A stretch of DNA of 60,996 nt, taken from positions 1-60,996 of the forward strand of contig JBDTRK010000006.1 in assembly GCA_039931685.1 (NCBI GenBank), in the 5' to 3' direction. Shown here one piece after another: positions 1-60,996 of this stretch. Position 1 is the first letter of the stretch. Every line of letters begins with the position of its first letter. Source of the DNA: Betaproteobacteria bacterium (GTDB lineage Bacteria > Pseudomonadota > Gammaproteobacteria > Burkholderiales > JACQAP01). Both the position numbers and the translations under genes were made by a program. A model generated the notes under the pieces. That model saw nothing but the letters and a program-made list of their open reading frames with translations. It was not told where the DNA came from and ran no database searches.

Positions 1-973
1 CCATCGTCGTGCCGCGGTACATATGCACCGGCTCGGGCATTTCAGCGTAGACCGATCCGGTCATGTGCCGTTGGTAGTTCCGGCCAACCTGGCCCGACGA
101 ATTGGCGAGTCCGTTCGCGAACTTGCCCGATGAAGACATTAACAGCAGCCGCGGCGTTTCGATCGAGTTACCTGCCACGCATACTGCGCGTGCACGCTGG
201 AGTTGTCGCTTGCCATCGGCATCCATGTAGATCACGCCGGTGACTTTTCCGGAAGCGTCATGCTCGATCTTTGCGGCGTGCGCCTGGGTACGCAGGTCGA
301 GATTGCCCGTAGCTTCGGCTGCCGGAATTTCGGTGTACAGGGAAGACCACTTCGCGCCGGATTTACACCCCTGGAAACAAAAACCCAGCTGCAGACAGGA
401 CGCACGTCCCGCGCGCGGGCGGCTGTTGATCGCCATGCGACCGGTAGACGCCTTGTAGCCCACCTTCGTGGCGCCGTTGTAAAAAACCTTGAAGTTGTTG
501 TTTCCGGGCAAACCGGGAATGTCGTTGGTGCGCGTGACCCCGAGCTTGTCTTCCGCCTTGGCGTAATACGGGGCCAGTTCTTCATAGTCCAGCGGCCAAT
601 CGAGTAGATTGGTACCGGCAATGGCACCGTAAGTCGTGCGCGCCTTGAACTCGTACGGCTGGATGCGCAACGAAGCGCCGGCCCAGTGCACGGTACTGCC
701 CCCGACAGTCTTGCAAATCCACGCGGGCAAGCCCCCGAAGTCTTTCGCCACTCGCCACGATCCCGACGTGGTGCGCTTGTCCAACCAGGCCAACTGCCCG
801 AACGAAGCCCATTCGTCATTGACGAAGGTCGCCGAACTCTGGCGTTGTCCCGCTTCGAGCAGCACCACTTTTATGCCGCGCTGGCAAAGTTCGTTGGCCA
901 GCGTCCCACCACCCGCGCCGGATCCGACGACCACTACAACCGACTCGTCCTTGTATTCGAATTTGTTATCCAT
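1..973 (-). CDS. GMC-family FAD oxidoreductase (flavoprotein subunit), 3' end outside window
   Basis: Not in ORF track (truncated). Manual translation from ATG at 973: MDNKFEYKDESVVVVVGSGAGGGTLANEL...VLLEAG...VGGSTVHWAG...AGNSIETPRLLL...GLANSSGQVGRN; GxGxxG FAD motif and GMC motifs. Confidence 0.9.
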   Translation of the reverse strand, partial: MDNKFEYKDESVVVVVGSGAGGGTLANELCQRGIKVVLLEAGQRQSSATFVNDEWASFGQLAWLDKRTTSGSWRVAKDFGGLPAWICKTVGGSTVHWAGASLRIQPYEFKARTTYGAIAGTNLLDWPLDYEELAPYYAKAEDKLGVTRTNDIPGLPGNNNFKVFYNGATKVGYKASTGRMAINSRPRAGRASCLQLGFCFQGCKSGAKWSSLYTEIPAAEATGNLDLRTQAHAAKIEHDASGKVTGVIYMDADGKRQLQRARAVCVAGNSIETPRLLLMSSSGKFANGLANSSGQVGRNYQRHMTGSVYAEMPEPVHMYRGTTM

Positions 974-986
974 TTTGGCGTCCCCT

Positions 987-1550
987 TTAGTCTTTGGCCG
1001 GGCTGGCCGATGCAGGCGGGTTCGGCAGCCAGGTCAGATCGTCGAAGCCGCGGTGCTTGTAGCCGCCGTGCTCCCAGGCGGAACCCTCGTAGCCGAAGTG
1101 CGCGAATGCGATCGGGTTGTTGTAGAGGTTGCCGACGGTTGTGCCGCGGACGGCGTTGAAGAAAGGCGTGCCCTCGATCGCTTTTGCTGCTGCGAGTCGG
1201 GCATCTTCGCCCGCGTTGACAAAGCTGCCGCCGGAAGCCGAGTCAAGCTTCTGAATGCCGTCGCTGAGCATTTGCAGCGTCGCCTTGTCTTTCGCGCTGC
1301 CATCCAGCGCCTTGACCACCAGCGCATAGGCTGCATCGTCCAGGGTGTCGTGCGGATAAAGCGTGCGCGCGAAGGCCATCAACGATTGACCCTGGGCGTC
1401 GCTCAACACACTGAGTTCCATCGCCCATGCGCGGCTCGGCGCGAACGCCAGGAAAGCGGATGACGTGCTCAGCATGCCCATCAGCACGCCGCTCGCCTTG
1501 ATGAAATCACGCCGTGTAATTTTCGCCGCAGGCGTCACGGCACGGGCCAT
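987..1550 (-). CDS. TAT-signal protein, gluconate 2-dehydrogenase subunit 3-like partner of the GMC enzyme
   Basis: TRRDFIK twin-arginine motif, C-terminal FGYEG...GY..RGFDDL.WLP; AGGA RBS before ATG 1550; 13 nt upstream of the GMC gene. Confidence 0.8.
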   Translation of the reverse strand: MARAVTPAAKITRRDFIKASGVLMGMLSTSSAFLAFAPSRAWAMELSVLSDAQGQSLMAFARTLYPHDTLDDAAYALVVKALDGSAKDKATLQMLSDGIQKLDSASGGSFVNAGEDARLAAAKAIEGTPFFNAVRGTTVGNLYNNPIAFAHFGYEGSAWEHGGYKHRGFDDLTWLPNPPASASPAKD

Positions 1551-2112
1551 TTCATTCCTCGTGATCATATGCATTTTGTGCAGGTCGCCAGTACCGCGCT
1601 GCCGTATCCGATCGAGCGGCGATAACGGTGCAACCGCCTGCCTCTCCTCCCTCTAGATGATTTGACAATGTTGCGCCAGGAGCCGATTTCGCCTGGCACC
1701 CTTTCTCAACGATCGACATCATTCGCCGCTGCTGCGGCGGGGACCGACAACTATGATAGACGCGCAACCACCGATTTTTGACTTCGGCTCCTGCCGAGTT
1801 TGCAATCACGCACTCCGAATGATTAGTCCATAGCGGCGAATTGCGGTCAACGACAACTTATACCGCATTGCGTCAGATCGACTTGCCGATGACGCTGGAA
1901 AGCGCGGTGTTTTTGAGGCAATTCCAGAGCGGGCGCACTTCTGGTGCACCGCCGCGCCATTCGCCTGTCCGCGCAGCAATGCTCCGCCGGCGACGCACGC
2001 GTGTGCAATGCGAGCAAGACCAGGGCGGATCGAATGTTGCCGGTGAAGTTTGCGGAGTTCTTGCAGCGCCCGAGGTCCTGCAGATGCGGGACTGCGCCTT
2101 GGTATCGCCGGT

Positions 2113-3282
2113 TCAGATCACGCCGGCGGCACGCAATCTGGAAATGTCAGCGCTCGCATACCCCGCGTCATGCAGGATTTCGTTGGTATGTTGTCCCGCG
2201 TCGGGCGCGGGCCGGTCGACCGCGAATTCGTACTCGCTCATCTTCAGCGGCGGACCGAATTGCAGCGTGCCGCCCGCGCGCGAAACCATGTCCCGGGCAA
2301 CGACCTGCGGATCCGAAAGGCTTTCTTCCAGCGTCAGCACCGGGGTGACGCAGCAATCCACACCGGAAAACTCTTCGACCCAGTGAGCCTGGGACTTCGA
2401 CGCGAAAATCGCCGCGGTCTGCTCCTTGCCCCATTTCGCGTCGCGCGTGCGCTTTTCCCAGTGACTGTCCTTCAGGTCCGGACGGCCGAGCACATCGCAT
2501 ACGCGCTCCCAGAACTTCCATTCCAGCGCGCCGACCGCCATGTGGCGGCCGTCGGCGGTGCGGTACACCGAATAACAGGGTTCGCGCCCCGACAGAAAAT
2601 CTTCTCCACGCGGAAGGGCGTTGCCGGTCGACGCGACTGCAGCCAGGGCCTGCAGGTTGTGCACGAGCACGCCTTCGGTCATGGCAACGTCGACATACCG
2701 GCCCTTGCCGCTGCGCTGCGCATCGAGCAACGCGGCCAGAATGCCCATGGCCGGCACCACCGCGCCGCCAAGAATGTCGGCGATCTGCAGATTCGGGATC
2801 GCGGGATCGCCATGCGCGATGCCGATTTGATCGACCAGGCCCGCGTAACCGCAGTAGTTGACGTCGTGGCCGGCAACATCGCGATACGGTCCGCTCTGCC
2901 CGTACCCTGAAATCGCACAGTAAACGATGCGCGGATTGATCGCAGCGCAGGCGGCATAGCCGATGCCGAGCCGGTCGACCACGCCTGGTCGAAAACCTTC
3001 GACCACCGCATCGGCCCCGCGCACCAGCGTCATGAAAACGTCCACACCCGCTGGCTGCTTCAGATCGAGCCGCAGCGCGCGCTTGTTGCGGTTTATTGCG
3101 GCGAACACCGGCGCGGTCTTGCCCGGTTCGGCGCCCAGCGTGCGCGCGTAGTCGCCGGCTCCGGTATCTTCGATCTTGATTACATCCGCGCCGAAGTCGG
3201 CCAGATGCAACGTGCAGACCGGGCCGGGCAGCAACCGGGTCAGGTCGAGTACGCGAATGCCGGCCAGCGGTTTGGGGCGCAT
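2113..3282 (-). CDS. CaiB/BaiF family (class III) CoA transferase / acyl-CoA racemase-like
   Basis: PLAGIRVLDLTRLLPGP, GADVIKIE, NRNKR, EGFRPGV, GHDVNY motifs. Confidence 0.93.
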   Translation of the reverse strand: MRPKPLAGIRVLDLTRLLPGPVCTLHLADFGADVIKIEDTGAGDYARTLGAEPGKTAPVFAAINRNKRALRLDLKQPAGVDVFMTLVRGADAVVEGFRPGVVDRLGIGYAACAAINPRIVYCAISGYGQSGPYRDVAGHDVNYCGYAGLVDQIGIAHGDPAIPNLQIADILGGAVVPAMGILAALLDAQRSGKGRYVDVAMTEGVLVHNLQALAAVASTGNALPRGEDFLSGREPCYSVYRTADGRHMAVGALEWKFWERVCDVLGRPDLKDSHWEKRTRDAKWGKEQTAAIFASKSQAHWVEEFSGVDCCVTPVLTLEESLSDPQVVARDMVSRAGGTLQFGPPLKMSEYEFAVDRPAPDAGQHTNEILHDAGYASADISRLRAAGVI

Positions 3283-3289
3283 CGCCAGT

Positions 3290-3862
3290 TCAACCGGCCG
3301 TGGCTTTTTTAGAGCCGGTATAGAACTCCGGATAGCGCTTCGCGATCACCGGACTGTCGGAGGCCCAGGCATGGCATGAATCCATCAGCCCCGGGCGCTT
3401 GCGCACACCCTGCTCGCGCTCGCGACGCGCGCGCAGCGGATACACGGTCTGAAACGCTGTGGTGGCCATCGGGCCGAGCAGTTCCAGCAGGTGCGTGCAA
3501 CCGCGAGTGCCGCCGAGCAGCTCGCGCGTCTTCTGCGTCCAGCCGCCCTTGATCGCGAGTCCCTTCAGCGCCTGGAAATTCGGTGTGATGTCGCCGCACA
3601 TGTTGTAAGGACCCCACACCGTGCGCGCCTCGACGCCGACGACATTGAGATCGTCGTCCACGGTCAGTCGCAGCCACATTTCATGCAACGGCTGTCCGGC
3701 CGGCGCCGGACCGCGATCGAGATCCTTGAGATCGTAGCTCTTGGTGTCGACCAGGTGGCCTTCGATATCCCAGAGACCGTCGTCGCGGCGGTAGCCGATG
3801 CACTCGACCTGGCGGCGGTGCATGAGCTGGCGTGGTGCAGGTGCGGTCAACCCGGTTTTCAA
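3290..3862 (-). CDS. DUF2889 domain protein
   Basis: HRRQVECIGYRRDDGLWDIEGHLVDTK...LHEMWLRLTVD...GCTHLLELL...DSCHAW; TTG start overlaps upstream stop (TTGA). Confidence 0.8.
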   Translation of the reverse strand: MKTGLTAPAPRQLMHRRQVECIGYRRDDGLWDIEGHLVDTKSYDLKDLDRGPAPAGQPLHEMWLRLTVDDDLNVVGVEARTVWGPYNMCGDITPNFQALKGLAIKGGWTQKTRELLGGTRGCTHLLELLGPMATTAFQTVYPLRARREREQGVRKRPGLMDSCHAWASDSPVIAKRYPEFYTGSKKATAG

Positions 3863-4050
3863 CGTGGTCTTCCTGTGCGGCGGCGCTCTTCGAGACTCTT
3901 GAGCACCGCAAGTTTTTCGGCAGCGGATAATTCGAGCCAGCCCGCGATCTCGTCCAGCGTACGCAGACAACCGCGACACAGTCCGTTATACGGATTCATC
4001 TGGCAAACATTCACGCAAGGTGAGGCGGGTTCCCTGATTGCGCAGTTCAC
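3859..4050 (-). CDS. DUF1289 small Cys-rich (putative Fe-S) protein
   Basis: SPCVNVCQM...LCRGCLRTLDEIAGW; GTG start overlaps hmgL stop (GTGA). Confidence 0.85.
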   Translation of the reverse strand: MNCAIREPASPCVNVCQMNPYNGLCRGCLRTLDEIAGWLELSAAEKLAVLKSLEERRRTGRPR

Positions 4051-4964
4051 GCGGCGGCCTTGTCGCGCTTCGCGGCCAGCGCGCGGCCGGCGCGGGACAT
4101 CGTCGGGCGGCCCAAATGACCGCAGATGAACTGGGCTGCGTCGAGCAGGCGATTCATATCGATGCCGGTGTCGATGTTCAGGCCATCGAGCATATAGAGC
4201 ACGTCTTCGGTGGCGACATTGCCAGTTGCCCCTTTTGCATACGGGCAACCGCCAAGGCCGGCGGCGGAACTGTCGAACGTCGCTATACCGAGTTCCATCA
4301 CCGCCAGGATGTTGGCGAGCGCCTGGCCGTAGGTATCGTGAAAATGGCCGGCGAGCTTGCCCACCGGAACTTTCTTCGCTACCGCCTCGACCATGCGCTG
4401 CGCGCGCGCTGGCGTACCGGTGCCGATGGTGTCGCCGAGCGAAACCTCGTAGCAGCCCATGTCGAACAGTTGTTGCGCGATATCCGCGACCGCCTCCGGT
4501 CTGACTTCGCCTTCGTAGGGACAGCCGAGCACGACCGAGATGTAACCGCGCACGCGCAGGCCGGCAGCAAGCGCGGCCTTGCAGACCTCAGCCTGGCGTT
4601 GCATCGATTCGGCGATGGTGCAATTGGTGTTGCGCCGGGAAAACGCTTCGGTGGCGGCGGCAAAGCCCGCAACTTCCTCGGCCCGTGCGGCGATGGCGGC
4701 TTCCAGCCCTTTCAGATTCGGCACCAGTACCGGATAGGCCACACCTGGCTTGCGCCGGATACACGCCATGACTTGCGCAGTGTCCGCCATTTGCGGCACC
4801 CATTTCGGCGATACGAAACTGCCGGCTTCGACGGACTGCAATCCGGCCTCCGACAGCCGGTCGATCAACTCGACCTTGACCTCTGTGGGGACCGAGCCGG
4901 GTTCATTCTGCAGTCCATCGCGCGGACTGACTTCGACTATTTTTACGCGTGCCGGATATTTCAT
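4047..4964 (-). CDS. liuE: Hydroxymethylglutaryl-CoA lyase
   Basis: IVEVSPRDGLQNE, HFHDTYGQALAN, GLGGCPYAKGATGNVATED; ATG overlaps mccA stop. Confidence 0.96.
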   Translation of the reverse strand: MKYPARVKIVEVSPRDGLQNEPGSVPTEVKVELIDRLSEAGLQSVEAGSFVSPKWVPQMADTAQVMACIRRKPGVAYPVLVPNLKGLEAAIAARAEEVAGFAAATEAFSRRNTNCTIAESMQRQAEVCKAALAAGLRVRGYISVVLGCPYEGEVRPEAVADIAQQLFDMGCYEVSLGDTIGTGTPARAQRMVEAVAKKVPVGKLAGHFHDTYGQALANILAVMELGIATFDSSAAGLGGCPYAKGATGNVATEDVLYMLDGLNIDTGIDMNRLLDAAQFICGHLGRPTMSRAGRALAAKRDKAAA

Positions 4965-6985
4965 GCTCTGCCTGCTTCCTCCGCTTCGAACTCTAGCAGC
5001 TGCGCGCCTTCGGCAACCTGCTCGCCTGCGCAAAAGTATATCTGTCTTACGATGCCGCGCTTCGGCGCACTGATCGTATGTTCCATTTTCATGGCTTCGA
5101 TGATCATCAGCGTCTGCCCTTTCGCGACGCGATCGCCGCTGCCAACTAGCACCTGGATCACGCTGCCCGGCAGGGGCGACACCAGACGCCCGGAAGGATC
5201 TTCCTCCTCGATGGCAACGGGCTTGTCGAACGCAAGTCGGTAACTGCCGCCTCCCGCAAATATTGTCAGCTCGCCGGGTCGGGGCACGACCGTGGCACGA
5301 CTGACCCTGCCGTCCAGATCCACCTCGATCATGCCATCGCCGCCGCCGCGCACCGAAGCGCTCACGCTGGCGCCGCCGGGCAGATCAAGCACATAGCCGC
5401 CGCTACGATAATGGGCCACAACCCTGATGCGCTTTCCCGCATCCACAAACATGTATGCGTGGTGGTTGTCTTCGTTCAGACGCCAGCCATGGCGCAGGTG
5501 CCAGGGCGAATACGGGTCCCCGGAACGCGCAGCGATCGCCTGCGCTTCGTCGTCCATGCGCAACGATTCGCCTAGCACCGCGATCGCCAGGATGTCGTCG
5601 GGCACGGCGGCCGGCTCGGGAAAGAGTGCGGCCCGGTTACGCTCGATCAGTCCGGTATCCAGCGCGCCCGGGCTGCCATCGGTGTCGGCAAAATCCGCAT
5701 GGGCAGTCACCGCCGAGAGGAAAGACAAGTTGGTCGTGACACCGGCGACCTGATAGTCGCCCAGTGCGCACCGAAGGCGGCGCAGCGCCGAGGCGCGATC
5801 CCGATCCCATGCAATCAGCTTGGCAATCATCGGATCATAGTGCACGCCGACTTCGTCGCCCGCCTGCACGCCGCTGTCGACGCGCACATGGGCGTTTTGA
5901 GACGGCTGGCGCAGATGCTCGACGCGACCGGCCGCCGGCAGGAATCCGCGCGCCGGATCTTCGGCATAAATGCGCGCCTCGATCGCATGACCACTGATCG
6001 ACAGCTCGTGCTGCGCCAAAGGCAGTGCCTCGCCGCAGGCGACCCGCAACTGCCATTCGACCAGATCGAGGCCGGTGATCATTTCGGTGACCGGATGCTC
6101 GACCTGCAGCCGCGTATTCATTTCCATGAAATAGAATCGGCCACCGGGTTCCACGATGAATTCGACCGTTCCGGCACCGACATAGCCCACGGCTTTCGCC
6201 GCGGCCACCGCTGCATCGCCCATCTGCTTGCGCCGCGCGACGCTCATGCCCGGCGCCGGCGCTTCCTCCAGAATTTTCTGATGGCGGCGCTGCACCGAAC
6301 AATCGCGCTCGAAGAGATGCACGCAGCGACCATGCATATCGGCGAACACCTGCATTTCGATATGGCGCGGGCGCTCGAGATATTTCTCGATCAGCACCCG
6401 GTCATTACCGAATGACGATGCGGCTTCTCGCCTCGCCGATGCCAGCGCCTCGGCAAATTCGCCGGGTTGATTCACCACGCGCATGCCTTTGCCCCCACCG
6501 CCCGCGCTGGCCTTGATCAGCACCGGATAGCCGATGTGCCCGGCTTCCTCCTGTAGCCGCGCCAGGTCTTGCGCGGCGCCGTGATAGCCGGGCACCAGCG
6601 GCACACCGGCCTTTTCCATCAATGTTTTCGCCGCCGCTTTGGACCCCATCGCCTCGATCGCGGCGGATGGAGGACCGATGAACTCCACACCGGCCTGCGT
6701 GCAAGCGCGCGCAAAGTCCGCGTTCTCGGAAAGAAAGCCGTACCCCGGATGAATTGCCTGGGCGCCGCTTTTCTTCGCGACCTCGAGCATGCGATCGCCG
6801 CGCAGATAGGAATCGCGCGGGTGCGCGGGGCCGATCAACCAGGCTTCGTCGCAACTGCCGACATGCATGGCGCGCGCATCAGCCTCCGAGTACACCGCGA
6901 CCGTGCGCACGCCGAGGCGCTTTGCCGTGCGTGCGATGCGGCAGGCGATTTCGCCGCGGTTGGCGATGAGGATCTTGTCGAACAT
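4961..6985 (-). CDS. liuD: 3-methylcrotonyl-CoA carboxylase alpha (biotin carboxylase + biotinyl domain)
   Basis: MFDKILIANRGEIACR, RDCSVQRRHQK, EMNTRLQVEHPVTE, EAMKME biotin site; liu context. Confidence 0.93.
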   Translation of the reverse strand: MFDKILIANRGEIACRIARTAKRLGVRTVAVYSEADARAMHVGSCDEAWLIGPAHPRDSYLRGDRMLEVAKKSGAQAIHPGYGFLSENADFARACTQAGVEFIGPPSAAIEAMGSKAAAKTLMEKAGVPLVPGYHGAAQDLARLQEEAGHIGYPVLIKASAGGGGKGMRVVNQPGEFAEALASARREAASSFGNDRVLIEKYLERPRHIEMQVFADMHGRCVHLFERDCSVQRRHQKILEEAPAPGMSVARRKQMGDAAVAAAKAVGYVGAGTVEFIVEPGGRFYFMEMNTRLQVEHPVTEMITGLDLVEWQLRVACGEALPLAQHELSISGHAIEARIYAEDPARGFLPAAGRVEHLRQPSQNAHVRVDSGVQAGDEVGVHYDPMIAKLIAWDRDRASALRRLRCALGDYQVAGVTTNLSFLSAVTAHADFADTDGSPGALDTGLIERNRAALFPEPAAVPDDILAIAVLGESLRMDDEAQAIAARSGDPYSPWHLRHGWRLNEDNHHAYMFVDAGKRIRVVAHYRSGGYVLDLPGGASVSASVRGGGDGMIEVDLDGRVSRATVVPRPGELTIFAGGGSYRLAFDKPVAIEEEDPSGRLVSPLPGSVIQVLVGSGDRVAKGQTLMIIEAMKMEHTISAPKRGIVRQIYFCAGEQVAEGAQLLEFEAEEAGRA

Positions 6986-7024
6986 TTGATATCTGGTTTT
7001 CCTGCCGCCGCCGGCAAACAAGGC

Positions 7025-7459
7025 CTACTTCCAGGTGTCGTCCACATCGTCCGGTGCCAGGGGCTCGGATTGGCCACCCGGCTGGCGCGACAGATTGTTG
7101 TGCAACAGCAATGCAAGGATGAAGCAAAGACCAAACAGCGCAAGCCCGATGAAACTCGCAGCCATGGCGATATGCACCAGCGTTTCGATGGTGCCACCAC
7201 GCGCCTCTTCGCAAGCGGCCCAGCCCTCCCGGGTCTTCATCGCGATATCGACCAGCGCCGCCGTATCTGCCGATCGCAAATCAGCGAGCAGGCTGTCGAA
7301 CCTGGGCAGCGTCGGCTGGTACTGGCCCATGTAGTGCCACAACCAGATCCCGGCGCCCAGATCGAGCATAAACATCGCAAGGCCGAGCGCGCAGAACAGC
7401 GCGAGCAGCTTCGCTCTTTGCGCGTCGAGCGCGGCCGATGCGTCCACGGCGAATCCCAA
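7025..7459 (-). CDS. Hypothetical membrane protein (two predicted TM helices)
   Basis: Fills the liuC-liuD gap on the operon strand; hydrophobic segments LLALFCALGLAMFMLDLGAGIWLW and LVHIAMAASFIGLALFGLCFILALLL; GGAG then TTG at 7459 (start uncertain). Confidence 0.6.
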   Translation of the reverse strand: MGFAVDASAALDAQRAKLLALFCALGLAMFMLDLGAGIWLWHYMGQYQPTLPRFDSLLADLRSADTAALVDIAMKTREGWAACEEARGGTIETLVHIAMAASFIGLALFGLCFILALLLHNNLSRQPGGQSEPLAPDDVDDTWK

Positions 7460-7460
7460 G

Positions 7461-8243
7461 TCAGCTCCAGTGCGGCTTGCGCTTGTCGAGGAAGGCAACC
7501 AGGCCTTCCTGTCCTTCGCTTTCCACGCGGATGGCGGCGATGCGTTTTGCCGTTTCTACCGACAACGCGTCGTCGATCGGCCGACGGCTGACATCTTCGA
7601 TCAGTCTCTTGGCGGCGGCCTGCGCTTTTGGACCGCCTTTGAGAAGGTGCCCGGTGATGCTTGCCACAGACTCGTCGAGCACACCTTCATCGACGACTTC
7701 GTGCACCAGGCCAATACGCCTGGCCTCAGCGGCGTCGAAGCGCTCCGCGGTCAGGAAATAACGCCGTGCAGCGCGCTCGCCGATCGCCGCAATGACGTAC
7801 GGACTGATGACCGAGGGGATCAAGCCCAGCCGCACTTCCGATAGACAAAAGAGCGCCTGAGTGCTTGCGATCGCAATATCGCAACAGGCGACCAGTCCCA
7901 CCCCGCCGCCGAAGGCAGAGCCCTGCACCCGCGCGATGGTCGGCTTCTGTACCCCTTCGAGCGTGCGCATCAGATTGGCAAGCGCCACGGCATCACGCAG
8001 ATTTTCCTCCTGCGAATATTTGGCCATGCGCCGCATCCAGTTCAGATCGGCCCCGGCGGAAAAGCTCTTGCCGTTGGCGGCAAGCACGATGACGCGGACC
8101 TGCGACAGGTGATCGAGGCGGCGCAGCTCCGCGGTCAACACTGCAATCAGGCCATCGTCGAAAGCGTTATGCACGTCGGGACGATTCATGCGAATCGTGG
8201 CGACGCCGTCGATTAGTTCTGTCTGCAGCATATCTTGATTCAT
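7461..8243 (-). CDS. liuC: Enoyl-CoA hydratase, methylglutaconyl-CoA hydratase-like
   Basis: NRPDVHNAFD, FSAGADLNWM, AFGGGVGLVACCD, LSEVRLGLIP; liu context. Confidence 0.9.
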   Translation of the reverse strand: MNQDMLQTELIDGVATIRMNRPDVHNAFDDGLIAVLTAELRRLDHLSQVRVIVLAANGKSFSAGADLNWMRRMAKYSQEENLRDAVALANLMRTLEGVQKPTIARVQGSAFGGGVGLVACCDIAIASTQALFCLSEVRLGLIPSVISPYVIAAIGERAARRYFLTAERFDAAEARRIGLVHEVVDEGVLDESVASITGHLLKGGPKAQAAAKRLIEDVSRRPIDDALSVETAKRIAAIRVESEGQEGLVAFLDKRKPHWS

Positions 8244-8258
8244 GGCTGGTCCGCCTTG

Positions 8259-9410
8259 TCAGTCCGGCGCAAAACGTTTAGCTACTTCCTCGAGCATGAC
8301 CTCGGTGGCGCCTCCGCCGATCGACAGCACGCGCGCATCGCGCGCCTGGCGCTCGATCGCTGATTCGCGCATATAGCCCATGCCCCCGTGGAATTGCTGG
8401 CAGGTGTAAACCACTTCGTTGGCCAGCTCGCCGGTCAGCGCCTTGAGCATCGAAACTTCGCGTACGCAATCGCGCTGCTGCCCGGCGAGCCAGCCGCAGT
8501 GATACAAAAACTGCCGTGCCGCGTGGGTCCTGGCTTCGAGCATGGCCAGGCGCTGGCGAATCACTTGCTTGTCGAACAGCGTTGCGCCGAACGCCTTGCG
8601 CTGCTTGACATATTCGATTGTCAGCCGCAGCGACGTGAGCGCGTTGCCAACCGCCATCGCCGCCGCCGCGATGCGCTCGCGCTGGAAATTTTTCATGACC
8701 GCATAGAATCCACCGTTCTCTTCGCCCAGAAGATTTTGCGCGGGAATACGGCAGTCTTCGAAAGCGAGCTCCGCCGTGTCGGAACACAGCCAGCCGGTTT
8801 TGTTCAGCGCGCGCCCCACGCGGAAACCCGGCGTGCCTTTTTCGACGATGAACATGGAAATGCCGCGCGAACCCTTGGCGGCCGCATCAGTCCGCGCGGC
8901 TACGAAGTAGAGATCCGCGTACACGCCGTTGGTAATGAACATCTTGGCGCCGTTCAAGATCCAGTCCGCTCCGTCGCGCCGGGCGCGCGTGCGCAGGCCG
9001 GCCACGTCGGAGCCGGCATCCGGCTCGGTGACCGCCACCGCGGTGATGCATTCCCCGCCGATGATGCCCGGAAGATATTTTTCCAGCTGCGCCCGCGAGC
9101 CGGCATTGACCAGATGCGGCGAGGCCATGTCCGAGTGCACCAGGGCCGTAACGATGAATCCGCCGAATGTGCTGCGCGACAGCGCTTCCGCAAACACGAG
9201 GGAAGTCAGCGCGTCGGACTGCGATCCGCCGAATTCGGTCGGGTAAGTTATGCCGAAAAAACCCAGTGCGCCCATTTTACGCAACACCTCGCGCGGGACG
9301 AAACCTTGCTCTTCCCAGGCCGCGCCGTAGGGCTCGACTTCCCTGGCAACAAAACGCGCGACTTGCTCGCGCAGCGCGACATGCTCTTCGGTGAGATAGA
9401 TGGATTCCAT
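8259..9410 (-). CDS. Acyl-CoA dehydrogenase (second ACAD of the operon)
   Basis: AVTEPDAGSDVA, LNGAKMFITNG, QFHGGMGYMRE, IGGGATEVM; true start ATG 9410. Confidence 0.93.
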   Translation of the reverse strand: MESIYLTEEHVALREQVARFVAREVEPYGAAWEEQGFVPREVLRKMGALGFFGITYPTEFGGSQSDALTSLVFAEALSRSTFGGFIVTALVHSDMASPHLVNAGSRAQLEKYLPGIIGGECITAVAVTEPDAGSDVAGLRTRARRDGADWILNGAKMFITNGVYADLYFVAARTDAAAKGSRGISMFIVEKGTPGFRVGRALNKTGWLCSDTAELAFEDCRIPAQNLLGEENGGFYAVMKNFQRERIAAAAMAVGNALTSLRLTIEYVKQRKAFGATLFDKQVIRQRLAMLEARTHAARQFLYHCGWLAGQQRDCVREVSMLKALTGELANEVVYTCQQFHGGMGYMRESAIERQARDARVLSIGGGATEVMLEEVAKRFAPD

Positions 9411-9439
9411 GATCTGTTGGCTGCCAGGCGTGTCCAGGG

Positions 9440-11047
<1,608 letters not shown>

Positions 11048-11053
11048 GGCGGT

Positions 11054-11170
11054 TCAGGTCCGCTTGGCAATCGGATGGCCGAGCAGAAGCTGGTAAGGAT
11101 GCCACCAGCAAGGCGCAGGGTTGCAGGAATTGCCCGACTGCGCGAATCCGTAGAGCAGATATTCCGCCAT
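11054..11170 (-). pseudogene. 38-aa remnant of a glutathione S-transferase gene (probable in-frame internal deletion)
   Basis: MAEYLLYGFAQSGNS resembles a GST N-terminus (FAQSGN.YK) and is joined directly to WWHPYQLLLGHP, resembling the GW.HPY.L.PGHP C-terminus of the same GST subgroup; sits between two operon genes with 4- and 6-nt gaps. Confidence 0.65.
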
Positions 11171-11174
11171 CTGC

Positions 11175-11777
11175 TTACCAGCCTCCGCTTTGCAGCCAGC
11201 GATCGACTTGATCCAGCCGGTCGAAGCCCCAGAACGGTTCGCCGTCGACGATGACATACGGCGAGCCGAATATGCCGCGGCCGATGGCCGCCTCGGTTTC
11301 GACCTTGAGTTTTTCTTTCATCGCCGGATCGCCGATGACATCGAGAATTTTCTGCCGATCGAGGCCGAGCCTGGCGGCGACGTCCGCGGTCGTGTCCGGA
11401 CTGGAAATGTCGCGATCCTCCACCATGTAAGCGCGGTAAAGCGCGAGCGTGGCTTCCTCCTGCCGCGCCGCGCCCTGCGATTCCAGCCAATAGACGACGC
11501 GGGAGGGCGACTGTGACGCGATCGGAAACTTTCCCGGCATCCTGAAGGGGATGTTGGCCAGCCGTGCCGACCGCTCCATGTCGCGACGGCTGTAGTCGCC
11601 TTTCAGCGGCACGCTGGGCAACGGCAACGCGCCGGTCACCTTGAAAACCACGCCCAGCAGGATTGGCTTCCACTCGACACTGCGGCCATGCTTCGCCGCG
11701 AGCACGGAAATTCGCGTCGCCGCCATGTAGCCGAAGGGCGAGGCAAAGTCGTAGTAAAACTGGATCGGGTTGGGCAT
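11175..11777 (-). CDS. 2-hydroxychromene-2-carboxylate isomerase / DsbA-kappa GST family
   Basis: IQFYYDFASPFGY, GIFGSPYVIVDGEPFWGFDRL; ATG 11777. Confidence 0.9.
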   Translation of the reverse strand: MPNPIQFYYDFASPFGYMAATRISVLAAKHGRSVEWKPILLGVVFKVTGALPLPSVPLKGDYSRRDMERSARLANIPFRMPGKFPIASQSPSRVVYWLESQGAARQEEATLALYRAYMVEDRDISSPDTTADVAARLGLDRQKILDVIGDPAMKEKLKVETEAAIGRGIFGSPYVIVDGEPFWGFDRLDQVDRWLQSGGW

Positions 11778-11788
11778 CGTCGCTCCGT

Positions 11789-12697
11789 CTAGCGGGGAGG
11801 AAAAGTCGTGTTGTTCAATTTCGCAACCGCCGGCACCAGCGAAGCCACCATATGCTCTGGTCCGCCGAATCCAAGATTCACCGCCTGGGTCAGGGTTTGC
11901 AACGTGGCGGAGGCCATCGCACCGGCCACGCCAAATTCCATGGCCATCTGGTTGTAGTAGCGCACATCCTTGAGCGCGTTGGCGAGTCCGAACTTCATGC
12001 CGGCAAAATTGCCCTCCACTGCCTGGCCCGCCATCATCTGGAAAATCCCGGAATTGGCCGCGCCGGTGGAGACCAGCGCAAAATATTTCTTCGGATCCAC
12101 GCCAAGCTTGGCGCAGGCGGTCAGCGCTTCGGCGATCAACGCCATCTGGCCGATCGCGGCGCAATTGTTGATGAGCTTGATCTTGTGGCCGGCGCCGACT
12201 TCGCCAACATGAAAAATATTCTCGCAGAACGCCTTCAGCACGGGCTCGATTTCCAGAAAAGTCGCCTGGTCTGCACCGACCATAGTGTTCAACCGGCCCT
12301 GCTCCGCTTCGACCGGTGTGCGCGCCAGTGGCGCATCCACCAGGCGCACGCCTTTCGCCTTCAGGTCGGCGAAGATCTTCAATGTGGAGCCGGGCTGGCT
12401 GGTTGAAGTGTCCACGACGATCTGGCCCGACGCGGCACTGTCGAGGATCCCGCCTTTGCGATAAACCAGGTCCTCGACCTGGGTTGATCCGGTTACGCAA
12501 AGAACGACGATCTCGCTGGCCTTGACCAGATCGGCAACGTCCTTTGCTTCGTGTGCGCCGCGCTGGATCAGGTCCTCGACCGGTGCGCGGTTTCTGTGAC
12601 CGAGCACACTGGTCGGAAATCCTTTCTCGACCAGATTCTTTGCCATGCCGTGGCCCATCAGGCCTACGCCGATGAAGCCAATTTTCTTATTCGCCAT
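11789..12697 (-). CDS. NAD(P)-dependent beta-hydroxyacid dehydrogenase (3-hydroxyisobutyrate dehydrogenase-like)
   Basis: IGFIGVGLMGHGMAKNL, VDAPLARTP, GAGHKIKLINN. Confidence 0.9.
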   Translation of the reverse strand: MANKKIGFIGVGLMGHGMAKNLVEKGFPTSVLGHRNRAPVEDLIQRGAHEAKDVADLVKASEIVVLCVTGSTQVEDLVYRKGGILDSAASGQIVVDTSTSQPGSTLKIFADLKAKGVRLVDAPLARTPVEAEQGRLNTMVGADQATFLEIEPVLKAFCENIFHVGEVGAGHKIKLINNCAAIGQMALIAEALTACAKLGVDPKKYFALVSTGAANSGIFQMMAGQAVEGNFAGMKFGLANALKDVRYYNQMAMEFGVAGAMASATLQTLTQAVNLGFGGPEHMVASLVPAVAKLNNTTFPPR

Positions 12698-12738
12698 TCC
12701 CGCCTCCCCAGTTCAGTCCACGCCCGGCACTGCGGCGT

Positions 12739-13923
12739 TCAGACAAGTTCCACCGCCATCGCGGTGGCTTCACCGCCACCGATGCACAGGCTCGCCACAC
12801 CGCGCTTCAGGCCATTTTTACGCAGCGCGCCGATCAGCGTCACCAGGATGCGCGCACCGGACGCGCCGATCGGATGGCCAAGCGCGCAGGCGCCGCCGTG
12901 CACATTCACTTTCTCGTGCGGCAGTTTGTGCTCGCGCATGGCCGCCATGGTCACCACGGCAAAAGCTTCATTGATCTCGTACAGGTCGACGTTGCCGGCA
13001 TTCCAGCCGGTCTTGTCGAACAGCTTGCGGATCGCGCCGACCGGCGCGGTGGTAAACAAGCTCGGCTCCTGCGCGTGCGTCGCGTGTCCGACAACCTTCG
13101 CCAGCGGCTTCAATCCAAGTTTGTCGGCCGTCGAACGCCGCATCATGACCATGGCCGCGGCGCCGTCAGAAATCGAACTGGAATTGGCCGCGGTTACGGT
13201 GCCGTCCTTGCGGAACGCGGGCTTGAGCAGCGGAATCTTGTCGAAATTGGCCTTGAATGGCTGTTCGTCGTGCTCGATGAAGCGTTCGTCCTTGCCAGCC
13301 TTGATCGCCATCGGCACGGTCTCCCATGCAAACGAACCGTCCTTGTTCGCCTTTTGTGCGCGCTCCAGGGAAGTGATGGCAAAGCGATCCTGCTCTTCGC
13401 GCGCAAACCCGTACTTCGAAGCGCAGTCCTCTGCAAAGGTGCCCATCAGCCTGCCTTTGTCGTAAGCATCTTCCAGCCCATCGAGAAACATATGGTCCAT
13501 GACTTGCTGGTGGCCCATGCGGTAGCCGGTGCGCGCCTTTGGCAGCAGGTAAGGGGCATTGCTCATGCTCTCCATGCCGCCCGCAACCATGATCTCGTTG
13601 CTGCCAGCCGCCAGCAGATCGTTGGCGAACATGGCCGCCTTCATGCCCGATCCGCACATCTTGTTGACCGTGGTGCAACCCGCCGCGAGCGGCAATCCGG
13701 CTCCGAGCGAGGCCTGCCGCGCCGGCGCCTGACCTTGTCCGGCCGCAAGCACGCAACCCATGATAACTTCCTCTACCTGCTCCGGCTTGATACCCGCACG
13801 CTCGATCGCCGCACGGATGGCGGCAGCACCAATTTGCGGCGCGGCAAAGTCTTTCAGTTCTCCCTGCAGGGCGCCCATCGGTGTGCGCGCTACGGAAACG
13901 ATAACGATCGGGTCGGTTGCCAT
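12739..13923 (-). CDS. Acetyl-CoA C-acyltransferase (thiolase)
   Basis: NKMCGSGM, EINEAFA, GHPIGASG, SLCIGGGE; GGAG RBS before ATG 13923. Confidence 0.96.
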   Translation of the reverse strand: MATDPIVIVSVARTPMGALQGELKDFAAPQIGAAAIRAAIERAGIKPEQVEEVIMGCVLAAGQGQAPARQASLGAGLPLAAGCTTVNKMCGSGMKAAMFANDLLAAGSNEIMVAGGMESMSNAPYLLPKARTGYRMGHQQVMDHMFLDGLEDAYDKGRLMGTFAEDCASKYGFAREEQDRFAITSLERAQKANKDGSFAWETVPMAIKAGKDERFIEHDEQPFKANFDKIPLLKPAFRKDGTVTAANSSSISDGAAAMVMMRRSTADKLGLKPLAKVVGHATHAQEPSLFTTAPVGAIRKLFDKTGWNAGNVDLYEINEAFAVVTMAAMREHKLPHEKVNVHGGACALGHPIGASGARILVTLIGALRKNGLKRGVASLCIGGGEATAMAVELV

Positions 13924-13944
13924 ATTGAGTCTCCTTGTCGCCAA

Positions 13945-15705
13945 TCAGGCGGCAGATGCGAAGCGGCGCCGGAAGCGCAGCGTCTCGGGATAGGGAAACA
14001 CGTCTTCGACATGGCCCGCAGCGATGCGGCGCTGGGTCGCCGTCCAGAAATCGGCATCGAGCAATTCCCGATGGCGCGAGAGGAAGGCTTCGCGCACGCG
14101 CGGATCCCCCAGCAGGAATGCCGCAAACTCCTCGGGGAAAATGTCGTCCGCCCCGACCGGATACCAGGGCTCGGCGGCCATCTCGTCCTCCGGAGTCCGC
14201 GGCTGCGGCATACGGCGAAAATTGCAGTCGGTCATGTAGGCAATTTCGTCGTAGTCGTAGAACACGACGCGGCCGAAACGGGTCACGCCGAAATTCTTGA
14301 ACAGCATGTCGCCCGGAAAGATATTGGCGGCCGCAAGCTGGCGGATGGCATCGCCGTATTCGCGCACGGCCTGCGCCAGCTGCTCGCCGCTGGCGCCGTC
14401 CACATACATGTTCAGCGGAATCATGCGCCGTTCGATGTAGAGGTGCTTTACGATCAGGGTATCGCCTTCCTCTTCGACCATCGACGGCGCCAGCCTGCCC
14501 AGCTCTGCGACCAGTTCCGGCGCAAACCGCTCTATCGGAAACGCCACATCGGTGTATTCAAGCGTATCGGCCATGCGCCCGACGCGGTCGTGGTACTTGA
14601 CCATCAGGTATTTGTCCTTGACCTGTTGTCGGGTGGTGTCCTTCGGCGGCGAGATGACGTCCTTGATAACCTTGAACACATAAGGATAGGAAGGCAGCGT
14701 GAATACCAGCATGACCAGGCCACGGATGCCGGGCGCTATCACGAAACGATCGTGCGAGTGTTTCAGGTGATGCAGGAAATCGCGGTAGAAAAGCGTTTTG
14801 CCGTGCTTCTGCAGTCCGAGAACCGTGTAGATTTCGGCAGCCGGCTTGTTAAGTAGCAGGCTTTTAAGAAACTCGACATATCCGGATGGCACTTCCATGT
14901 CGACCATGAAATAGGCGCGGCTGAATCCAAACAGGACTGCCAGGTGCTCCGCGTCTAGAAGGATGGTGTCCAGGTAAATGCTGCCATCGCCGTTACGCAG
15001 CACCGCGATGGAGAATGGCATTTCGGCATTGCCGTTGATGAGCTTGCCGATGAAGTAAGCGCCCTTGTTGCGGAAGAATGGCGACGACAGCACCTGGATC
15101 TGATTGTTGGCCTCCAGCCTGATCGGCCGGCCAAGGTGTGCGCGCACCGCCCGCAACAGCCAGCGGGTATCGCGGTTCAGATCGCGGAAGGGATTGCGCA
15201 AGCCAAAATCGCGCAGCACACGCGCGATAGTGGCGCGCAGTCCATCCCTGGCGGGGTAATAGCTTCGATAGGTGGGTGGATCCGAATCGATGTGCTCGGT
15301 CGACAGCGCCGGACGCACGAACAGAAAATCGTTATGAAAGTAATTGCGATGCAGGATGCGGCAGCTTACCGAATTGAAGAAGCTTTCCGCCAGCTCCGGC
15401 TGCTTGTGATTGGTCAGCAGTCCGATGTAATGCAGTTTGACCTGCTGCCAGATCGCGTCGGGAAGCTGATCGGTGTTGCAGCGCCGCTGCAGGTAGTCGA
15501 CGGTCTCGGTAATTCGGCGATCGTAGAATTGGATACGCTCGCGCGAAATGCGTTGGATTTCCGCCCACTGCCCGCCCTCGAACAGGGATTTGGCGTAGCG
15601 GCTGGTTTCCCGAAACAGGCGGTAGTGACGGTTAAATCCGTCGAGCAGACCCTGCGCGATGAGAAACGCGAGTTCTTGCTGCGTTTGCTGGATTGCAGCC
15701 ATCAT
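13945..15705 (-). CDS. aceK: Isocitrate dehydrogenase kinase/phosphatase
   Basis: ELAESFFNSV, APGIRGLVMLVFTLP, HDRVGRMADT, NIFPGDMLFKNFGVTR, VFYDYDEI. Confidence 0.97.
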   Translation of the reverse strand: MMAAIQQTQQELAFLIAQGLLDGFNRHYRLFRETSRYAKSLFEGGQWAEIQRISRERIQFYDRRITETVDYLQRRCNTDQLPDAIWQQVKLHYIGLLTNHKQPELAESFFNSVSCRILHRNYFHNDFLFVRPALSTEHIDSDPPTYRSYYPARDGLRATIARVLRDFGLRNPFRDLNRDTRWLLRAVRAHLGRPIRLEANNQIQVLSSPFFRNKGAYFIGKLINGNAEMPFSIAVLRNGDGSIYLDTILLDAEHLAVLFGFSRAYFMVDMEVPSGYVEFLKSLLLNKPAAEIYTVLGLQKHGKTLFYRDFLHHLKHSHDRFVIAPGIRGLVMLVFTLPSYPYVFKVIKDVISPPKDTTRQQVKDKYLMVKYHDRVGRMADTLEYTDVAFPIERFAPELVAELGRLAPSMVEEEGDTLIVKHLYIERRMIPLNMYVDGASGEQLAQAVREYGDAIRQLAAANIFPGDMLFKNFGVTRFGRVVFYDYDEIAYMTDCNFRRMPQPRTPEDEMAAEPWYPVGADDIFPEEFAAFLLGDPRVREAFLSRHRELLDADFWTATQRRIAAGHVEDVFPYPETLRFRRRFASAA

Positions 15706-15715
15706 GCGCGGCGCA

Positions 15716-16882
15716 TCACCGGGTTTCGTCGAACAGTTCGCGGCCGATCAGCATGCGCCGTATCTCGGATGTACCCGCGCCAATTTCGTAGAGCTTCGCA
15801 TCGCGCCATAAACGCCCGGTGGCATAGTCGTTGATGTAACCGTTTCCGCCGAGTGCCTGTATTGCCTCGCCCGCCATCCAGGTGGCTTTTTCCGCCGCAT
15901 AAAGAATGGCCCCGGCCGCATCCTTGCGCGTGGTATGACCGCGATCACAAGCCTTTGCCACGGCATATACATAGGCCTTGCAGGCACTCATGGTCGTGTA
16001 CATGTCGGCGACCTTGCCCTGCATCAACTGGAATTCGCCGATCGGCTGGCCGAACTGTTCGCGCTGGTGCAGATAGGGCATGACCACATCCATGCACGCT
16101 TGCATGATGCCAAGTGGTCCGCCGGCGAGCACGGCGCGCTCATAATCCAGGCCGCTCATCAGCACCTGTACGCCGCGATTCACCTCGCCAAGCACGTTTT
16201 CCACCGGCACCTCGCAATCACGAAATACCAATTCGCAGGTATTCGAGCCGCGCATGCCGAGCTTGTCGAGTTTCTGCGCAGTGGAAAAACCCTTGAAGCC
16301 TTTTTCGATCAGAAACGCGGTAATACCCTTGGCACCTGCAGGCACATCGGTCTTGGCGTACACCACGAGCACGTCCGCATCGGGGCCGTTGGTGATCCAC
16401 ATTTTGCTGCCGTTGAGCACATAGCGGTCATCGCGGCGCTCGGCGCGCAACTTCATGCTGACCACGTCGGACCCGGAATTCGGCTCGCTCATCGCCAGTG
16501 CGCCAACATGTTCACCGGAAATCAGCCGCGGCAGGTAATGCCCTTTCTGTGCCGCGCTGCCGTTGCGGTTGATCTGGTTCACGCAAAGATTGGAGTGTGC
16601 GCCGTATGACAGGCCAACCGCGGCCGAAGCACGCGACACCTCTTCCATCGCCACCACGTGGGCGAGGTAGCCCATGCCGGCGCCGCCGTATTCATCGGGG
16701 GCAGTAATGCCAAGCAGGCCCAAGTCCCCCAGCTTGCGCCACAGATCCATCGGGAACTCGTTGGACTGGTCCGTTTGCGCGGCGCGTGGGGCGATTTCAG
16801 CCGCGGCGAAATCGCGCACGCTTTCGCGCAGCATCTCGACGTCCTCGCCGAGATCGAAATCCAGAATGGGAATGGAAGCCAT
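15716..16882 (-). CDS. liuA: Isovaleryl-CoA dehydrogenase
   Basis: [47 protein letters not shown]; ATG 16882. Confidence 0.95.
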
Positions 16883-16902
16883 CGCGGGGTGCTCCGGGCG
16901 GT

Positions 16903-17352
16903 TCAAAGATCGGGCCTTCCATGCATGGTCATCAGCGTTTGCAACAATGTGGCGCACAGGGTTTCGCGACCACCCTTGACTACGAAAACGTCGACCTGCG
17001 CAACCACCAGCGTGCGCCCGGACTTGAGCACATGCCCGCGCGCGATCAGCAGATCGCCATCGCCCGGCGCCAGCAGATTCAGCTTGTATTCGACGGTCAA
17101 CACGCTGGAATTCTCGGGCATCAGCGTAAATCCGGCGTAGCCGCCCGCCGAGTCTGCAATGGTACCGATGATGCCGCCGTGAAAATAGCCGTGCTGTTGG
17201 CTCAGCTCTGGCTTGTACGGCAGCTGAATTTCGCATTCGCCCGGCCCGAGCCACGCGACCCGCGCGCCAAGCAGCACCATGACCTGCTGGCGATCGAAGC
17301 TAGCCTGGACGCGCTGCGCATAAGCTGGATTTCTGGGCTCGAAGCCGGGCAT
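16903..17352 (-). CDS. PaaI-family thioesterase
   Basis: [33 protein letters not shown]; GGAGG RBS; first gene of the liu operon. Confidence 0.9.
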
Positions 17353-17375
17353 GAAACCTCCGTTTGCGACGACTC

Positions 17376-17403
17376 TAATTGACGTTTACGTTAACGTCAA
17401 TTA
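17376..17403. promoter_or_regulatory. LiuR operator upstream of the liu operon
   Basis: Near-perfect 28-bp palindrome TAATTGACGTTTACGTTAACGTCAATTA with three ACGT cores spaced 6 nt apart, matching the TT(G/T)ACGTnnACGT(C/A)AA LiuR box. Confidence 0.85.
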
Positions 17404-17538
17404 AATACGTCGTTTTCGCCCATAAAACTATTTTGTTTCAGTTAGTTAATACTATTGAACGACGGGTCGCATGACGCGGCGATCTGACCTCCCGACCAAG
17501 CGCGATTTATTGCGCAACAAATGATAATTATCAATCAT

Positions 17539-17961
17539 TTAATTTTTTCGTCCGGCCACTTTCGAGGCAGAAGAGGCGGACTTGCGAGCCGCATCGAGGA
17601 AATTGTGGCATTGCTCTTCGAACGCAGCAATTTCACCGAGCACGACTTCAATATCCTCGCGTTGTTGCTCGAGGATGTTACGACGCTTGCGCAGCACTTC
17701 CTGCAGGCGCTCGACCTGGGCGCGCTCATCCTTGGCCGCATCGTACATGTCGATCAGTTCGCGAATCTCGGACAGCGACAGCCCGAGCCGTTTTCCGCGC
17801 AAGGTCAGTTTCAATCGCACCTTGTCGCGATTGCCATACACCCGGTTGCGGCCGGCGCGGGACGGCGCAATCAGCCCATGGTCTTCATAGAATCGGATAG
17901 CGCGGGTGGTCAGGCCGAATTCTCGCGCAAGTTCTGTAATGGTGAATGTAGTATCGGCCAT
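17539..17961 (-). CDS. liuR: MerR-family regulator LiuR
   Basis: FTITELAREFGLTTRAIRFYED.GL..P.R...RVY...DKVRLKLTLRGKRLG; next to the liu operon. Confidence 0.9.
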   Translation of the reverse strand: MADTTFTITELAREFGLTTRAIRFYEDHGLIAPSRAGRNRVYGNRDKVRLKLTLRGKRLGLSLSEIRELIDMYDAAKDERAQVERLQEVLRKRRNILEQQREDIEVVLGEIAAFEEQCHNFLDAARKSASSASKVAGRKN

Positions 17962-17971
17962 GCCGGCGGCG

Positions 17972-17989
17972 GTTTACGTTAGCGTCAAG
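17972..17989. promoter_or_regulatory. Second LiuR box (liuR autoregulation / divergent MBL operon)
   Basis: GTTTACGTTAGCGTCAAG, a degenerate copy of the 17376 site, 10 nt upstream of the liuR ATG. Confidence 0.7.
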
Positions 17990-18036
17990 TAGAATCCCAC
18001 TATAGCGCGGCCTCTCCTCTTACTGGTACCCGTTCG

Positions 18037-19092
18037 ATGCAAACCTCCGTCTTGCCGGCGATCGTCGACGCAATGACCTTCCCTATTGCGGATGCACCCG
18101 CCGCAGGCACCGTGCGCGAGGTTGCGCCCGGCCTGTACTGGCTGCGCATGCCGCTGCCGTTTGCGCTCAATCACATCAATCTCTGGCTATTGCGCGATGA
18201 AAAGGGATGGACCGCGGTCGACTGCGGTATCGGCCTGGAGGAGACGCGTACGCATTGGGAAAAGATTTTCGCCGGATTCGTCGGCCACCCGGGACTAACA
18301 CGTGTGCTGGTGACGCATTTTCATCCCGATCATTTCGGCAATGCCGGCTGGCTGACCAGCCGATTCGACGCGCCCCTGTGGATGACCGAAACGGAATACC
18401 TGACTGCGCTCGCGCAATACGAGCAATTGCCCGGTTTTGGTGCCGACGCGACCGCCACGCTGTTTGCACAACACGGGCTGGACGACGAACGCGTTGCCGC
18501 CGTCGCCGGCCGCGGCAATTCATACCGCAAGATCGTCGGCGAACCGCCGCGCCGCTTCGTGCGCATGCTGGACGGCGACGAAATCGGCATTGGCGGCAAC
18601 AAATGGCGCGTCATCGTCGGCTACGGGCATGCGCCGGAGCATGCGGCCCTTTACTGCAGATCGCTCGGCGTGCTGATTTCCGGCGACATGCTGCTACCAA
18701 AGATCAGCACCAACATCAGCGTCTGGCCGAGCAAACCGGAAAGCGATCCGCTGAAACAATTCCTCTGGTCGATCGATCGCTTCGCCGAACTGCCCGCCGA
18801 CACGCTGGTCCTGCCCTCGCACGGACTTCCCTTTCGCGGCGCGCGCCTGCGCGTGCAGATGCTTCACGACCATCATCGCGACCGCCTGGCGGAAGTGCTT
18901 GATGCCTGCGCGAAACCACGTACCGCGACGGATCTGTTGCCGGTGCTGTTCCGGCGCGAACTGGACACACACCAGACCTTTTTCGCCATGGGCGAATCGA
19001 TCGCACACCTGAATAACCTCTGGCTGGCTGGCAAACTGTCGCGCTCATTTGGTTCCGACGGCGTGTACCGCTTTATCGTGCCGTCGAAATGA
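18037..19092 (+). CDS. MBL-fold metallo-hydrolase
   Basis: LPFALNHINLW, THFHPDHFG, GHAPEH, LPSHG (start could be 18073). Confidence 0.9.
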   Translation: MQTSVLPAIVDAMTFPIADAPAAGTVREVAPGLYWLRMPLPFALNHINLWLLRDEKGWTAVDCGIGLEETRTHWEKIFAGFVGHPGLTRVLVTHFHPDHFGNAGWLTSRFDAPLWMTETEYLTALAQYEQLPGFGADATATLFAQHGLDDERVAAVAGRGNSYRKIVGEPPRRFVRMLDGDEIGIGGNKWRVIVGYGHAPEHAALYCRSLGVLISGDMLLPKISTNISVWPSKPESDPLKQFLWSIDRFAELPADTLVLPSHGLPFRGARLRVQMLHDHHRDRLAEVLDACAKPRTATDLLPVLFRRELDTHQTFFAMGESIAHLNNLWLAGKLSRSFGSDGVYRFIVPSK

Positions 19093-20174
19093 AAGTCGCC
19101 GGGGTCCCGTACCGCAGCGTCTGGCGCGAAGCCGACCGCGTTGCGATCATCGATCAGACCCGCCTGCCCTTCGAATTTCAGACGTTGCGGCTATCCACCT
19201 GCGACGACGCGGCGCATGCGATTCGCTCCATGCAGGTGCGCGGCGCGCCGCTGATCGGCGCAACCGCGGCCTACGGCATTGCGCTGGCGATGGCTGCGAA
19301 CGTGTCCGACGCCAGCCTGAGCATTGCCGCGGACTTGCTCAGCGCCACGCGACCGACGGCGGTGAACTTGCGTTGGGCCATTGATCGCGCGGTGCGGCGA
19401 CTGCAGCCGCTCGCGCCGGCGGATCGTGTGCAGGCGGCATGGGCGGAAGCGGAAAGCATCGCTGCGGAGGACATTGCGTTCAATCGTGCCATCGGTCACC
19501 ACGGACTGACGCTGTTACAGGCCATTGCGCACGGCAAGGGCGTGGTCAATGTGCTCACGCATTGCAATGCCGGCTGGCTGGCCACCGTGGATGGCGGCAC
19601 GGCCCTGGCGCCGGTTTATCTGGCGCACGACGCCGGCATTGCGGTGCATGTATGGGTAGACGAAACCCGGCCGCGCAACCAGGGTCTGCTCACCGCCTGG
19701 GAGCTTTCACAACATGGTGTGCCAAACACGCTTATCGCCGACAATGCCGGCGGCCATCTGATGCAGCGCGGGCAGGTGGATCTGGTAATCGTGGGCGCGG
19801 ATCGTGTCACCGCCACCGGGGACGTCTGCAACAAAATCGGCACTTACCTTAAGGCGCTCGCAGCAAAAGATTGCGGAGTGCCGTTTTATGCGGCCGTGCC
19901 TTCGCCAACGATCGACTGGGACATCATCGATGGATTGCGGGATATTCCAATCGAGGAACGCAGCGCCGCGGAAATACTGACCATGCGGGTACGCGATTCC
20001 GGCCAACGCATCGACCACGCGCAAATCGCGCCCGAAGGCACGCATACCGCAAATCCGGCCTTCGACGTCACGCCTGCCCGGCTAGTCACGGCGATCATTA
20101 CTGATCGTGGTATCGCGCCGGCGAGCGCGGCGGGCCTCCTCGGCTTGTATGGCAAGGAGGTCGCGTCGGTATGA
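19089..20174 (+). CDS. mtnA: S-methyl-5-thioribose-1-phosphate isomerase
   Basis: IIDQTRLP, MQVRGAPLIG, TRPTAVNL, LTHCNAGWLA, DETRPRNQG, NKIGTY, NPAFDVTP. Confidence 0.96.
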   Translation: MKVAGVPYRSVWREADRVAIIDQTRLPFEFQTLRLSTCDDAAHAIRSMQVRGAPLIGATAAYGIALAMAANVSDASLSIAADLLSATRPTAVNLRWAIDRAVRRLQPLAPADRVQAAWAEAESIAAEDIAFNRAIGHHGLTLLQAIAHGKGVVNVLTHCNAGWLATVDGGTALAPVYLAHDAGIAVHVWVDETRPRNQGLLTAWELSQHGVPNTLIADNAGGHLMQRGQVDLVIVGADRVTATGDVCNKIGTYLKALAAKDCGVPFYAAVPSPTIDWDIIDGLRDIPIEERSAAEILTMRVRDSGQRIDHAQIAPEGTHTANPAFDVTPARLVTAIITDRGIAPASAAGLLGLYGKEVASV

Positions 20175-20812
20175 CCGAGTTGCAACTCAGAAAGCAGATC
20201 ATCGGCACGGCGCTGAGCATGAATGCGCTGGGCATCAATCGCGGCAAATCCGGCAATGTTAGCGCCCGTTGGAAAGACGGCTTTCTAATCACGCCTTCGG
20301 CATTGCCTTACGACGAAACCAGGCCGGCGGACATCGTCTTCATCGACAAGCAAGCCAAGGCCAGAGGCCGGTGCCCGCCTTCTACCGAGTGGCGTTTTCA
20401 CTTTGACATCTATCGCAGTAAGCACGACGTTCACGCGGTGGTACACACACACTCGAGCTTTGCCACCACGCTCGCGTGTCTGGGCATGGGTGTGCCCGCC
20501 TTTCACTATATGGTTGCTGTCGCCGGCGGCAACGACATCCGCTGCGCGCCTTATGCGACCTTCGGCACGCAGGCGTTGTCCGACCATGCCATGCAGGCCA
20601 TGCGCGAGCGCCGCGCCTGCTTGCTCGCCAACCACGGAATGATCGCAACCGGTGCGGACTTGAAGGGTACGCTGGCCCTGGCGGTTGAGGTCGAAGCCCT
20701 GTGCGAGCAATACTGGCGCGCCCTGCAGATCGGCAAACCCGCGCTTCTATCCGATGAAGAGATGTCCACCGTGGTAGAAAAGTTCAGGAATTACCGAGTG
20801 CGGACGCGCTAA
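20171..20812 (+). CDS. Class II aldolase/adducin family (FucA-like; probable methylthio/deoxy-ribulose-1-P aldolase)
   Basis: SGNVSAR, FLITPS, PSTEWRFH, HTHS, LLANHG; ATGA-coupled to mtnA. Confidence 0.85.
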   Translation: MTELQLRKQIIGTALSMNALGINRGKSGNVSARWKDGFLITPSALPYDETRPADIVFIDKQAKARGRCPPSTEWRFHFDIYRSKHDVHAVVHTHSSFATTLACLGMGVPAFHYMVAVAGGNDIRCAPYATFGTQALSDHAMQAMRERRACLLANHGMIATGADLKGTLALAVEVEALCEQYWRALQIGKPALLSDEEMSTVVEKFRNYRVRTR

Positions 20813-20860
20813 TTTCCAGTCGGACTTGCACTGCCGGCCACTTCGCCCTAGCTTAGTCAC

Positions 20861-22714
20861 ATGGCCGAAGAAAAATCCAATACGCCGGCAGCCGCCGATC
20901 CGACCGATTTCGCCCGCGTCTTCGCGGAAATTGCGCTGCGCAGCAAGCATCTGGTCGAAACCCGGCTGGCCGAGCAGGCGAGGCAGACAGGCGAAGAGCC
21001 AAGCGACGAACTCGGCGTCGGCAAAGCCTTCTCCGAGCTGGCGGCCAAGCTGATGAGCGATCCCTTCAAGCTGGCGGAAATGTCGATGCGCATGTGGCAG
21101 GACTATTTCACGCTCTGGCAGAACACTGTCCTCAAGGCTTCCGGCGGCGAAGCCGCGGCGGTCGCGGAGCCGGGAAAATCCGACAACCGCTTCAAGAGCG
21201 AGTTGTGGCAGAACAACCTGGTGTTCGACTACATCAAGCAGTCTTACCTGATCGCTGCGCAGAACATTCAGAAATCGGTTTCGGAGGTCGAAGGGCTCGA
21301 TGCCCAGACAGCGCGCAAGGTGAAATTCTTCACGCGCCAGTACGTCGATGCACTGGCACCGACGAATTTCGTGCTGACCAATCCGGAGGTGCTCAAAACC
21401 ACCATCGAAACCGGCGGCAAGAATCTGCTGGAAGGCCTCAATCACCTGCTGCAGGACATCGATCGCGGCGATGGCAAGCTGGCCATCAGCATGACCGACA
21501 CCAAGGCGTTCAAGATGGGCGAGAACGTCGCCAGCACGCCAGGCAAGGTTGTATTCCAGAACGACCTGATGCAACTGATCCAGTACCAGCCGACCACCAA
21601 AGAGGTTTACAAGACTCCGCTGCTGATCGTGCCGCCGTGGATCAACAAGTACTACATCCTCGACCTGAGGCAGAAAAATTCCTTCATCCGGTTCGCGCTC
21701 GACCAGGGACACACGGTATTCGTGATTTCCTGGGTGAACCCGGACGAGAGGCACGCCAACAAGACCTTCGACGATTATTTGCTGGAAGGACCCTGGGCGG
21801 CGTTAGGCGCGATCGAACAGGCAACCGGCGAGCACGACATCAACCTGATCGGCTATTGCCTGGGCGGAACGCTGACCGCGTCGCTACTGGCCTGGATGGC
21901 AGCCAAAAACGAGCACCGCGTGAAGTGCGTGACCTTCTTCACCACGCTGATCGATTTCTCGGACCCTGGCGAGCTGGGCGTATTCTGTGACGAAGAGGTC
22001 GTCAATAATCTGGAAAAGAAAATGGCGGAGCGCGGCTACCTGGAGGGCTCCGACATGGCGTCGACCTTCAATATGCTGCGTGCCAATGACCTGATCTGGT
22101 CATTTGTGGTCAACAACTACCTGCTCGGCAAGGAACCGTTTCCATTCGACCTGCTGTACTGGAATTCGGATGCGACGCGCATGCCGGCGAAAATGCATAC
22201 CTTTTACCTGCGCAACATGTATATCAAGAACAAGTTGCGCGAGCCCGGCGGCATCACGCTGGCGGGCGAGCCGATCGACCTGTCAAAAATTGACGTCCCT
22301 GCTTATTTCGTTTCCACCATCGAAGACCACATCGCGCCGTGGAAGACGACCTACCTGGGCGCACAGCTTCTGAAAAGTCCGGTGCGCTTTACGCTCGGCG
22401 GCTCCGGCCATATTGCCGGAATCGTCAATCCGCCGGCGGCGAACAAGTACTGGTATTGGACCAACGACAAACTGCACGACAGTGCAGACGCGTGGCTCGC
22501 GTCCGCTGAAAAGCATGCGGGGTCGTGGTGGACCGACTGGACCGACTGGATCGCCGACTTTGGCGGGGACAAGGTGCCGGCACGCATGCATGGCGGCAAA
22601 CTGAAAGTCATCGAGGACGCCCCGGGCAGTTATGCCAGCCTGCGCCTGGATGCGTCGCCGCAAAAGCCAGTGAAATCAAAACCGCGCGCGCCAGCGCGCA
22701 AGAAAGCAAACTGA
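20861..22714 (+). CDS. phaC: Class I poly(3-hydroxyalkanoate) synthase
   Basis: PPWINKYYILDL, GYCLGG lipase-like box, DLLYWNSD, DHIAPW, GSGHIAG. Confidence 0.96.
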   Translation: MAEEKSNTPAAADPTDFARVFAEIALRSKHLVETRLAEQARQTGEEPSDELGVGKAFSELAAKLMSDPFKLAEMSMRMWQDYFTLWQNTVLKASGGEAAAVAEPGKSDNRFKSELWQNNLVFDYIKQSYLIAAQNIQKSVSEVEGLDAQTARKVKFFTRQYVDALAPTNFVLTNPEVLKTTIETGGKNLLEGLNHLLQDIDRGDGKLAISMTDTKAFKMGENVASTPGKVVFQNDLMQLIQYQPTTKEVYKTPLLIVPPWINKYYILDLRQKNSFIRFALDQGHTVFVISWVNPDERHANKTFDDYLLEGPWAALGAIEQATGEHDINLIGYCLGGTLTASLLAWMAAKNEHRVKCVTFFTTLIDFSDPGELGVFCDEEVVNNLEKKMAERGYLEGSDMASTFNMLRANDLIWSFVVNNYLLGKEPFPFDLLYWNSDATRMPAKMHTFYLRNMYIKNKLREPGGITLAGEPIDLSKIDVPAYFVSTIEDHIAPWKTTYLGAQLLKSPVRFTLGGSGHIAGIVNPPAANKYWYWTNDKLHDSADAWLASAEKHAGSWWTDWTDWIADFGGDKVPARMHGGKLKVIEDAPGSYASLRLDASPQKPVKSKPRAPARKKAN

Positions 22715-22756
22715 CGGGCGAGTACGAGGTCCACGCCAGCGCCCCCCTGATCGCTT

Positions 22757-22794
22757 AAAAAAAAGCCGCCGGCATTCTGCCTGGCGGCTTTTTT
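22757..22794. terminator. Bidirectional intrinsic terminator
   Basis: A8-GCCGCCGGCA-TTC-TGCCTGGCGGC-T6 between convergent genes. Confidence 0.85.
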
Positions 22795-22812
22795 GCGTGC
22801 AACGCCCTGAAC

Positions 22813-23406
22813 TCAGTCGCGCTTGCGCTCGTTATGCTTTTCGCGGTGGATGCGTTTGCTCTGCCGATTTTCCGCCGACTGAATGCGTTGTTGCTCGCCG
22901 GCGCCAACATGCCCGTCTGCTGCGGCATTGGCTTCCTTGCGATCAACCTTTGCCTGCCCACGCTCGGCGTTTGCCGCCTCGCGGTTGGTCAGCGATCCGT
23001 TTTTGACGCCGTTCTCGATACGCTGCTCCTGGTTGGCATTGCGCTGGACGTCGGTCTGCATGCGTTGCGAGGAAGCCGAATTCGGGTCACCGGTCTGCGC
23101 GTCGTGCTTTTCCTTATAAATGTCCTTGCTCACCTGGTTCTGCGCCCGTGCGATACGTCGCCGTTCCGCGGGGGTCATCTTGCCGTTCTTCAGCGCGTTC
23201 GTCTCCATCTTGTCGACACGTGATTCCTCGCGTTCGAGCTTGCCGGCTTCCTTGGTCGTCAGCTCGCCGGAGTTCAAACCCTGTTCGATGCGGTTCTGCT
23301 GGTTTACGTCGCGTTGGACCGCGTCGGCGGCGTTCTGCGCACTTGCTGCCGTCGCGATGGCACAAGCGGCAAGTCCTGCCGCAATTGCGGTCCTCCGAAT
23401 TTGCAT
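22813..23406 (-). CDS. Exported helical protein with an internal duplication
   Basis: Signal peptide (…ATAASA/QN); two repeats of Q..RIE.G...G.LT..EA...ER....V...E..A..(N/D)G......E..RI...(Q/E)N..SK.I..EKH; GGAG RBS. Confidence 0.8.
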   Translation of the reverse strand: MQIRRTAIAAGLAACAIATAASAQNAADAVQRDVNQQNRIEQGLNSGELTTKEAGKLEREESRVDKMETNALKNGKMTPAERRRIARAQNQVSKDIYKEKHDAQTGDPNSASSQRMQTDVQRNANQEQRIENGVKNGSLTNREAANAERGQAKVDRKEANAAADGHVGAGEQQRIQSAENRQSKRIHREKHNERKRD

Positions 23407-23545
23407 TCAAGTCTCCTGGTGGGTAATCGGCCCGCGCGCCCGCGCCGACCTGATTTTCACTGCCATCAACGTCGTTCGACAGGGTTCGTTGACGCGGACC
23501 GTGCCCGCATCGGAGGGCAAACCGGCGGTTGCCAGTTCTGGAATA

Positions 23546-23577
23546 TTGACGCGTATCGCATTCTGTATACAATATGC
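23546..23577 (+). promoter_or_regulatory. Sigma70 promoter overlapped by a GntR(FCD)-type palindrome
   Basis: TTGACG(23546)-N16-TACAAT(23568); palindrome GCATTCTGTATACAATATGC (23558-23577) with TGTATACA core. Confidence 0.7.
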
Positions 23578-23611
23578 AACGTTCCAATTCGCAGCCTGTC
23601 GATCGACACCC

Positions 23612-24280
23612 ATGGCATTGATCAGCCCTATCCACGTCGTCCCCGACCTCACGGATCAGGTGTATCAGCGCTTGCTCAACGCGATTTGCGAGGGCGAGCT
23701 TGCGCCGGGCGCGCGGCTGACACAGGAGGACCTCGCCGCCACGCTTGCAGTATCGCGGCAACCAGTCCTTCAGGCATTGCGCATGCTCAAGAAGGACGGA
23801 TTCCTGGTCGACGCCGGCCGCCGCGGGCTCATGGTCTTGCCGCTCGGCGCCGAGACCATTTCCCGGATCTACGAAGTACGCTCGGTCCTCGACGGCCTGG
23901 CTGCCCGCCAGGCGGCGCTCGCCGGTGCGAAAATCGACCTCGGAGTCATCGCTGAAGGCCGCAAGGCGGTCAAAGGGACCAAGATCGGCGTCATGATCGA
24001 TGCGGACATGCGCTTTCACAATCTGATTTACAACGCGTCGGGAAATCCACTCATCGCAGAGAGCGCCAGCCATCACTGGCGGCACATTCGCCGAGCAATG
24101 GGCGTGGTGCTTCAGCAAGCGGGAGTGCGCGACACCGTCTGGGACGAGCACGAGGCCATTCTCAAGGCCATCAATCGCGGTGACGCAGATCGCGCCGAGC
24201 GGCTGGCCCGCCGCCACGGCGAGCAGGCTGGGCATCATCTCGTTCAGGAACTCAGCCGGCATATGCGCGAGGCATCCTGA
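23612..24280 (+). CDS. GntR-family regulator (FCD domain)
   Basis: LTDQVYQRLLNAICEGELAPGARLTQEDLAATLAVSRQPV, D.RFH..IY.ASGN, EH.AIL.AI; true start ATG 23612. Confidence 0.93.
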   Translation: MALISPIHVVPDLTDQVYQRLLNAICEGELAPGARLTQEDLAATLAVSRQPVLQALRMLKKDGFLVDAGRRGLMVLPLGAETISRIYEVRSVLDGLAARQAALAGAKIDLGVIAEGRKAVKGTKIGVMIDADMRFHNLIYNASGNPLIAESASHHWRHIRRAMGVVLQQAGVRDTVWDEHEAILKAINRGDADRAERLARRHGEQAGHHLVQELSRHMREAS

Positions 24281-24325
24281 ATCCGAAACATTTGGTCAAT
24301 ATTCATAGGATGGAGGAGAACCCGC

Positions 24326-25165
24326 ATGAAGCTCAGCAAGGAACAAAGCGAACAGTTCGAGCGCGACGGCTACCTGTTTTTCCCGAGCCTGTTCACACCT
24401 GAAGAAGTCAAGACCCTCATCGACGAAGTGCCCGGCCTCTATGCCCAGCAACGCGCGGAGAATGTGCGCGAAAAAGGCAGCGATGCGGTGCGCACCAACT
24501 TCGCCGCGCACATGTACAACCGTCAGTTCGCGAAACTGGCGCGTCATCCGCGTATGGTCGAACCGATCAGGCAGCTGTTCGGCGAAGCCGTGTACATGCA
24601 TCAGTTCAAGGTCAACGGCAAGATGGCCTTCGACGGCGACGTCTGGCAGTGGCATCAGGATTACGGCACCTGGAAGAACGACGACGAGATGCCTGAGCCG
24701 CGGGCGATGAACGTGGCCATTTTTCTCGGCGAGGTCAATGAGTTCAATGGACCGCTCATGTTCATTCCCGGCAGCCACAAGCTGGGTGTGCTCGATTCAC
24801 AACACGACACATCGACGACCAGCTATCCGCTGTGGACCATCAACCATGATTCAATCCGCAAGCTGGTCGAACGCGGCGGCATCGTCGCGCCGAAGGGTCC
24901 GGCCGGCTCGATGATTTTGTTTCACTCCTGCCTGGTGCATGCGTCGAACTGCAACCTTTCGCCGTGGGATCGCGTGAACGTTTATCTGAGCTTGTGCGCG
25001 GTGTCCAACCATATCCGGAGATTCAAGCGGCCCGAATACATCGCGCATCGCGATTTCACGCCGATCGAGTGTCTGCCGGATGATTGTCTGATAAAGGATT
25101 ACGACGTGCCCCTGCCCTGGAAGGACGGTACGCCTGAGGAAGCGCTCAAGTCGCTTGCCGCCTGA
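24326..25165 (+). CDS. Phytanoyl-CoA dioxygenase family 2OG/Fe(II) hydroxylase (proline/ectoine hydroxylase-like)
   Basis: QFERDGYL, WQWHQDY (HxD), NGPLMFIPGSH, LVHAS..N.S..DR. Confidence 0.9.
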   Translation: MKLSKEQSEQFERDGYLFFPSLFTPEEVKTLIDEVPGLYAQQRAENVREKGSDAVRTNFAAHMYNRQFAKLARHPRMVEPIRQLFGEAVYMHQFKVNGKMAFDGDVWQWHQDYGTWKNDDEMPEPRAMNVAIFLGEVNEFNGPLMFIPGSHKLGVLDSQHDTSTTSYPLWTINHDSIRKLVERGGIVAPKGPAGSMILFHSCLVHASNCNLSPWDRVNVYLSLCAVSNHIRRFKRPEYIAHRDFTPIECLPDDCLIKDYDVPLPWKDGTPEEALKSLAA

Positions 25166-25177
25166 GCGCAGATCCGC

Positions 25178-26542
25178 ATGAATCTCTACGCGAAGTTGCG
25201 CGAGCGCGAGGCCCAGGGCAAGCCGCTGCGGGTCGGCCTGGTGGGTGCCGGGAAATTCGGCGCCATGTATCTTGCGCAGGTGCCGAAGACACCGGGCCTG
25301 CATCTGGCTGGCGTCGCGGATCTGTCGCCGGCGAATGCCAAAACCAATCTGCAGCGCGTGGGCTGGAAGCCCGAGCGCTACGCGGCGGCGTCACTGGATG
25401 CGGCTTTGTCTTCCGGCCTCACCCATGTAGGCGAGGATTGGCAGGCGCTGGTCGCGCACCCGCTAATCGATATCGTCGTCGAGGCGACCGGCCATCCGAT
25501 CGCCGCCGTCGAGCACGCACTTGCGGCCTTCAAGCACGGCAAGCACGTGGTGATGGTCACCGTCGAAGCCGATGCCATGTGCGGACTGCTGCTGGCAAGT
25601 CGCGCGAAGGAGGCTGGCGTGGTGTACAGCCTGGCTTACGGCGATCAGCCGGCGCTGATCTGCGATCTGGTGGACTGGGCGCGCGCTTCCGGATTCAATG
25701 TCGTCGCCGCCGGTCGCGGCCACAAATGGCTGCCGCATTTTGCGCAGTCGACGCCGGAAACGGTGTGGGGCTACTACGGACTGACGCCCGAGCAGGCGAA
25801 AACCGGCGGCCTGAATCCGAAAATGTTCAATTCCTTTCTCGATGGCTCGAAACCCGCCATCGAGAGTACGTCCGTGTGCAACGCAACCGGGCTGACGCCA
25901 GCACCCCATGGCCTGCTGTTTCCGCCGGCCAGTGTTGACGACATTCCCAACGTGATGCGACCAATCGCCGAAGGCGGTCACCTGCATCACAAGGGCCAGG
26001 TCGAAGTCATCTCCTCGCTCGAAACCGACGGCCGCATCATTCCTTACGACATCCGCTTCGGCGTATTCGTGGTGTTCGAGGGCGAGACCGAATACATCCG
26101 CAACTGCTTCAAGGAATACATGGTGCGCACCGATACTTCGGGGCGTTATGCGTGCCTGTACAAACGCTGGCATCTGATCGGACTCGAAGTCGGGATATCG
26201 GTCGCGTCGGTCGGGCTGCGCGGCGAGTCGACCGGCAGCCCGACCGGATTCCGCGCCGATGTGGTCGCTACGGCGAAGCGCGATCTGAAGACGGGCGAGA
26301 TTCTCGACGGTGAAGGCGGCTACACGGTGGTCGGCAAGCTAATGCCGGCGGAGGCCTCGCTGAAAATCGGCGGCCTGTCCCTGGGATTGGCGCACAACGT
26401 AAAGCTGCTCAAGCCAGTGGCCGCAGGGCAGCCGGTGCGCTGGAGCGATGTTGCGGTCGATGAATCCAGTTACGCGGTCAAACTGCGGCGGGAGATGGAA
26501 AAGCTGTATGCCCCGGCTGCCGAGCCCGCGCTTGCGCGCTAG
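25178..26542 (+). CDS. NAD(P)-dependent oxidoreductase with C-terminal SAF domain (homoserine dehydrogenase-like, COG4091 type)
   Basis: VGLVGAGKFG, YGDQPALI, MFNSFLDGSK, DVVATAKRDLKTGEILDGEGGYTV. Confidence 0.87.
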   Translation: MNLYAKLREREAQGKPLRVGLVGAGKFGAMYLAQVPKTPGLHLAGVADLSPANAKTNLQRVGWKPERYAAASLDAALSSGLTHVGEDWQALVAHPLIDIVVEATGHPIAAVEHALAAFKHGKHVVMVTVEADAMCGLLLASRAKEAGVVYSLAYGDQPALICDLVDWARASGFNVVAAGRGHKWLPHFAQSTPETVWGYYGLTPEQAKTGGLNPKMFNSFLDGSKPAIESTSVCNATGLTPAPHGLLFPPASVDDIPNVMRPIAEGGHLHHKGQVEVISSLETDGRIIPYDIRFGVFVVFEGETEYIRNCFKEYMVRTDTSGRYACLYKRWHLIGLEVGISVASVGLRGESTGSPTGFRADVVATAKRDLKTGEILDGEGGYTVVGKLMPAEASLKIGGLSLGLAHNVKLLKPVAAGQPVRWSDVAVDESSYAVKLRREMEKLYAPAAEPALAR

Positions 26543-26563
26543 CACGGCCGTGCGCATGCAATG

Positions 26564-26593
26564 CGAAAAGGGCTGCCGTGGCAGCCCTTTTCG
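26564..26593. terminator. Intrinsic terminator hairpin
   Basis: Perfect inverted repeat CGAAAAGGGCTGCC-GT-GGCAGCCCTTTTCG. Confidence 0.85.
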
Positions 26594-26651
26594 TTGCTGG
26601 TAACGATCGACTCGCCGTTACAATGCGGATAAACCTTAAGGAGGCCCGCAC

Positions 26652-27929
26652 GTGACCCGCAAACCGCCTCGCACCAGCCAGATCGTGGCCGCCGTCATCG
26701 GCAATGCGCTCGAATGGTACGACTTCGTCGTCTACGGTTTCCTGACCGTCATCATCGCGCGGCTGTTTTTCCCGATGCAGGACGAATACGCCGCACTGCT
26801 GCTCACCATGGCGACATTTGGCGTCGGCTTTTTCATGCGGCCGGTGGGTGGCATCGTGCTCGGCATATACGCGGACCGAAAAGGCCGCAAGGCCGCCTTG
26901 CAACTCATCATCGGCCTGATGACGCTGTCGATGGCCATGATCGCCTTCGCGCCGCCCTATGCGGCGATCGGCATTGCCGCGCCGCTACTGATTCTGCTCG
27001 CGCGGCTGTTGCAGGGCTTCGCCACCGGCGGCGAGTTCGCCAGCGCCACCTCTTTCCTGGTCGAGAGCGCGCCGCCAAACCGGCGCGGTTTCTACGGTTC
27101 GCTGCAAATGGTCGGGCAGAGCCTGGCGGCGCTTACCGGCGCCGTTGCCGGATCGTTGATCACGCGCGGGCTGGCGCCTGAGCAAATCGACTCCTGGGGC
27201 TGGCGCCTGCCGTTCCTGTTCGGACTCGTCATCGGGCCGGTCGGGCTCTACATCCGCCGCTACCTCGAGGAAACGCAGGCCTTCATTGAATCGCGCGCGC
27301 GCGTGGTGGCCAATCCGCTGAGCACAGTCTTTGCGCAAAACCTGCGCAGCCTTGCCGTCACATTCGGCCTGGTCATTTGCGGGACCATCTCCTATTACGT
27401 GGTTCTGGTCTACATGCCGACGTATGCCAAGACCCAGCTCGGCATGTCGCTCACTGACGCATTCACCGCACAGGTGATTGGATTGCTTTGCCTGACTGCG
27501 GCGATCCCGTTATGCGGCGCGTTGTCCGACCGCATCGGGCGCCGGCCAATCCTCATGAGCGCGACCATTGCCTATTTCCTGTTGCTCTATCCATTGTTCG
27601 ATTGGCTCCACGCAGCACCGGGTTTCGTCCGGCTGGCAGTCATGCAAGCCAGCTTATGCACGCTCGTCGGCGTGTTTCTCGGCCCGATCTCGACGACGAT
27701 TGCTGAACAATTTCCGACCGGCGTTCGCTCCACCGGACTAGCCCTTGCCTACAATTTCGCAGTCATGCTGTTTGGCGGCTTTGCGCAGTTCATCGTTACC
27801 TGGCTGATTCGCGCGACGGGTTCGCCTCTGGCACCGGCTTACTATGTCATGTTCGGCGCGGTCGTCGGCTTCGCCGCGACGATATTCCTCACGGAACGGC
27901 ATCGCGATGCGAATCTGCCCGCGACATGA
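26652..27929 (+). CDS. MFS transporter, MHS family (ProP/CitA-like)
   Basis: GNALEWYDF, FFMRPVGG, YADRKGRK, RLLQGFATGGE, WGWRLPF; AAGGAGG RBS before GTG. Confidence 0.93.
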   Translation: MTRKPPRTSQIVAAVIGNALEWYDFVVYGFLTVIIARLFFPMQDEYAALLLTMATFGVGFFMRPVGGIVLGIYADRKGRKAALQLIIGLMTLSMAMIAFAPPYAAIGIAAPLLILLARLLQGFATGGEFASATSFLVESAPPNRRGFYGSLQMVGQSLAALTGAVAGSLITRGLAPEQIDSWGWRLPFLFGLVIGPVGLYIRRYLEETQAFIESRARVVANPLSTVFAQNLRSLAVTFGLVICGTISYYVVLVYMPTYAKTQLGMSLTDAFTAQVIGLLCLTAAIPLCGALSDRIGRRPILMSATIAYFLLLYPLFDWLHAAPGFVRLAVMQASLCTLVGVFLGPISTTIAEQFPTGVRSTGLALAYNFAVMLFGGFAQFIVTWLIRATGSPLAPAYYVMFGAVVGFAATIFLTERHRDANLPAT

Positions 27930-27980
27930 CTGAGGGCGGATTTCTGCTTTTTCGGCTGGTCAATCTTGAGGAGGAACTCC

Positions 27981-28448
27981 ATGCACATGGCGGCAATGAG
28001 GAAACTTCGGCTTCTGACAATACTGTGCGTGACGGCCACCCTGGGAGGAATCGCGATGCAATCCGCAAGCGTTGCCGCTGACGACGGCGGAAAAACCATG
28101 ACTGTGGTGCGCATCTACACCGGCGCGGACAACCAGTCGCATTTTGAAGACCTGCAGATCCCGCTTAAAAGCAGCGGAAAAATCGGTTTCATGTCGGAAC
28201 TCATGAAAGCAACCGGCATTGTGTTCCGTGAAACCGGCGGCGACTACAACTACGAATTTCACACCGCACCGCGCCGCCAGTACGTGGTGAACCTGGAAGG
28301 GGAAGTGGAGATCGAGGTCGGCGACGGCACTAAACGCATCCTGCGCAGCGGCGATATCCTGCTCGCCGAAGACACCACTGGACAGGGCCACATCAGCCGG
28401 GCCGTCGCGGGCAAGCCGCGGAAGTCGTTATTCATTACTCTGGACTGA
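27981..28448 (+). CDS. Exported cupin-domain protein
   Basis: Signal-peptide-like N-terminus; RIYTGADNQSHFED, FHTAPRRQYVV.L.G..EIE, EDTTGQGH. Confidence 0.8.
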   Translation: MHMAAMRKLRLLTILCVTATLGGIAMQSASVAADDGGKTMTVVRIYTGADNQSHFEDLQIPLKSSGKIGFMSELMKATGIVFRETGGDYNYEFHTAPRRQYVVNLEGEVEIEVGDGTKRILRSGDILLAEDTTGQGHISRAVAGKPRKSLFITLD

Positions 28449-28452
28449 ATCT

Positions 28453-29307
28453 TTACCCGGTACGCAGGCCTGAAAGGTATTTCATGCCCTCGATGGCGCG
28501 ACTGCCGTACCAGGAACTCATCTCCCCATCGACCAGGGATACGATCACCGGGGAGTCGACGTCTTCCATAGGCGTCGGAATGAAATCGGTTCCACTTGTT
28601 GCCAGAAGCTGCCGGACTTCGTCGAGGTCGCGCTCCCGGAACGCGTAGGGTTCAGACGAAAACAGGACCCGATCGACGCCGGATAGCAGCGCCGGCTTGA
28701 GTTCAATTTTCGGATAGCGATCCACGCTGTCAATCTCCACCGTATCCCAGCCGACGGCCGCCAGCGCACGGGAAATATAGGTATCGCGCGACACCGTCAT
28801 CCACGGCGATTTCCAGATCAGATACAGCACGCGCTCGCGCGCTAGATTCGCGCAGCCCGCAACCGCTCCATCGTAGGCTTTCTGGAATGCTGCGCAGAGC
28901 TCCTCGGCCCGCTGCTCACCACCAAAAATGGCGCCCAGCAGTCGGTACAGCGGCGGATTGTCGAGCGGCCCGAGGGGATGCGTCACGATCACGCTCGGCA
29001 CGAAGCCCGCGAGCTGGTCGACCGTGGGCTTTTCGTTCTCGTCGATGTTCACGATTACGTGCGTGGGAGCGAGCGCGCGAATAGCTTCGATGTCGACGCT
29101 TTTGGTCCCTCCGACTTTGGGGACCGTCTTGATGCGGTCCCTGGGATGAATGCAGAAACCGGTCCTTCCCACCAGCCGATCGCCTGCGCCAAGCTCGAAC
29201 AACAATTCGGTAATGCTGGGAACCAGGCTGACAACTCGCGCATCGCCCCGCGCCGGCGCATGCGCGCGCCCGATGGCATCGACTGCGCGGGGAGGATTCT
29301 TCTTCAT
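28453..29307 (-). CDS. Helical-backbone metal receptor (BtuF-like cobalamin/Fe-siderophore binding family)
   Basis: RVVSLVPSITELL, VGRTGFCIHP, VGGTK, SSEPYAF, VDGEMSSWYGSR. Confidence 0.85.
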   Translation of the reverse strand: MKKNPPRAVDAIGRAHAPARGDARVVSLVPSITELLFELGAGDRLVGRTGFCIHPRDRIKTVPKVGGTKSVDIEAIRALAPTHVIVNIDENEKPTVDQLAGFVPSVIVTHPLGPLDNPPLYRLLGAIFGGEQRAEELCAAFQKAYDGAVAGCANLARERVLYLIWKSPWMTVSRDTYISRALAAVGWDTVEIDSVDRYPKIELKPALLSGVDRVLFSSEPYAFRERDLDEVRQLLATSGTDFIPTPMEDVDSPVIVSLVDGEMSSWYGSRAIEGMKYLSGLRTG

Positions 29308-29340
29308 GTTCCGCTGGAGACTATACGCGAAGCCCTGCGC

Positions 29341-29883
29341 TCACGGCCGCGCCGCCGGTTTGCGTTTCGTCGCGCGTTTTTTCCTCGTACCGGCTGGCTC
29401 GGCTACCGATGAAGCCGCCGGCGCGGCCGACAGCGGAATCAGGCTCTCTTTCAACGTACGCAGCACGAAACTCGATTTGCTGTGCCGGATGCCCGGTATC
29501 CGGTACAGGCGTTCACGCAGTAAGCGCTCGTAGTCGCGCGTGTCCTTCACGGCAATACGGATGTAGTAGTCGTAATCGCCGGATACCAGATAAGCCTCCA
29601 TGACCTCCGGAATCTGCTCCAAAATTTTGCCGAAGTCATACAGCGTTTCATCGGTATGGCTCTCGAGCGTGACTTGCACGATGACCGTTTCTGAAAGTCC
29701 GATCGAGGACGGATCGACGCGCACCGTGTAGCCCTGGATCACGCCCTCGTTCTCCATGCGCTTGATGCGCGCCCAGCAGGGTGTCGACGACAAGCCCACG
29801 CGTTCGCTGATTGCCTGCAGGCTGGCACGCGCGTCTTCCTGCAGGACTTTCAGGATCGCCAGATCGAATTTATCGACTTTCAT
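29341..29883 (-). CDS. Lrp/AsnC family regulator
   Basis: DKFDLAILKVLQEDARAS...VGLSSTPCWARIKRME..GVI.GY, SGDYDY. Confidence 0.95.
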   Translation of the reverse strand: MKVDKFDLAILKVLQEDARASLQAISERVGLSSTPCWARIKRMENEGVIQGYTVRVDPSSIGLSETVIVQVTLESHTDETLYDFGKILEQIPEVMEAYLVSGDYDYYIRIAVKDTRDYERLLRERLYRIPGIRHSKSSFVLRTLKESLIPLSAAPAASSVAEPAGTRKKRATKRKPAARP

Positions 29884-29903
29884 TCTGTTGTTCCATTGTT
29901 TGG

Positions 29904-29918
29904 TAGAATATTTTTCTA
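29904..29918. promoter_or_regulatory. Lrp-type binding site in the divergent promoter region
   Basis: TAGAATATTTTTCTA matches the E. coli Lrp consensus YAGHAWATTWTDCTR at 15/15 positions, in an AT-rich spacer between lrp and ilvB. Confidence 0.7.
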
Positions 29919-29982
29919 ATAATAAGGCTTATTGGCAGGAAATAAGATGCCTTTTCTGGCATCGCCCACGTACGATGTGCCC

Positions 29983-31773
29983 ATGAGCAACCTCGCCCAC
30001 CCAGCCGCCCTGCCCGCCGCCGAGAAAACCGGCACGGATCGTGTTGCCATCAGCGGGGCGAAGTCGCTGCTGGATACGCTGGTCGCGCTCGGCGTGGATA
30101 CGATTTTTGGCTACCCCGGCGGCGCCGTGCTGCCGGTTTACGACGAGCTGCATGACGAGCATCGCATCCGCCATGTGCTGGTGCGCCACGAGCAGGCGGC
30201 CGTGCACGCCGCGGAAGGGTATGCGCGCTCGACCGGCAAGCCAGGCGTCGTGCTGGTGACCTCCGGCCCGGGAGTGAGCAACACCATCACCGGATTGCTG
30301 GATGCGATCTGCGATTCCGTACCGGTTATCTGCATCAGTGGCCAGGTCGCGACTCACTCTATCGGCACCGATGCATTTCAGGAATGCGATGCGCTCGGCC
30401 TGTCGCGGCCGGTGACGAAATGGAATGCGCAGATCCGCAATGCGGACCAGGTCGCCGGGCTGGTGCGCAAGGCCTACAGTGTGGCAACGCAAGGCCGGCC
30501 AGGGCCGGTGCTGCTCGATTTTCCGAAGGACATCCAGCAGGCGACCTTCAGCCCGTCGGCCGAGCGGCCCGAAGCGATCGGTGAAACACCACGCAAAGCT
30601 GTGCGTCGCGGGCGGGTGCGCGATGCCGTGGCCCTGCTGACGCAGGCGCAGCGCCCGGTGTTCTACGGCGGCGGCGGACTGATCAACTCCGGCCGCGAAG
30701 CTTGCGCCTCGTTCACGCGTCTGGTGCAGCGTACCGGCGCACCCTGCACTTTGACCCTGATGGGACTCGGCGCTTTTCCGGCGTCCGATCCTCAATTTCT
30801 CGGCATGCTCGGCATGCACGGCACGCTTGAAGCCAATCAAGCCATGCATCACGCCGACCTCGTGGTCTGTGTCGGCGCGCGCTTCGACGATCGCGTGACC
30901 GGCAAACTCAGCGAGTTCTGTCCGAACGCCAAAATAATCCATCTGGACATCGATGCGTCCTCGATCAACAAAGTCGTCAAGGCCGACGTGCCGATGGTCG
31001 GCGATTGCCTCGAGCTGCTCGAGGCATTGCATGCCGAACTGGGGGCCCATATTTTTGAAACTGATCGTCTGGGCGCATGGTGGCAGGGCATCGACCAGTG
31101 GCGCGCCGTGAATTCCCTCGGCTTCGAAACGCGCCCCGATTGCATCGCGCCTCAGCAACTGATGCAGTCGCTGCAGAACGCAGTTGCTGGACGCGACGCA
31201 ATCGTCTCGACCGACGTTGGCCAGCACCAGATGTGGGCGGCCCAGCATTTGCGCTTCGAGCAACCCAATCGCTGGCTGACTTCAGGCGGCGCCGGCACCA
31301 TGGGTTACGGCCTGCCGGCGGCGATCGGGGCCCAGATCGGCCATCCCGAAAAACTGGTCGTGTGCGTGAGCGGCGATGCATCCGTGCTGATGAACCTGCA
31401 GGAATTATCCACGGCCGTCCAGCATCGCGCCGCGGTGAAACTGGTTTTGTGCAACAACGGCTACATGGGCATGGTGCGTCAGTGGCAGGAACTCAACCAC
31501 GGCAGCCGTTACAGCCATAGCTATACCGCGGCACTGCCCGACTTCGTGGCAGTCGCGAAGGGATTCGGGTGGGACGCGCGACGCGTGACCGATCCTGCCG
31601 AGCTTGATGCTGCGATTGCGCAATGCCTGGCCAGCGACGGCCCGTTCTTTCTGGATGTGGCAGTCGCCGCGCAGGAAAACTGCTTTCCGATGATTGCCGC
31701 CGGTTGCGGCCATCATGAGGTAATGTTGAACGAAACGACGATATACCGGCCCGACGCAAATCCGGTCGCGTGA
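29983..31773 (+). CDS. ilvB: Acetolactate synthase large subunit-like ThDP enzyme
   Basis: IFGYPGGAVLP, VRHEQAA, TSGPG, GARFDDRVTG, DVGQHQMW, GDAS...NNGYMGMVRQWQ (start may be 29947). Confidence 0.9.
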   Translation: MSNLAHPAALPAAEKTGTDRVAISGAKSLLDTLVALGVDTIFGYPGGAVLPVYDELHDEHRIRHVLVRHEQAAVHAAEGYARSTGKPGVVLVTSGPGVSNTITGLLDAICDSVPVICISGQVATHSIGTDAFQECDALGLSRPVTKWNAQIRNADQVAGLVRKAYSVATQGRPGPVLLDFPKDIQQATFSPSAERPEAIGETPRKAVRRGRVRDAVALLTQAQRPVFYGGGGLINSGREACASFTRLVQRTGAPCTLTLMGLGAFPASDPQFLGMLGMHGTLEANQAMHHADLVVCVGARFDDRVTGKLSEFCPNAKIIHLDIDASSINKVVKADVPMVGDCLELLEALHAELGAHIFETDRLGAWWQGIDQWRAVNSLGFETRPDCIAPQQLMQSLQNAVAGRDAIVSTDVGQHQMWAAQHLRFEQPNRWLTSGGAGTMGYGLPAAIGAQIGHPEKLVVCVSGDASVLMNLQELSTAVQHRAAVKLVLCNNGYMGMVRQWQELNHGSRYSHSYTAALPDFVAVAKGFGWDARRVTDPAELDAAIAQCLASDGPFFLDVAVAAQENCFPMIAAGCGHHEVMLNETTIYRPDANPVA

Positions 31774-31880
31774 TCTACAACGACGTGAATTGCGCGACGG
31801 GCGACCGGTCCAACGCGTAGCAGGGGCAGCGCCCTACCCGGCCCGCAACGCCCCCGATCGAATTCCTGCAGGAGTCGAAC

Positions 31881-34800
31881 ATGCGGCAAGTTACTCTCGA
31901 AGACAAGTACGTATCGGACCAGGATCGCGTCTACCTGACCGGCATCCAGGCCCTGGTGCGCCTGGCCCTGGTACAACGCCGGCGCGACCTCGCCGCCGGT
32001 CTCAACACCGCCGGGTTCATTTCCGGTTATCGCGGCTCGCCGCTGGGCGGCCTCGACGAAGCGCTGTGGAAAGCGAAAAAGCATCTCGAGGCGCATCACG
32101 TCAAATTCCAGCCTGGCATCAACGAGGAACTTGCCGCCACCGCCGTATGGGGTTCTCAGCAAGTCGAGCAGGTTGGCGCGTCCAACTACGACGGCGTGTT
32201 CGCGCTCTGGTACGGCAAGGGGCCCGGCGTCGACCGCTGCGGCGATGTATTCAAGCACATGAATTTCGCCGGAACATCCAAGCACGGTGGCGTGCTGCTG
32301 GTCGCCGGCGACGACCACGGCGCCTACTCGTCCACCCTGCCACACCAGAGCGACCACCTGTTCTCGGCGTCGATGATTCCGGTGCTGTATCCGTGCAACG
32401 TGCAGGAATACGTCGAACTCGGGCTGCACGGCTGGGCGATGTCGCGCTTTTCCGGATGTGCCATCGGTTTCAAGGCGCTGGCCGATACCGTCGAATCGTC
32501 GGCGTCGATCGAGGCCGATCCGTTCCATGTCAAGACGCTGGTACCGACGGACTTTGCCATGCCCGAAGGCGGTCTCAATTTCCGCCTTTCCAACGATGCG
32601 CTGGGCCTGCAGGCGCGCAAGCAGGAAGCGCTGATGCAGGACTACAAGATCTATGCGGCGATGGCCTATGCGCGCCTGAACCACATCAACCGCACGACCA
32701 TCGATTCGCCTAATGCCCGACTCGGCATCATCGCGTCGGGCAAGTCCTACATGGACGTGCTCGAGGCGCTGGAAGAGCTGGGCATTACCGAAGAGAACGC
32801 AGCGCAGATCGGCATCCGCCTGTTCAAGGTATCGATGCCCTGGCCCCTGGAGCCTGACGGCGTGCGCGAATTCTCCAAGGGACTGGAAGAAATTCTGGTC
32901 GTCGAGGAAAAACGCCAGATGGTCGAATATCAGTTGAAGGAGCAACTGTATAACTGGCATCCGGACGTGCGCCCGCGTGTGATCGGCAAATTCGATGACC
33001 AGGGCGAGTGGGTACACCCACGCGGCGAATGGCTGCTGCCGGCCAAGGCGGATTTTTCCATCGCGCAGATCGCGCGTGTCATCGCCGGACGTATCGCGCG
33101 CTTCCACCAGAGCGACCTGATCAAAGCGCGCCTGACGTTCCTCGAAGCAAAGGAAGCCGTGCTGAAAAAGGCCGTCGATACGCCGCCGCGACCGGCCTAT
33201 TATTGCTCGGGCTGTCCGCACAACACCTCCACCAAGGTGCCCGAGGGCAGTCTCGCACTGGCCGGCATCGGTTGTCATGTCATGGCCACCGCGATCTATC
33301 CCGAGCACAACAAGACCACCTGCCAGATGGGCGGCGAAGGCGCAGCCTGGATTGGCCAGGCGCCGTTCTCCAAACTGCCGCACGTGTTCGCCAATCTCGG
33401 CGATGGCACCTATTTCCATTCCGGCCATCTCGCGATCCGCGCCGCGCTCGCAGCCAACGTCAACATCACCTACAAGATCCTTTACAACGATGCGGTGGCC
33501 ATGACCGGCGGGCAGCCGGTGGACGGACAGATTTCCGTCAGTCTGATCGCGCAACAGATGGCAGCAGAAGGCGTCAAACGCATTGCGGTAGTCACCGAGG
33601 ACTTGTCGCGTTACGAGGATCGCTCGCAACTGCCTGCGTCCGTCACGCTCAACGACCGCAAGGACATGGACGCCGTGCAGCGCGAACTGCGCGAGATCCA
33701 GGGCGTGTCGGTGCTGATCTACGACCAGACCTGCGCGGCGGAAAAACGCCGGCGCCGCAAGAAGGGCGAGTATCCGAAAGCCACGCAGCGAGTGTTCATC
33801 AACGAAGCGGTGTGCGAGGGCTGCGGCGACTGCGGCGTGCAGTCCAACTGCACCTCGATCCTGCCGGTGGAAACCGAATTCGGCCGCAAGCGCGCAATCG
33901 ACCAGTCGTCCTGCAACCAGGATTACTCCTGCGTGAAAGGCTTCTGCCCGAGCTTTGTCACTATCGAGGGTGGCGCACCAAGGAAGTCACGCGCCGCCAA
34001 GCAGGTTCTGCCCGCGCAACTGGAAGCGTTGCCGGCGGCCGCAATTGCGCCACTGAAGGATTCGCCCTACAACATCCTGATCACCGGCATCGGCGGCACC
34101 GGCGTCATCACCATCGGCGCCTTGCTCGGCATGGCAGCGCACCTGGAAGGCAAGGGCACTTCGGCGCTGGACATGACGGGCATGTCGCAGAAGAACGGCG
34201 CGGTCACGTCTCACGTGCGCATCGCGCGCTCACCCGAAGGCATTCGCGCCCAGCGCATCGCCACCGGCGAGGCGGATTTGGTCCTGGGCTGTGACATGCT
34301 GACCGCCGGCGCGCATGACGCCATCGCCAAGACCCGCCCCGGACGCACCGTGGCCGTCATCAACACCCACCAGCAACCGCCGGGACCGTTTGCGCAGAAT
34401 CCCGACTGGCAGTTTCCGGCGCAACAGATCCGCGCCCTGATCGAGGAATCGGTCAGCGGCCACTCATATTTCATCGATGCCACAGGCCTGGCCACCGCGC
34501 TGTTGGGCGATTCGATCGCCACCAATTTGTTCATGCTCGGCTTCGCATTTCAGAAAGGACTCATTCCGTTGCAGGAGGCGTCCATCCTGCGCGCCATCGA
34601 ACTCAACGGCGTGGCGGTCGAAGCGAATCAACAGGCATTTCTCTGGGGCAGACGCGCTGCGGTCAGCCTGGAGCAGGTGGAGAACATCGCCCTGCCACCC
34701 AAGCCGGTCGTCGTGCAGATGCCGCAGAACCTGGAAACCCTGGTCCGCCGTCGCGTCGCATTTCTCACTGAATACCAGAACGGCACGTACGCAACGCAGT

Positions 34801-35378
34801 ACGAAGACCTTGTGACCAAGGCGCGCGAAGCCGAGTCGAGTCTCGGCGCCGGCGATGCCCTGAGCAAAGCCGTGGCCAAATACCTGTTCAAGTTGATGGC
34901 GTACAAGGACGAGTATGAAGTCGCCCGGCTCTACAGCAACGGAGATTTCGAAAAACGACTGAACGCTGCTTTCGAAGGCGATTACAAGGTCACCTATAAC
35001 CTGGCGCCGCCGCTGTTTTCCAAGCGCGACGCCCAGGGTCATCTGATCAAGTCGCGCTACGGCGCCTGGATGCGCGTGGCGTTCAAGGTTCTGGCCAGGT
35101 TAAAGGGCTTGCGCGGCACATCGTTCGATCCGTTCGGTCGTAGTGCAGAACGCAAGATGGAGCGCCAACTGATCCGCGACTACGAAGCGCAACTCACGGA
35201 AATGCTGCCGAATCTTTCGCAAAAGAACTATCGTACGGCCGTCGAACTGGCAACGCTGCCGGAGCGCATCCGTGGCTTCGGGCACGTCAAGCATGAGCAT
35301 CTTGTGGCGGTGTCCGCCGAGCGCGAACGGCTGCTACGGCAATTACGCCACGGCGCCAGCGTCGACATTGCAGCCTGA
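31881..35378 (+). CDS. Indolepyruvate ferredoxin oxidoreductase family, fused single chain
   Basis: GYRGSPLGG, YCSGCPHN, GDGTYFHSG, CEGCGDC...C ferredoxin motif, GIGGTGV, LMAYKDEYEVARLY. Confidence 0.94.
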   Translation: MRQVTLEDKYVSDQDRVYLTGIQALVRLALVQRRRDLAAGLNTAGFISGYRGSPLGGLDEALWKAKKHLEAHHVKFQPGINEELAATAVWGSQQVEQVGASNYDGVFALWYGKGPGVDRCGDVFKHMNFAGTSKHGGVLLVAGDDHGAYSSTLPHQSDHLFSASMIPVLYPCNVQEYVELGLHGWAMSRFSGCAIGFKALADTVESSASIEADPFHVKTLVPTDFAMPEGGLNFRLSNDALGLQARKQEALMQDYKIYAAMAYARLNHINRTTIDSPNARLGIIASGKSYMDVLEALEELGITEENAAQIGIRLFKVSMPWPLEPDGVREFSKGLEEILVVEEKRQMVEYQLKEQLYNWHPDVRPRVIGKFDDQGEWVHPRGEWLLPAKADFSIAQIARVIAGRIARFHQSDLIKARLTFLEAKEAVLKKAVDTPPRPAYYCSGCPHNTSTKVPEGSLALAGIGCHVMATAIYPEHNKTTCQMGGEGAAWIGQAPFSKLPHVFANLGDGTYFHSGHLAIRAALAANVNITYKILYNDAVAMTGGQPVDGQISVSLIAQQMAAEGVKRIAVVTEDLSRYEDRSQLPASVTLNDRKDMDAVQRELREIQGVSVLIYDQTCAAEKRRRRKKGEYPKATQRVFINEAVCEGCGDCGVQSNCTSILPVETEFGRKRAIDQSSCNQDYSCVKGFCPSFVTIEGGAPRKSRAAKQVLPAQLEALPAAAIAPLKDSPYNILITGIGGTGVITIGALLGMAAHLEGKGTSALDMTGMSQKNGAVTSHVRIARSPEGIRAQRIATGEADLVLGCDMLTAGAHDAIAKTRPGRTVAVINTHQQPPGPFAQNPDWQFPAQQIRALIEESVSGHSYFIDATGLATALLGDSIATNLFMLGFAFQKGLIPLQEASILRAIELNGVAVEANQQAFLWGRRAAVSLEQVENIALPPKPVVVQMPQNLETLVRRRVAFLTEYQNGTYATQYEDLVTKAREAESSLGAGDALSKAVAKYLFKLMAYKDEYEVARLYSNGDFEKRLNAAFEGDYKVTYNLAPPLFSKRDAQGHLIKSRYGAWMRVAFKVLARLKGLRGTSFDPFGRSAERKMERQLIRDYEAQLTEMLPNLSQKNYRTAVELATLPERIRGFGHVKHEHLVAVSAERERLLRQLRHGASVDIAA

Positions 35379-35480
35379 AGACGAGCGCGCGCCAGACATT
35401 TACACTAACGTAGCCGGATAATCACCAATTCGCAATCCTGGTCCGCACCAGGATGCATTGAATCGCAGGGAGCGAAATTC

Positions 35481-38400
35481 ATGACCGACTTGAGCCAGCA
35501 GCCCGCCGACCAGAAAGGCCGGGCAGCACACAAGATCCGCTTTGTCACCGCGGCCAGTCTGTTCGACGGCCACGATGCGTCGATCAACATCATGCGCCGC
35601 ATCCTGCAAGCCAGCGGCGTCGAGGTCATCCACCTCGGTCACAACCGTTCCGTCGATGAAATCGTCAATGCCGCGATCCAGGAGGATGTGCAAGGCATTG
35701 CCATCTCCTCGTACCAGGGCGGCCATGTCGAATACTTCAAGTACACCATCGACCTGCTGCGCGAACGCGGCGGCGAGCACATCAAGGTATTCGGCGGCGG
35801 CGGCGGCGTGATCGTGCCGGAGGAAATCGAAGAACTGCACAGGTACGGAGTGGCCCGCATATATTCGCCGGAAGACGGCGCCCGCATGGGCCTGCAAGGC
35901 ATGATCACGGACATGATCCGTACCGCGGACCGCGACCTGTCCGCTGAACTGCCTGCCAACCTCGACGAATTGTTCCGCGGCAATGCCCGTGCGCTGGCGC
36001 GCGTCATTACCGGGCTGGAAAACGCCACCCTACCGGAAGCGATGAAGAAGAACCTGGTCGCCCAGGCCACGCGCAACGATGCCGTACCGGTGCTGGGCAT
36101 CACCGGCACGGGTGGGTCCGGCAAGTCGTCACTGACCGACGAGTTGATCCGGCGCTTTCGCATCGACCAGGGCGACGCGCTGAAAATCGCCGTAATCGCC
36201 GTGGATCCGTCACGGCGCAAGACCGGCGGTGCGTTGCTCGGCGATCGCATCCGCATGAATTCGATCAACCACCCGAACATCTATATGCGTTCGCTGGCCA
36301 CCCGCGACGCAGGCAGCGAAATCGCCGCCTGCCTGCCGGATGTCATCGCCGCCTGCAAGTGCGCGGGATTCGACCTGGTACTGGTCGAGACGTCCGGCAT
36401 CGGGCAGGGCGACGCCGCCATCGTGCCTCACGTCGATTTTTCGCTGTATGTGATGACACCGGAATTTGGCGCCGCCAGCCAGCTCGAAAAAATCGACATG
36501 CTCGATTTCGCGGATTTCGTCGCCATCAACAAGTTCGACCGGCGCGGCGCGCAGGATGCGCTGCGCGACGTGCGCAAGCAGATGCAACGCAATCGCAGCG
36601 CCTTTACGCTGGCTACCGATACCATGCCGGTATTTGGCACCATTGCCTCGCGCTTCAACGATGACGGCGTGACCGCGCTTTATCAGGGCATCGCCGCGGA
36701 ACTGAAGGCGCGCGGCCTCAAGGCTGTCGACGGAAAGTTGAAGCCGATCCAGTTGAAAGCGTCTTCCGGCCAGAACGTCATCGTTCCGCCGGCACGGTCA
36801 CGTTATCTGGCCGAAATCGCCGAAACGGTGCGCGGCTACCACGCCGATGTCGCCCGGCAGGCGAAGACCGCACGCGAGCGCCAGCAGCTACGCGAAGCGC
36901 GGCGCATGCTCGACACCGCGAAGAAATCGTCTTCCGACCTTGATCCGCTGATCGCGGAGCGCGACAAGGGGCTCAGTGCCGAAGCGAAGGCGCTGCTCGA
37001 TGGATGGCCGCAGGTCAGGCAGGCTTATTCGGGCGACGAACAAGTCACCAAGGTTCGCGACCGCGAGATTCGCACCACGCTTCGCACCACATCGTTATCC
37101 GGCACCAAGGTGCCGAAAGTGGCTTTGCCGAAATTCGAGGACGACGGTGAGATGCTCAAGTGGTTGATGCGGGAAAACCTGCCCGGCTATTTCCCTTATA
37201 CCGCCGGCGTCTTCCCGTTCAAGCGCGAGAACGAGGACCCGACGCGCATGTTCGCCGGGGAAGGCGATCCATTCCGCACTAATGCACGCTTCAAATTCCT
37301 GTCCCGCGACATGCCCGCCAAACGGCTGTCAACCGCCTTCGACTCGGTGACGCTGTATGGCTTCGACCCGCATGAGCGTCCGGATATTTACGGCAAGGTC
37401 GGCAATTCCGGCGTGTCGATCGCAACGCTTGACGACATGAAGGTTCTCTATTCCGGTTTCGACCTGTGCGACCCGGCTACATCGGTGTCGATGACCATCA
37501 ATGGCCCAGCGCCGACCATCCTGGCGATGTTCATCAACACCGCGATCGATCAGCAGGTCGACAAATTCGTTGCCCAGCACGGCCGCCAGCCGAACGAGCA
37601 GGAAAGCGCAAAGATTCTCACCTGGGCACAGGAGAACGTGCGCGGCACCGTGCAGGCCGACATTCTCAAGGAAGACCAGGGACAGAACACCTGCATCTTC
37701 TCGACCGAGTTCTCGCTCAAGGTCATGGGCGACATCCAGGAATATTTCGTGCGCAACCGGGTGCGTAATTTTTATTCCGTGTCGATCTCCGGTTATCACA
37801 TCGCCGAGGCCGGCGCGAACCCGATCTCGCAGCTTGCCTTCACGCTGTCGAACGGCTTTACCTTCGTCGAGGCCTACCTGGCACGCGGCATGAATATCGA
37901 CGACTTCGCGCCGAACCTGTCCTTCTTTTTCTCCAACGGCATGGACCCGGAGTACACGGTGCTCGGGCGCGTGGCGCGACGCATCTGGGCCACGTCCATG
38001 AAGAACAAATACGGTGCCAACGACCGCAGCCAGAAGCTCAAGTACCACGTGCAGACTTCCGGCCGCTCGCTGCACGCGCAGGAAATAGCGTTCAATGACA
38101 TCCGCACCACACTGCAGGCACTGATCGCGATCTACGACAACTGCAATTCCTTGCACACCAACGCCTACGACGAGGCTATCACGACACCGACCGCTGAGTC
38201 CGTGCGGCGCGCCCTGGCCATCCAGCTCGTCATCAACCGCGAGTGGGGCCTGGCGAAGAACGAAAACCCCAACCAGGGCTCTTTCATCATCGACGAGCTG
38301 ACCGACCTGGTCGAAGAGGCCGTGCTGCAGGAATTCGAACGCATCTCGGAGCGCGGTGGCGTGCTTGGCGCCATGGAGACCGGCTATCAGCGTGGCAAGA

Positions 38401-38741
38401 TCCAGGAAGAGTCGATGTACTACGAGCACAAGAAGCACGACGGCTCTTACCCGATCATAGGCGTGAACACCTTCCGCAATCCGGACGCAGCCGAGGCCGG
38501 TGGCAGCATCCCGCTGCAGCGCTCGACCGAAGAGGAAAAGCAAGGTCAGATCCGCCGGCTGCGCGAGTTCCAGGCCCGCCACGCCGGCGAAGCCCCGGCG
38601 GCGCTGGCGAAACTGCGCCAGACCGTGATTGACAACGGCAACGTGTTTGCCGAGTTGGTGAACGCAGTGCGGGTCTGCTCGCTCGGCCAGATCACCGATG
38701 CATTATTCGAAGTCGGCGGACAATACCGCCGCAGCATGTAA
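35481..38741 (+). CDS. icmF: Fused isobutyryl-CoA mutase / MeaI GTPase (B12-dependent)
   Basis: FDGHD B12-binding domain, [10 protein letters not shown]-loop, [32 protein letters not shown]. Confidence 0.96.
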
Positions 38742-38765
38742 TTGCCATACACAGGAGAGGAGTAA

Positions 38766-39089
38766 ATGTCAGATTTTCAACTTAACCATCTCAACATCCC
38801 CGCGCGCGACCCGGAGAATCTGGTGCGTTGGTACGCACAGACTTTCGGTCTGAAAGCAGACGGCCACAAAGTGCGCGGTCCCGGCGTGCTGATCGCCTTC
38901 CAACCGGGCGAGCCCGTCAAGCGCGCACCCGAATTGCACCTCGGGTTCCAGGTGCCGGACAACAAGCGGCTGGCCGACTGGGCAAAGAAGTTCGGTGCAA
39001 CGATCAACCAGGGCGAGGAATTCAATGCCTTCAAGACCTTCGACCCGGAAGAAAATTGCCTGGAGCTGTATTGCGACAAGAACAGTTGA
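38766..39089 (+). CDS. VOC/glyoxalase family protein
   Basis: LNHLNIPARD...WY...FG, LHLGF.V, FDPEENCLEL; GGAG RBS. Confidence 0.85.
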   Translation: MSDFQLNHLNIPARDPENLVRWYAQTFGLKADGHKVRGPGVLIAFQPGEPVKRAPELHLGFQVPDNKRLADWAKKFGATINQGEEFNAFKTFDPEENCLELYCDKNS

Positions 39090-39213
39090 GCCGAGTGGAA
39101 TACGGGCGCGGGGACGCCTTGGACATGCGCAAGCGGGCCATTGCGCATTATTTCTGTATCGCTTTGGTCACGACTTACCGATACTGATTCGAAATCTGTA
39201 CCCAGTTTGCGTC

Positions 39214-39245
39214 AAAGCCTGCCTCTTCAGAGGCGGGCTTTTTTT
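39214..39245 (+). terminator. Intrinsic terminator
   Basis: AAAGCCTGCCTCT-TC-AGAGGCGGGC-T7. Confidence 0.8.
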
Positions 39246-39418
39246 CGGACTTATCAATAGTGCCACCGGGCGCTGCTCATGCACGCCGGGTCGGCGAGAA
39301 GCAGCCTCTCTATCGCGAATCGGACCGGGTCGCCGCAGGCGACGAGACAAAGGGGGCGTGAAGGTGATACAAATGCCGAGAGTCGAAAAAATTCATAAGA
39401 AGGCACGGAGGAGCACGC

Positions 39419-41383
39419 TTGGCGCAGTCGCATTCCAGTAGCAATGGCAACGCTGACACCTTTCCCTCGCTTCTGCTGCAGCACGCCAGAAAGCAGGGAA
39501 ACCACACCGCCATTCGCGAGAAACATCTCGGCATCTGGCAAAGCTGGACTTGGGCGCAGGTCGGCAACGAGGTACGCGCGCTTGCCTGTGGCCTGGCGGC
39601 ACAGGGCTTCAAGCGCGGCATGAACCTGGCCATCATCGGCGACAATCGTCCCCGCCTGTACTGGTCGTTCACCGCAGCGCAATGCCTGGGCGGCGTTCCG
39701 GTGCCGATGTATCAGGATGCCGTGGCGCAGGAAATGCTGTTCGTGCTCGACAATGCCGAGATCGAGTTCGCCATCGTCGAGGACCAGGAGCAGGTCGACA
39801 AGCTGTTGGAGATCCTGCCGCAGTATCCTAACCTCAAACACATCTTCTACGACGATCCGCGTGGGCTGCGCAATTACGACCAGCGACAACTGATGTCTTA
39901 CGACCGGCTGCGCGAAATCGGCCGGGAGTTCGACCGCAAGGACCCGGGATTTTTCGAGCGCGCCATCGGCGAAATCAGGCCGGATGACACCTGTGTAATG
40001 CTCTATACCTCGGGCACCACCGGCAAACCCAAGGGCGTCTGCCACACCCATTCGGGGTTCATCGCCGCTGCCCGGGGCGACGTCGAATTCGACGGCTTCA
40101 ATCCGTCCGACGAAGTCCTTTCCTACCTGCCGATGGCTTGGGTCGGCGATCACCTGTTCTCCTATGCGCAGGCCCTGGTCGCGGGCTTCACGGTCAATTG
40201 CCCGGAGTCGCCGGAAACGGCGATGAACGACTTGCGCGAGATCGGACCGACGTATTATTTTGCGCCGCCACGCGTCTTTGAAAACCTGCTCACCACGGTC
40301 ATGATCCGCATGGACGACGCCAGTCGCATCAAGCGCGGCCTGTTCCGCTATTTCATGGGCGTGGCGAGACGCTGCGGCATGCAAATCATGGAGGGCAAGC
40401 CGGTCGCATTTGGCGATCGGCTGCTGTACGCGCTCGGCGGCCTGCTGGTCTACGGCCCACTGCGCAACATCCTCGGTATGAGCCGCATCCGTGTCGCCTA
40501 TACCGGCGGGGCCGCGATCGGACCGGACCTGTACCGCTTCTACCGCTCGATCGGCATCAATCTCAAGCAGCTGTACGGCCAGACCGAAACCAGCGTGTAC
40601 GTGTGCAAGCAGCAGGATGGCCGTGCCAAGCTCGACACGGTCGGACAGCGCTTGCCCGGCGTCGAAATCCGCATTGCCCAAAACGGCGAAGTCCAAGTCA
40701 GGACCCCCGGCATGCTCAAGGAGTACTACAAGCGCCCCGATGCGACGGCGGAATCGATATCCGCCGACGGCTATTTCCTGACTGGCGATGCCGGTTTCTT
40801 CGATGCCGACGGCGACCTCAAGATCATCGACCGTGCCAGCGACGTCGGCAGGCTCGCGGACGGTTCCATGTTTGCCCCGCAGTTCATCGAGAATAAACTC
40901 AAGTTCTTCCCGTATATCAAGGAGGCGGTCTGTTTTGGCGACCGTCGCGACATGGTGTGCACCTTCATCAACATCGACCTGCAGGCGGTCGGCAACTGGG
41001 CGGAAAAGCGCAATCTGGCCTATACCGGCTACCTCGACCTGACGTCCCGGACTGAGGTCTATGACCTCATGCTCAAATGCATCGAGCAAGTGAACGCCGA
41101 TCTTGCCGGCGAGGCGCAGTTGGCCGGTTCGCAGGTGAGGCGTTTCCTGATCCTGCACAAGGAACTCGATGCCGACGACGACGAGCTCACGCGCACGCGC
41201 AAGGTCCGTCGCGCCTTTGTCGCGCAGAAATATGCGCCGCTGGTCGATGCGCTGTATTCCGGCCAGGGCCATTGCCGCATCGCGACCGAAGTGAAGTTCG
41301 AAGATGGCCGGCGCGGCACGATCGAGGCCGATATCTCAATTCGCGATGCGAAAACCAGCCTTCAGCCCACGAAGGCGGCGTGA
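39419..41383 (+). CDS. Long-chain acyl-CoA synthetase (AMP-binding)
   Basis: IREKHLGIWQ, YTSGTTGKPKG, YGQTE, TGDAG, ELTRTRKVRR; GGAGGAG RBS before TTG. Confidence 0.93.
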   Translation: MAQSHSSSNGNADTFPSLLLQHARKQGNHTAIREKHLGIWQSWTWAQVGNEVRALACGLAAQGFKRGMNLAIIGDNRPRLYWSFTAAQCLGGVPVPMYQDAVAQEMLFVLDNAEIEFAIVEDQEQVDKLLEILPQYPNLKHIFYDDPRGLRNYDQRQLMSYDRLREIGREFDRKDPGFFERAIGEIRPDDTCVMLYTSGTTGKPKGVCHTHSGFIAAARGDVEFDGFNPSDEVLSYLPMAWVGDHLFSYAQALVAGFTVNCPESPETAMNDLREIGPTYYFAPPRVFENLLTTVMIRMDDASRIKRGLFRYFMGVARRCGMQIMEGKPVAFGDRLLYALGGLLVYGPLRNILGMSRIRVAYTGGAAIGPDLYRFYRSIGINLKQLYGQTETSVYVCKQQDGRAKLDTVGQRLPGVEIRIAQNGEVQVRTPGMLKEYYKRPDATAESISADGYFLTGDAGFFDADGDLKIIDRASDVGRLADGSMFAPQFIENKLKFFPYIKEAVCFGDRRDMVCTFINIDLQAVGNWAEKRNLAYTGYLDLTSRTEVYDLMLKCIEQVNADLAGEAQLAGSQVRRFLILHKELDADDDELTRTRKVRRAFVAQKYAPLVDALYSGQGHCRIATEVKFEDGRRGTIEADISIRDAKTSLQPTKAA

Positions 41384-41501
41384 AAGCGATGATGCGTCGA
41401 TGCCTGACCCATTGTTCCACTGCTTTACGCAGTTATGGTCGAAGACCGCAGTCCGCAGAACCCCGCGCGCTCCCACTCACGCGCTCACATGCATTTGAAC
41501 C

Positions 41502-42290
41502 ATGACGAGCCCGCGAAAAACCGCTGAGGTAATGCTGTCGGTGCAGAACATAGCGCTCTCCTTCGGCGGCGTGCGCGCGTTGTCCGACGTCAGTTTCGAC
41601 GTTCGCGAGGGCGAGATTCGCGCGATCATCGGCCCGAACGGTGCGGGAAAAAGCTCGATGCTCAATGTCATCAACGGCGTCTATCATCCGCAGCAGGGTA
41701 ACGTCAGTTTTCGCGGCGAAGTACGCCGGCGGATGGACCCCTACCGCGCGGCGATACAGGGCATCGCGCGGACTTTCCAGAACATCGCATTGTTCAAGGG
41801 CATGACGGTGCTGGACAACATCATGACCGGGCGCAACCTGAAAATGCGCTGCAACTTGCTCGAGCAGGCGATCTATATCGGCCGCAACCGGCGCGAAGAA
41901 ATCGTCCACCGGGCCAAGGTCGAGGAGATCATCGACTTCCTGCAGATAGAGCACATACGCAAGACACCGGTCGGCCGCCTGCCGTACGGATTACAGAAGC
42001 GCGTCGAGCTCGCCCGTGCCCTGGCGGCCGAGCCCATTCTGCTGTTGCTCGATGAGCCGATGGCGGGAATGAACGTCGAAGAGAAACAGGACATGTGCCG
42101 ATTCGTGCTCGACGTCAACGAGGAGTTTGGCACCACCATCGTGCTGATCGAGCACGACATGGGCGTGGTTATGGACATTTGCGACCGCATCGTCGTGCTC
42201 GACTACGGCCGCAAGATCGGCGACGGCACGCCAGACGAGATCCGCAACGACAAGGGCGTCATCGACGCTTATCTCGGTGTTTCACATTGA
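41502..42290 (+). CDS. ABC ATP-binding protein (LivG-like)
   Basis: GPNGAGKSS, RTFQN, LPYGLQKRVELARAL, LLLDEP, IEHDM. Confidence 0.94.
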   Translation: MTSPRKTAEVMLSVQNIALSFGGVRALSDVSFDVREGEIRAIIGPNGAGKSSMLNVINGVYHPQQGNVSFRGEVRRRMDPYRAAIQGIARTFQNIALFKGMTVLDNIMTGRNLKMRCNLLEQAIYIGRNRREEIVHRAKVEEIIDFLQIEHIRKTPVGRLPYGLQKRVELARALAAEPILLLLDEPMAGMNVEEKQDMCRFVLDVNEEFGTTIVLIEHDMGVVMDICDRIVVLDYGRKIGDGTPDEIRNDKGVIDAYLGVSH

Positions 42291-42303
42291 TTACGCCGAC
42301 TAC

Positions 42304-42469
42304 ACCCAACGCAGAGGCGCAGAGGACGCAGAGAAGAACGAGAACGTTAGGACGTAGGCGGATCATGCGCGCTACCAATCCTGATTATCGGTTAAATGAT
42401 ATGGCTGACATTTCCAGATTCTCTCTGCGCCCTCCGTTTCCTCTGCGGCTCCGCGGCTCTGCGTTGGGT
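42304..42469. repeat. MITE-like intergenic element A with periodic CGCAGAG inverted repeats
   Basis: Left ACCCAACGCAGAGGCGCAGAGGACGCAGAG; right (reverse complement) ACCCAACGCAGAGCCGCGGAGCCGCAGAG. Confidence 0.8.
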
Positions 42470-42483
42470 TGAGGTGCTAGAGA

Positions 42484-43380
42484 ATGAGTTTCTTTTTTGA
42501 GGTGTTGATCGGCGGGCTGCTGGCGGGGGTGATGTACTCGCTGGTGGCGCTCGGCTTCGTGCTGATCTACAAGGCCTCCGGCGTATTCAACTTTGCGCAG
42601 GGGGCGATGGTCTTTTTTGCCGCGCTGACTTTCGTCGGACTGCAGGAAAAGTTCGCGCTGCCGTTCTGGGGCGCGTTCGTGCTGGCGCTGGCGGCCATGG
42701 TGGTGCTGGGCATCCTGACCGAGCGCATCGTGCTGCGCCCGCTGGTGAACCAGCCGCAGATCACTTTGTTCATGGCCACCATCGGCCTGTCATTCTTCAT
42801 CGAAGGCCTGGCGCAACTGATCTGGGGCACCAACGTGCGCCGCCTCGACCTCGGCATCACCGACGAACCGATCGCAGCCGTGCTCGAGCGCTTCGACATG
42901 GCGATCAGCAGTTTCGACCTGGCCGCCGCCCTCGTGGCCGGCGTGCTGGTCACGGTGCTGGCGGTTTTTTTCCAGGTGACCCGCGTCGGCCGCGCTTTGC
43001 GCGCAGTGGCCGACGATCACCAAGCCGCGCTGGCCGTGGGTATACCGCTGCGACAGATCTGGGCGATCGTGTGGTCGGTGGCAGGTTTTGTCGCCCTGGT
43101 CGCCGGACTGATGTGGGGCGCGCGCAATGGCGTGCAGTATGCCCTGACCTTCGTCGCGCTCAAGGCCCTGCCGGTGCTCATCCTGGGTGGATTCGAGTCC
43201 GTCCTCGGCGCCATTGTCGGCGGGCTGATCATCGGGGCGTTGGAGAAGCTGGCGGAAGTCTATCTCGGCCCGCACATCGGCGGCGGCATCGAGGGTTGGT
43301 TCGCCTACATGATGGCCCTGCTGTTCCTGCTCGTTCGTCCCGAGGGTTTGTTCGGAGAGAAGCGCATAGACCGGGTTTAG
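42484..43380 (+). CDS. Branched-chain amino acid-type ABC permease (LivH-like)
   Basis: GLLAGVMYSLVALGFVLIYKASGVFNFAQG, GRALRAVADD, RPEGLFG. Confidence 0.93.
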   Translation: MSFFFEVLIGGLLAGVMYSLVALGFVLIYKASGVFNFAQGAMVFFAALTFVGLQEKFALPFWGAFVLALAAMVVLGILTERIVLRPLVNQPQITLFMATIGLSFFIEGLAQLIWGTNVRRLDLGITDEPIAAVLERFDMAISSFDLAAALVAGVLVTVLAVFFQVTRVGRALRAVADDHQAALAVGIPLRQIWAIVWSVAGFVALVAGLMWGARNGVQYALTFVALKALPVLILGGFESVLGAIVGGLIIGALEKLAEVYLGPHIGGGIEGWFAYMMALLFLLVRPEGLFGEKRIDRV

Positions 43381-43392
43381 GGACGCTACGTC

Positions 43393-43427
43393 TTACCAAT
43401 CACAATTCACCATTCACCAATAACCAA
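43393..43427 (+). repeat. Degenerate heptamer tandem array (TCACCAA-type x5)
   Basis: TTACCAA TCACAAT TCACCAT TCACCAA TAACCAA running into the next ATG. Confidence 0.75.
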
Positions 43428-44503
43428 TGTTTTACCGCGAAGCCGGACAGTTCAAAACCACCTACGCCGCAGACCAGGCGCTGTTCCCGATCCACCAGGA
43501 CCGCTACGCGATGATGGTCATTTTGGCAATTGCGTTCATCGGCGTACCGCTGTTCGCCAGCGACTATTGGCTAACCGCCCTGCTGATTCCTTTCCTGGTG
43601 TTCTCGCTGGCCGCACTCGGACTGAACATCCTCACCGGGTACGCCGGGCAGCTTTCGTTGGGCACGGCGGCCTTCATGGCGGTGGGTGCCGTCGCCGCCT
43701 ACAACTTCCAGTTGCGCATTCCAGGTATGCCGATCCTGCTGAGTTTTCTACTGGGCGGCGCGACGGCGGCGCTGGTCGGCATCCTGTTCGGCCTGCCGAG
43801 CCTGCGCATCAAGGGCTTTTATCTTGCCGTCGCCACGCTGGCGGCGCAGTTCTTCATCCCCTGGCTGGTGACCAAGGTCGGCTGGTTCTCCAACTATTCC
43901 GCTTCGGGCGTGATCAGCGCACAACCGATCGAAATCCTCGGCAAGGCATTCGATTCGCCGCAGGAGAAGTATCTGCTGGTGCTCGCTATTGTCGCCCTGC
44001 TGGCGCTGCTGGCTAAAAACCTGGTGCGCAGCCGCATCGGCCGGGCCTGGATGGCGGTGCGCGACATGGACGTCGCCGCGGAAGTCATCGGCATCCGCAT
44101 TCTGCGCACCAAGCTGATCGCATTTGCGGTGAGCTCGTTTTATTGTGGTGTGGCCGGTGCGCTGTATGCGTTTGCCTACCTCGGCAACGTCGAGCCGGAC
44201 GGATTCAACCTGGACCTCTCTTTCCGCATCCTGTTCATGGTTATCATCGGCGGCGTGGGCAGCATTCTCGGCTCTTTCCTGGGTGCCGCCTTCATCACGC
44301 TGATGCCGATCCTGCTCGATGTGCTGTTGACTCATGGCAGCCGGGCATTCAACCTGAACCTGGAGCCGGGCGTTACATCCATGGTCCAATTGCTGGTGTT
44401 CGGCGCGCTGATCATATTTTTTCTGATCGTGGAACCGCACGGTTTGGCGCGTTTGTGGCAGATTACAAAAGAAAAATTACGACTCTGGCCATTTCCCTAT
44501 TAG
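43427..44503 (+). CDS. Branched-chain amino acid-type ABC permease (LivM-like)
   Basis: MFYREAGQFKTTY, GLNILTGYAGQLSLG, GRAWMAVRD, EPHGLA. Confidence 0.93.
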   Translation: MFYREAGQFKTTYAADQALFPIHQDRYAMMVILAIAFIGVPLFASDYWLTALLIPFLVFSLAALGLNILTGYAGQLSLGTAAFMAVGAVAAYNFQLRIPGMPILLSFLLGGATAALVGILFGLPSLRIKGFYLAVATLAAQFFIPWLVTKVGWFSNYSASGVISAQPIEILGKAFDSPQEKYLLVLAIVALLALLAKNLVRSRIGRAWMAVRDMDVAAEVIGIRILRTKLIAFAVSSFYCGVAGALYAFAYLGNVEPDGFNLDLSFRILFMVIIGGVGSILGSFLGAAFITLMPILLDVLLTHGSRAFNLNLEPGVTSMVQLLVFGALIIFFLIVEPHGLARLWQITKEKLRLWPFPY

Positions 44504-44531
44504 AAGCGCAGACAACACGAAATCGGAGGAC

Positions 44532-45857
44532 ATGATGAGTACATGGAAAAAAATGGCGATTGCGCTGTTCGCGCTCGCCGGCGGACTGGCAATGGTCGTT
44601 CCTGTCGCAGCGCAGCAGGCCGGCACCCAGTTCATGGGCATCCTGGGATACCGGGTCGGTCCCTACGGCGCCAATGGCGCGGCCTTCTTCACCGGCTTTC
44701 TCGACTACCTCGCGCTGGTTAATGAGCGCGACAGCGGCATCAACGGCGTCAAACTGTCGTGGGAAGAATGTGAAACCGAGTACAACAACGCCAAGGGCAT
44801 CGAGTGCTACGAGCGCCTGAAGACCCGGAACGAAACCGGCCCCACGGCGATCCATCCGATGTCCACCGGAATTACCTACGGCCTGATCGACAAGGCGCCG
44901 GTGGACAAGATTCCGCTGATCACGCTGGGCTATGGGCGCACGGATGCAACCGACGGCCGCGTCTTCCCGTGGGTCTTTCCGATTCTCTCCAATTACTGGG
45001 ACGCGGCCACCGGCATCGTCAAGTTCATCGGCGACAAGGAAGGCGGCAGCGGCAAATTGAAGGGCAAGAAAATCGTGTTGCTGTACCACGACTCGGCCTA
45101 CGGCAAGGAACCGCATCCGGTTCTGGAAGCCGAGGCGGCGAAACTTGGTTTCGAATTGAAACTGATCCCGGTCCCGCATCCGGGCAACGAGCAACAATCA
45201 CAATGGCTGCAGATCCGCCAATACAAACCCGACTGGGTGATCCTTTGGGGTTGGGGCGTCATGACCGCCACTGCGCTGTCGACCGCGCAGAAAGTCGGCT
45301 TCCCGCGCGACAAGATGATCGGCAACTGGTGGGCGGGATCCGAGATCGATACCGAGGCCGCCGGTCCGGCATCGGAGGGCTATTACGCCGCCAGCCTGAA
45401 TCTGGCGGGCAAGAATTTCAGCGTCGTGAAGGACGTCGAAAAATTCGTCTATGGCAAAGGCAAGGGCGGAGACCCCAAACTGGTCGGCACGGTGCTGTGG
45501 AATCGCGGCCTCGCAGCGGCCATGTATACGGTCGAGGCGGTGCGCACCGCACAGGGCAAATACGGCAAAAAGCCAATGACCGGTGAACAGACGCGCTGGG
45601 GAATCGAAAACCTGAACGTGGACCAGAAACGCCTGGACCAACTCGGTTTCGGCGGCATGGTGCCCCCGCTCAGGTTGTCCTGCTCGGATCATGGCGGCAG
45701 CGGTCTGGTGCGCTTCCAGCAATGGGAAGGCGGCAAATGGAATCCCGTTTCCGAATGGATGAGCGGCGACAAGGCCATGGTGCGCAAGATGGTGGAGGAA
45801 TCCGCCGCGAAATACGCGATCGAGAAGGGCATCACGGCGGGATGCATGAAGGGTTAG
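44532..45857 (+). CDS. ABC substrate-binding protein (Liv-type periplasmic)
   Basis: Signal peptide; EECETEY...GIECYERLK, YHDSAYGKE, WGWGVM. Confidence 0.92.
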   Translation: MMSTWKKMAIALFALAGGLAMVVPVAAQQAGTQFMGILGYRVGPYGANGAAFFTGFLDYLALVNERDSGINGVKLSWEECETEYNNAKGIECYERLKTRNETGPTAIHPMSTGITYGLIDKAPVDKIPLITLGYGRTDATDGRVFPWVFPILSNYWDAATGIVKFIGDKEGGSGKLKGKKIVLLYHDSAYGKEPHPVLEAEAAKLGFELKLIPVPHPGNEQQSQWLQIRQYKPDWVILWGWGVMTATALSTAQKVGFPRDKMIGNWWAGSEIDTEAAGPASEGYYAASLNLAGKNFSVVKDVEKFVYGKGKGGDPKLVGTVLWNRGLAAAMYTVEAVRTAQGKYGKKPMTGEQTRWGIENLNVDQKRLDQLGFGGMVPPLRLSCSDHGGSGLVRFQQWEGGKWNPVSEWMSGDKAMVRKMVEESAAKYAIEKGITAGCMKG

Positions 45858-45862
45858 ACGAC

Positions 45863-45930
45863 AGGGACGAGGGCCGAATTTAGAAAGCCGGGAGCCTTGC
45901 CCCCGGCCCTCGTTCCTCCGCCCTCGTACC
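45863..45930. repeat. Inverted repeat with CCCTCGT-type heptamers
   Basis: AGGGACGAGGGCCG ... CGGCCCTCGTTCCT, continuing as CCCTCGT TCCTCCG CCCTCGT. Confidence 0.6.
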
Positions 45931-45972
45931 ATTCGCCATTTTTTCCGACTTCAGCTGAAGCCAGCCCATGCG

Positions 45973-46791
45973 ATGACCGAACCCGCTGCAGACGTCCTCC
46001 TCGCCATCAACAACGTCGAGGTAATCTACGATCATGTCATCCTGGTGCTCAAGGGTGTATCGCTCGAAGTCAGGGACGGCACGATCGTGGCGTTGCTGGG
46101 TGCGAATGGCGCCGGCAAGACGACCACGCTGAAGGCGATTTCGAATCTGCTTTCCTCCGAACGCGGCGACGTGACCAAGGGTTCGATCGAATTCCGTGGA
46201 CAACGCATCGACCAGCTCACGCCCTGGGAGTTGGTGAAACGCGGTGTGGTGCAAGTCATGGAAGGCCGGCACTGCTTCCAGCACCTGAGCGTTGAAGAAA
46301 ACCTGCTGACCGGTGCTTTCACATGCAGCGCCAACCGCGCCGCGATCCGTCACGACCTGGAAAAGGTTTATCAATATTTTCCGCGACTGAAGGATCGACG
46401 CAAAAGCCTGGCCGGCTATACGTCTGGCGGCGAGCAACAGATGACCGCCATCGGCCGCGCGCTGATGGCCAGGCCGAGCATGATCCTGCTCGACGAACCG
46501 TCGATGGGCCTTGCACCGCAGATCGTCGACGAAATATTCGAAATCGTGCGCGGGCTCAACGAAAACGAGAAAGTAAGCTTCCTGCTGGCCGAGCAGAATA
46601 CCAACGTCGCCTTGCATCATGCCGACTATGGCTACATTCTGGAAAACGGACGCGTAGTCATGAACGGCCCGGCCGCCGACCTGGCCCGCAATGAAGATGT
46701 AAAGGAGTTCTACCTGGGCCTGTCGACCGCCGGTCGCAAAAGTTTCCGCGACGCCAAACACTACCGCCGCCGCAAGCGTTGGCTCGCCTAA
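45973..46791 (+). CDS. ABC ATP-binding protein (LivF-like)
   Basis: GANGAGKTT, SGGEQQM, LLDEPSMGLAP, AEQN, YRRRKRWL. Confidence 0.94.
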   Translation: MTEPAADVLLAINNVEVIYDHVILVLKGVSLEVRDGTIVALLGANGAGKTTTLKAISNLLSSERGDVTKGSIEFRGQRIDQLTPWELVKRGVVQVMEGRHCFQHLSVEENLLTGAFTCSANRAAIRHDLEKVYQYFPRLKDRRKSLAGYTSGGEQQMTAIGRALMARPSMILLDEPSMGLAPQIVDEIFEIVRGLNENEKVSFLLAEQNTNVALHHADYGYILENGRVVMNGPAADLARNEDVKEFYLGLSTAGRKSFRDAKHYRRRKRWLA

Positions 46792-46808
46792 TGATTAAGG
46801 AAGCGCTC

Positions 46809-46953
46809 ACCGCAGAGGACGCGGAGGAAAAACATGAGCGAGATCGGCAATGCGAACTGGTGCGCGTGCCATGGCATTGTTTCTCTGTTGCAATGTTGTA
46901 GTACCTTTCACCCAAATACGCTTTTCCTCTGCGTCCTCCGCGTCCTCTGCGGT
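46809..46953. repeat. MITE-like intergenic element B
   Basis: Perfect 20-bp terminal inverted repeat ACCGCAGAGGACGCGGAGGA; right arm has an extra 9-mer unit. Confidence 0.85.
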
Positions 46954-46964
46954 TAGACCTAATC

Positions 46965-48212
46965 ATGAAGATTGAAAACGAGTATTACGACGATTTAGAA
47001 ACGCGCGACCCGGAACTGCGCGAGCGTGCGCTGATGAGCGCATTGCCCGGGCAGATCCGGCATGCGAAGGCGAACACCGTTTATTTCGCGCGGCTGTTGC
47101 GCGACGTCGAGCCGGATGCGATTCGCGATCGCAAGGCACTGGTCGGACTGCCGGTCACGCGCAAGTCCGATTTGATCGCACTACAAAGGCAATCCCCGCC
47201 GTTCGCCGGCATGACCGCGGTCGCGACGGGGGATCTTGGCAGGTTGTTCTCCTCCCCCGGTCCCATATACGACCCGCAGGGCGCGCGCGGGGATTTCTGG
47301 CGCTTCGGCCGTGCCTTGTTCGCGGCCGGTTTCCGGCGCGGCGACCTGGTGCACAACACCTTCTCGTATCACTTCTCCCCGGCCGGATTCATGATGGACC
47401 TCGCCGCGCAGGCCGTGGGTTGCGCAGTCTTTCCTGCCGGCACCGGGCAGACCGAATTGCAGGTTGCGGCCATTGCCGACATGAAACCGAATGGCTATGC
47501 CGGCACGCCCTCCTTCCTGAAAATCATTCTCGACAAGGCGGACGAATTACAAACGGATGTCAGCAGCCTGAGGAAGGCAAGCGTATCCGGTGAAGCCCTG
47601 TTGCCGCCGGTGCGCGAAATGCTCAGGAGCCGCGGCATCGACGTGCGCCAGTCCTACGGCACGGCGGACCTGGGATTGATCGCCTACGAGACCGAACCGA
47701 TGGGCGGCCTCGTTGTGGACGAGGGCGTCATCGTCGAAATCCTGCGCCCGGGCACGGGCGACCCGGTTGCCGAGGGCGAAGTCGGCGAAATCGTCGTCAC
47801 CACGCTAAGCAACGAATACCCGCTGATCCGTTTCGCCACGGGCGACTTGTCGGCCCTCGCGCCGGGCGTGAGCGCCTGCGGCCGCACCAACATGCGCATC
47901 AAGGGCTGGATGGGTCGCGCCGACCAGACCACGAAAGTCAAAGGCCTGTTCGTGCATCCGTCCCAGGTGGACCAGATCGTCAGACGTCACCCGGAAATCC
48001 TCAAGGCACGGCTCACGGTGGAGCACGATGTCGAACGCAGTGATCGGATGCGTTTGCGTTGCGAGGTGCGAAACCGCAGTGAAACACTCTCCCAGGCAAT
48101 TGCCGGCAGCGTGCGCGATGTCTGCAAGCTGCGCGGGGAAATCGAATTCGCCGACATCGGTTCGCTGCCCAACGACGGAAAGATCATCGAAGACCTGAGG
48201 AAATACGATTAG
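46965..48212 (+). CDS. Phenylacetate-CoA ligase-like AMP-binding protein
   Basis: YYDDLETRDP, SPGPIYDP, YGTADLG, RFATGDLS, GRADQTTKVKG, LPNDGKIIED. Confidence 0.88.
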   Translation: MKIENEYYDDLETRDPELRERALMSALPGQIRHAKANTVYFARLLRDVEPDAIRDRKALVGLPVTRKSDLIALQRQSPPFAGMTAVATGDLGRLFSSPGPIYDPQGARGDFWRFGRALFAAGFRRGDLVHNTFSYHFSPAGFMMDLAAQAVGCAVFPAGTGQTELQVAAIADMKPNGYAGTPSFLKIILDKADELQTDVSSLRKASVSGEALLPPVREMLRSRGIDVRQSYGTADLGLIAYETEPMGGLVVDEGVIVEILRPGTGDPVAEGEVGEIVVTTLSNEYPLIRFATGDLSALAPGVSACGRTNMRIKGWMGRADQTTKVKGLFVHPSQVDQIVRRHPEILKARLTVEHDVERSDRMRLRCEVRNRSETLSQAIAGSVRDVCKLRGEIEFADIGSLPNDGKIIEDLRKYD

Positions 48213-48220
48213 GACGATTT

Positions 48221-48364
48221 TCACCACAGAGGCACAGAGGACACGAAGAAAATCTTTCTAACAAATAAGAAGCTGGAATCGATGTCCGTTCGGGATATCT
48301 TGCACTTTGACTTAGCGATAAGTCTGCCAGTTCTTCATCTATGTCCTGCGTGCCTCTGTGGTGA
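48221..48364. repeat. MITE-like intergenic element C
   Basis: Left TCACCACAGAGGCACAGAGGACAC; right (reverse complement) TCACCACAGAGGCACGCAGGACAT; AT-rich interior. Confidence 0.85.
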
Positions 48365-48388
48365 TATTTCTAATTTTCCGGAGACCGA

Positions 48389-48976
48389 ATGTCTACGCAA
48401 CCAATCAGTAAATACCCGGTACCAAAACTCGATGATCTGCCCGCCGACATCCGCGACAAGATGCTCGAGGTGCAGAAGAAGGCCGGATTCATCCCCAATG
48501 TGTTCGTGACGCTGGCGCACCGTCCGGGCGAGTTTCGCGCCTTTTTCGCCTATCACGACGCGCTGATGCTCAGGGAATCCGGCCTGTCTAAGGCCGAAAA
48601 GGAAATGATCGTGGTCGCCACCAGCGGACTGAGCCAGTGCCCGTACTGCGTGATCGCGCACGGCGCCATCCTGCGCATTTATGCGAAGAATCCGCAGATC
48701 GCCGACCAGGTGGCAGTTCATCATCGCCGTGCTGAGCTTTCTGCGCGGCAAAAGGCTATGCTGGACTTCGCCTGCAAGCTCTCGCGCACGCCGGAAGCCC
48801 TGACCGATGCGGACCACGAAATCCTGATGGGGCACGGATTCAGCGCGGAAGACATCTGGGACATCGGCGGCATCACCGCTTTTTTCGCGCTTTCCAATCG
48901 CATGGCGCATCTGATCGACATGCGCCCGAACGATGAGTTTTACCTGATGGGCCGCCTGCCACCGCCGGGAAAATGA
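48389..48976 (+). CDS. AhpD/CMD-family peroxidase-related enzyme
   Basis: GFIPNVF, EKEMIVVATS...CPYCVIAHGA, FALSNR, PNDEFY. Confidence 0.9.
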   Translation: MSTQPISKYPVPKLDDLPADIRDKMLEVQKKAGFIPNVFVTLAHRPGEFRAFFAYHDALMLRESGLSKAEKEMIVVATSGLSQCPYCVIAHGAILRIYAKNPQIADQVAVHHRRAELSARQKAMLDFACKLSRTPEALTDADHEILMGHGFSAEDIWDIGGITAFFALSNRMAHLIDMRPNDEFYLMGRLPPPGK

Positions 48977-49021
48977 TGCACCGCAGCGTCGCAGTCCGGA
49001 GCGGCTGCGGCACGCCCACGG

Positions 49022-49030
49022 TGCTATAAT
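49022..49030 (+). promoter_or_regulatory. Extended -10 promoter for aceEF
   Basis: TGCTATAAT (TGn + TATAAT) 80 nt upstream of the aceE ATG. Confidence 0.6.
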
Positions 49031-49110
49031 TTTTTGGCAAAACGGAAACAGTGCCACAAACGCTGCGTTCCCCTGAAAAATGGCAGCAGCAACCTTACCA
49101 AGGTAGAGAC

Positions 49111-51771
49111 ATGGCGGCACTTCCGGACGATGATCAGCAGGAAACGAGTGAATGGCTGGACGCGCTAGACGGCATTCTGCAGCACGAGGGCCCCGAACGC
49201 GCACACTTCATCCTTGAGCAGTTGATCGAAAAGGCGCGGCGCTCAGGCGCCTACCTCCCCTTTAGCGCCAACACCGCCTACATCAATACCATCCCGCCCG
49301 GCCAGGAAGAAGCCTCCCCCGGCGATCATGAACTGGAGCACCGCATCCGCTCCTATGTGCGCTGGAACGCGGCGGCCATGGTCTTGCGCGCCAACAAGCA
49401 TTCCTCGGAACTCGGCGGCCATATCGCCAGTTTCGCCTCCGCGGCGACACTGTATGACGTGGGTTTCAACCACTTCTGGCACGCCCCGTCGGAAAACCAT
49501 GGCGGCGACCTGGTGTTCATACAAGGACATTCGGCACCCGGCGTCTATGCGCGCGCTTTCATGCTCGGAAGGCTGACGAAGGAGCAGATGGACAGCTTCC
49601 GCCAGGAAGTGGACGGCAAAGGCCTGTCTTCCTATCCGCACCCGTGGTTGATGCCGGACTTCTGGCAGTTCCCGACAGTGTCGATGGGGCTCGGGCCGAT
49701 CATGGCCATCTATCAGGCGCGTTTCATGAAGTACCTGCAGGACCGCGGACTCGCCAACACGGAAGCGCGCAAGGTCTGGTGTTTCCTGGGCGATGGCGAG
49801 ATCGACGAACCGGAATCTATGGGTGCGATCGGCGTGGCTGCGCGCGAGAAGCTCGACAACCTGATTTTCGTCGTCAACTGCAACTTGCAGCGCCTGGATG
49901 GGCCGGTGCGCGGCAACGGCAAGATCATTCAGGAACTGGAATCGGATTTCCGCGGGGCCGGCTGGAACGTGATCAAGGTGATCTGGGGATCGTACTGGGA
50001 TCCGCTACTGGCGCGCGACCTCGACGGCCTGCTGGTACGGCGCATGGATGAAGCAGTGGATGGCGAATACCAGACCTTCAAATCCAAGGACGGCGCGTAC
50101 GTGCGCAAGCATTTCTTCGGCAAGTATCCGGAGTTGCTGAAGATGGTCGCCAACATGTCCGACGACGATATCTGGCGGCTCAATCGCGGCGGCCACGATC
50201 CGCACAAGATGTATGCCGCATACGCGGCGGCGGTCAAGACGTCAGGCCAGCCCACCGTTATCCTGGCCAAGACCATCAAGGGTTACGGCATGGGCGAAGC
50301 CGGAGAAGCGCAGAACATCACCCACCAGCAGAAGAAAATGGGCACGACGTCCTTGCGGGCGTTTCGCGACCGCTTCGACCTGCCGGTGCCCGACGACAAG
50401 CTCGACGAAATTCCCTACCTGACCTTCGAGGAAGGCTCGCCAGAACTCGAGTACATGCGCAAGCACCGCGAGGCACTGGGCGGATACCTACCTACGCGCA
50501 GGCAAAAGGGCGATACGCTGGAAATCCCGCCCTTGTCAGCCTTCGAGCCGCTGCTGAAAAGCTCAGAGGAACGCGAGTCGTCGACCACCATGGCGTTCGT
50601 GCGCATCCTCAACATCCTGGTCAAGGACAAGAACATCGGCAAGCGCGTGGTGCCGATCGTGCCGGACGAGTCACGCACCTTCGGCATGGAAGGCATGTTC
50701 AGGCAGCTTGCCATCTGGTCCTCCGTCGGCCAGCTGTATACGCCGCAGGACGCAGACCAGCTGATGTTCTACAAGGAAGACAAACAGGGCCAGATCCTGC
50801 AGGAGGGCATCAACGAACCCGGCGCGATGTCCTCGTGGATCGCCGCGGCGACATCGTACTCGAATCACGGCGTGTCGATGATCCCGTTCTACATTTATTA
50901 CTCCATGTTCGGCTTCCAGCGCGTGGGCGACCTGGCCTGGGCGGCGGGCGACCAGCGTGCGCGCGGCTTCATGCTCGGCGGCACCTCCGGGCGCACGACG
51001 TTGAACGGCGAAGGCCTGCAGCACGAGGACGGCCACAGCCACATCCTGTCCTCGACCATTCCTAACTGCATTTCGTACGACCCGAGCTACGCCTACGAAG
51101 TCGCGGTCATCATTCAGGACGGCCTGCGCCGCATGTTCAAGGAGCAGGAGGATGTTTTCTACTACATCACGCTGTTGAACGAAAATTACGTCCAGCCGGC
51201 AATGCCCAAGGGCGTCGAGGAAGGCATCCTCAAGGGCATGTACCGACTCTCCGAGGGCAAAGGCAAAAAGGACGCGCCGCGCGTTCAGTTGCTGGGTAGC
51301 GGCGCGATCCTGCGCGAGGTTATCGCCGCGCAGGACCTGCTGGAAAAGGATTTCGGCGTCGCCGGCGATGTTTGGAGCTGCCCCAGCTTCAATGAACTGC
51401 GCCGCGAAGGGCAGGATGCGCAACGCTGGAACCTGCTGCATCCGGAAGCCAAGCCGCGCGAAACCTACGTCGGCCGCTGCCTGAACGCAGCGCCAGGCCC
51501 GGTGGTGGCCGCAACCGATTACATGAAGCTGTTCGCCGACCAGATCCGGCCGTTCATCTACAAGCACTATGTCGTACTGGGCACGGACGGCTTCGGCCGC
51601 TCGGACTTTCGCCGCCAGTTGCGCAAGTTCTTCGAGGTCGACCGCTACTATGTGACCGTGGCGGCGCTGAAGGCGTTGGCCGACGAAGGCACCATCCCTG
51701 CGGCAACGGTGGCAAAGGCAATCAAGAAATACGGCATCGATCCCGAAAAGCCGAACCCGGTCACCGTCTGA
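49111..51771 (+). CDS. aceE: Pyruvate dehydrogenase E1 (homodimeric type)
   Basis: ETSEWLDAL, GGHIASFAS, TVSMGLGP, GDGE..EPES, NCNLQRLDGPV, GEGLQHEDG, GTDGFGRSD. Confidence 0.97.
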   Translation: MAALPDDDQQETSEWLDALDGILQHEGPERAHFILEQLIEKARRSGAYLPFSANTAYINTIPPGQEEASPGDHELEHRIRSYVRWNAAAMVLRANKHSSELGGHIASFASAATLYDVGFNHFWHAPSENHGGDLVFIQGHSAPGVYARAFMLGRLTKEQMDSFRQEVDGKGLSSYPHPWLMPDFWQFPTVSMGLGPIMAIYQARFMKYLQDRGLANTEARKVWCFLGDGEIDEPESMGAIGVAAREKLDNLIFVVNCNLQRLDGPVRGNGKIIQELESDFRGAGWNVIKVIWGSYWDPLLARDLDGLLVRRMDEAVDGEYQTFKSKDGAYVRKHFFGKYPELLKMVANMSDDDIWRLNRGGHDPHKMYAAYAAAVKTSGQPTVILAKTIKGYGMGEAGEAQNITHQQKKMGTTSLRAFRDRFDLPVPDDKLDEIPYLTFEEGSPELEYMRKHREALGGYLPTRRQKGDTLEIPPLSAFEPLLKSSEERESSTTMAFVRILNILVKDKNIGKRVVPIVPDESRTFGMEGMFRQLAIWSSVGQLYTPQDADQLMFYKEDKQGQILQEGINEPGAMSSWIAAATSYSNHGVSMIPFYIYYSMFGFQRVGDLAWAAGDQRARGFMLGGTSGRTTLNGEGLQHEDGHSHILSSTIPNCISYDPSYAYEVAVIIQDGLRRMFKEQEDVFYYITLLNENYVQPAMPKGVEEGILKGMYRLSEGKGKKDAPRVQLLGSGAILREVIAAQDLLEKDFGVAGDVWSCPSFNELRREGQDAQRWNLLHPEAKPRETYVGRCLNAAPGPVVAATDYMKLFADQIRPFIYKHYVVLGTDGFGRSDFRRQLRKFFEVDRYYVTVAALKALADEGTIPAATVAKAIKKYGIDPEKPNPVTV

Positions 51772-51783
51772 CCGCGGCCGCAA

Positions 51784-51818
51784 TTACCATTCACCAATCA
51801 CCAATTACCAGTCACTGA
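51784..51818 (+). repeat. Degenerate heptamer tandem array (TCACCAA-type x5)
   Basis: TTACCAT TCACCAA TCACCAA TTACCAG TCACTGA between aceE and aceF. Confidence 0.8.
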
Positions 51819-51827
51819 ACTCAAAAC

Positions 51828-53141
51828 ATGGGCAGCCTCAGAGACGTCCTTGTTCCCGACATCGGGGACTTCAAGAACATTCCGGTCATCGAAGTTCTGG
51901 TCAAGCCTGGCGACGCCGTGAAGGCGGAGGACTCGCTGATCACCCTCGAATCCGACAAGGCGACGATGGAAGTGCCGGCGCCGTTTGCCGGCGTGGTCAA
52001 GGAATTGAAGATCAAGCCCGGCGACAAGATATCCGAAGGCGTCGTGATCCTCAGCCTGGAAGTCAGCGAAGCCGCCGTAACCCCGGCGACGCCAGCGCCC
52101 GCGGCGGCGCAGAAACCTGCCGCGGCACCGGCGCCTACACCGGTCACGCCAGCGTCGCCAGCGGCACCCGCCCCCGCGCCTGTCGCCGCTATGCAAAATA
52201 CGGAACCGGCCCGAATCGACGAAGCGGGCTTCGCGCTCGCCCACGCCAGCCCGTCGGTGCGCCGCTTCGCGCGTGAGCTCGGCGTCGATCTCGGTCGCGT
52301 CAAAGGCAGTGGCCCGAAGGAACGCATCCTGAAGGAAGACATCGCCGGTTTCGTCAAGTCCGCGCTGGCGCAGCCGGGCGGTGGCGGTGGCGGCGGACTG
52401 TCGCTTGGGCTGCCGGCATGGCCACAGGTGGATTTCGCGAAATTCGGCCCGGTGGAAAATCAGGCGTTGTCGCGCATCAAGAAAATCTCCGGGCCGTACC
52501 TGCACCGCAACTGGGTATCGATCCCGCACGTGACACAGAACGACGATGCCGACATCACCGAACTCGAGGCCTTCCGCAAGGGCATGGCCGACGAGGCGCA
52601 GAAGCAGGGCGTGAAACTCACGCCGCTCGCCTTCATCATGAAGGCGGTCGTCAGCGCGCTGAAAAACCACCCGGAGTTCAATTCCTCGCTTGCGCCCGCG
52701 GGCGACGCGCTGATCCTGAAGCACTACTATCACATCGGCGTCGCGGTCGACACGCCGGGCGGACTGGTGGTGCCCGTGGTGCGCGACGTCGACCAGAAAG
52801 GCGTGCTGCAACTGGCGAAGGAACTCGCGGAAATCAGCGCCAAAGCGCGTGACGGCAAGCTCGGGCCAGCCGACATGCAGGGGGGCACATTCTCCATTTC
52901 CAGCCTGGGTGGTATCGGCGGCACGCATTTCACACCCATCATCAATGCACCGGAAGTCGCGATCCTCGGCGTATCGAAGGCGTCGATGAAACCGCTGTGG
53001 AAGGACGGACAGTTCGTGCCGCGCCTGATGATGCCCTTGTCGCTGTCTTACGACCACCGCGCGGTGGACGGGGCGCAAGGTGCGCGGTTTATTACGACCT
53101 TGTCGATGGTCCTTTCGGACATTCGACGCGTTCTTCTGTGA
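51828..53141 (+). CDS. aceF: Dihydrolipoamide acetyltransferase E2 (one lipoyl domain)
   Basis: [17 protein letters not shown], Ala/Pro linker, [22 protein letters not shown]. Confidence 0.96.
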
Positions 53142-53255
53142 ACGGTGATCGGTAATCAGTAATCGGTCAAAACGCGCTTTGCCGGTGTTCCCTGTTTATG
53201 GTCAAAGACCGGTATCCAGCGAAGCTGGGCGCTATTCACTGTTCACTGTTCACCG
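53136..53255. repeat. Inverted pair of heptamer arrays
   Basis: Left CTGTGAA CGGTGAT CGGTAAT CAGTAAT CGGTCAA (53136-53170); right TTCACTG TTCACTG TTCACCG (53235-53255). Confidence 0.75.
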
Positions 53256-53258
53256 CAG

Positions 53259-53930
53259 TTGAGTTCCGCAACCCCCATCGGCATCCTGGGCGGGACTTTC
53301 GATCCCATCCATTTCGCCCATTTGCGCCTGGCCGAGGAGCTCGCCGATGCCATCGGCCTGTCCAGGGTGCGTTTCATTCCAACCGGCACCCCGCCTCATC
53401 GGGGCCAACCCCGGGTAAGCGGAGCGCAGCGCATGGAAATGCTGCGCCTGGCCATCGGCGGCAATCCGCGCTTCGAGGCCGATGACCGCGAAATCCGTCG
53501 CCAGGGCGTCTGTTACACCTTCGACACGCTGGTCGAGTTGCGCGCCGAATTGGGGGCGCGTCCGCTTTGCCTGTTGATGGGCTCTGACGCCTTTTCCGCC
53601 TTGACCACCTGGCATCGCTGGGAGGAATTATTTGACCTGGCGCATATCGTGATTGCCCATCGCCCGGGGTATTCGCTACACCAGTTGCAGTCTTCCCTGC
53701 CCGGCCCGCTGCGCAAGATCTACCTGCAGCGGCTGAGCGCCTCCACCGGCATCCTGCGGCGCGACAGCGCGGGCGCGGTCTACGTGCGCGAAATTACCGC
53801 GCTGGATATTGCTGCGACCCAGATCAGGGGGCTGCTTGCCGGCGGGGGCAGCGCGCGCTATCTGGTCCCGGAGGCCGTTCTCGATTACATTGAAACCAGT
53901 CGTCTTTACAAGGAACGCGATGCACGTTGA
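53259..53930 (+). CDS. nadD: Nicotinate-nucleotide adenylyltransferase
   Basis: GILGGTFDPIHFAHL, PPHR, YTFDTL, LMGSDAF, WHRW. Confidence 0.95.
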   Translation: MSSATPIGILGGTFDPIHFAHLRLAEELADAIGLSRVRFIPTGTPPHRGQPRVSGAQRMEMLRLAIGGNPRFEADDREIRRQGVCYTFDTLVELRAELGARPLCLLMGSDAFSALTTWHRWEELFDLAHIVIAHRPGYSLHQLQSSLPGPLRKIYLQRLSASTGILRRDSAGAVYVREITALDIAATQIRGLLAGGGSARYLVPEAVLDYIETSRLYKERDAR

Positions 53931-54306
53931 AGCCGTAAGACAAGCTGCCGTCGAGGCGCTGGAAGAAATCAAGGCAAGGGACATCACCGTCCTCGATGTC
54001 CGCAAAATGACCGCCTTGTTCGACTACATGATCGTCGCCACCGCCGAATCGGCGCGCCAGACCAAGGCGCTGGCAAAGAACGTCGAGGAAAAGCTCAAAG
54101 GGCTGGGAATCAGAGTCCAGGGGCTGGAAGGCGAAAAAACCGGCGAATGGGTGCTGGTCGATCTGGGAGACGTCATCGTGCATGTGATGCAACCCGCGAT
54201 CCGCGCGTATTACAACCTCGAGCAATTATGGGGTGGCCGCCCCCCCTCCCCCCACCCCACCAACTGGAAAAACGCCCCGGGGGCGGAACCGCCCGCTGCG
54301 CTCTAG
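53920..54306 (+). CDS. rsfS: Ribosome silencing factor
   Basis: [28 protein letters not shown]...[10 protein letters not shown]; ATG 53920. Confidence 0.93.
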
Positions 54307-54325
54307 GTTCGCGCTTCCTGCCAGT

Positions 54326-54808
54326 TTGAAGCTGCACATCCTCAGCATCGGCCACAAGCCTCCCGCCTGGGTGGCGGCCGGATTCGAGGACTATGTCCGG
54401 CGCATGCCGCGGGAAGCGCGCATCGAGCTCACCGAGATAAAGCCCGCCCCCCGCAGCCGGCAGGCGCAGTCCGCGACCTCGATTTTCCAGATCCTGGGCG
54501 TGGAAAAGTCCCGTCTGCTTGCTGCCCTGCCGGCAGGCTGTGTAAGAATAGCGCTGGACGAACGTGGCAAGCAGCTCACCACGGTCGAGCTTGCCCGCAA
54601 ACTGGCAGGCTGGATGCAGGAGGGGCGCGACGTCGGGTTCATGATCGGCAGCGCCGACGGGCTCGACCAGGAGCTGAAGAACGGTGCCGATCTCCAGCTT
54701 GCCCTGTCGGCGATGACGCTTCCGCATGCCATGGTGCGGGTGCTGCTCGCCGAGCAACTGTACCGCGCGATATCGATGCTGCAGAACCACCCTTATCACC
54801 GGGAATAA
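54326..54808 (+). CDS. rlmH: 23S rRNA m3Psi1915 methyltransferase
   Basis: [44 protein letters not shown]; TTG start. Confidence 0.95.
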
Positions 54809-54848
54809 CGCCCCTGACGGGCGCAACAATACCAAGAGCCGAAACCAC

Positions 54849-55469
54849 GTGGCGTCGCTGGAAAAACATATCTACCTCGCCTCGCGCAGCGCGCGACGCC
54901 GCGATCTGCTCAAGCAGATGGGCGTCAATTTCGAGATGCTGCTGCTGCGCGAAGGGGCCGGCCGCGATGCCGATTTCAATGAAACGCCGATCGGCAATGA
55001 GTTGCCGCGCGATTACGTCGTGCGCGTCGCCCGCCTTAAGGCAGAAGCCGGTTGGCTGCGCCTGGAGCAGCGCCGACTGATGCGCCATCCGGTACTGGCC
55101 GGCGACACCACGGTGGCCTTCAACGACACCATCCTCGCCAAGCCGCGCGATCGCGAGGACGCGGTAGCGATGCTCAAGCAGCTTTCCGGCGTCACGCATG
55201 TTGTCTATACCGCGGTGGCCGTTAAATTCCACGATGCACTGCAGGAGGCGCTTTCCGTGACCGAAGTACGCCTGCGCGAACTTTCCGACGACGAGATCCG
55301 GCGTTACGTTTCCAGCGGCGACCCGATGGACAAGGCCGGCGCCTATGGCATCCAGGGCAAGGCATCGATGTTTATAGAATCCATCAATGGCAGTTACAGC
55401 GGCGTGGTTGGGCTGCCGATGTTCGAGACCTCGCGCATCCTTACCCATTTCGGCTTCCAGTTGCTGTGA
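54849..55469 (+). CDS. maf: Maf family nucleoside triphosphate pyrophosphatase (YhdE-like)
   Basis: IYLASRSARRRDLL, AGDTTV, KPRD, DKAGAYGIQG, GVVGLP. Confidence 0.94.
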   Translation: MASLEKHIYLASRSARRRDLLKQMGVNFEMLLLREGAGRDADFNETPIGNELPRDYVVRVARLKAEAGWLRLEQRRLMRHPVLAGDTTVAFNDTILAKPRDREDAVAMLKQLSGVTHVVYTAVAVKFHDALQEALSVTEVRLRELSDDEIRRYVSSGDPMDKAGAYGIQGKASMFIESINGSYSGVVGLPMFETSRILTHFGFQLL

Positions 55470-56920
55470 ACGACGAGATCCTGATCAACGTCACCCCGCA
55501 GGAAACGAGGGTCGCGGTGATGCAGCAGGGGGTCGCCCAGGAATTGCACGTCGAGCGCAGCGCGAGCCGCGGCATCGTGGGCAATATCTACGTCGGCGAG
55601 GTCAGCCGCGTATTGCCGGGCATGCAATCCGCCTTCATTCAGATCGGTCTGGATCGCGCCGCCTTCCTGCATGTCGCCGACATCTGGTCGCACCGCCAGA
55701 ATCAGGAGGAGGTCAAGCCGATCGAGCGCATCCTGCAAGATGGCCAGCGGCTGTTGGTGCAGGTCATCAAGGATCCGATCGGCACCAAGGGCGCGCGGCT
55801 GTCGACCCAGATCAGCATTGCCGGACGGCTGCTGGTTTACCTGCCGCAGGAGTCCCACATCGGCATCTCGCAGCGCATCGAAGATGAGACCGAACGAGCC
55901 CTGCTGCGCGAAAAGCTGCAACACCTGATTCCGGCCGAGGAAGCCGGCGGCTACATCGTACGCACCATGGCGGAGACGGCCAGCGAAAAAGAACTCGGCG
56001 CCGACATCGAATACCTGCGCAAGCTCTGGTCCGACATACGGGAAAGATCCAAGACGCTTGGCGCGCCGGCGCTGCTCTACCAGGACCTGGGCCTGTCGCT
56101 GCGCGTGCTGCGCGATTTTGTCAACGACGAAAGCGGCCGCATCCTGGTGGATTCGCGCGAGACCTTCCTGCGCATGCTGGCATTCGCAACCGAGTACACC
56201 CTGTCTTTTGTCGACCGTATCCATCATTACACCGGCGACCGGCCCCTATTCGACCTATATGGCGTCGAGGAAGAGATCGAGCGTGCGCTGGCGCGCCGCG
56301 TACCGCTGAAGTCCGGTGGCTACCTGATAATCGACCAGACCGAGGCATTGACCACGATCGACGTCAACACCGGCGGCTTCGTCGGCGGCCGCAATTTCGA
56401 CGACACCATATTCAAGACCAATCTGGAAGCCGCGCAGGTGATCGCGCGCCAGCTGCGGTTGCGAAACCTGGGCGGAATCATCATCATCGACTTCATCGAC
56501 ATGGATAACGAAATGCACCGCAACTCGGTGATGGCGGAATTCAAGAAGGCACTGCTGCCCGACCGCACGCGCATGACGGTCAACGGATTCACCCATCTCG
56601 GCCTGGTGGAGATGACGCGCAAGCGCACTAGGGAAAGCCTCGCGCATATCCTGTGCGAGCCCTGCCCGACCTGCCAGGCGCGCGGCGAAGTGAAGTCTGC
56701 GCAGACCATCTGCTACGAAATCCTGCGCGAACTGGTGCGCGAATCACGCCAATTCGACGCACGCGAGTTTCGCATTCTCGCTTCGCAGAAAGTCATCGAT
56801 ATCTTCCTCGACGAGGAATCCCAGAGCCTGGCGATGCTCGAGGAATTCATCGCCAAACCGATTTCCCTGCAAGTGGAATCGATCTACACGCAGGAGCAGT
56901 ACGACATCGTCTTGATGTAG
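55466..56920 (+). CDS. rng: Ribonuclease G
   Basis: ILINVTPQETRVA, GNIY.G.V.RVLPGMQSAF, DVNTG, DFIDM, EMTRKR, CPTC, EQYDIVLM. Confidence 0.96.
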   Translation: MNDEILINVTPQETRVAVMQQGVAQELHVERSASRGIVGNIYVGEVSRVLPGMQSAFIQIGLDRAAFLHVADIWSHRQNQEEVKPIERILQDGQRLLVQVIKDPIGTKGARLSTQISIAGRLLVYLPQESHIGISQRIEDETERALLREKLQHLIPAEEAGGYIVRTMAETASEKELGADIEYLRKLWSDIRERSKTLGAPALLYQDLGLSLRVLRDFVNDESGRILVDSRETFLRMLAFATEYTLSFVDRIHHYTGDRPLFDLYGVEEEIERALARRVPLKSGGYLIIDQTEALTTIDVNTGGFVGGRNFDDTIFKTNLEAAQVIARQLRLRNLGGIIIIDFIDMDNEMHRNSVMAEFKKALLPDRTRMTVNGFTHLGLVEMTRKRTRESLAHILCEPCPTCQARGEVKSAQTICYEILRELVRESRQFDAREFRILASQKVIDIFLDEESQSLAMLEEFIAKPISLQVESIYTQEQYDIVLM

Positions 56921-56924
56921 CAGA

Positions 56925-56984
56925 AGTGCTGAGTGCTGAGTGCTGAGTGCTGAGTGCTGAGTGCTGAGTGCTGAGTGCTGAGTG
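56925..56984 (+). repeat. Perfect heptamer tandem repeat (AGTGCTG)x8 + AGTG
   Basis: Eight exact copies starting 4 nt after the rng stop codon. Confidence 0.97.
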
Positions 56985-57092
56985 AAAATAGTCTGATTTG
57001 TCTTCTTGCGATTGCTTTCAAATTATTCATGCGCGTTGCCGTAACGGGCATTCTCGGCGCGGAGCACGGTAGTAGCCAGTTGCACTTGCCGG

Positions 57093-58259
57093 TCAGTTCG
57101 TGCGCATCCGCAGTACGAACAATGCCAGGCCGCCTGCGACCAGGCCCCAGAACGCTGACCCTATCCCGAACAGCGTCACACCCGAGGCGGTAACGAGGAA
57201 GGTAATCAGCGCTGCCTCCCGCTCGCGTTCAACGACCATTGCGCCGGCGAGACCGTTGCCGATCGTGCCGATCAACGCGAGGCCGGCTATGGCGGCAACG
57301 AGTTCATGTGGAAATGCCGCGAACAACGCACCAACCGTCGCGCCAAACAACCCGATCAGCACATAAAAGAATCCGGCCGCCACCGACGCGACATAACGAC
57401 GTTTCGTATCCTCGTGGGCTTCGCGTCCCATGCAGATCGCCGCGGTGATCGCGGCGAGGTTGATCGCAAAGGCGCCGAACGGTGCTAGCAGGACGTTTGC
57501 GACGCCTGTCCATCCGACGACAGGCGATATCGGAATCGGGTAGCCGGACGCCCGGATGACCGCCACGCCCGGCACATTCTGCGATGCCATGGTCACGACG
57601 AACAATGGCAGCGCCACGCCGATCAGCGCGGCTGCGGAAATACCGGGCGTAACCCATACCGGCCTCGCTAGTTCGAAGTGCACGGTTTCCATATGCAGGC
57701 TGCCTTGAACGGTTGCGATCGCGACGCCTAGAGCGAACGCGCAGATCACCGCATAGCGCGGGGACAGCCGGCGCATGACCAGATAAACGGCAAACATCGC
57801 AAAGGCCATCAGGAACTGCGCCTTCATCACAACGAACAATTCCAGCCCGAAACGCAGCAGCACGCCGGCCAGCATTCCCGACGCGATGGAGATCGGGATA
57901 CGATTGATTGCACGCTCGAACCAGCCGGAGAATCCGGCGATGGCGATCAGCAGCCCCGATACCAGGAACGCGCCGATCGCTTCAGGAAGCGAGATTCCGG
58001 CCGCACCCGTAATCAGCATTGCGGCACCCGGTGTGGACCACGCCGTCACCACCGGCATGCGATAGCACAACGACAAGCCGATGCAGGTCAGGCCCATTCC
58101 TAGTCCCAGCGCCCACATCCATGACGCGATCTCGGCCGCGCCCGCGCCGACCGCGCTGGCCGCCTGGAAGACGATGACCGCGGTGCTTGTGAACCCGACC
58201 AGCACCGTGACGAAACCCGCTACGACCGCGGAGAGGGATATATCGCGGAGAAGTGACAT
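57093..58259 (-). CDS. Benzoate/H+ symporter BenE family
   Basis: AWSTPGAA, PLFVVTMASQNVPG, NLAAITAAIC, GIGSAFWG. Confidence 0.92.
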   Translation of the reverse strand: MSLLRDISLSAVVAGFVTVLVGFTSTAVIVFQAASAVGAGAAEIASWMWALGLGMGLTCIGLSLCYRMPVVTAWSTPGAAMLITGAAGISLPEAIGAFLVSGLLIAIAGFSGWFERAINRIPISIASGMLAGVLLRFGLELFVVMKAQFLMAFAMFAVYLVMRRLSPRYAVICAFALGVAIATVQGSLHMETVHFELARPVWVTPGISAAALIGVALPLFVVTMASQNVPGVAVIRASGYPIPISPVVGWTGVANVLLAPFGAFAINLAAITAAICMGREAHEDTKRRYVASVAAGFFYVLIGLFGATVGALFAAFPHELVAAIAGLALIGTIGNGLAGAMVVEREREAALITFLVTASGVTLFGIGSAFWGLVAGGLALFVLRMRTN

Positions 58260-58323
58260 GTTGCTCAAGCGTCTAAGGTGTCTATAGCCGCGGCGGAGAT
58301 CAGGAGCTAAATCTCACCACGCC

Positions 58324-60264
58324 TTACGCGACCTTCGCAACTTTCATTTCCGCAGGATCGCGTTGCAGCACGCTGCGGATCTGGGTAAGTTCTTCGACCT
58401 GTTTGCCCAGCTGCAGCTGCTGTTGCTCGAGCTGACGCACGCGCTCCTGCAGGGAATTGATATCGCCGGCGACCTTGCGCAAATTGTCGACTTTGCGCTC
58501 CAGCAGTTTCTGATGCTCCTTCAGTTGCAGGGACAGCGGCATCAAGGCGGAATTGATCCAGGCATCGAGCTCGAGGCGCAACTGGCTGAACAATTCACGA
58601 GCGTGCGACACCAGGCCGTTGTGGAAGCGCCGCACGAGGAAATGCTTTTCGGTCATCACGTTGACCGGATCCTTGCAAAAACGCTCGGTGTTCTGGTGCA
58701 AAGAGTGCATGCGCAGGATATGGCGTTCCAGGTTCATCACCGGCGGCGTCATTTTCGCAAAGCCGTAGATCTTGTGGAATTCGCCGTAGACGCCGTCGAC
58801 GTAGTTGCGTGTCTCGCCAGCATAGTTGAGTATTTTTTCAGCCTGCCGCGAAAAGGTATCGAACAGCGCCTGCATGCTGCGCATCAGGCCGGCGGTGGTC
58901 CAGCTGCCTTCGATCGACGCAAGGCTGCGGCTCATCATTTCGTCCAGACGATCGTCCGCCAGCGTGCCTATCAGCACATTGCCCTGCTTGAGCACCGTCG
59001 TGGAAGAGCGCCGGAAGCTCTCCATGCGCTGCGCGTAAGTCTGCTTGTCCAGTTCCAGTCTTGCCAGCAGCAGCCGGGCAAGCTCCCGGTTTTTTCCGGA
59101 AAGCTTGGACATTTCCTGTAACTCCTCGCGCGCGCTCACAAGCTGGGCGCTTACGCTTTGCAGCGAAGTCTCAAGCATGTTGCCGATCTCGCGGGTGACG
59201 GCCGCGCGCAGGATCTGCTGCTTTGACGGGATGATCTGCTCGGCAAGCAGGCTTTCGAGCACCTCTATCCGGCTTTTCGCGAGCAGCGTCGCGTCGCCGC
59301 GAATACGCGCGATCAAGGCCTTCTGCGCCGACAGTGCGATGACATGATCGCGCGGCAAGCCGAGGATTCGCGCCGTCTCGACCAGCTGGCGTTCGACGGC
59401 CGTTTCGATCTGTTCTTCGGACTTCAGATCGTCCCACATCAGGTCGATCTTGTTGAGCACCGCGATGCGGCGGGTGACATAACTTTGCACGTATTTCTGC
59501 CAGACATCGAGATCGGACTTGGTGACTCCGGTGTCCATCGCCAGCAGGAAAAGCACCGCGTGCGCGCTCGGAATCATGGACAGCGTCAGTTCCGGCTCGG
59601 TGCCAAGCGCGTTCAGGCCTGGCGTATCGAGGATCACCAGCCCCTTCTTCAGTAGCGGATGCGGGTAGTTGACCAGCGCGTGGCGCCAGCACGGGATTTC
59701 GACCTTGCCGCCCTGCTTCACCACCACGGTGGTCGTAACGAAATCGGCTTCATCGAGCAGGCCGAGCAGGCCCGCCTCTTCCACCGTGACCGACTTGACC
59801 TCGGCGAGGCTGGACATTGCCGTGGCCATTTCTTCCTGCGATGCCAGGTTGAGCTTGATTTTCACCCATTCCACCGGCTTGTGCTTGAGCGCCGCGATGC
59901 TGTCGTCGCCCTTGCGTGATTCGATCGGCAGAAGCTTGATATAGGGTTCTTCGGCGGCGTCGAAGAAAATTTCTGTCGGGCACATGGTCGTACGGCCGAC
60001 ATCGGAAGGCAGCAGGCGCTGTTTGAAATCCGAGAAGAACATCGCATTGATCAGTTCGGTCTTGCCCCGGGAAAATTCCGCCAGGAAGGCAAGGATCATG
60101 CGATCGTTGCGCAGGCTTTCGACCAAGTCGTAAATACGCAGACTGCGCTGGATGTCCGCGTGGCCATTGTTTTCCAGCCAGTTTTGATAGGCCTGGATGC
60201 AGTCGCGCAATTCGTCGCGCCACTGCTGGTATGCGGTTACCTGGTTCTCGAGATTACTGGTCAT
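58324..60264 (-). CDS. Dynamin-like GTPase
   Basis: G1 AEFSRGKT, G2 RTTMCPTE, G3 DTPG, G4 NKID; long C-terminal helical/coiled-coil stalk; ATG overlaps yggU stop. Confidence 0.88.
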   Translation of the reverse strand: MTSNLENQVTAYQQWRDELRDCIQAYQNWLENNGHADIQRSLRIYDLVESLRNDRMILAFLAEFSRGKTELINAMFFSDFKQRLLPSDVGRTTMCPTEIFFDAAEEPYIKLLPIESRKGDDSIAALKHKPVEWVKIKLNLASQEEMATAMSSLAEVKSVTVEEAGLLGLLDEADFVTTTVVVKQGGKVEIPCWRHALVNYPHPLLKKGLVILDTPGLNALGTEPELTLSMIPSAHAVLFLLAMDTGVTKSDLDVWQKYVQSYVTRRIAVLNKIDLMWDDLKSEEQIETAVERQLVETARILGLPRDHVIALSAQKALIARIRGDATLLAKSRIEVLESLLAEQIIPSKQQILRAAVTREIGNMLETSLQSVSAQLVSAREELQEMSKLSGKNRELARLLLARLELDKQTYAQRMESFRRSSTTVLKQGNVLIGTLADDRLDEMMSRSLASIEGSWTTAGLMRSMQALFDTFSRQAEKILNYAGETRNYVDGVYGEFHKIYGFAKMTPPVMNLERHILRMHSLHQNTERFCKDPVNVMTEKHFLVRRFHNGLVSHARELFSQLRLELDAWINSALMPLSLQLKEHQKLLERKVDNLRKVAGDINSLQERVRQLEQQQLQLGKQVEELTQIRSVLQRDPAEMKVAKVA

Positions 60265-60569
60265 GAGTGCAGAAGATTTTTCACCCGCGCCAGGAGGCAA
60301 GCGGCCTGGCCGTAGATTTCGACGGTCTTGGTGCGCCCGCGACTGCCACGGCGAATCATAACCCGCCCGCCCGGCAGATCAAACTTGTCCGCGAGAAAGC
60401 GCACCAGCACTTCATTGGCCTTGCCCTCCACTGCCGGTGCAGCGACACGCACCTTGAGACGCCCGCCATGCAGTCCTGCCAGTTCGGTGTGCTTTGCGCC
60501 GGGTTGCACATGCACAGCCAGCGTCAGCAAGCCTCGATCCGGATCATAGCGATACCAGGATTCGGGCAC
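60261..60569 (-). CDS. yggU: DUF167 (YggU) protein
   Basis: VHVQPGAK, LKVRVAAPAVEGKAN, G.RGRTK.VEI. Confidence 0.9.
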   Translation of the reverse strand: MPESWYRYDPDRGLLTLAVHVQPGAKHTELAGLHGGRLKVRVAAPAVEGKANEVLVRFLADKFDLPGGRVMIRRGSRGRTKTVEIYGQAACLLARVKNLLHS

Positions 60570-60578
60570 GCGGGGCGC

Positions 60579-60996
60579 TCACAACATGCGGGTGATGGCC
60601 AGTTCGAGGGAAGCCACCGGCCACATCAGCACGATCTGGCAGATGACCAGTACGAACAGCGGCGACAGATCGACACCGCCGATCGGCGGGAAGCGCCGCT
60701 GGAAAAATCCCAGAAAAGGACGCGTCAGGCTGGAGAGGACAGCGGTTGCCGGCCCGCGCGGCGCGACGAAGGACAGAATGGCCTGCGCGAACACGGAAAC
60801 CATGAGGATGTAGATGAACAGCTTCAGCAGGTTCAGCGCCGCCAGCAGCATGATGCCGGCCAGGCCCGCACCCACGCCCGGTCCGAGTTGATAACCCTTC
60901 AATGCTAGTACGCCGCCAACCAGCAGCAACTGCGCAAGCCACGCCAGCAGCAGCGTCGATAAATCGTAACCGCGCAGTCCGGGAATCACGCGCCGC
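60579..60996 (-). CDS. yggT: YggT family membrane protein (5' end outside window)
   Basis: RRVIPGLRGYDLS and LTRPFL...RRFPPIGGVDLSPL YggT repeat motifs. Confidence 0.88.
   Translation of the reverse strand, partial: RRVIPGLRGYDLSTLLLAWLAQLLLVGGVLALKGYQLGPGVGAGLAGIMLLAALNLLKLFIYILMVSVFAQAILSFVAPRGPATAVLSSLTRPFLGFFQRRFPPIGGVDLSPLFVLVICQIVLMWPVASLELAITRML

Follow-up and report, generated by a model that had tools for sequence, protein, structure and literature searches.

The eight periodic repeat elements that lie towards the end of the window, the whole 60,996-nucleotide stretch of betaproteobacterial DNA analysed here, are probably resident and almost all cargo-less members of two related families of hairpin cassettes. 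The plan proposed for both families is a G- or purine-rich array of 7-9-nt units, followed by a core and then by the reverse-complement array. Class A, with C-R-C-R-R-A-G-G units, would be the frame of a small PD-(D/E)XK gene, the so-called GxxExxY (PF13366), whereas the heptamer/GTGA-type class would be that of an Avd-like four-helix-bundle gene (PF05635). The best reading of the elements is that of long-resident, mostly cargo-less cassettes, similar to the intervening sequences (IVSs) of rRNA genes.

Periodic hairpins and arrays at gene junctions

The first-pass annotation had placed eight repeat elements in this region, and both direct reading of the sequence and detection by Tandem Repeats Finder (TRF) agree that they are real and located as follows:

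42300-42472, no strand: class-A cargo-less cassette A1, in the spacer from livG (stop at 42290) to livH (start at 42484); purine arm 42304-42340, unique core, pyrimidine arm 42435-42469, outer ends ACCCAAC / GTTGGGT.
43393-43423, + strand: single C-rich array of TCACCAA-like heptamers, which takes up the livH-livM spacer and stops 3 nt short of the livM start.
45858-45932, no strand: small hairpin of the heptamer type, repeats at 45860-45928, GGGNCGA units / GCCCTCG, following the binding-protein gene's stop codon.
46805-46958, no strand: class-A cargo-less cassette A2, in the spacer from livF to the paaK-like gene; arms 46806-46828 / 46925-46956, units CGCAGAGGA / CGCGGAGGA, outer ends CACCGC.. 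/ ..GCGGT.
48218-48368, no strand: class-A cargo-less cassette A3, in the spacer from the paaK-like gene to the peroxidase-related gene; arms 48221-48243 / 48342-48364, units CACAGAGG, outer ends CACCAC.. / ..GTGGTG.
51781-51815, + strand: single C-rich heptamer array, TCACCAA / TTACCA, in the aceE-aceF spacer, 12 nt before the aceF start.
53138-53258, no strand: heptamer-type hairpin with degenerate arms, in the spacer from aceF to nadD; arms 53143-53167 (GGTGATC / GGTAATC) and 53235-53257 (TTCACTG).
56925-56984, + strand: single G-rich array, (AGTGCTG) x 8.6, with units 100% identical, lying 4 nt past the stop of rng, where the junction is convergent.

As had also been claimed, all eight elements map to gene junctions, between called genes, without disrupting any of them, and the first 41 kb of the window is free of such elements: TRF found no intergenic 7-9-nt array there, and a hairpin scan detected only five palindromes, all of them non-periodic. 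The three class-A pairs (at 42304, 46806 and 48221) carry in each arm at least two tandem C-R-C-R-R-A-G-G(N) units, with the purine arm first. Their stem scores in the hairpin scan are 19 (A1), 20.5 (A2) and 18 (A3), and RNA folding against shuffled sequences gives z-scores of -5.9 (with a minimum free energy of -76.5), -6.5 and -7.3, respectively. A BLAST search of A2 against its own genome returned 78 hits that cover the arms only, its sole match of at least 60 nt being itself. The inverted pairs at 45860 and 53143, with folding z-scores of -4.1 and -3.1, fit the G-rich 7-9-nt type with GTGAnnn / GAGGGnC / GGATTGn units, and their unit types match those found around PF05635 genes. A separate mini-palindrome is nested in the aceF-nadD hairpin at about 53190-53232. 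The arrays at 43393, 51781 and 56925 consist of one arm only, and the one preceding livM lacks a Shine-Dalgarno sequence. None of the class-A pairs in the window, with cores of 93-105 nt, encloses a GxxExxY gene (PF13366 / TIGR04256), and no PF05635 gene lies between the heptamer-type arms of the window. As neither a PF13366 gene nor, by protein HMM and DNA end-profiles, a remnant of it was found in the class-A elements of the window, these are gene-less members.

Similar hairpins, with arms of tandem 7-9-nt units, occupy at least 145-165 spacers of this 3.7-Mb genome (165 by one method, 145 by another). Most period-7 arrays (143 of 227) are intergenic, even though coding sequence makes up about 90% of the genome, and among 1014 arrays 258 lie no more than 1.5 kb from an inverted partner, versus 18 in a reversed but not complemented control. 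Taken together, the folding z-scores, this intergenic bias and the excess of inverted partners indicate that the elements exceed what chance would produce. The hairpins lie at the 3' ends of genes and are scarce in divergent promoter spacers: 28 were found among 269 convergent spacers (10.4%), 72 among 1178 tandem spacers (6.1%) and only 3 among 367 divergent ones (0.8%). The preference for stop-start junctions inside operons, as originally proposed, is thus too narrow, since occupancy tracks gene 3' ends. The proposed upstream position of the purine arm follows in part from the geometry itself, given that X...rc(X) is purine-first whichever strand is read. What is not trivial is the constant purine-then-pyrimidine order, seen in 45 pairs versus 7 opposite ones, apparently for the most part adjacent elements or fortuitous regex matches. 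Single arrays show the polarity of the paired cassettes in 20 of 22 cases (11 G-rich near a stop, 9 C-rich near a start, 2 opposite). Within this genome, the 15-kb cluster stands out only mildly: four 15-junction windows have at least five occupied junctions versus 0.37 expected, a value reached in 3.7% of permutations, in a census that recovered just one of the window's five pairs.

Arms and their cargo genes

Arms and cargo genes go together across phyla, and the link between them, stated in the first-pass annotation, proved right and specific at every scale analysed, from the own genome and its relatives to the phylum and to cross-phylum loci. All four cargo genes of this genome are inside matching arms: the sole filled GxxExxY cassette is on another contig, and the three PF05635 genes, all outside the window, lie within heptamer/GTGA-type arms. 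Among relatives, 28 of 30 GxxExxY loci lie inside C(G/A)C(A/G)(G/A)AGG-type arms, all of them with class-A units, and class-A-type arms also enclose 24 of 28 loci of a phylum sample and 70 of 79 loci in named genomes of Bacteroidota, Cyanobacteria, Chloroflexota, Acidobacteriota, Planctomycetota, Verrucomicrobiota, Proteobacteria and archaea. In the case of the four-helix-bundle gene, 25 of 29 loci in relatives are inside heptamer-type arms (24 periodic, none class A), which vary widely in sequence. The outer ends of the class-A elements of the window, (A/C)ACC or ACCCAAC ahead of the first unit and the complement behind the last, are those of filled cassettes, and they recur in 28 of 30 filled loci of relatives and in many loci among the 70 of the cross-phylum set.

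Purifying selection acts on the cargo, which runs in the direction of its host operon. The catalytic residues E, D, E and K show no variation among 29 sequences, with a dN/dS of about 0.12, and the cargo points the same way as its two neighbours in 25 of 26 and 18 of 21 loci. Selection of this kind on cargo inherited vertically suits a host-useful gene as well as a selfish one. The gene-less class-A cores, for their part, show no trace of the gene: a protein HMM search of 61 of them gave 5 hits at E>6 versus 2 in shuffles, and DNA profiles of the gene ends reached no score of 8 or more on these cores, whereas a known derivative scores 18.3. Core length falls between 80 and 148 nt in 43 of 45 class-A elements, a narrower range than random decay would predict. 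These core data weigh against the preferred reading, as do the 521 arm matches of congener G011, in which no gene was detected.

Both cargo families could alternatively be domesticated, that is, GxxExxY and four-helix-bundle proteins would be host-useful nucleic-acid-binding factors (e.g. post-transcriptional regulators or defence factors) and the dispersed arrays would be their binding sites, forming a regulon and not a parasite. The low dN/dS and invariant catalytic residues of vertically inherited copies would agree with this idea, as would the cross-phylum conservation of the unit sequence and the fact that arm abundance in the genus follows gene presence, with a median of 368 arm-pattern matches in 19 genomes with the gene versus 37 in 6 without it (p = 0.007, uncorrected for phylogeny). 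PF05635 also resembles the nucleic-acid-binding Avd of diversity-generating retroelements, as described in the available part of PMC10053308, the bAvd hits being weak, and the available part of PMC4679880 includes MacGregor's proposal of a regulator-binding role for heptamer arrays just before start codons. However, the genes that flank the eight elements (livG, livH, livM, the binding-protein gene, livF, the paaK-like and peroxidase-related genes, aceE, aceF, nadD and rng) share no function, as they cover transport, CoA ligase, pyruvate dehydrogenase, NAD synthesis and RNase G. Junction occupancy is not conserved among congeners, the GxxExxY gene is patchy (29 of 212 genera of the phylum sample), one genome (G011) has 521 arm matches and no detected gene, and the arm sequences of the four-helix-bundle class diverge widely, all of which make a regulon of this kind unlikely.

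Turnover and inheritance at orthologous junctions

Junctions gain, lose and swap element types over the timescale of the genus. Across 24 congeners, the orthologous junctions contain either a class-A element, a heptamer-type one or none; filled and empty alleles, alleles of another type and absent alleles were all found, and different arm classes replace one another at single junctions. Junction lengths are variable where elements occur (24-240 nt and similar) and constant at four control junctions, and in closely related genomes without the element the livG-livH spacer measures 24 or 31 nt. The livH-livM array has an orthologue in congeners G004, G019 and G024, and partly in G013, and the same spacer in other genomes contains a CCCTCGC array, full hairpins, class-A elements or nothing. 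G004, G019 and G024 also keep the aceE-aceF array, plus an upstream GTGAATC hairpin of roughly 55 nt that is absent in this genome. At the junction of the binding-protein gene, 3-4 units of like type are found in G001, G002, G016 and G019, and orthologues of the aceF-nadD hairpin with its arm type occur in G013, G014, G017, G019, G020 and G024. Of the 14 genomes in which the rng 3' end was recovered, this one alone has the (AGTGCTG) x 8.6 array.

In one sub-lineage, an entire cassette became inserted precisely at the boundary between a stop codon and a start codon. The junction reads TGAcATG, uninterrupted, in this genome, and 12 other genomes, likewise uninterrupted, have 2-49 nt there, whereas G010 carries a filled cassette of 485 nt, G011 a 178-nt copy with about 15 codons left from the N-terminal end of the gene and 12 from the C-terminal end, and G012 a chimeric element. 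The gene-less copy of G011 demonstrably arose at this junction by internal deletion of the filled cassette.

Gene-less copies are vertically inherited, and their arm pairing is kept by compensatory changes while the cores drift. In the orthologous series of A1 and A3, with seven genomes each, arms covary and cores decay, and 8 of 23 and 11 of 30 stem pairs, respectively, are compensatory, counts that none of 500 shuffles attains. Such changes would also be expected from host-selected structural hairpins, that is, REP/BIME-like intercistronic RNA stems involved in mRNA processing, stability or termination, in whose loops small genes would occasionally lodge without any mobility of the element itself. 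The placement at gene 3' ends with near-absence from divergent spacers, the largely vertical inheritance, the failure to find target duplications and the occupation of the same junctions in most congeners fit this explanation too. It is, nevertheless, rather unlikely, given that stem selection alone is insufficient for the joint conservation of arm unit and GxxExxY gene from phylum to phylum and in archaea, that the whole arm-plus-gene unit appears as one insertion where 12 other genomes and this one lack it, that close relatives manage with livG-livH spacers free of elements, and that arm classes swap at one junction.

Even less probable, and in our opinion very unlikely, is an origin of the elements as mutational by-products without function or mobility, in which slippage would grow the units and intrastrand template switching (quasi-palindrome correction) would make and keep the inverted partner. 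The perfect rng array restricted to this genome and the different unit numbers among orthologous elements are consistent with slippage, and templated correction would likewise yield paired arm changes. This process, however, leaves unexplained that two arm families track two unrelated cargo genes (28 of 30 and 25 of 29 loci), the conservation of the CRCRRAG unit across phyla, the constant purine-then-pyrimidine order, the co-orientation of the cargo, and the near-absence of elements from divergent spacers of similar length.

Findings on mobility also weigh against the preferred reading. No pair of near-identical cassettes was found in different contexts, and pairs of similar cassettes share their context in 29 and 14 cases and differ in 5 and 3 (the latter with 66-70% identity). 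As similar cassettes are almost always in the same context, mobility would be rare or ancient here. The initial idea that the elements are empty cassettes or scars of an insertion/excision system is partly supported, by the link of arms and cargo, the arm types and outer ends, the allele states and the one deletion derivative, but searches for excision joints and for recent transposition found none, and target duplications gave no signal in 45 class-A elements (longest shared flank string of 4.29 versus 4.31 in controls).

Relationship with known elements and possible mechanism

REP/BIME sequences and REPINs are dispersed, high-copy intergenic palindromes at gene 3' ends, in or after operons, presumably mobilised in trans through a RAYT transposase gene present in single copy. 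The elements described here share with them dispersal, intergenic location, copy number and preference for gene 3' ends, but their arms are tandem arrays and not 20-40-bp palindromes with a GTAG head, their cores are unique, and the associated genes are inside the element. A REP/REPIN-RAYT system does not fit, as PF01797 has no matches in the assembly (98.6% complete) and the arms lack the GTAG/CGTC head. Bacterial MITEs (Correia, ERIC, RUP) are also short, non-coding and intergenic, with terminal inverted repeats, and sometimes result from internal deletion of a coding parent, as in the step from G010 to G011. Here, however, the parent has no transposase of a known family and there are no near-identical copies at different sites; a MITE was discarded because only the arms are common to the copies, with no conserved core, and because no target duplications were detected in 45 elements. 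Foldback-type transposons (Drosophila FB, Galileo) have terminal inverted repeats that are long and repetitive within themselves, those of Galileo reportedly resembling Foldback, and many copies lack the coding middle. Both features recall the present cassettes, whereas Foldback elements are eukaryotic, kilobase-scale and mobilised by P-type or other transposases. The likeness is an analogy of design, with no homology claimed.

Cyanobacterial STRR sequences are heptamer arrays. The TAACTGA repeats of Beggiatoaceae, Cyanobacteria and Bacteroidetes are tandem intergenic heptamers, many of them located a few nt before start codons without a canonical ribosome-binding site, with a patchy phyletic spread and no known spreading mechanism (PMC4679880, available part). 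The arrays at 43393-43423 and 51781-51815 similarly end 3 and 12 nt before start codons, and the one at 56925 instead follows a stop codon. The available part of that report describes 169 direct sets and one indirect set, and the arrays of both kinds are presented, in the portions available, as direct and not linked to inverted partners or cargo genes, unlike the single arrays of this genome, which keep the polarity of paired cassettes.

The 23S rRNA IVSs with an S23p / PF05635 ORF (Coxiella, Leptospira) have complementary ends pairing into a stem of about 28 bp and a loop ORF for a four-helix-bundle protein of roughly 120 aa; they were horizontally acquired and then vertically maintained, and they are tolerated because RNase III cuts within the stem (PMC4990558, available part). 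The three PF05635 genes of this genome share the ORF-in-loop layout, and a long stem from terminal complementary ends is likewise predicted for the elements (z -3.1 to -7.3) and supported by covariation. In contrast to the IVSs, which are inserted in rRNA helices (9, 25 or 45), the present elements lie between protein-coding genes, their arms are tandem 7-9-nt units, a second cargo, the PD-(D/E)XK nuclease, comes with a conserved arm unit of its own, an ORF is missing from most copies, and cleavage by RNase III is putative. An IVS proper was excluded, since all eight elements are between protein-coding genes and no Rfam match was found in positions 41000-58000.

Under the preferred reading of long-resident, IVS-like cassettes, the arms would be transcribed with the operon and form an RNA stem of 20-30 bp, which RNase III, whose gene (rnc) is present in the genome, may cut as it does in rRNA IVSs. 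This putative cut would make the insertion harmless and free the cargo mRNA, whose ribosome-binding site would be contained in the purine arm. The GxxExxY nuclease may in turn recognise the conserved CRCRRAG unit as its site and would drive rare insertion or maintenance, and single arms would be half-elements. A bolder and tentative possibility is that GxxExxY is the dedicated nuclease of an unrecognised, Foldback-like class of prokaryotic mobile elements, whose ends would be arrays of its own 8-9-nt recognition unit. Such elements would insert between stop and start codons and ride operons, harmless thanks to their RNase III-cut stems, with hundreds of gene-less copies responsive to the enzyme in trans, and the Avd-like cassettes, 23S IVSs and STRR/TAACTGA arrays would be a sister class and debris.

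No published description of this widespread family was found in the literature. For genome annotation, the elements remodel the sequence in which translation of housekeeping genes is initiated, livM and aceF among them, and they interrupt short-read assemblies at precisely these points. If the proposed link is true, the origin of ORF-bearing rRNA IVSs, the roles of PF13366 and PF05635 proteins and the intergenic heptamer arrays of several phyla would be parts of one phenomenon.

Repeats at the junctions of the window and across the genome

Eight repeats at gene junctions that leave the genes intact, none of them in the first 41 kb, had been described in the first-pass annotation, and this picture was confirmed by direct reading, by Tandem Repeats Finder, which picked up all eight elements and no comparable arrays in the first 41 kb of the window, and by gene calls and NCBIfam annotation across the window, which place every element in an intergenic position. 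The genes run in the order acyl-CoA ligase, livG, livH, livM, binding protein, livF, paaK-like ligase, peroxidase-related protein, aceE, aceF, nadD, rsfS, rlmH, maf and rng, followed by the convergent benE.

Repeat elements of the window
42304-42340 with 42435-42469: class-A inverted pair A1, 8/9-mers of the form C(G/A)C(A/G)(G/A)AGG(N)
43393-43423: single C-rich heptamer array, close upstream of the livM start codon
45860-45928: small GGGNCGA hairpin, heptamer type
46806-46828 with 46925-46956: class-A inverted pair A2, 8/9-mers of the same form as A1
48221-48243 with 48342-48364: class-A inverted pair A3, 8/9-mers of the same form as A1
51781-51815: single C-rich heptamer array, close upstream of the aceF start codon
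53143-53167 with 53235-53257: degenerate inverted pair, heptamer type
56925-56984: perfect (AGTGCTG) x 8.6 array, heptamer type, immediately 3' of the rng stop

By direct reading, the three class-A pairs enclose cores of 93-105 nt. The predicted RNA folds of the elements are much stabler than those of shuffled sequences (z of -3.1 to -7.3), and no Rfam family matched the element region at E ≤ 0.1. The starts of livM and aceF (43393-43429 and 51781-51830) are preceded by an A/C-rich heptamer array and no Shine-Dalgarno sequence, so that their translation initiation, judging from the sequence, may be non-canonical. A2 (46830-46956) holds a 42-codon ORF whose ATG lies seven nt past a perfect GGAGGA and which crosses the pyrimidine arm to stop just beyond it; its N-terminus, MSEIGNA, resembles the E-x-IG start of GxxExxY proteins, and the ORF, missed by profile searches, could be the last remnant of a GxxExxY gene or a product of chance. 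The first 41 kb also contains five strong palindromes (17367-17412, 22759-22794, 26564-26593, 35435-35454 and 39214-39241), non-periodic and with near-zero loops, which are probably ordinary terminators unrelated to the cassettes.

The census covered the whole assembly (3.66 Mb in 219 contigs, the window being contig C6) with gene calls from a crude caller (3537 genes, 90% coding). Arrays of period 7, 8 and 9 were intergenic in 143 of 227, 44 of 157 and 171 of 592 cases, whereas those of the comparison periods 6 and 12 were so in 6 of 118 and 15 of 289. An inverted partner at most 1.5 kb away was found for 258 of the 1014 merged arrays, as against 18 in a reversed-but-not-complemented control, giving 165 distinct hairpins; these genome totals are lower bounds, because the ungapped partner search overlooked four of the five pairs of the window. 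An independent Smith-Waterman scan of 1814 spacers of 40-700 nt yielded 440 hairpins scoring at least 14 versus 63 in shuffles, with two periodic arms in 103 and one in 42 (chance rate, 17 of 880 shuffled arms). A regular expression retrieved 45 class-A pairs in purine-then-pyrimidine order and seven in the opposite order, most of which look like neighbouring elements or chance matches. The cores of these pairs are unrelated in sequence and measure 80-148 nt in 43 of the 45, with no intermediates in this genome between that range and the filled state of about 430 nt. The arms alone recur, since a BLAST of the window elements against the genome gave no match of 60 nt or more except to themselves.

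Occupied spacers make up 10.4% of the convergent (28/269), 6.1% of the tandem (72/1178) and 0.8% of the divergent ones (3/367), an ordering which indicates that the elements track gene 3' ends and avoid promoter regions. Clustering of the kind seen in the window is mildly non-random: four windows have at least five occupied junctions against 0.37 expected, a value reached in 3.7% of permutations by a census that undercounts. Single arrays match the polarity of paired elements in 20 of 22 cases across the genome and are probably half-elements. In several cases single C-rich arrays end between -1 and 8 nt upstream of start codons.

Two arm families and their cargo genes

The genome carries one GxxExxY gene (TIGR04256 / PF13366) and three four-helix-bundle genes (TIGR02436 / PF05635), and all four lie inside inverted arrays. 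The former is flanked by two same-strand genes and has the purine 9-mer arms CGCCAGGGA / CGCGAGGGA, and the latter have arm units GTGATTC, GCAATGA and CGTGACT. In 40 genomes of relatives, 24 of them of the same genus, inverted arms scoring at least 12 surround 28 of 30 GxxExxY loci, all armed ones having class-A units with the outer ends of the three class-A elements of the window. In the case of the four-helix-bundle genes, 25 of 29 loci have inverted arms, 24 of them periodic (heptamer or GTGA-type 8/9-mers), and no class-A arms were found among the 25. In an evenly sampled set of 401 genomes of the phylum, 76 genomes, from 29 of 212 genera and with one family predominating, have the GxxExxY gene, and 24 of 28 loci are armed with the same CRCAGAG core. 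Of 79 loci in named public genomes of Bacteroidota, Cyanobacteria, Chloroflexota, Acidobacteriota, Planctomycetota, Verrucomicrobiota, several proteobacterial classes and two archaeal lineages, 70 are armed, with periodic arms in 63 and at least two CRCRRA(G/T) cores in the left arm in 41; the encoded proteins are 48-63% identical to our copy. The two arm families go with the two cargo families, and the association put forward in the first-pass annotation proved correct. The arm unit is conserved much more strongly than a neutral spacer, or stem pairing alone, would account for.

Among genomes of the genus, a two-unit class-A pattern has a median of 368 matches in the 19 genomes with the gene versus 37 in the six without it (p = 0.007, uncorrected for phylogeny), and 13 of the 15 other genera without the gene have at most six; one genome in which no GxxExxY gene was detected has 521 matches. 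A class-A element of 392 nt between livF and paaK in one relative (G002, L016:1109-1500) holds a 72-aa ORF on the minus strand (L016:1165-1383) with no Pfam family, which may be either a decayed gene or cargo of a third kind. The OmpA-family gene that two arrays flank on contig C7 was rejected as cargo, being a host gene between neighbouring elements.

The GxxExxY protein of this genome has a confidently predicted structure (pLDDT 92.7) with a PD-(D/E)XK core. The PDB gave no relative by sequence, Foldseek nothing at E ≤ 0.001, and none of the solved structures compared is close. The best VIA Z-scores were 8.5 for a restriction-endonuclease-like protein, 8.3 for the BpuSI nuclease domain and 8.0 for Cas4 SSO0001, with 6.5 for archaeal Hjc, matches that show a generic PD-(D/E)XK core and give no specific clue. 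All 29 sequences compared keep the E of GxxE, the D and the ExK unchanged, and dN/dS is about 0.12 in a first orthologous series (9 of 21 pairs usable, the others saturated) and 0.19 in a second (1 of 6 usable). The cargo is co-oriented with both neighbours at 25 of 26 nuclease and 18 of 21 bundle-gene loci, and with the upstream gene at 26 of 26 and 20 of 21, although many of the loci are orthologous and so do not count as independent. The purine arm ends in a GGAGGA-like sequence a few nt upstream of the cargo start. PF13366 is listed with unknown function (PMC3424549), and PF05635 has been likened to the DGR protein Avd (PMC10053308).

Filled, empty and absent alleles at orthologous junctions

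Syntenic regions were collected by two DNA searches, with up to 24 genomes per junction.

Spacer lengths at the seven element-bearing junctions
livG-livH: 24-240 nt
livH-livM: 10-177 nt
binding protein-livF: 49-263 nt
livF-paaK: -8 to 392 nt, plus one of 1283 nt
paaK-peroxidase: 90-304 nt
aceE-aceF: 4-203 nt
aceF-nadD: 28-179 nt

The spacers livM-binding protein, peroxidase-aceE, nadD-rsfS, rsfS-rlmH, rlmH-maf and maf-rng are near-constant. The comparison revealed presence/absence polymorphism: at livF-paaK, a simple classifier assigned the 24 genomes to class-A pairs (6), a single class-A arm (1), other periodic hairpins (10), an array only (1), nothing (5) and a short spacer (1), whereas control junctions were empty in 17/18, 18/21, 18/18 and 14/15 genomes. 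The (AGTGCTG) array 3' of rng is present in our genome only, among 14 genomes. Class-A elements at one junction that share their outer ends are orthologous, and their arms have changed in step. Compensatory changes affect 8 of 23 stem pairs at livG-livH (92.5% of cells paired) and 11 of 30 at paaK-peroxidase (89.6%), in seven genomes each; none of 500 shuffles attains these values, and slid controls pair at 34-52%. The cores in both alignments are barely alignable, the flanking genes being 75-88% identical.

The flanks of the relatives' filled cassettes were also mapped onto our genome, and the filled, empty and absent alleles sought were all found. A trpD-trpC-like junction is filled here and in G009, G012 and G016; a junction filled with a GxxExxY cassette in seven relatives has here (C22:2623-4633) an unrelated, armless 1.8-kb gene on the opposite strand; and a junction on contig C46, filled in G015 and G004, has a gene-less class-A element. 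A further junction lies on contig C5, where our genome reads TGA-c-ATG, uninterrupted, and 12 other genomes of several genera have intergenic distances of 2-49 nt. G010 has a filled cassette of 485 nt in the operon orientation. G011 has an element of 178 nt that shares these ends but keeps only about 15 N-terminal and about 12 C-terminal codons of the gene; its core, of about 115 nt, is within the size range of our empties. In G012 the right end is fused to a different heptamer hairpin. These alleles show that a whole cassette was inserted once, precisely between a stop and a start codon, and that an internal deletion then left a gene-less copy. Whole cassettes can insert at a stop-start junction, and deletion produces gene-less copies, which last and keep their stems; arms and core are inherited together as one unit.

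Three composite states were seen: hairpins nested one within another at livH-livM of G012 (L021), an element at paaK-peroxidase of G022 (L022) whose left arm is class A and whose right arm is of the heptamer type, and, at paaK-peroxidase of G034 (L031), a whole class-A element duplicated in tandem along with the final codons of the gene upstream. From these, arms seem to recombine or to act as targets. A separate mini-palindrome of about 45-55 nt, of the GGATACC...TTATGGTCGAAGACCGGTATCC type, is placed within heptamer and class-A arms or next to them (window 53190-53232 and 41430-41465, C5:46535-46590, C61:6600-6660, C34:~214 and C148:~5071). Its core motif has six matches in our genome, all intergenic; the same palindrome is found within arms of G017, G020, G023 and G024 and reversed in G009 and G018, and arms of G014 and G006 are broken by a related insert of about 30 nt. 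The palindrome has the look of a second, very small element that targets the arms.

Mobility and proposed mechanism

The possibility that the cores are gene remnants was unsupported for 61 gene-less class-A cores: a protein HMM gave five matches at E > 6 versus two in shuffles, and DNA profiles of GxxExxY gene ends gave no score of 8 or more, the positive control, the G011 derivative, being detected with 18.3 on the 3' profile. Target-site duplication was not apparent over 45 elements (flank sharing of 4.29 versus 4.31 in mismatched flanks); the TAA-n-ATG on either side of the G010/G011 insertion and the CCTAAT on either side of A2 are suggestive of possible target duplications. No recent transposition was found among 30 and 31 cargo loci, similar cargo genes forming 29 and 14 same-context pairs and only 5 and 3 different-context pairs, at 66-70% identity. 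Parts of the stretch are present in 22 public read runs, with no RNA run among those listed, and no clean excision was seen in the 15 joints shown of 193 from Logan contigs of four metagenomes (X1-X4), contigs which end at the arrays; one spanning A3 has one difference, and one spanning A2 has seven differences and nine gaps. Regarding the reading of the eight repeats as empty cassettes of a targeted insertion/excision system, what the elements are is upheld; how, or whether, they still move is unproven.

In an operon transcript, the arms would fold into an RNA stem of 20-30 bp to be cut by RNase III, whose gene is present in the assembly, by analogy with the Coxiella intervening sequence, described as having a 28-bp stem cut by RNase III in mid-stem (PMC4990558). 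Such cutting would explain both the tolerance of insertions and their restriction to transcribed spacers. The conservation of the CRCRRAG unit across phyla suggests that it is a putative recognition site of the GxxExxY nuclease. A C-rich arm abutting a start codon would take the place of the Shine-Dalgarno region, a replacement also described for TAACTGA arrays upstream of starts (PMC4679880).

The closest described systems are ORF-bearing 23S rRNA intervening sequences, REP/REPIN-RAYT systems, MITEs and STRR/TAACTGA heptamer arrays, the likeness to eukaryotic Foldback elements being one of design only. Neither a reverse transcriptase (PF00078) nor a Y1 transposase (PF01797) was found in the assembly, and no description of these cassettes was found in the literature searched, supplements not covered. 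Short-read contigs from the four metagenomes stop exactly at arrays (43396, 46927, 51791 and 53140/53164, within 42553-53164), and the elements are a cause of assembly breaks in this lineage. The contributions of this analysis to the biology of these cassettes are the genus-wide turnover of junctions, the covariation of their stems, a dated transition from filled to empty, the specificity of arms for cargo, and the selection and orientation of the cargo genes.
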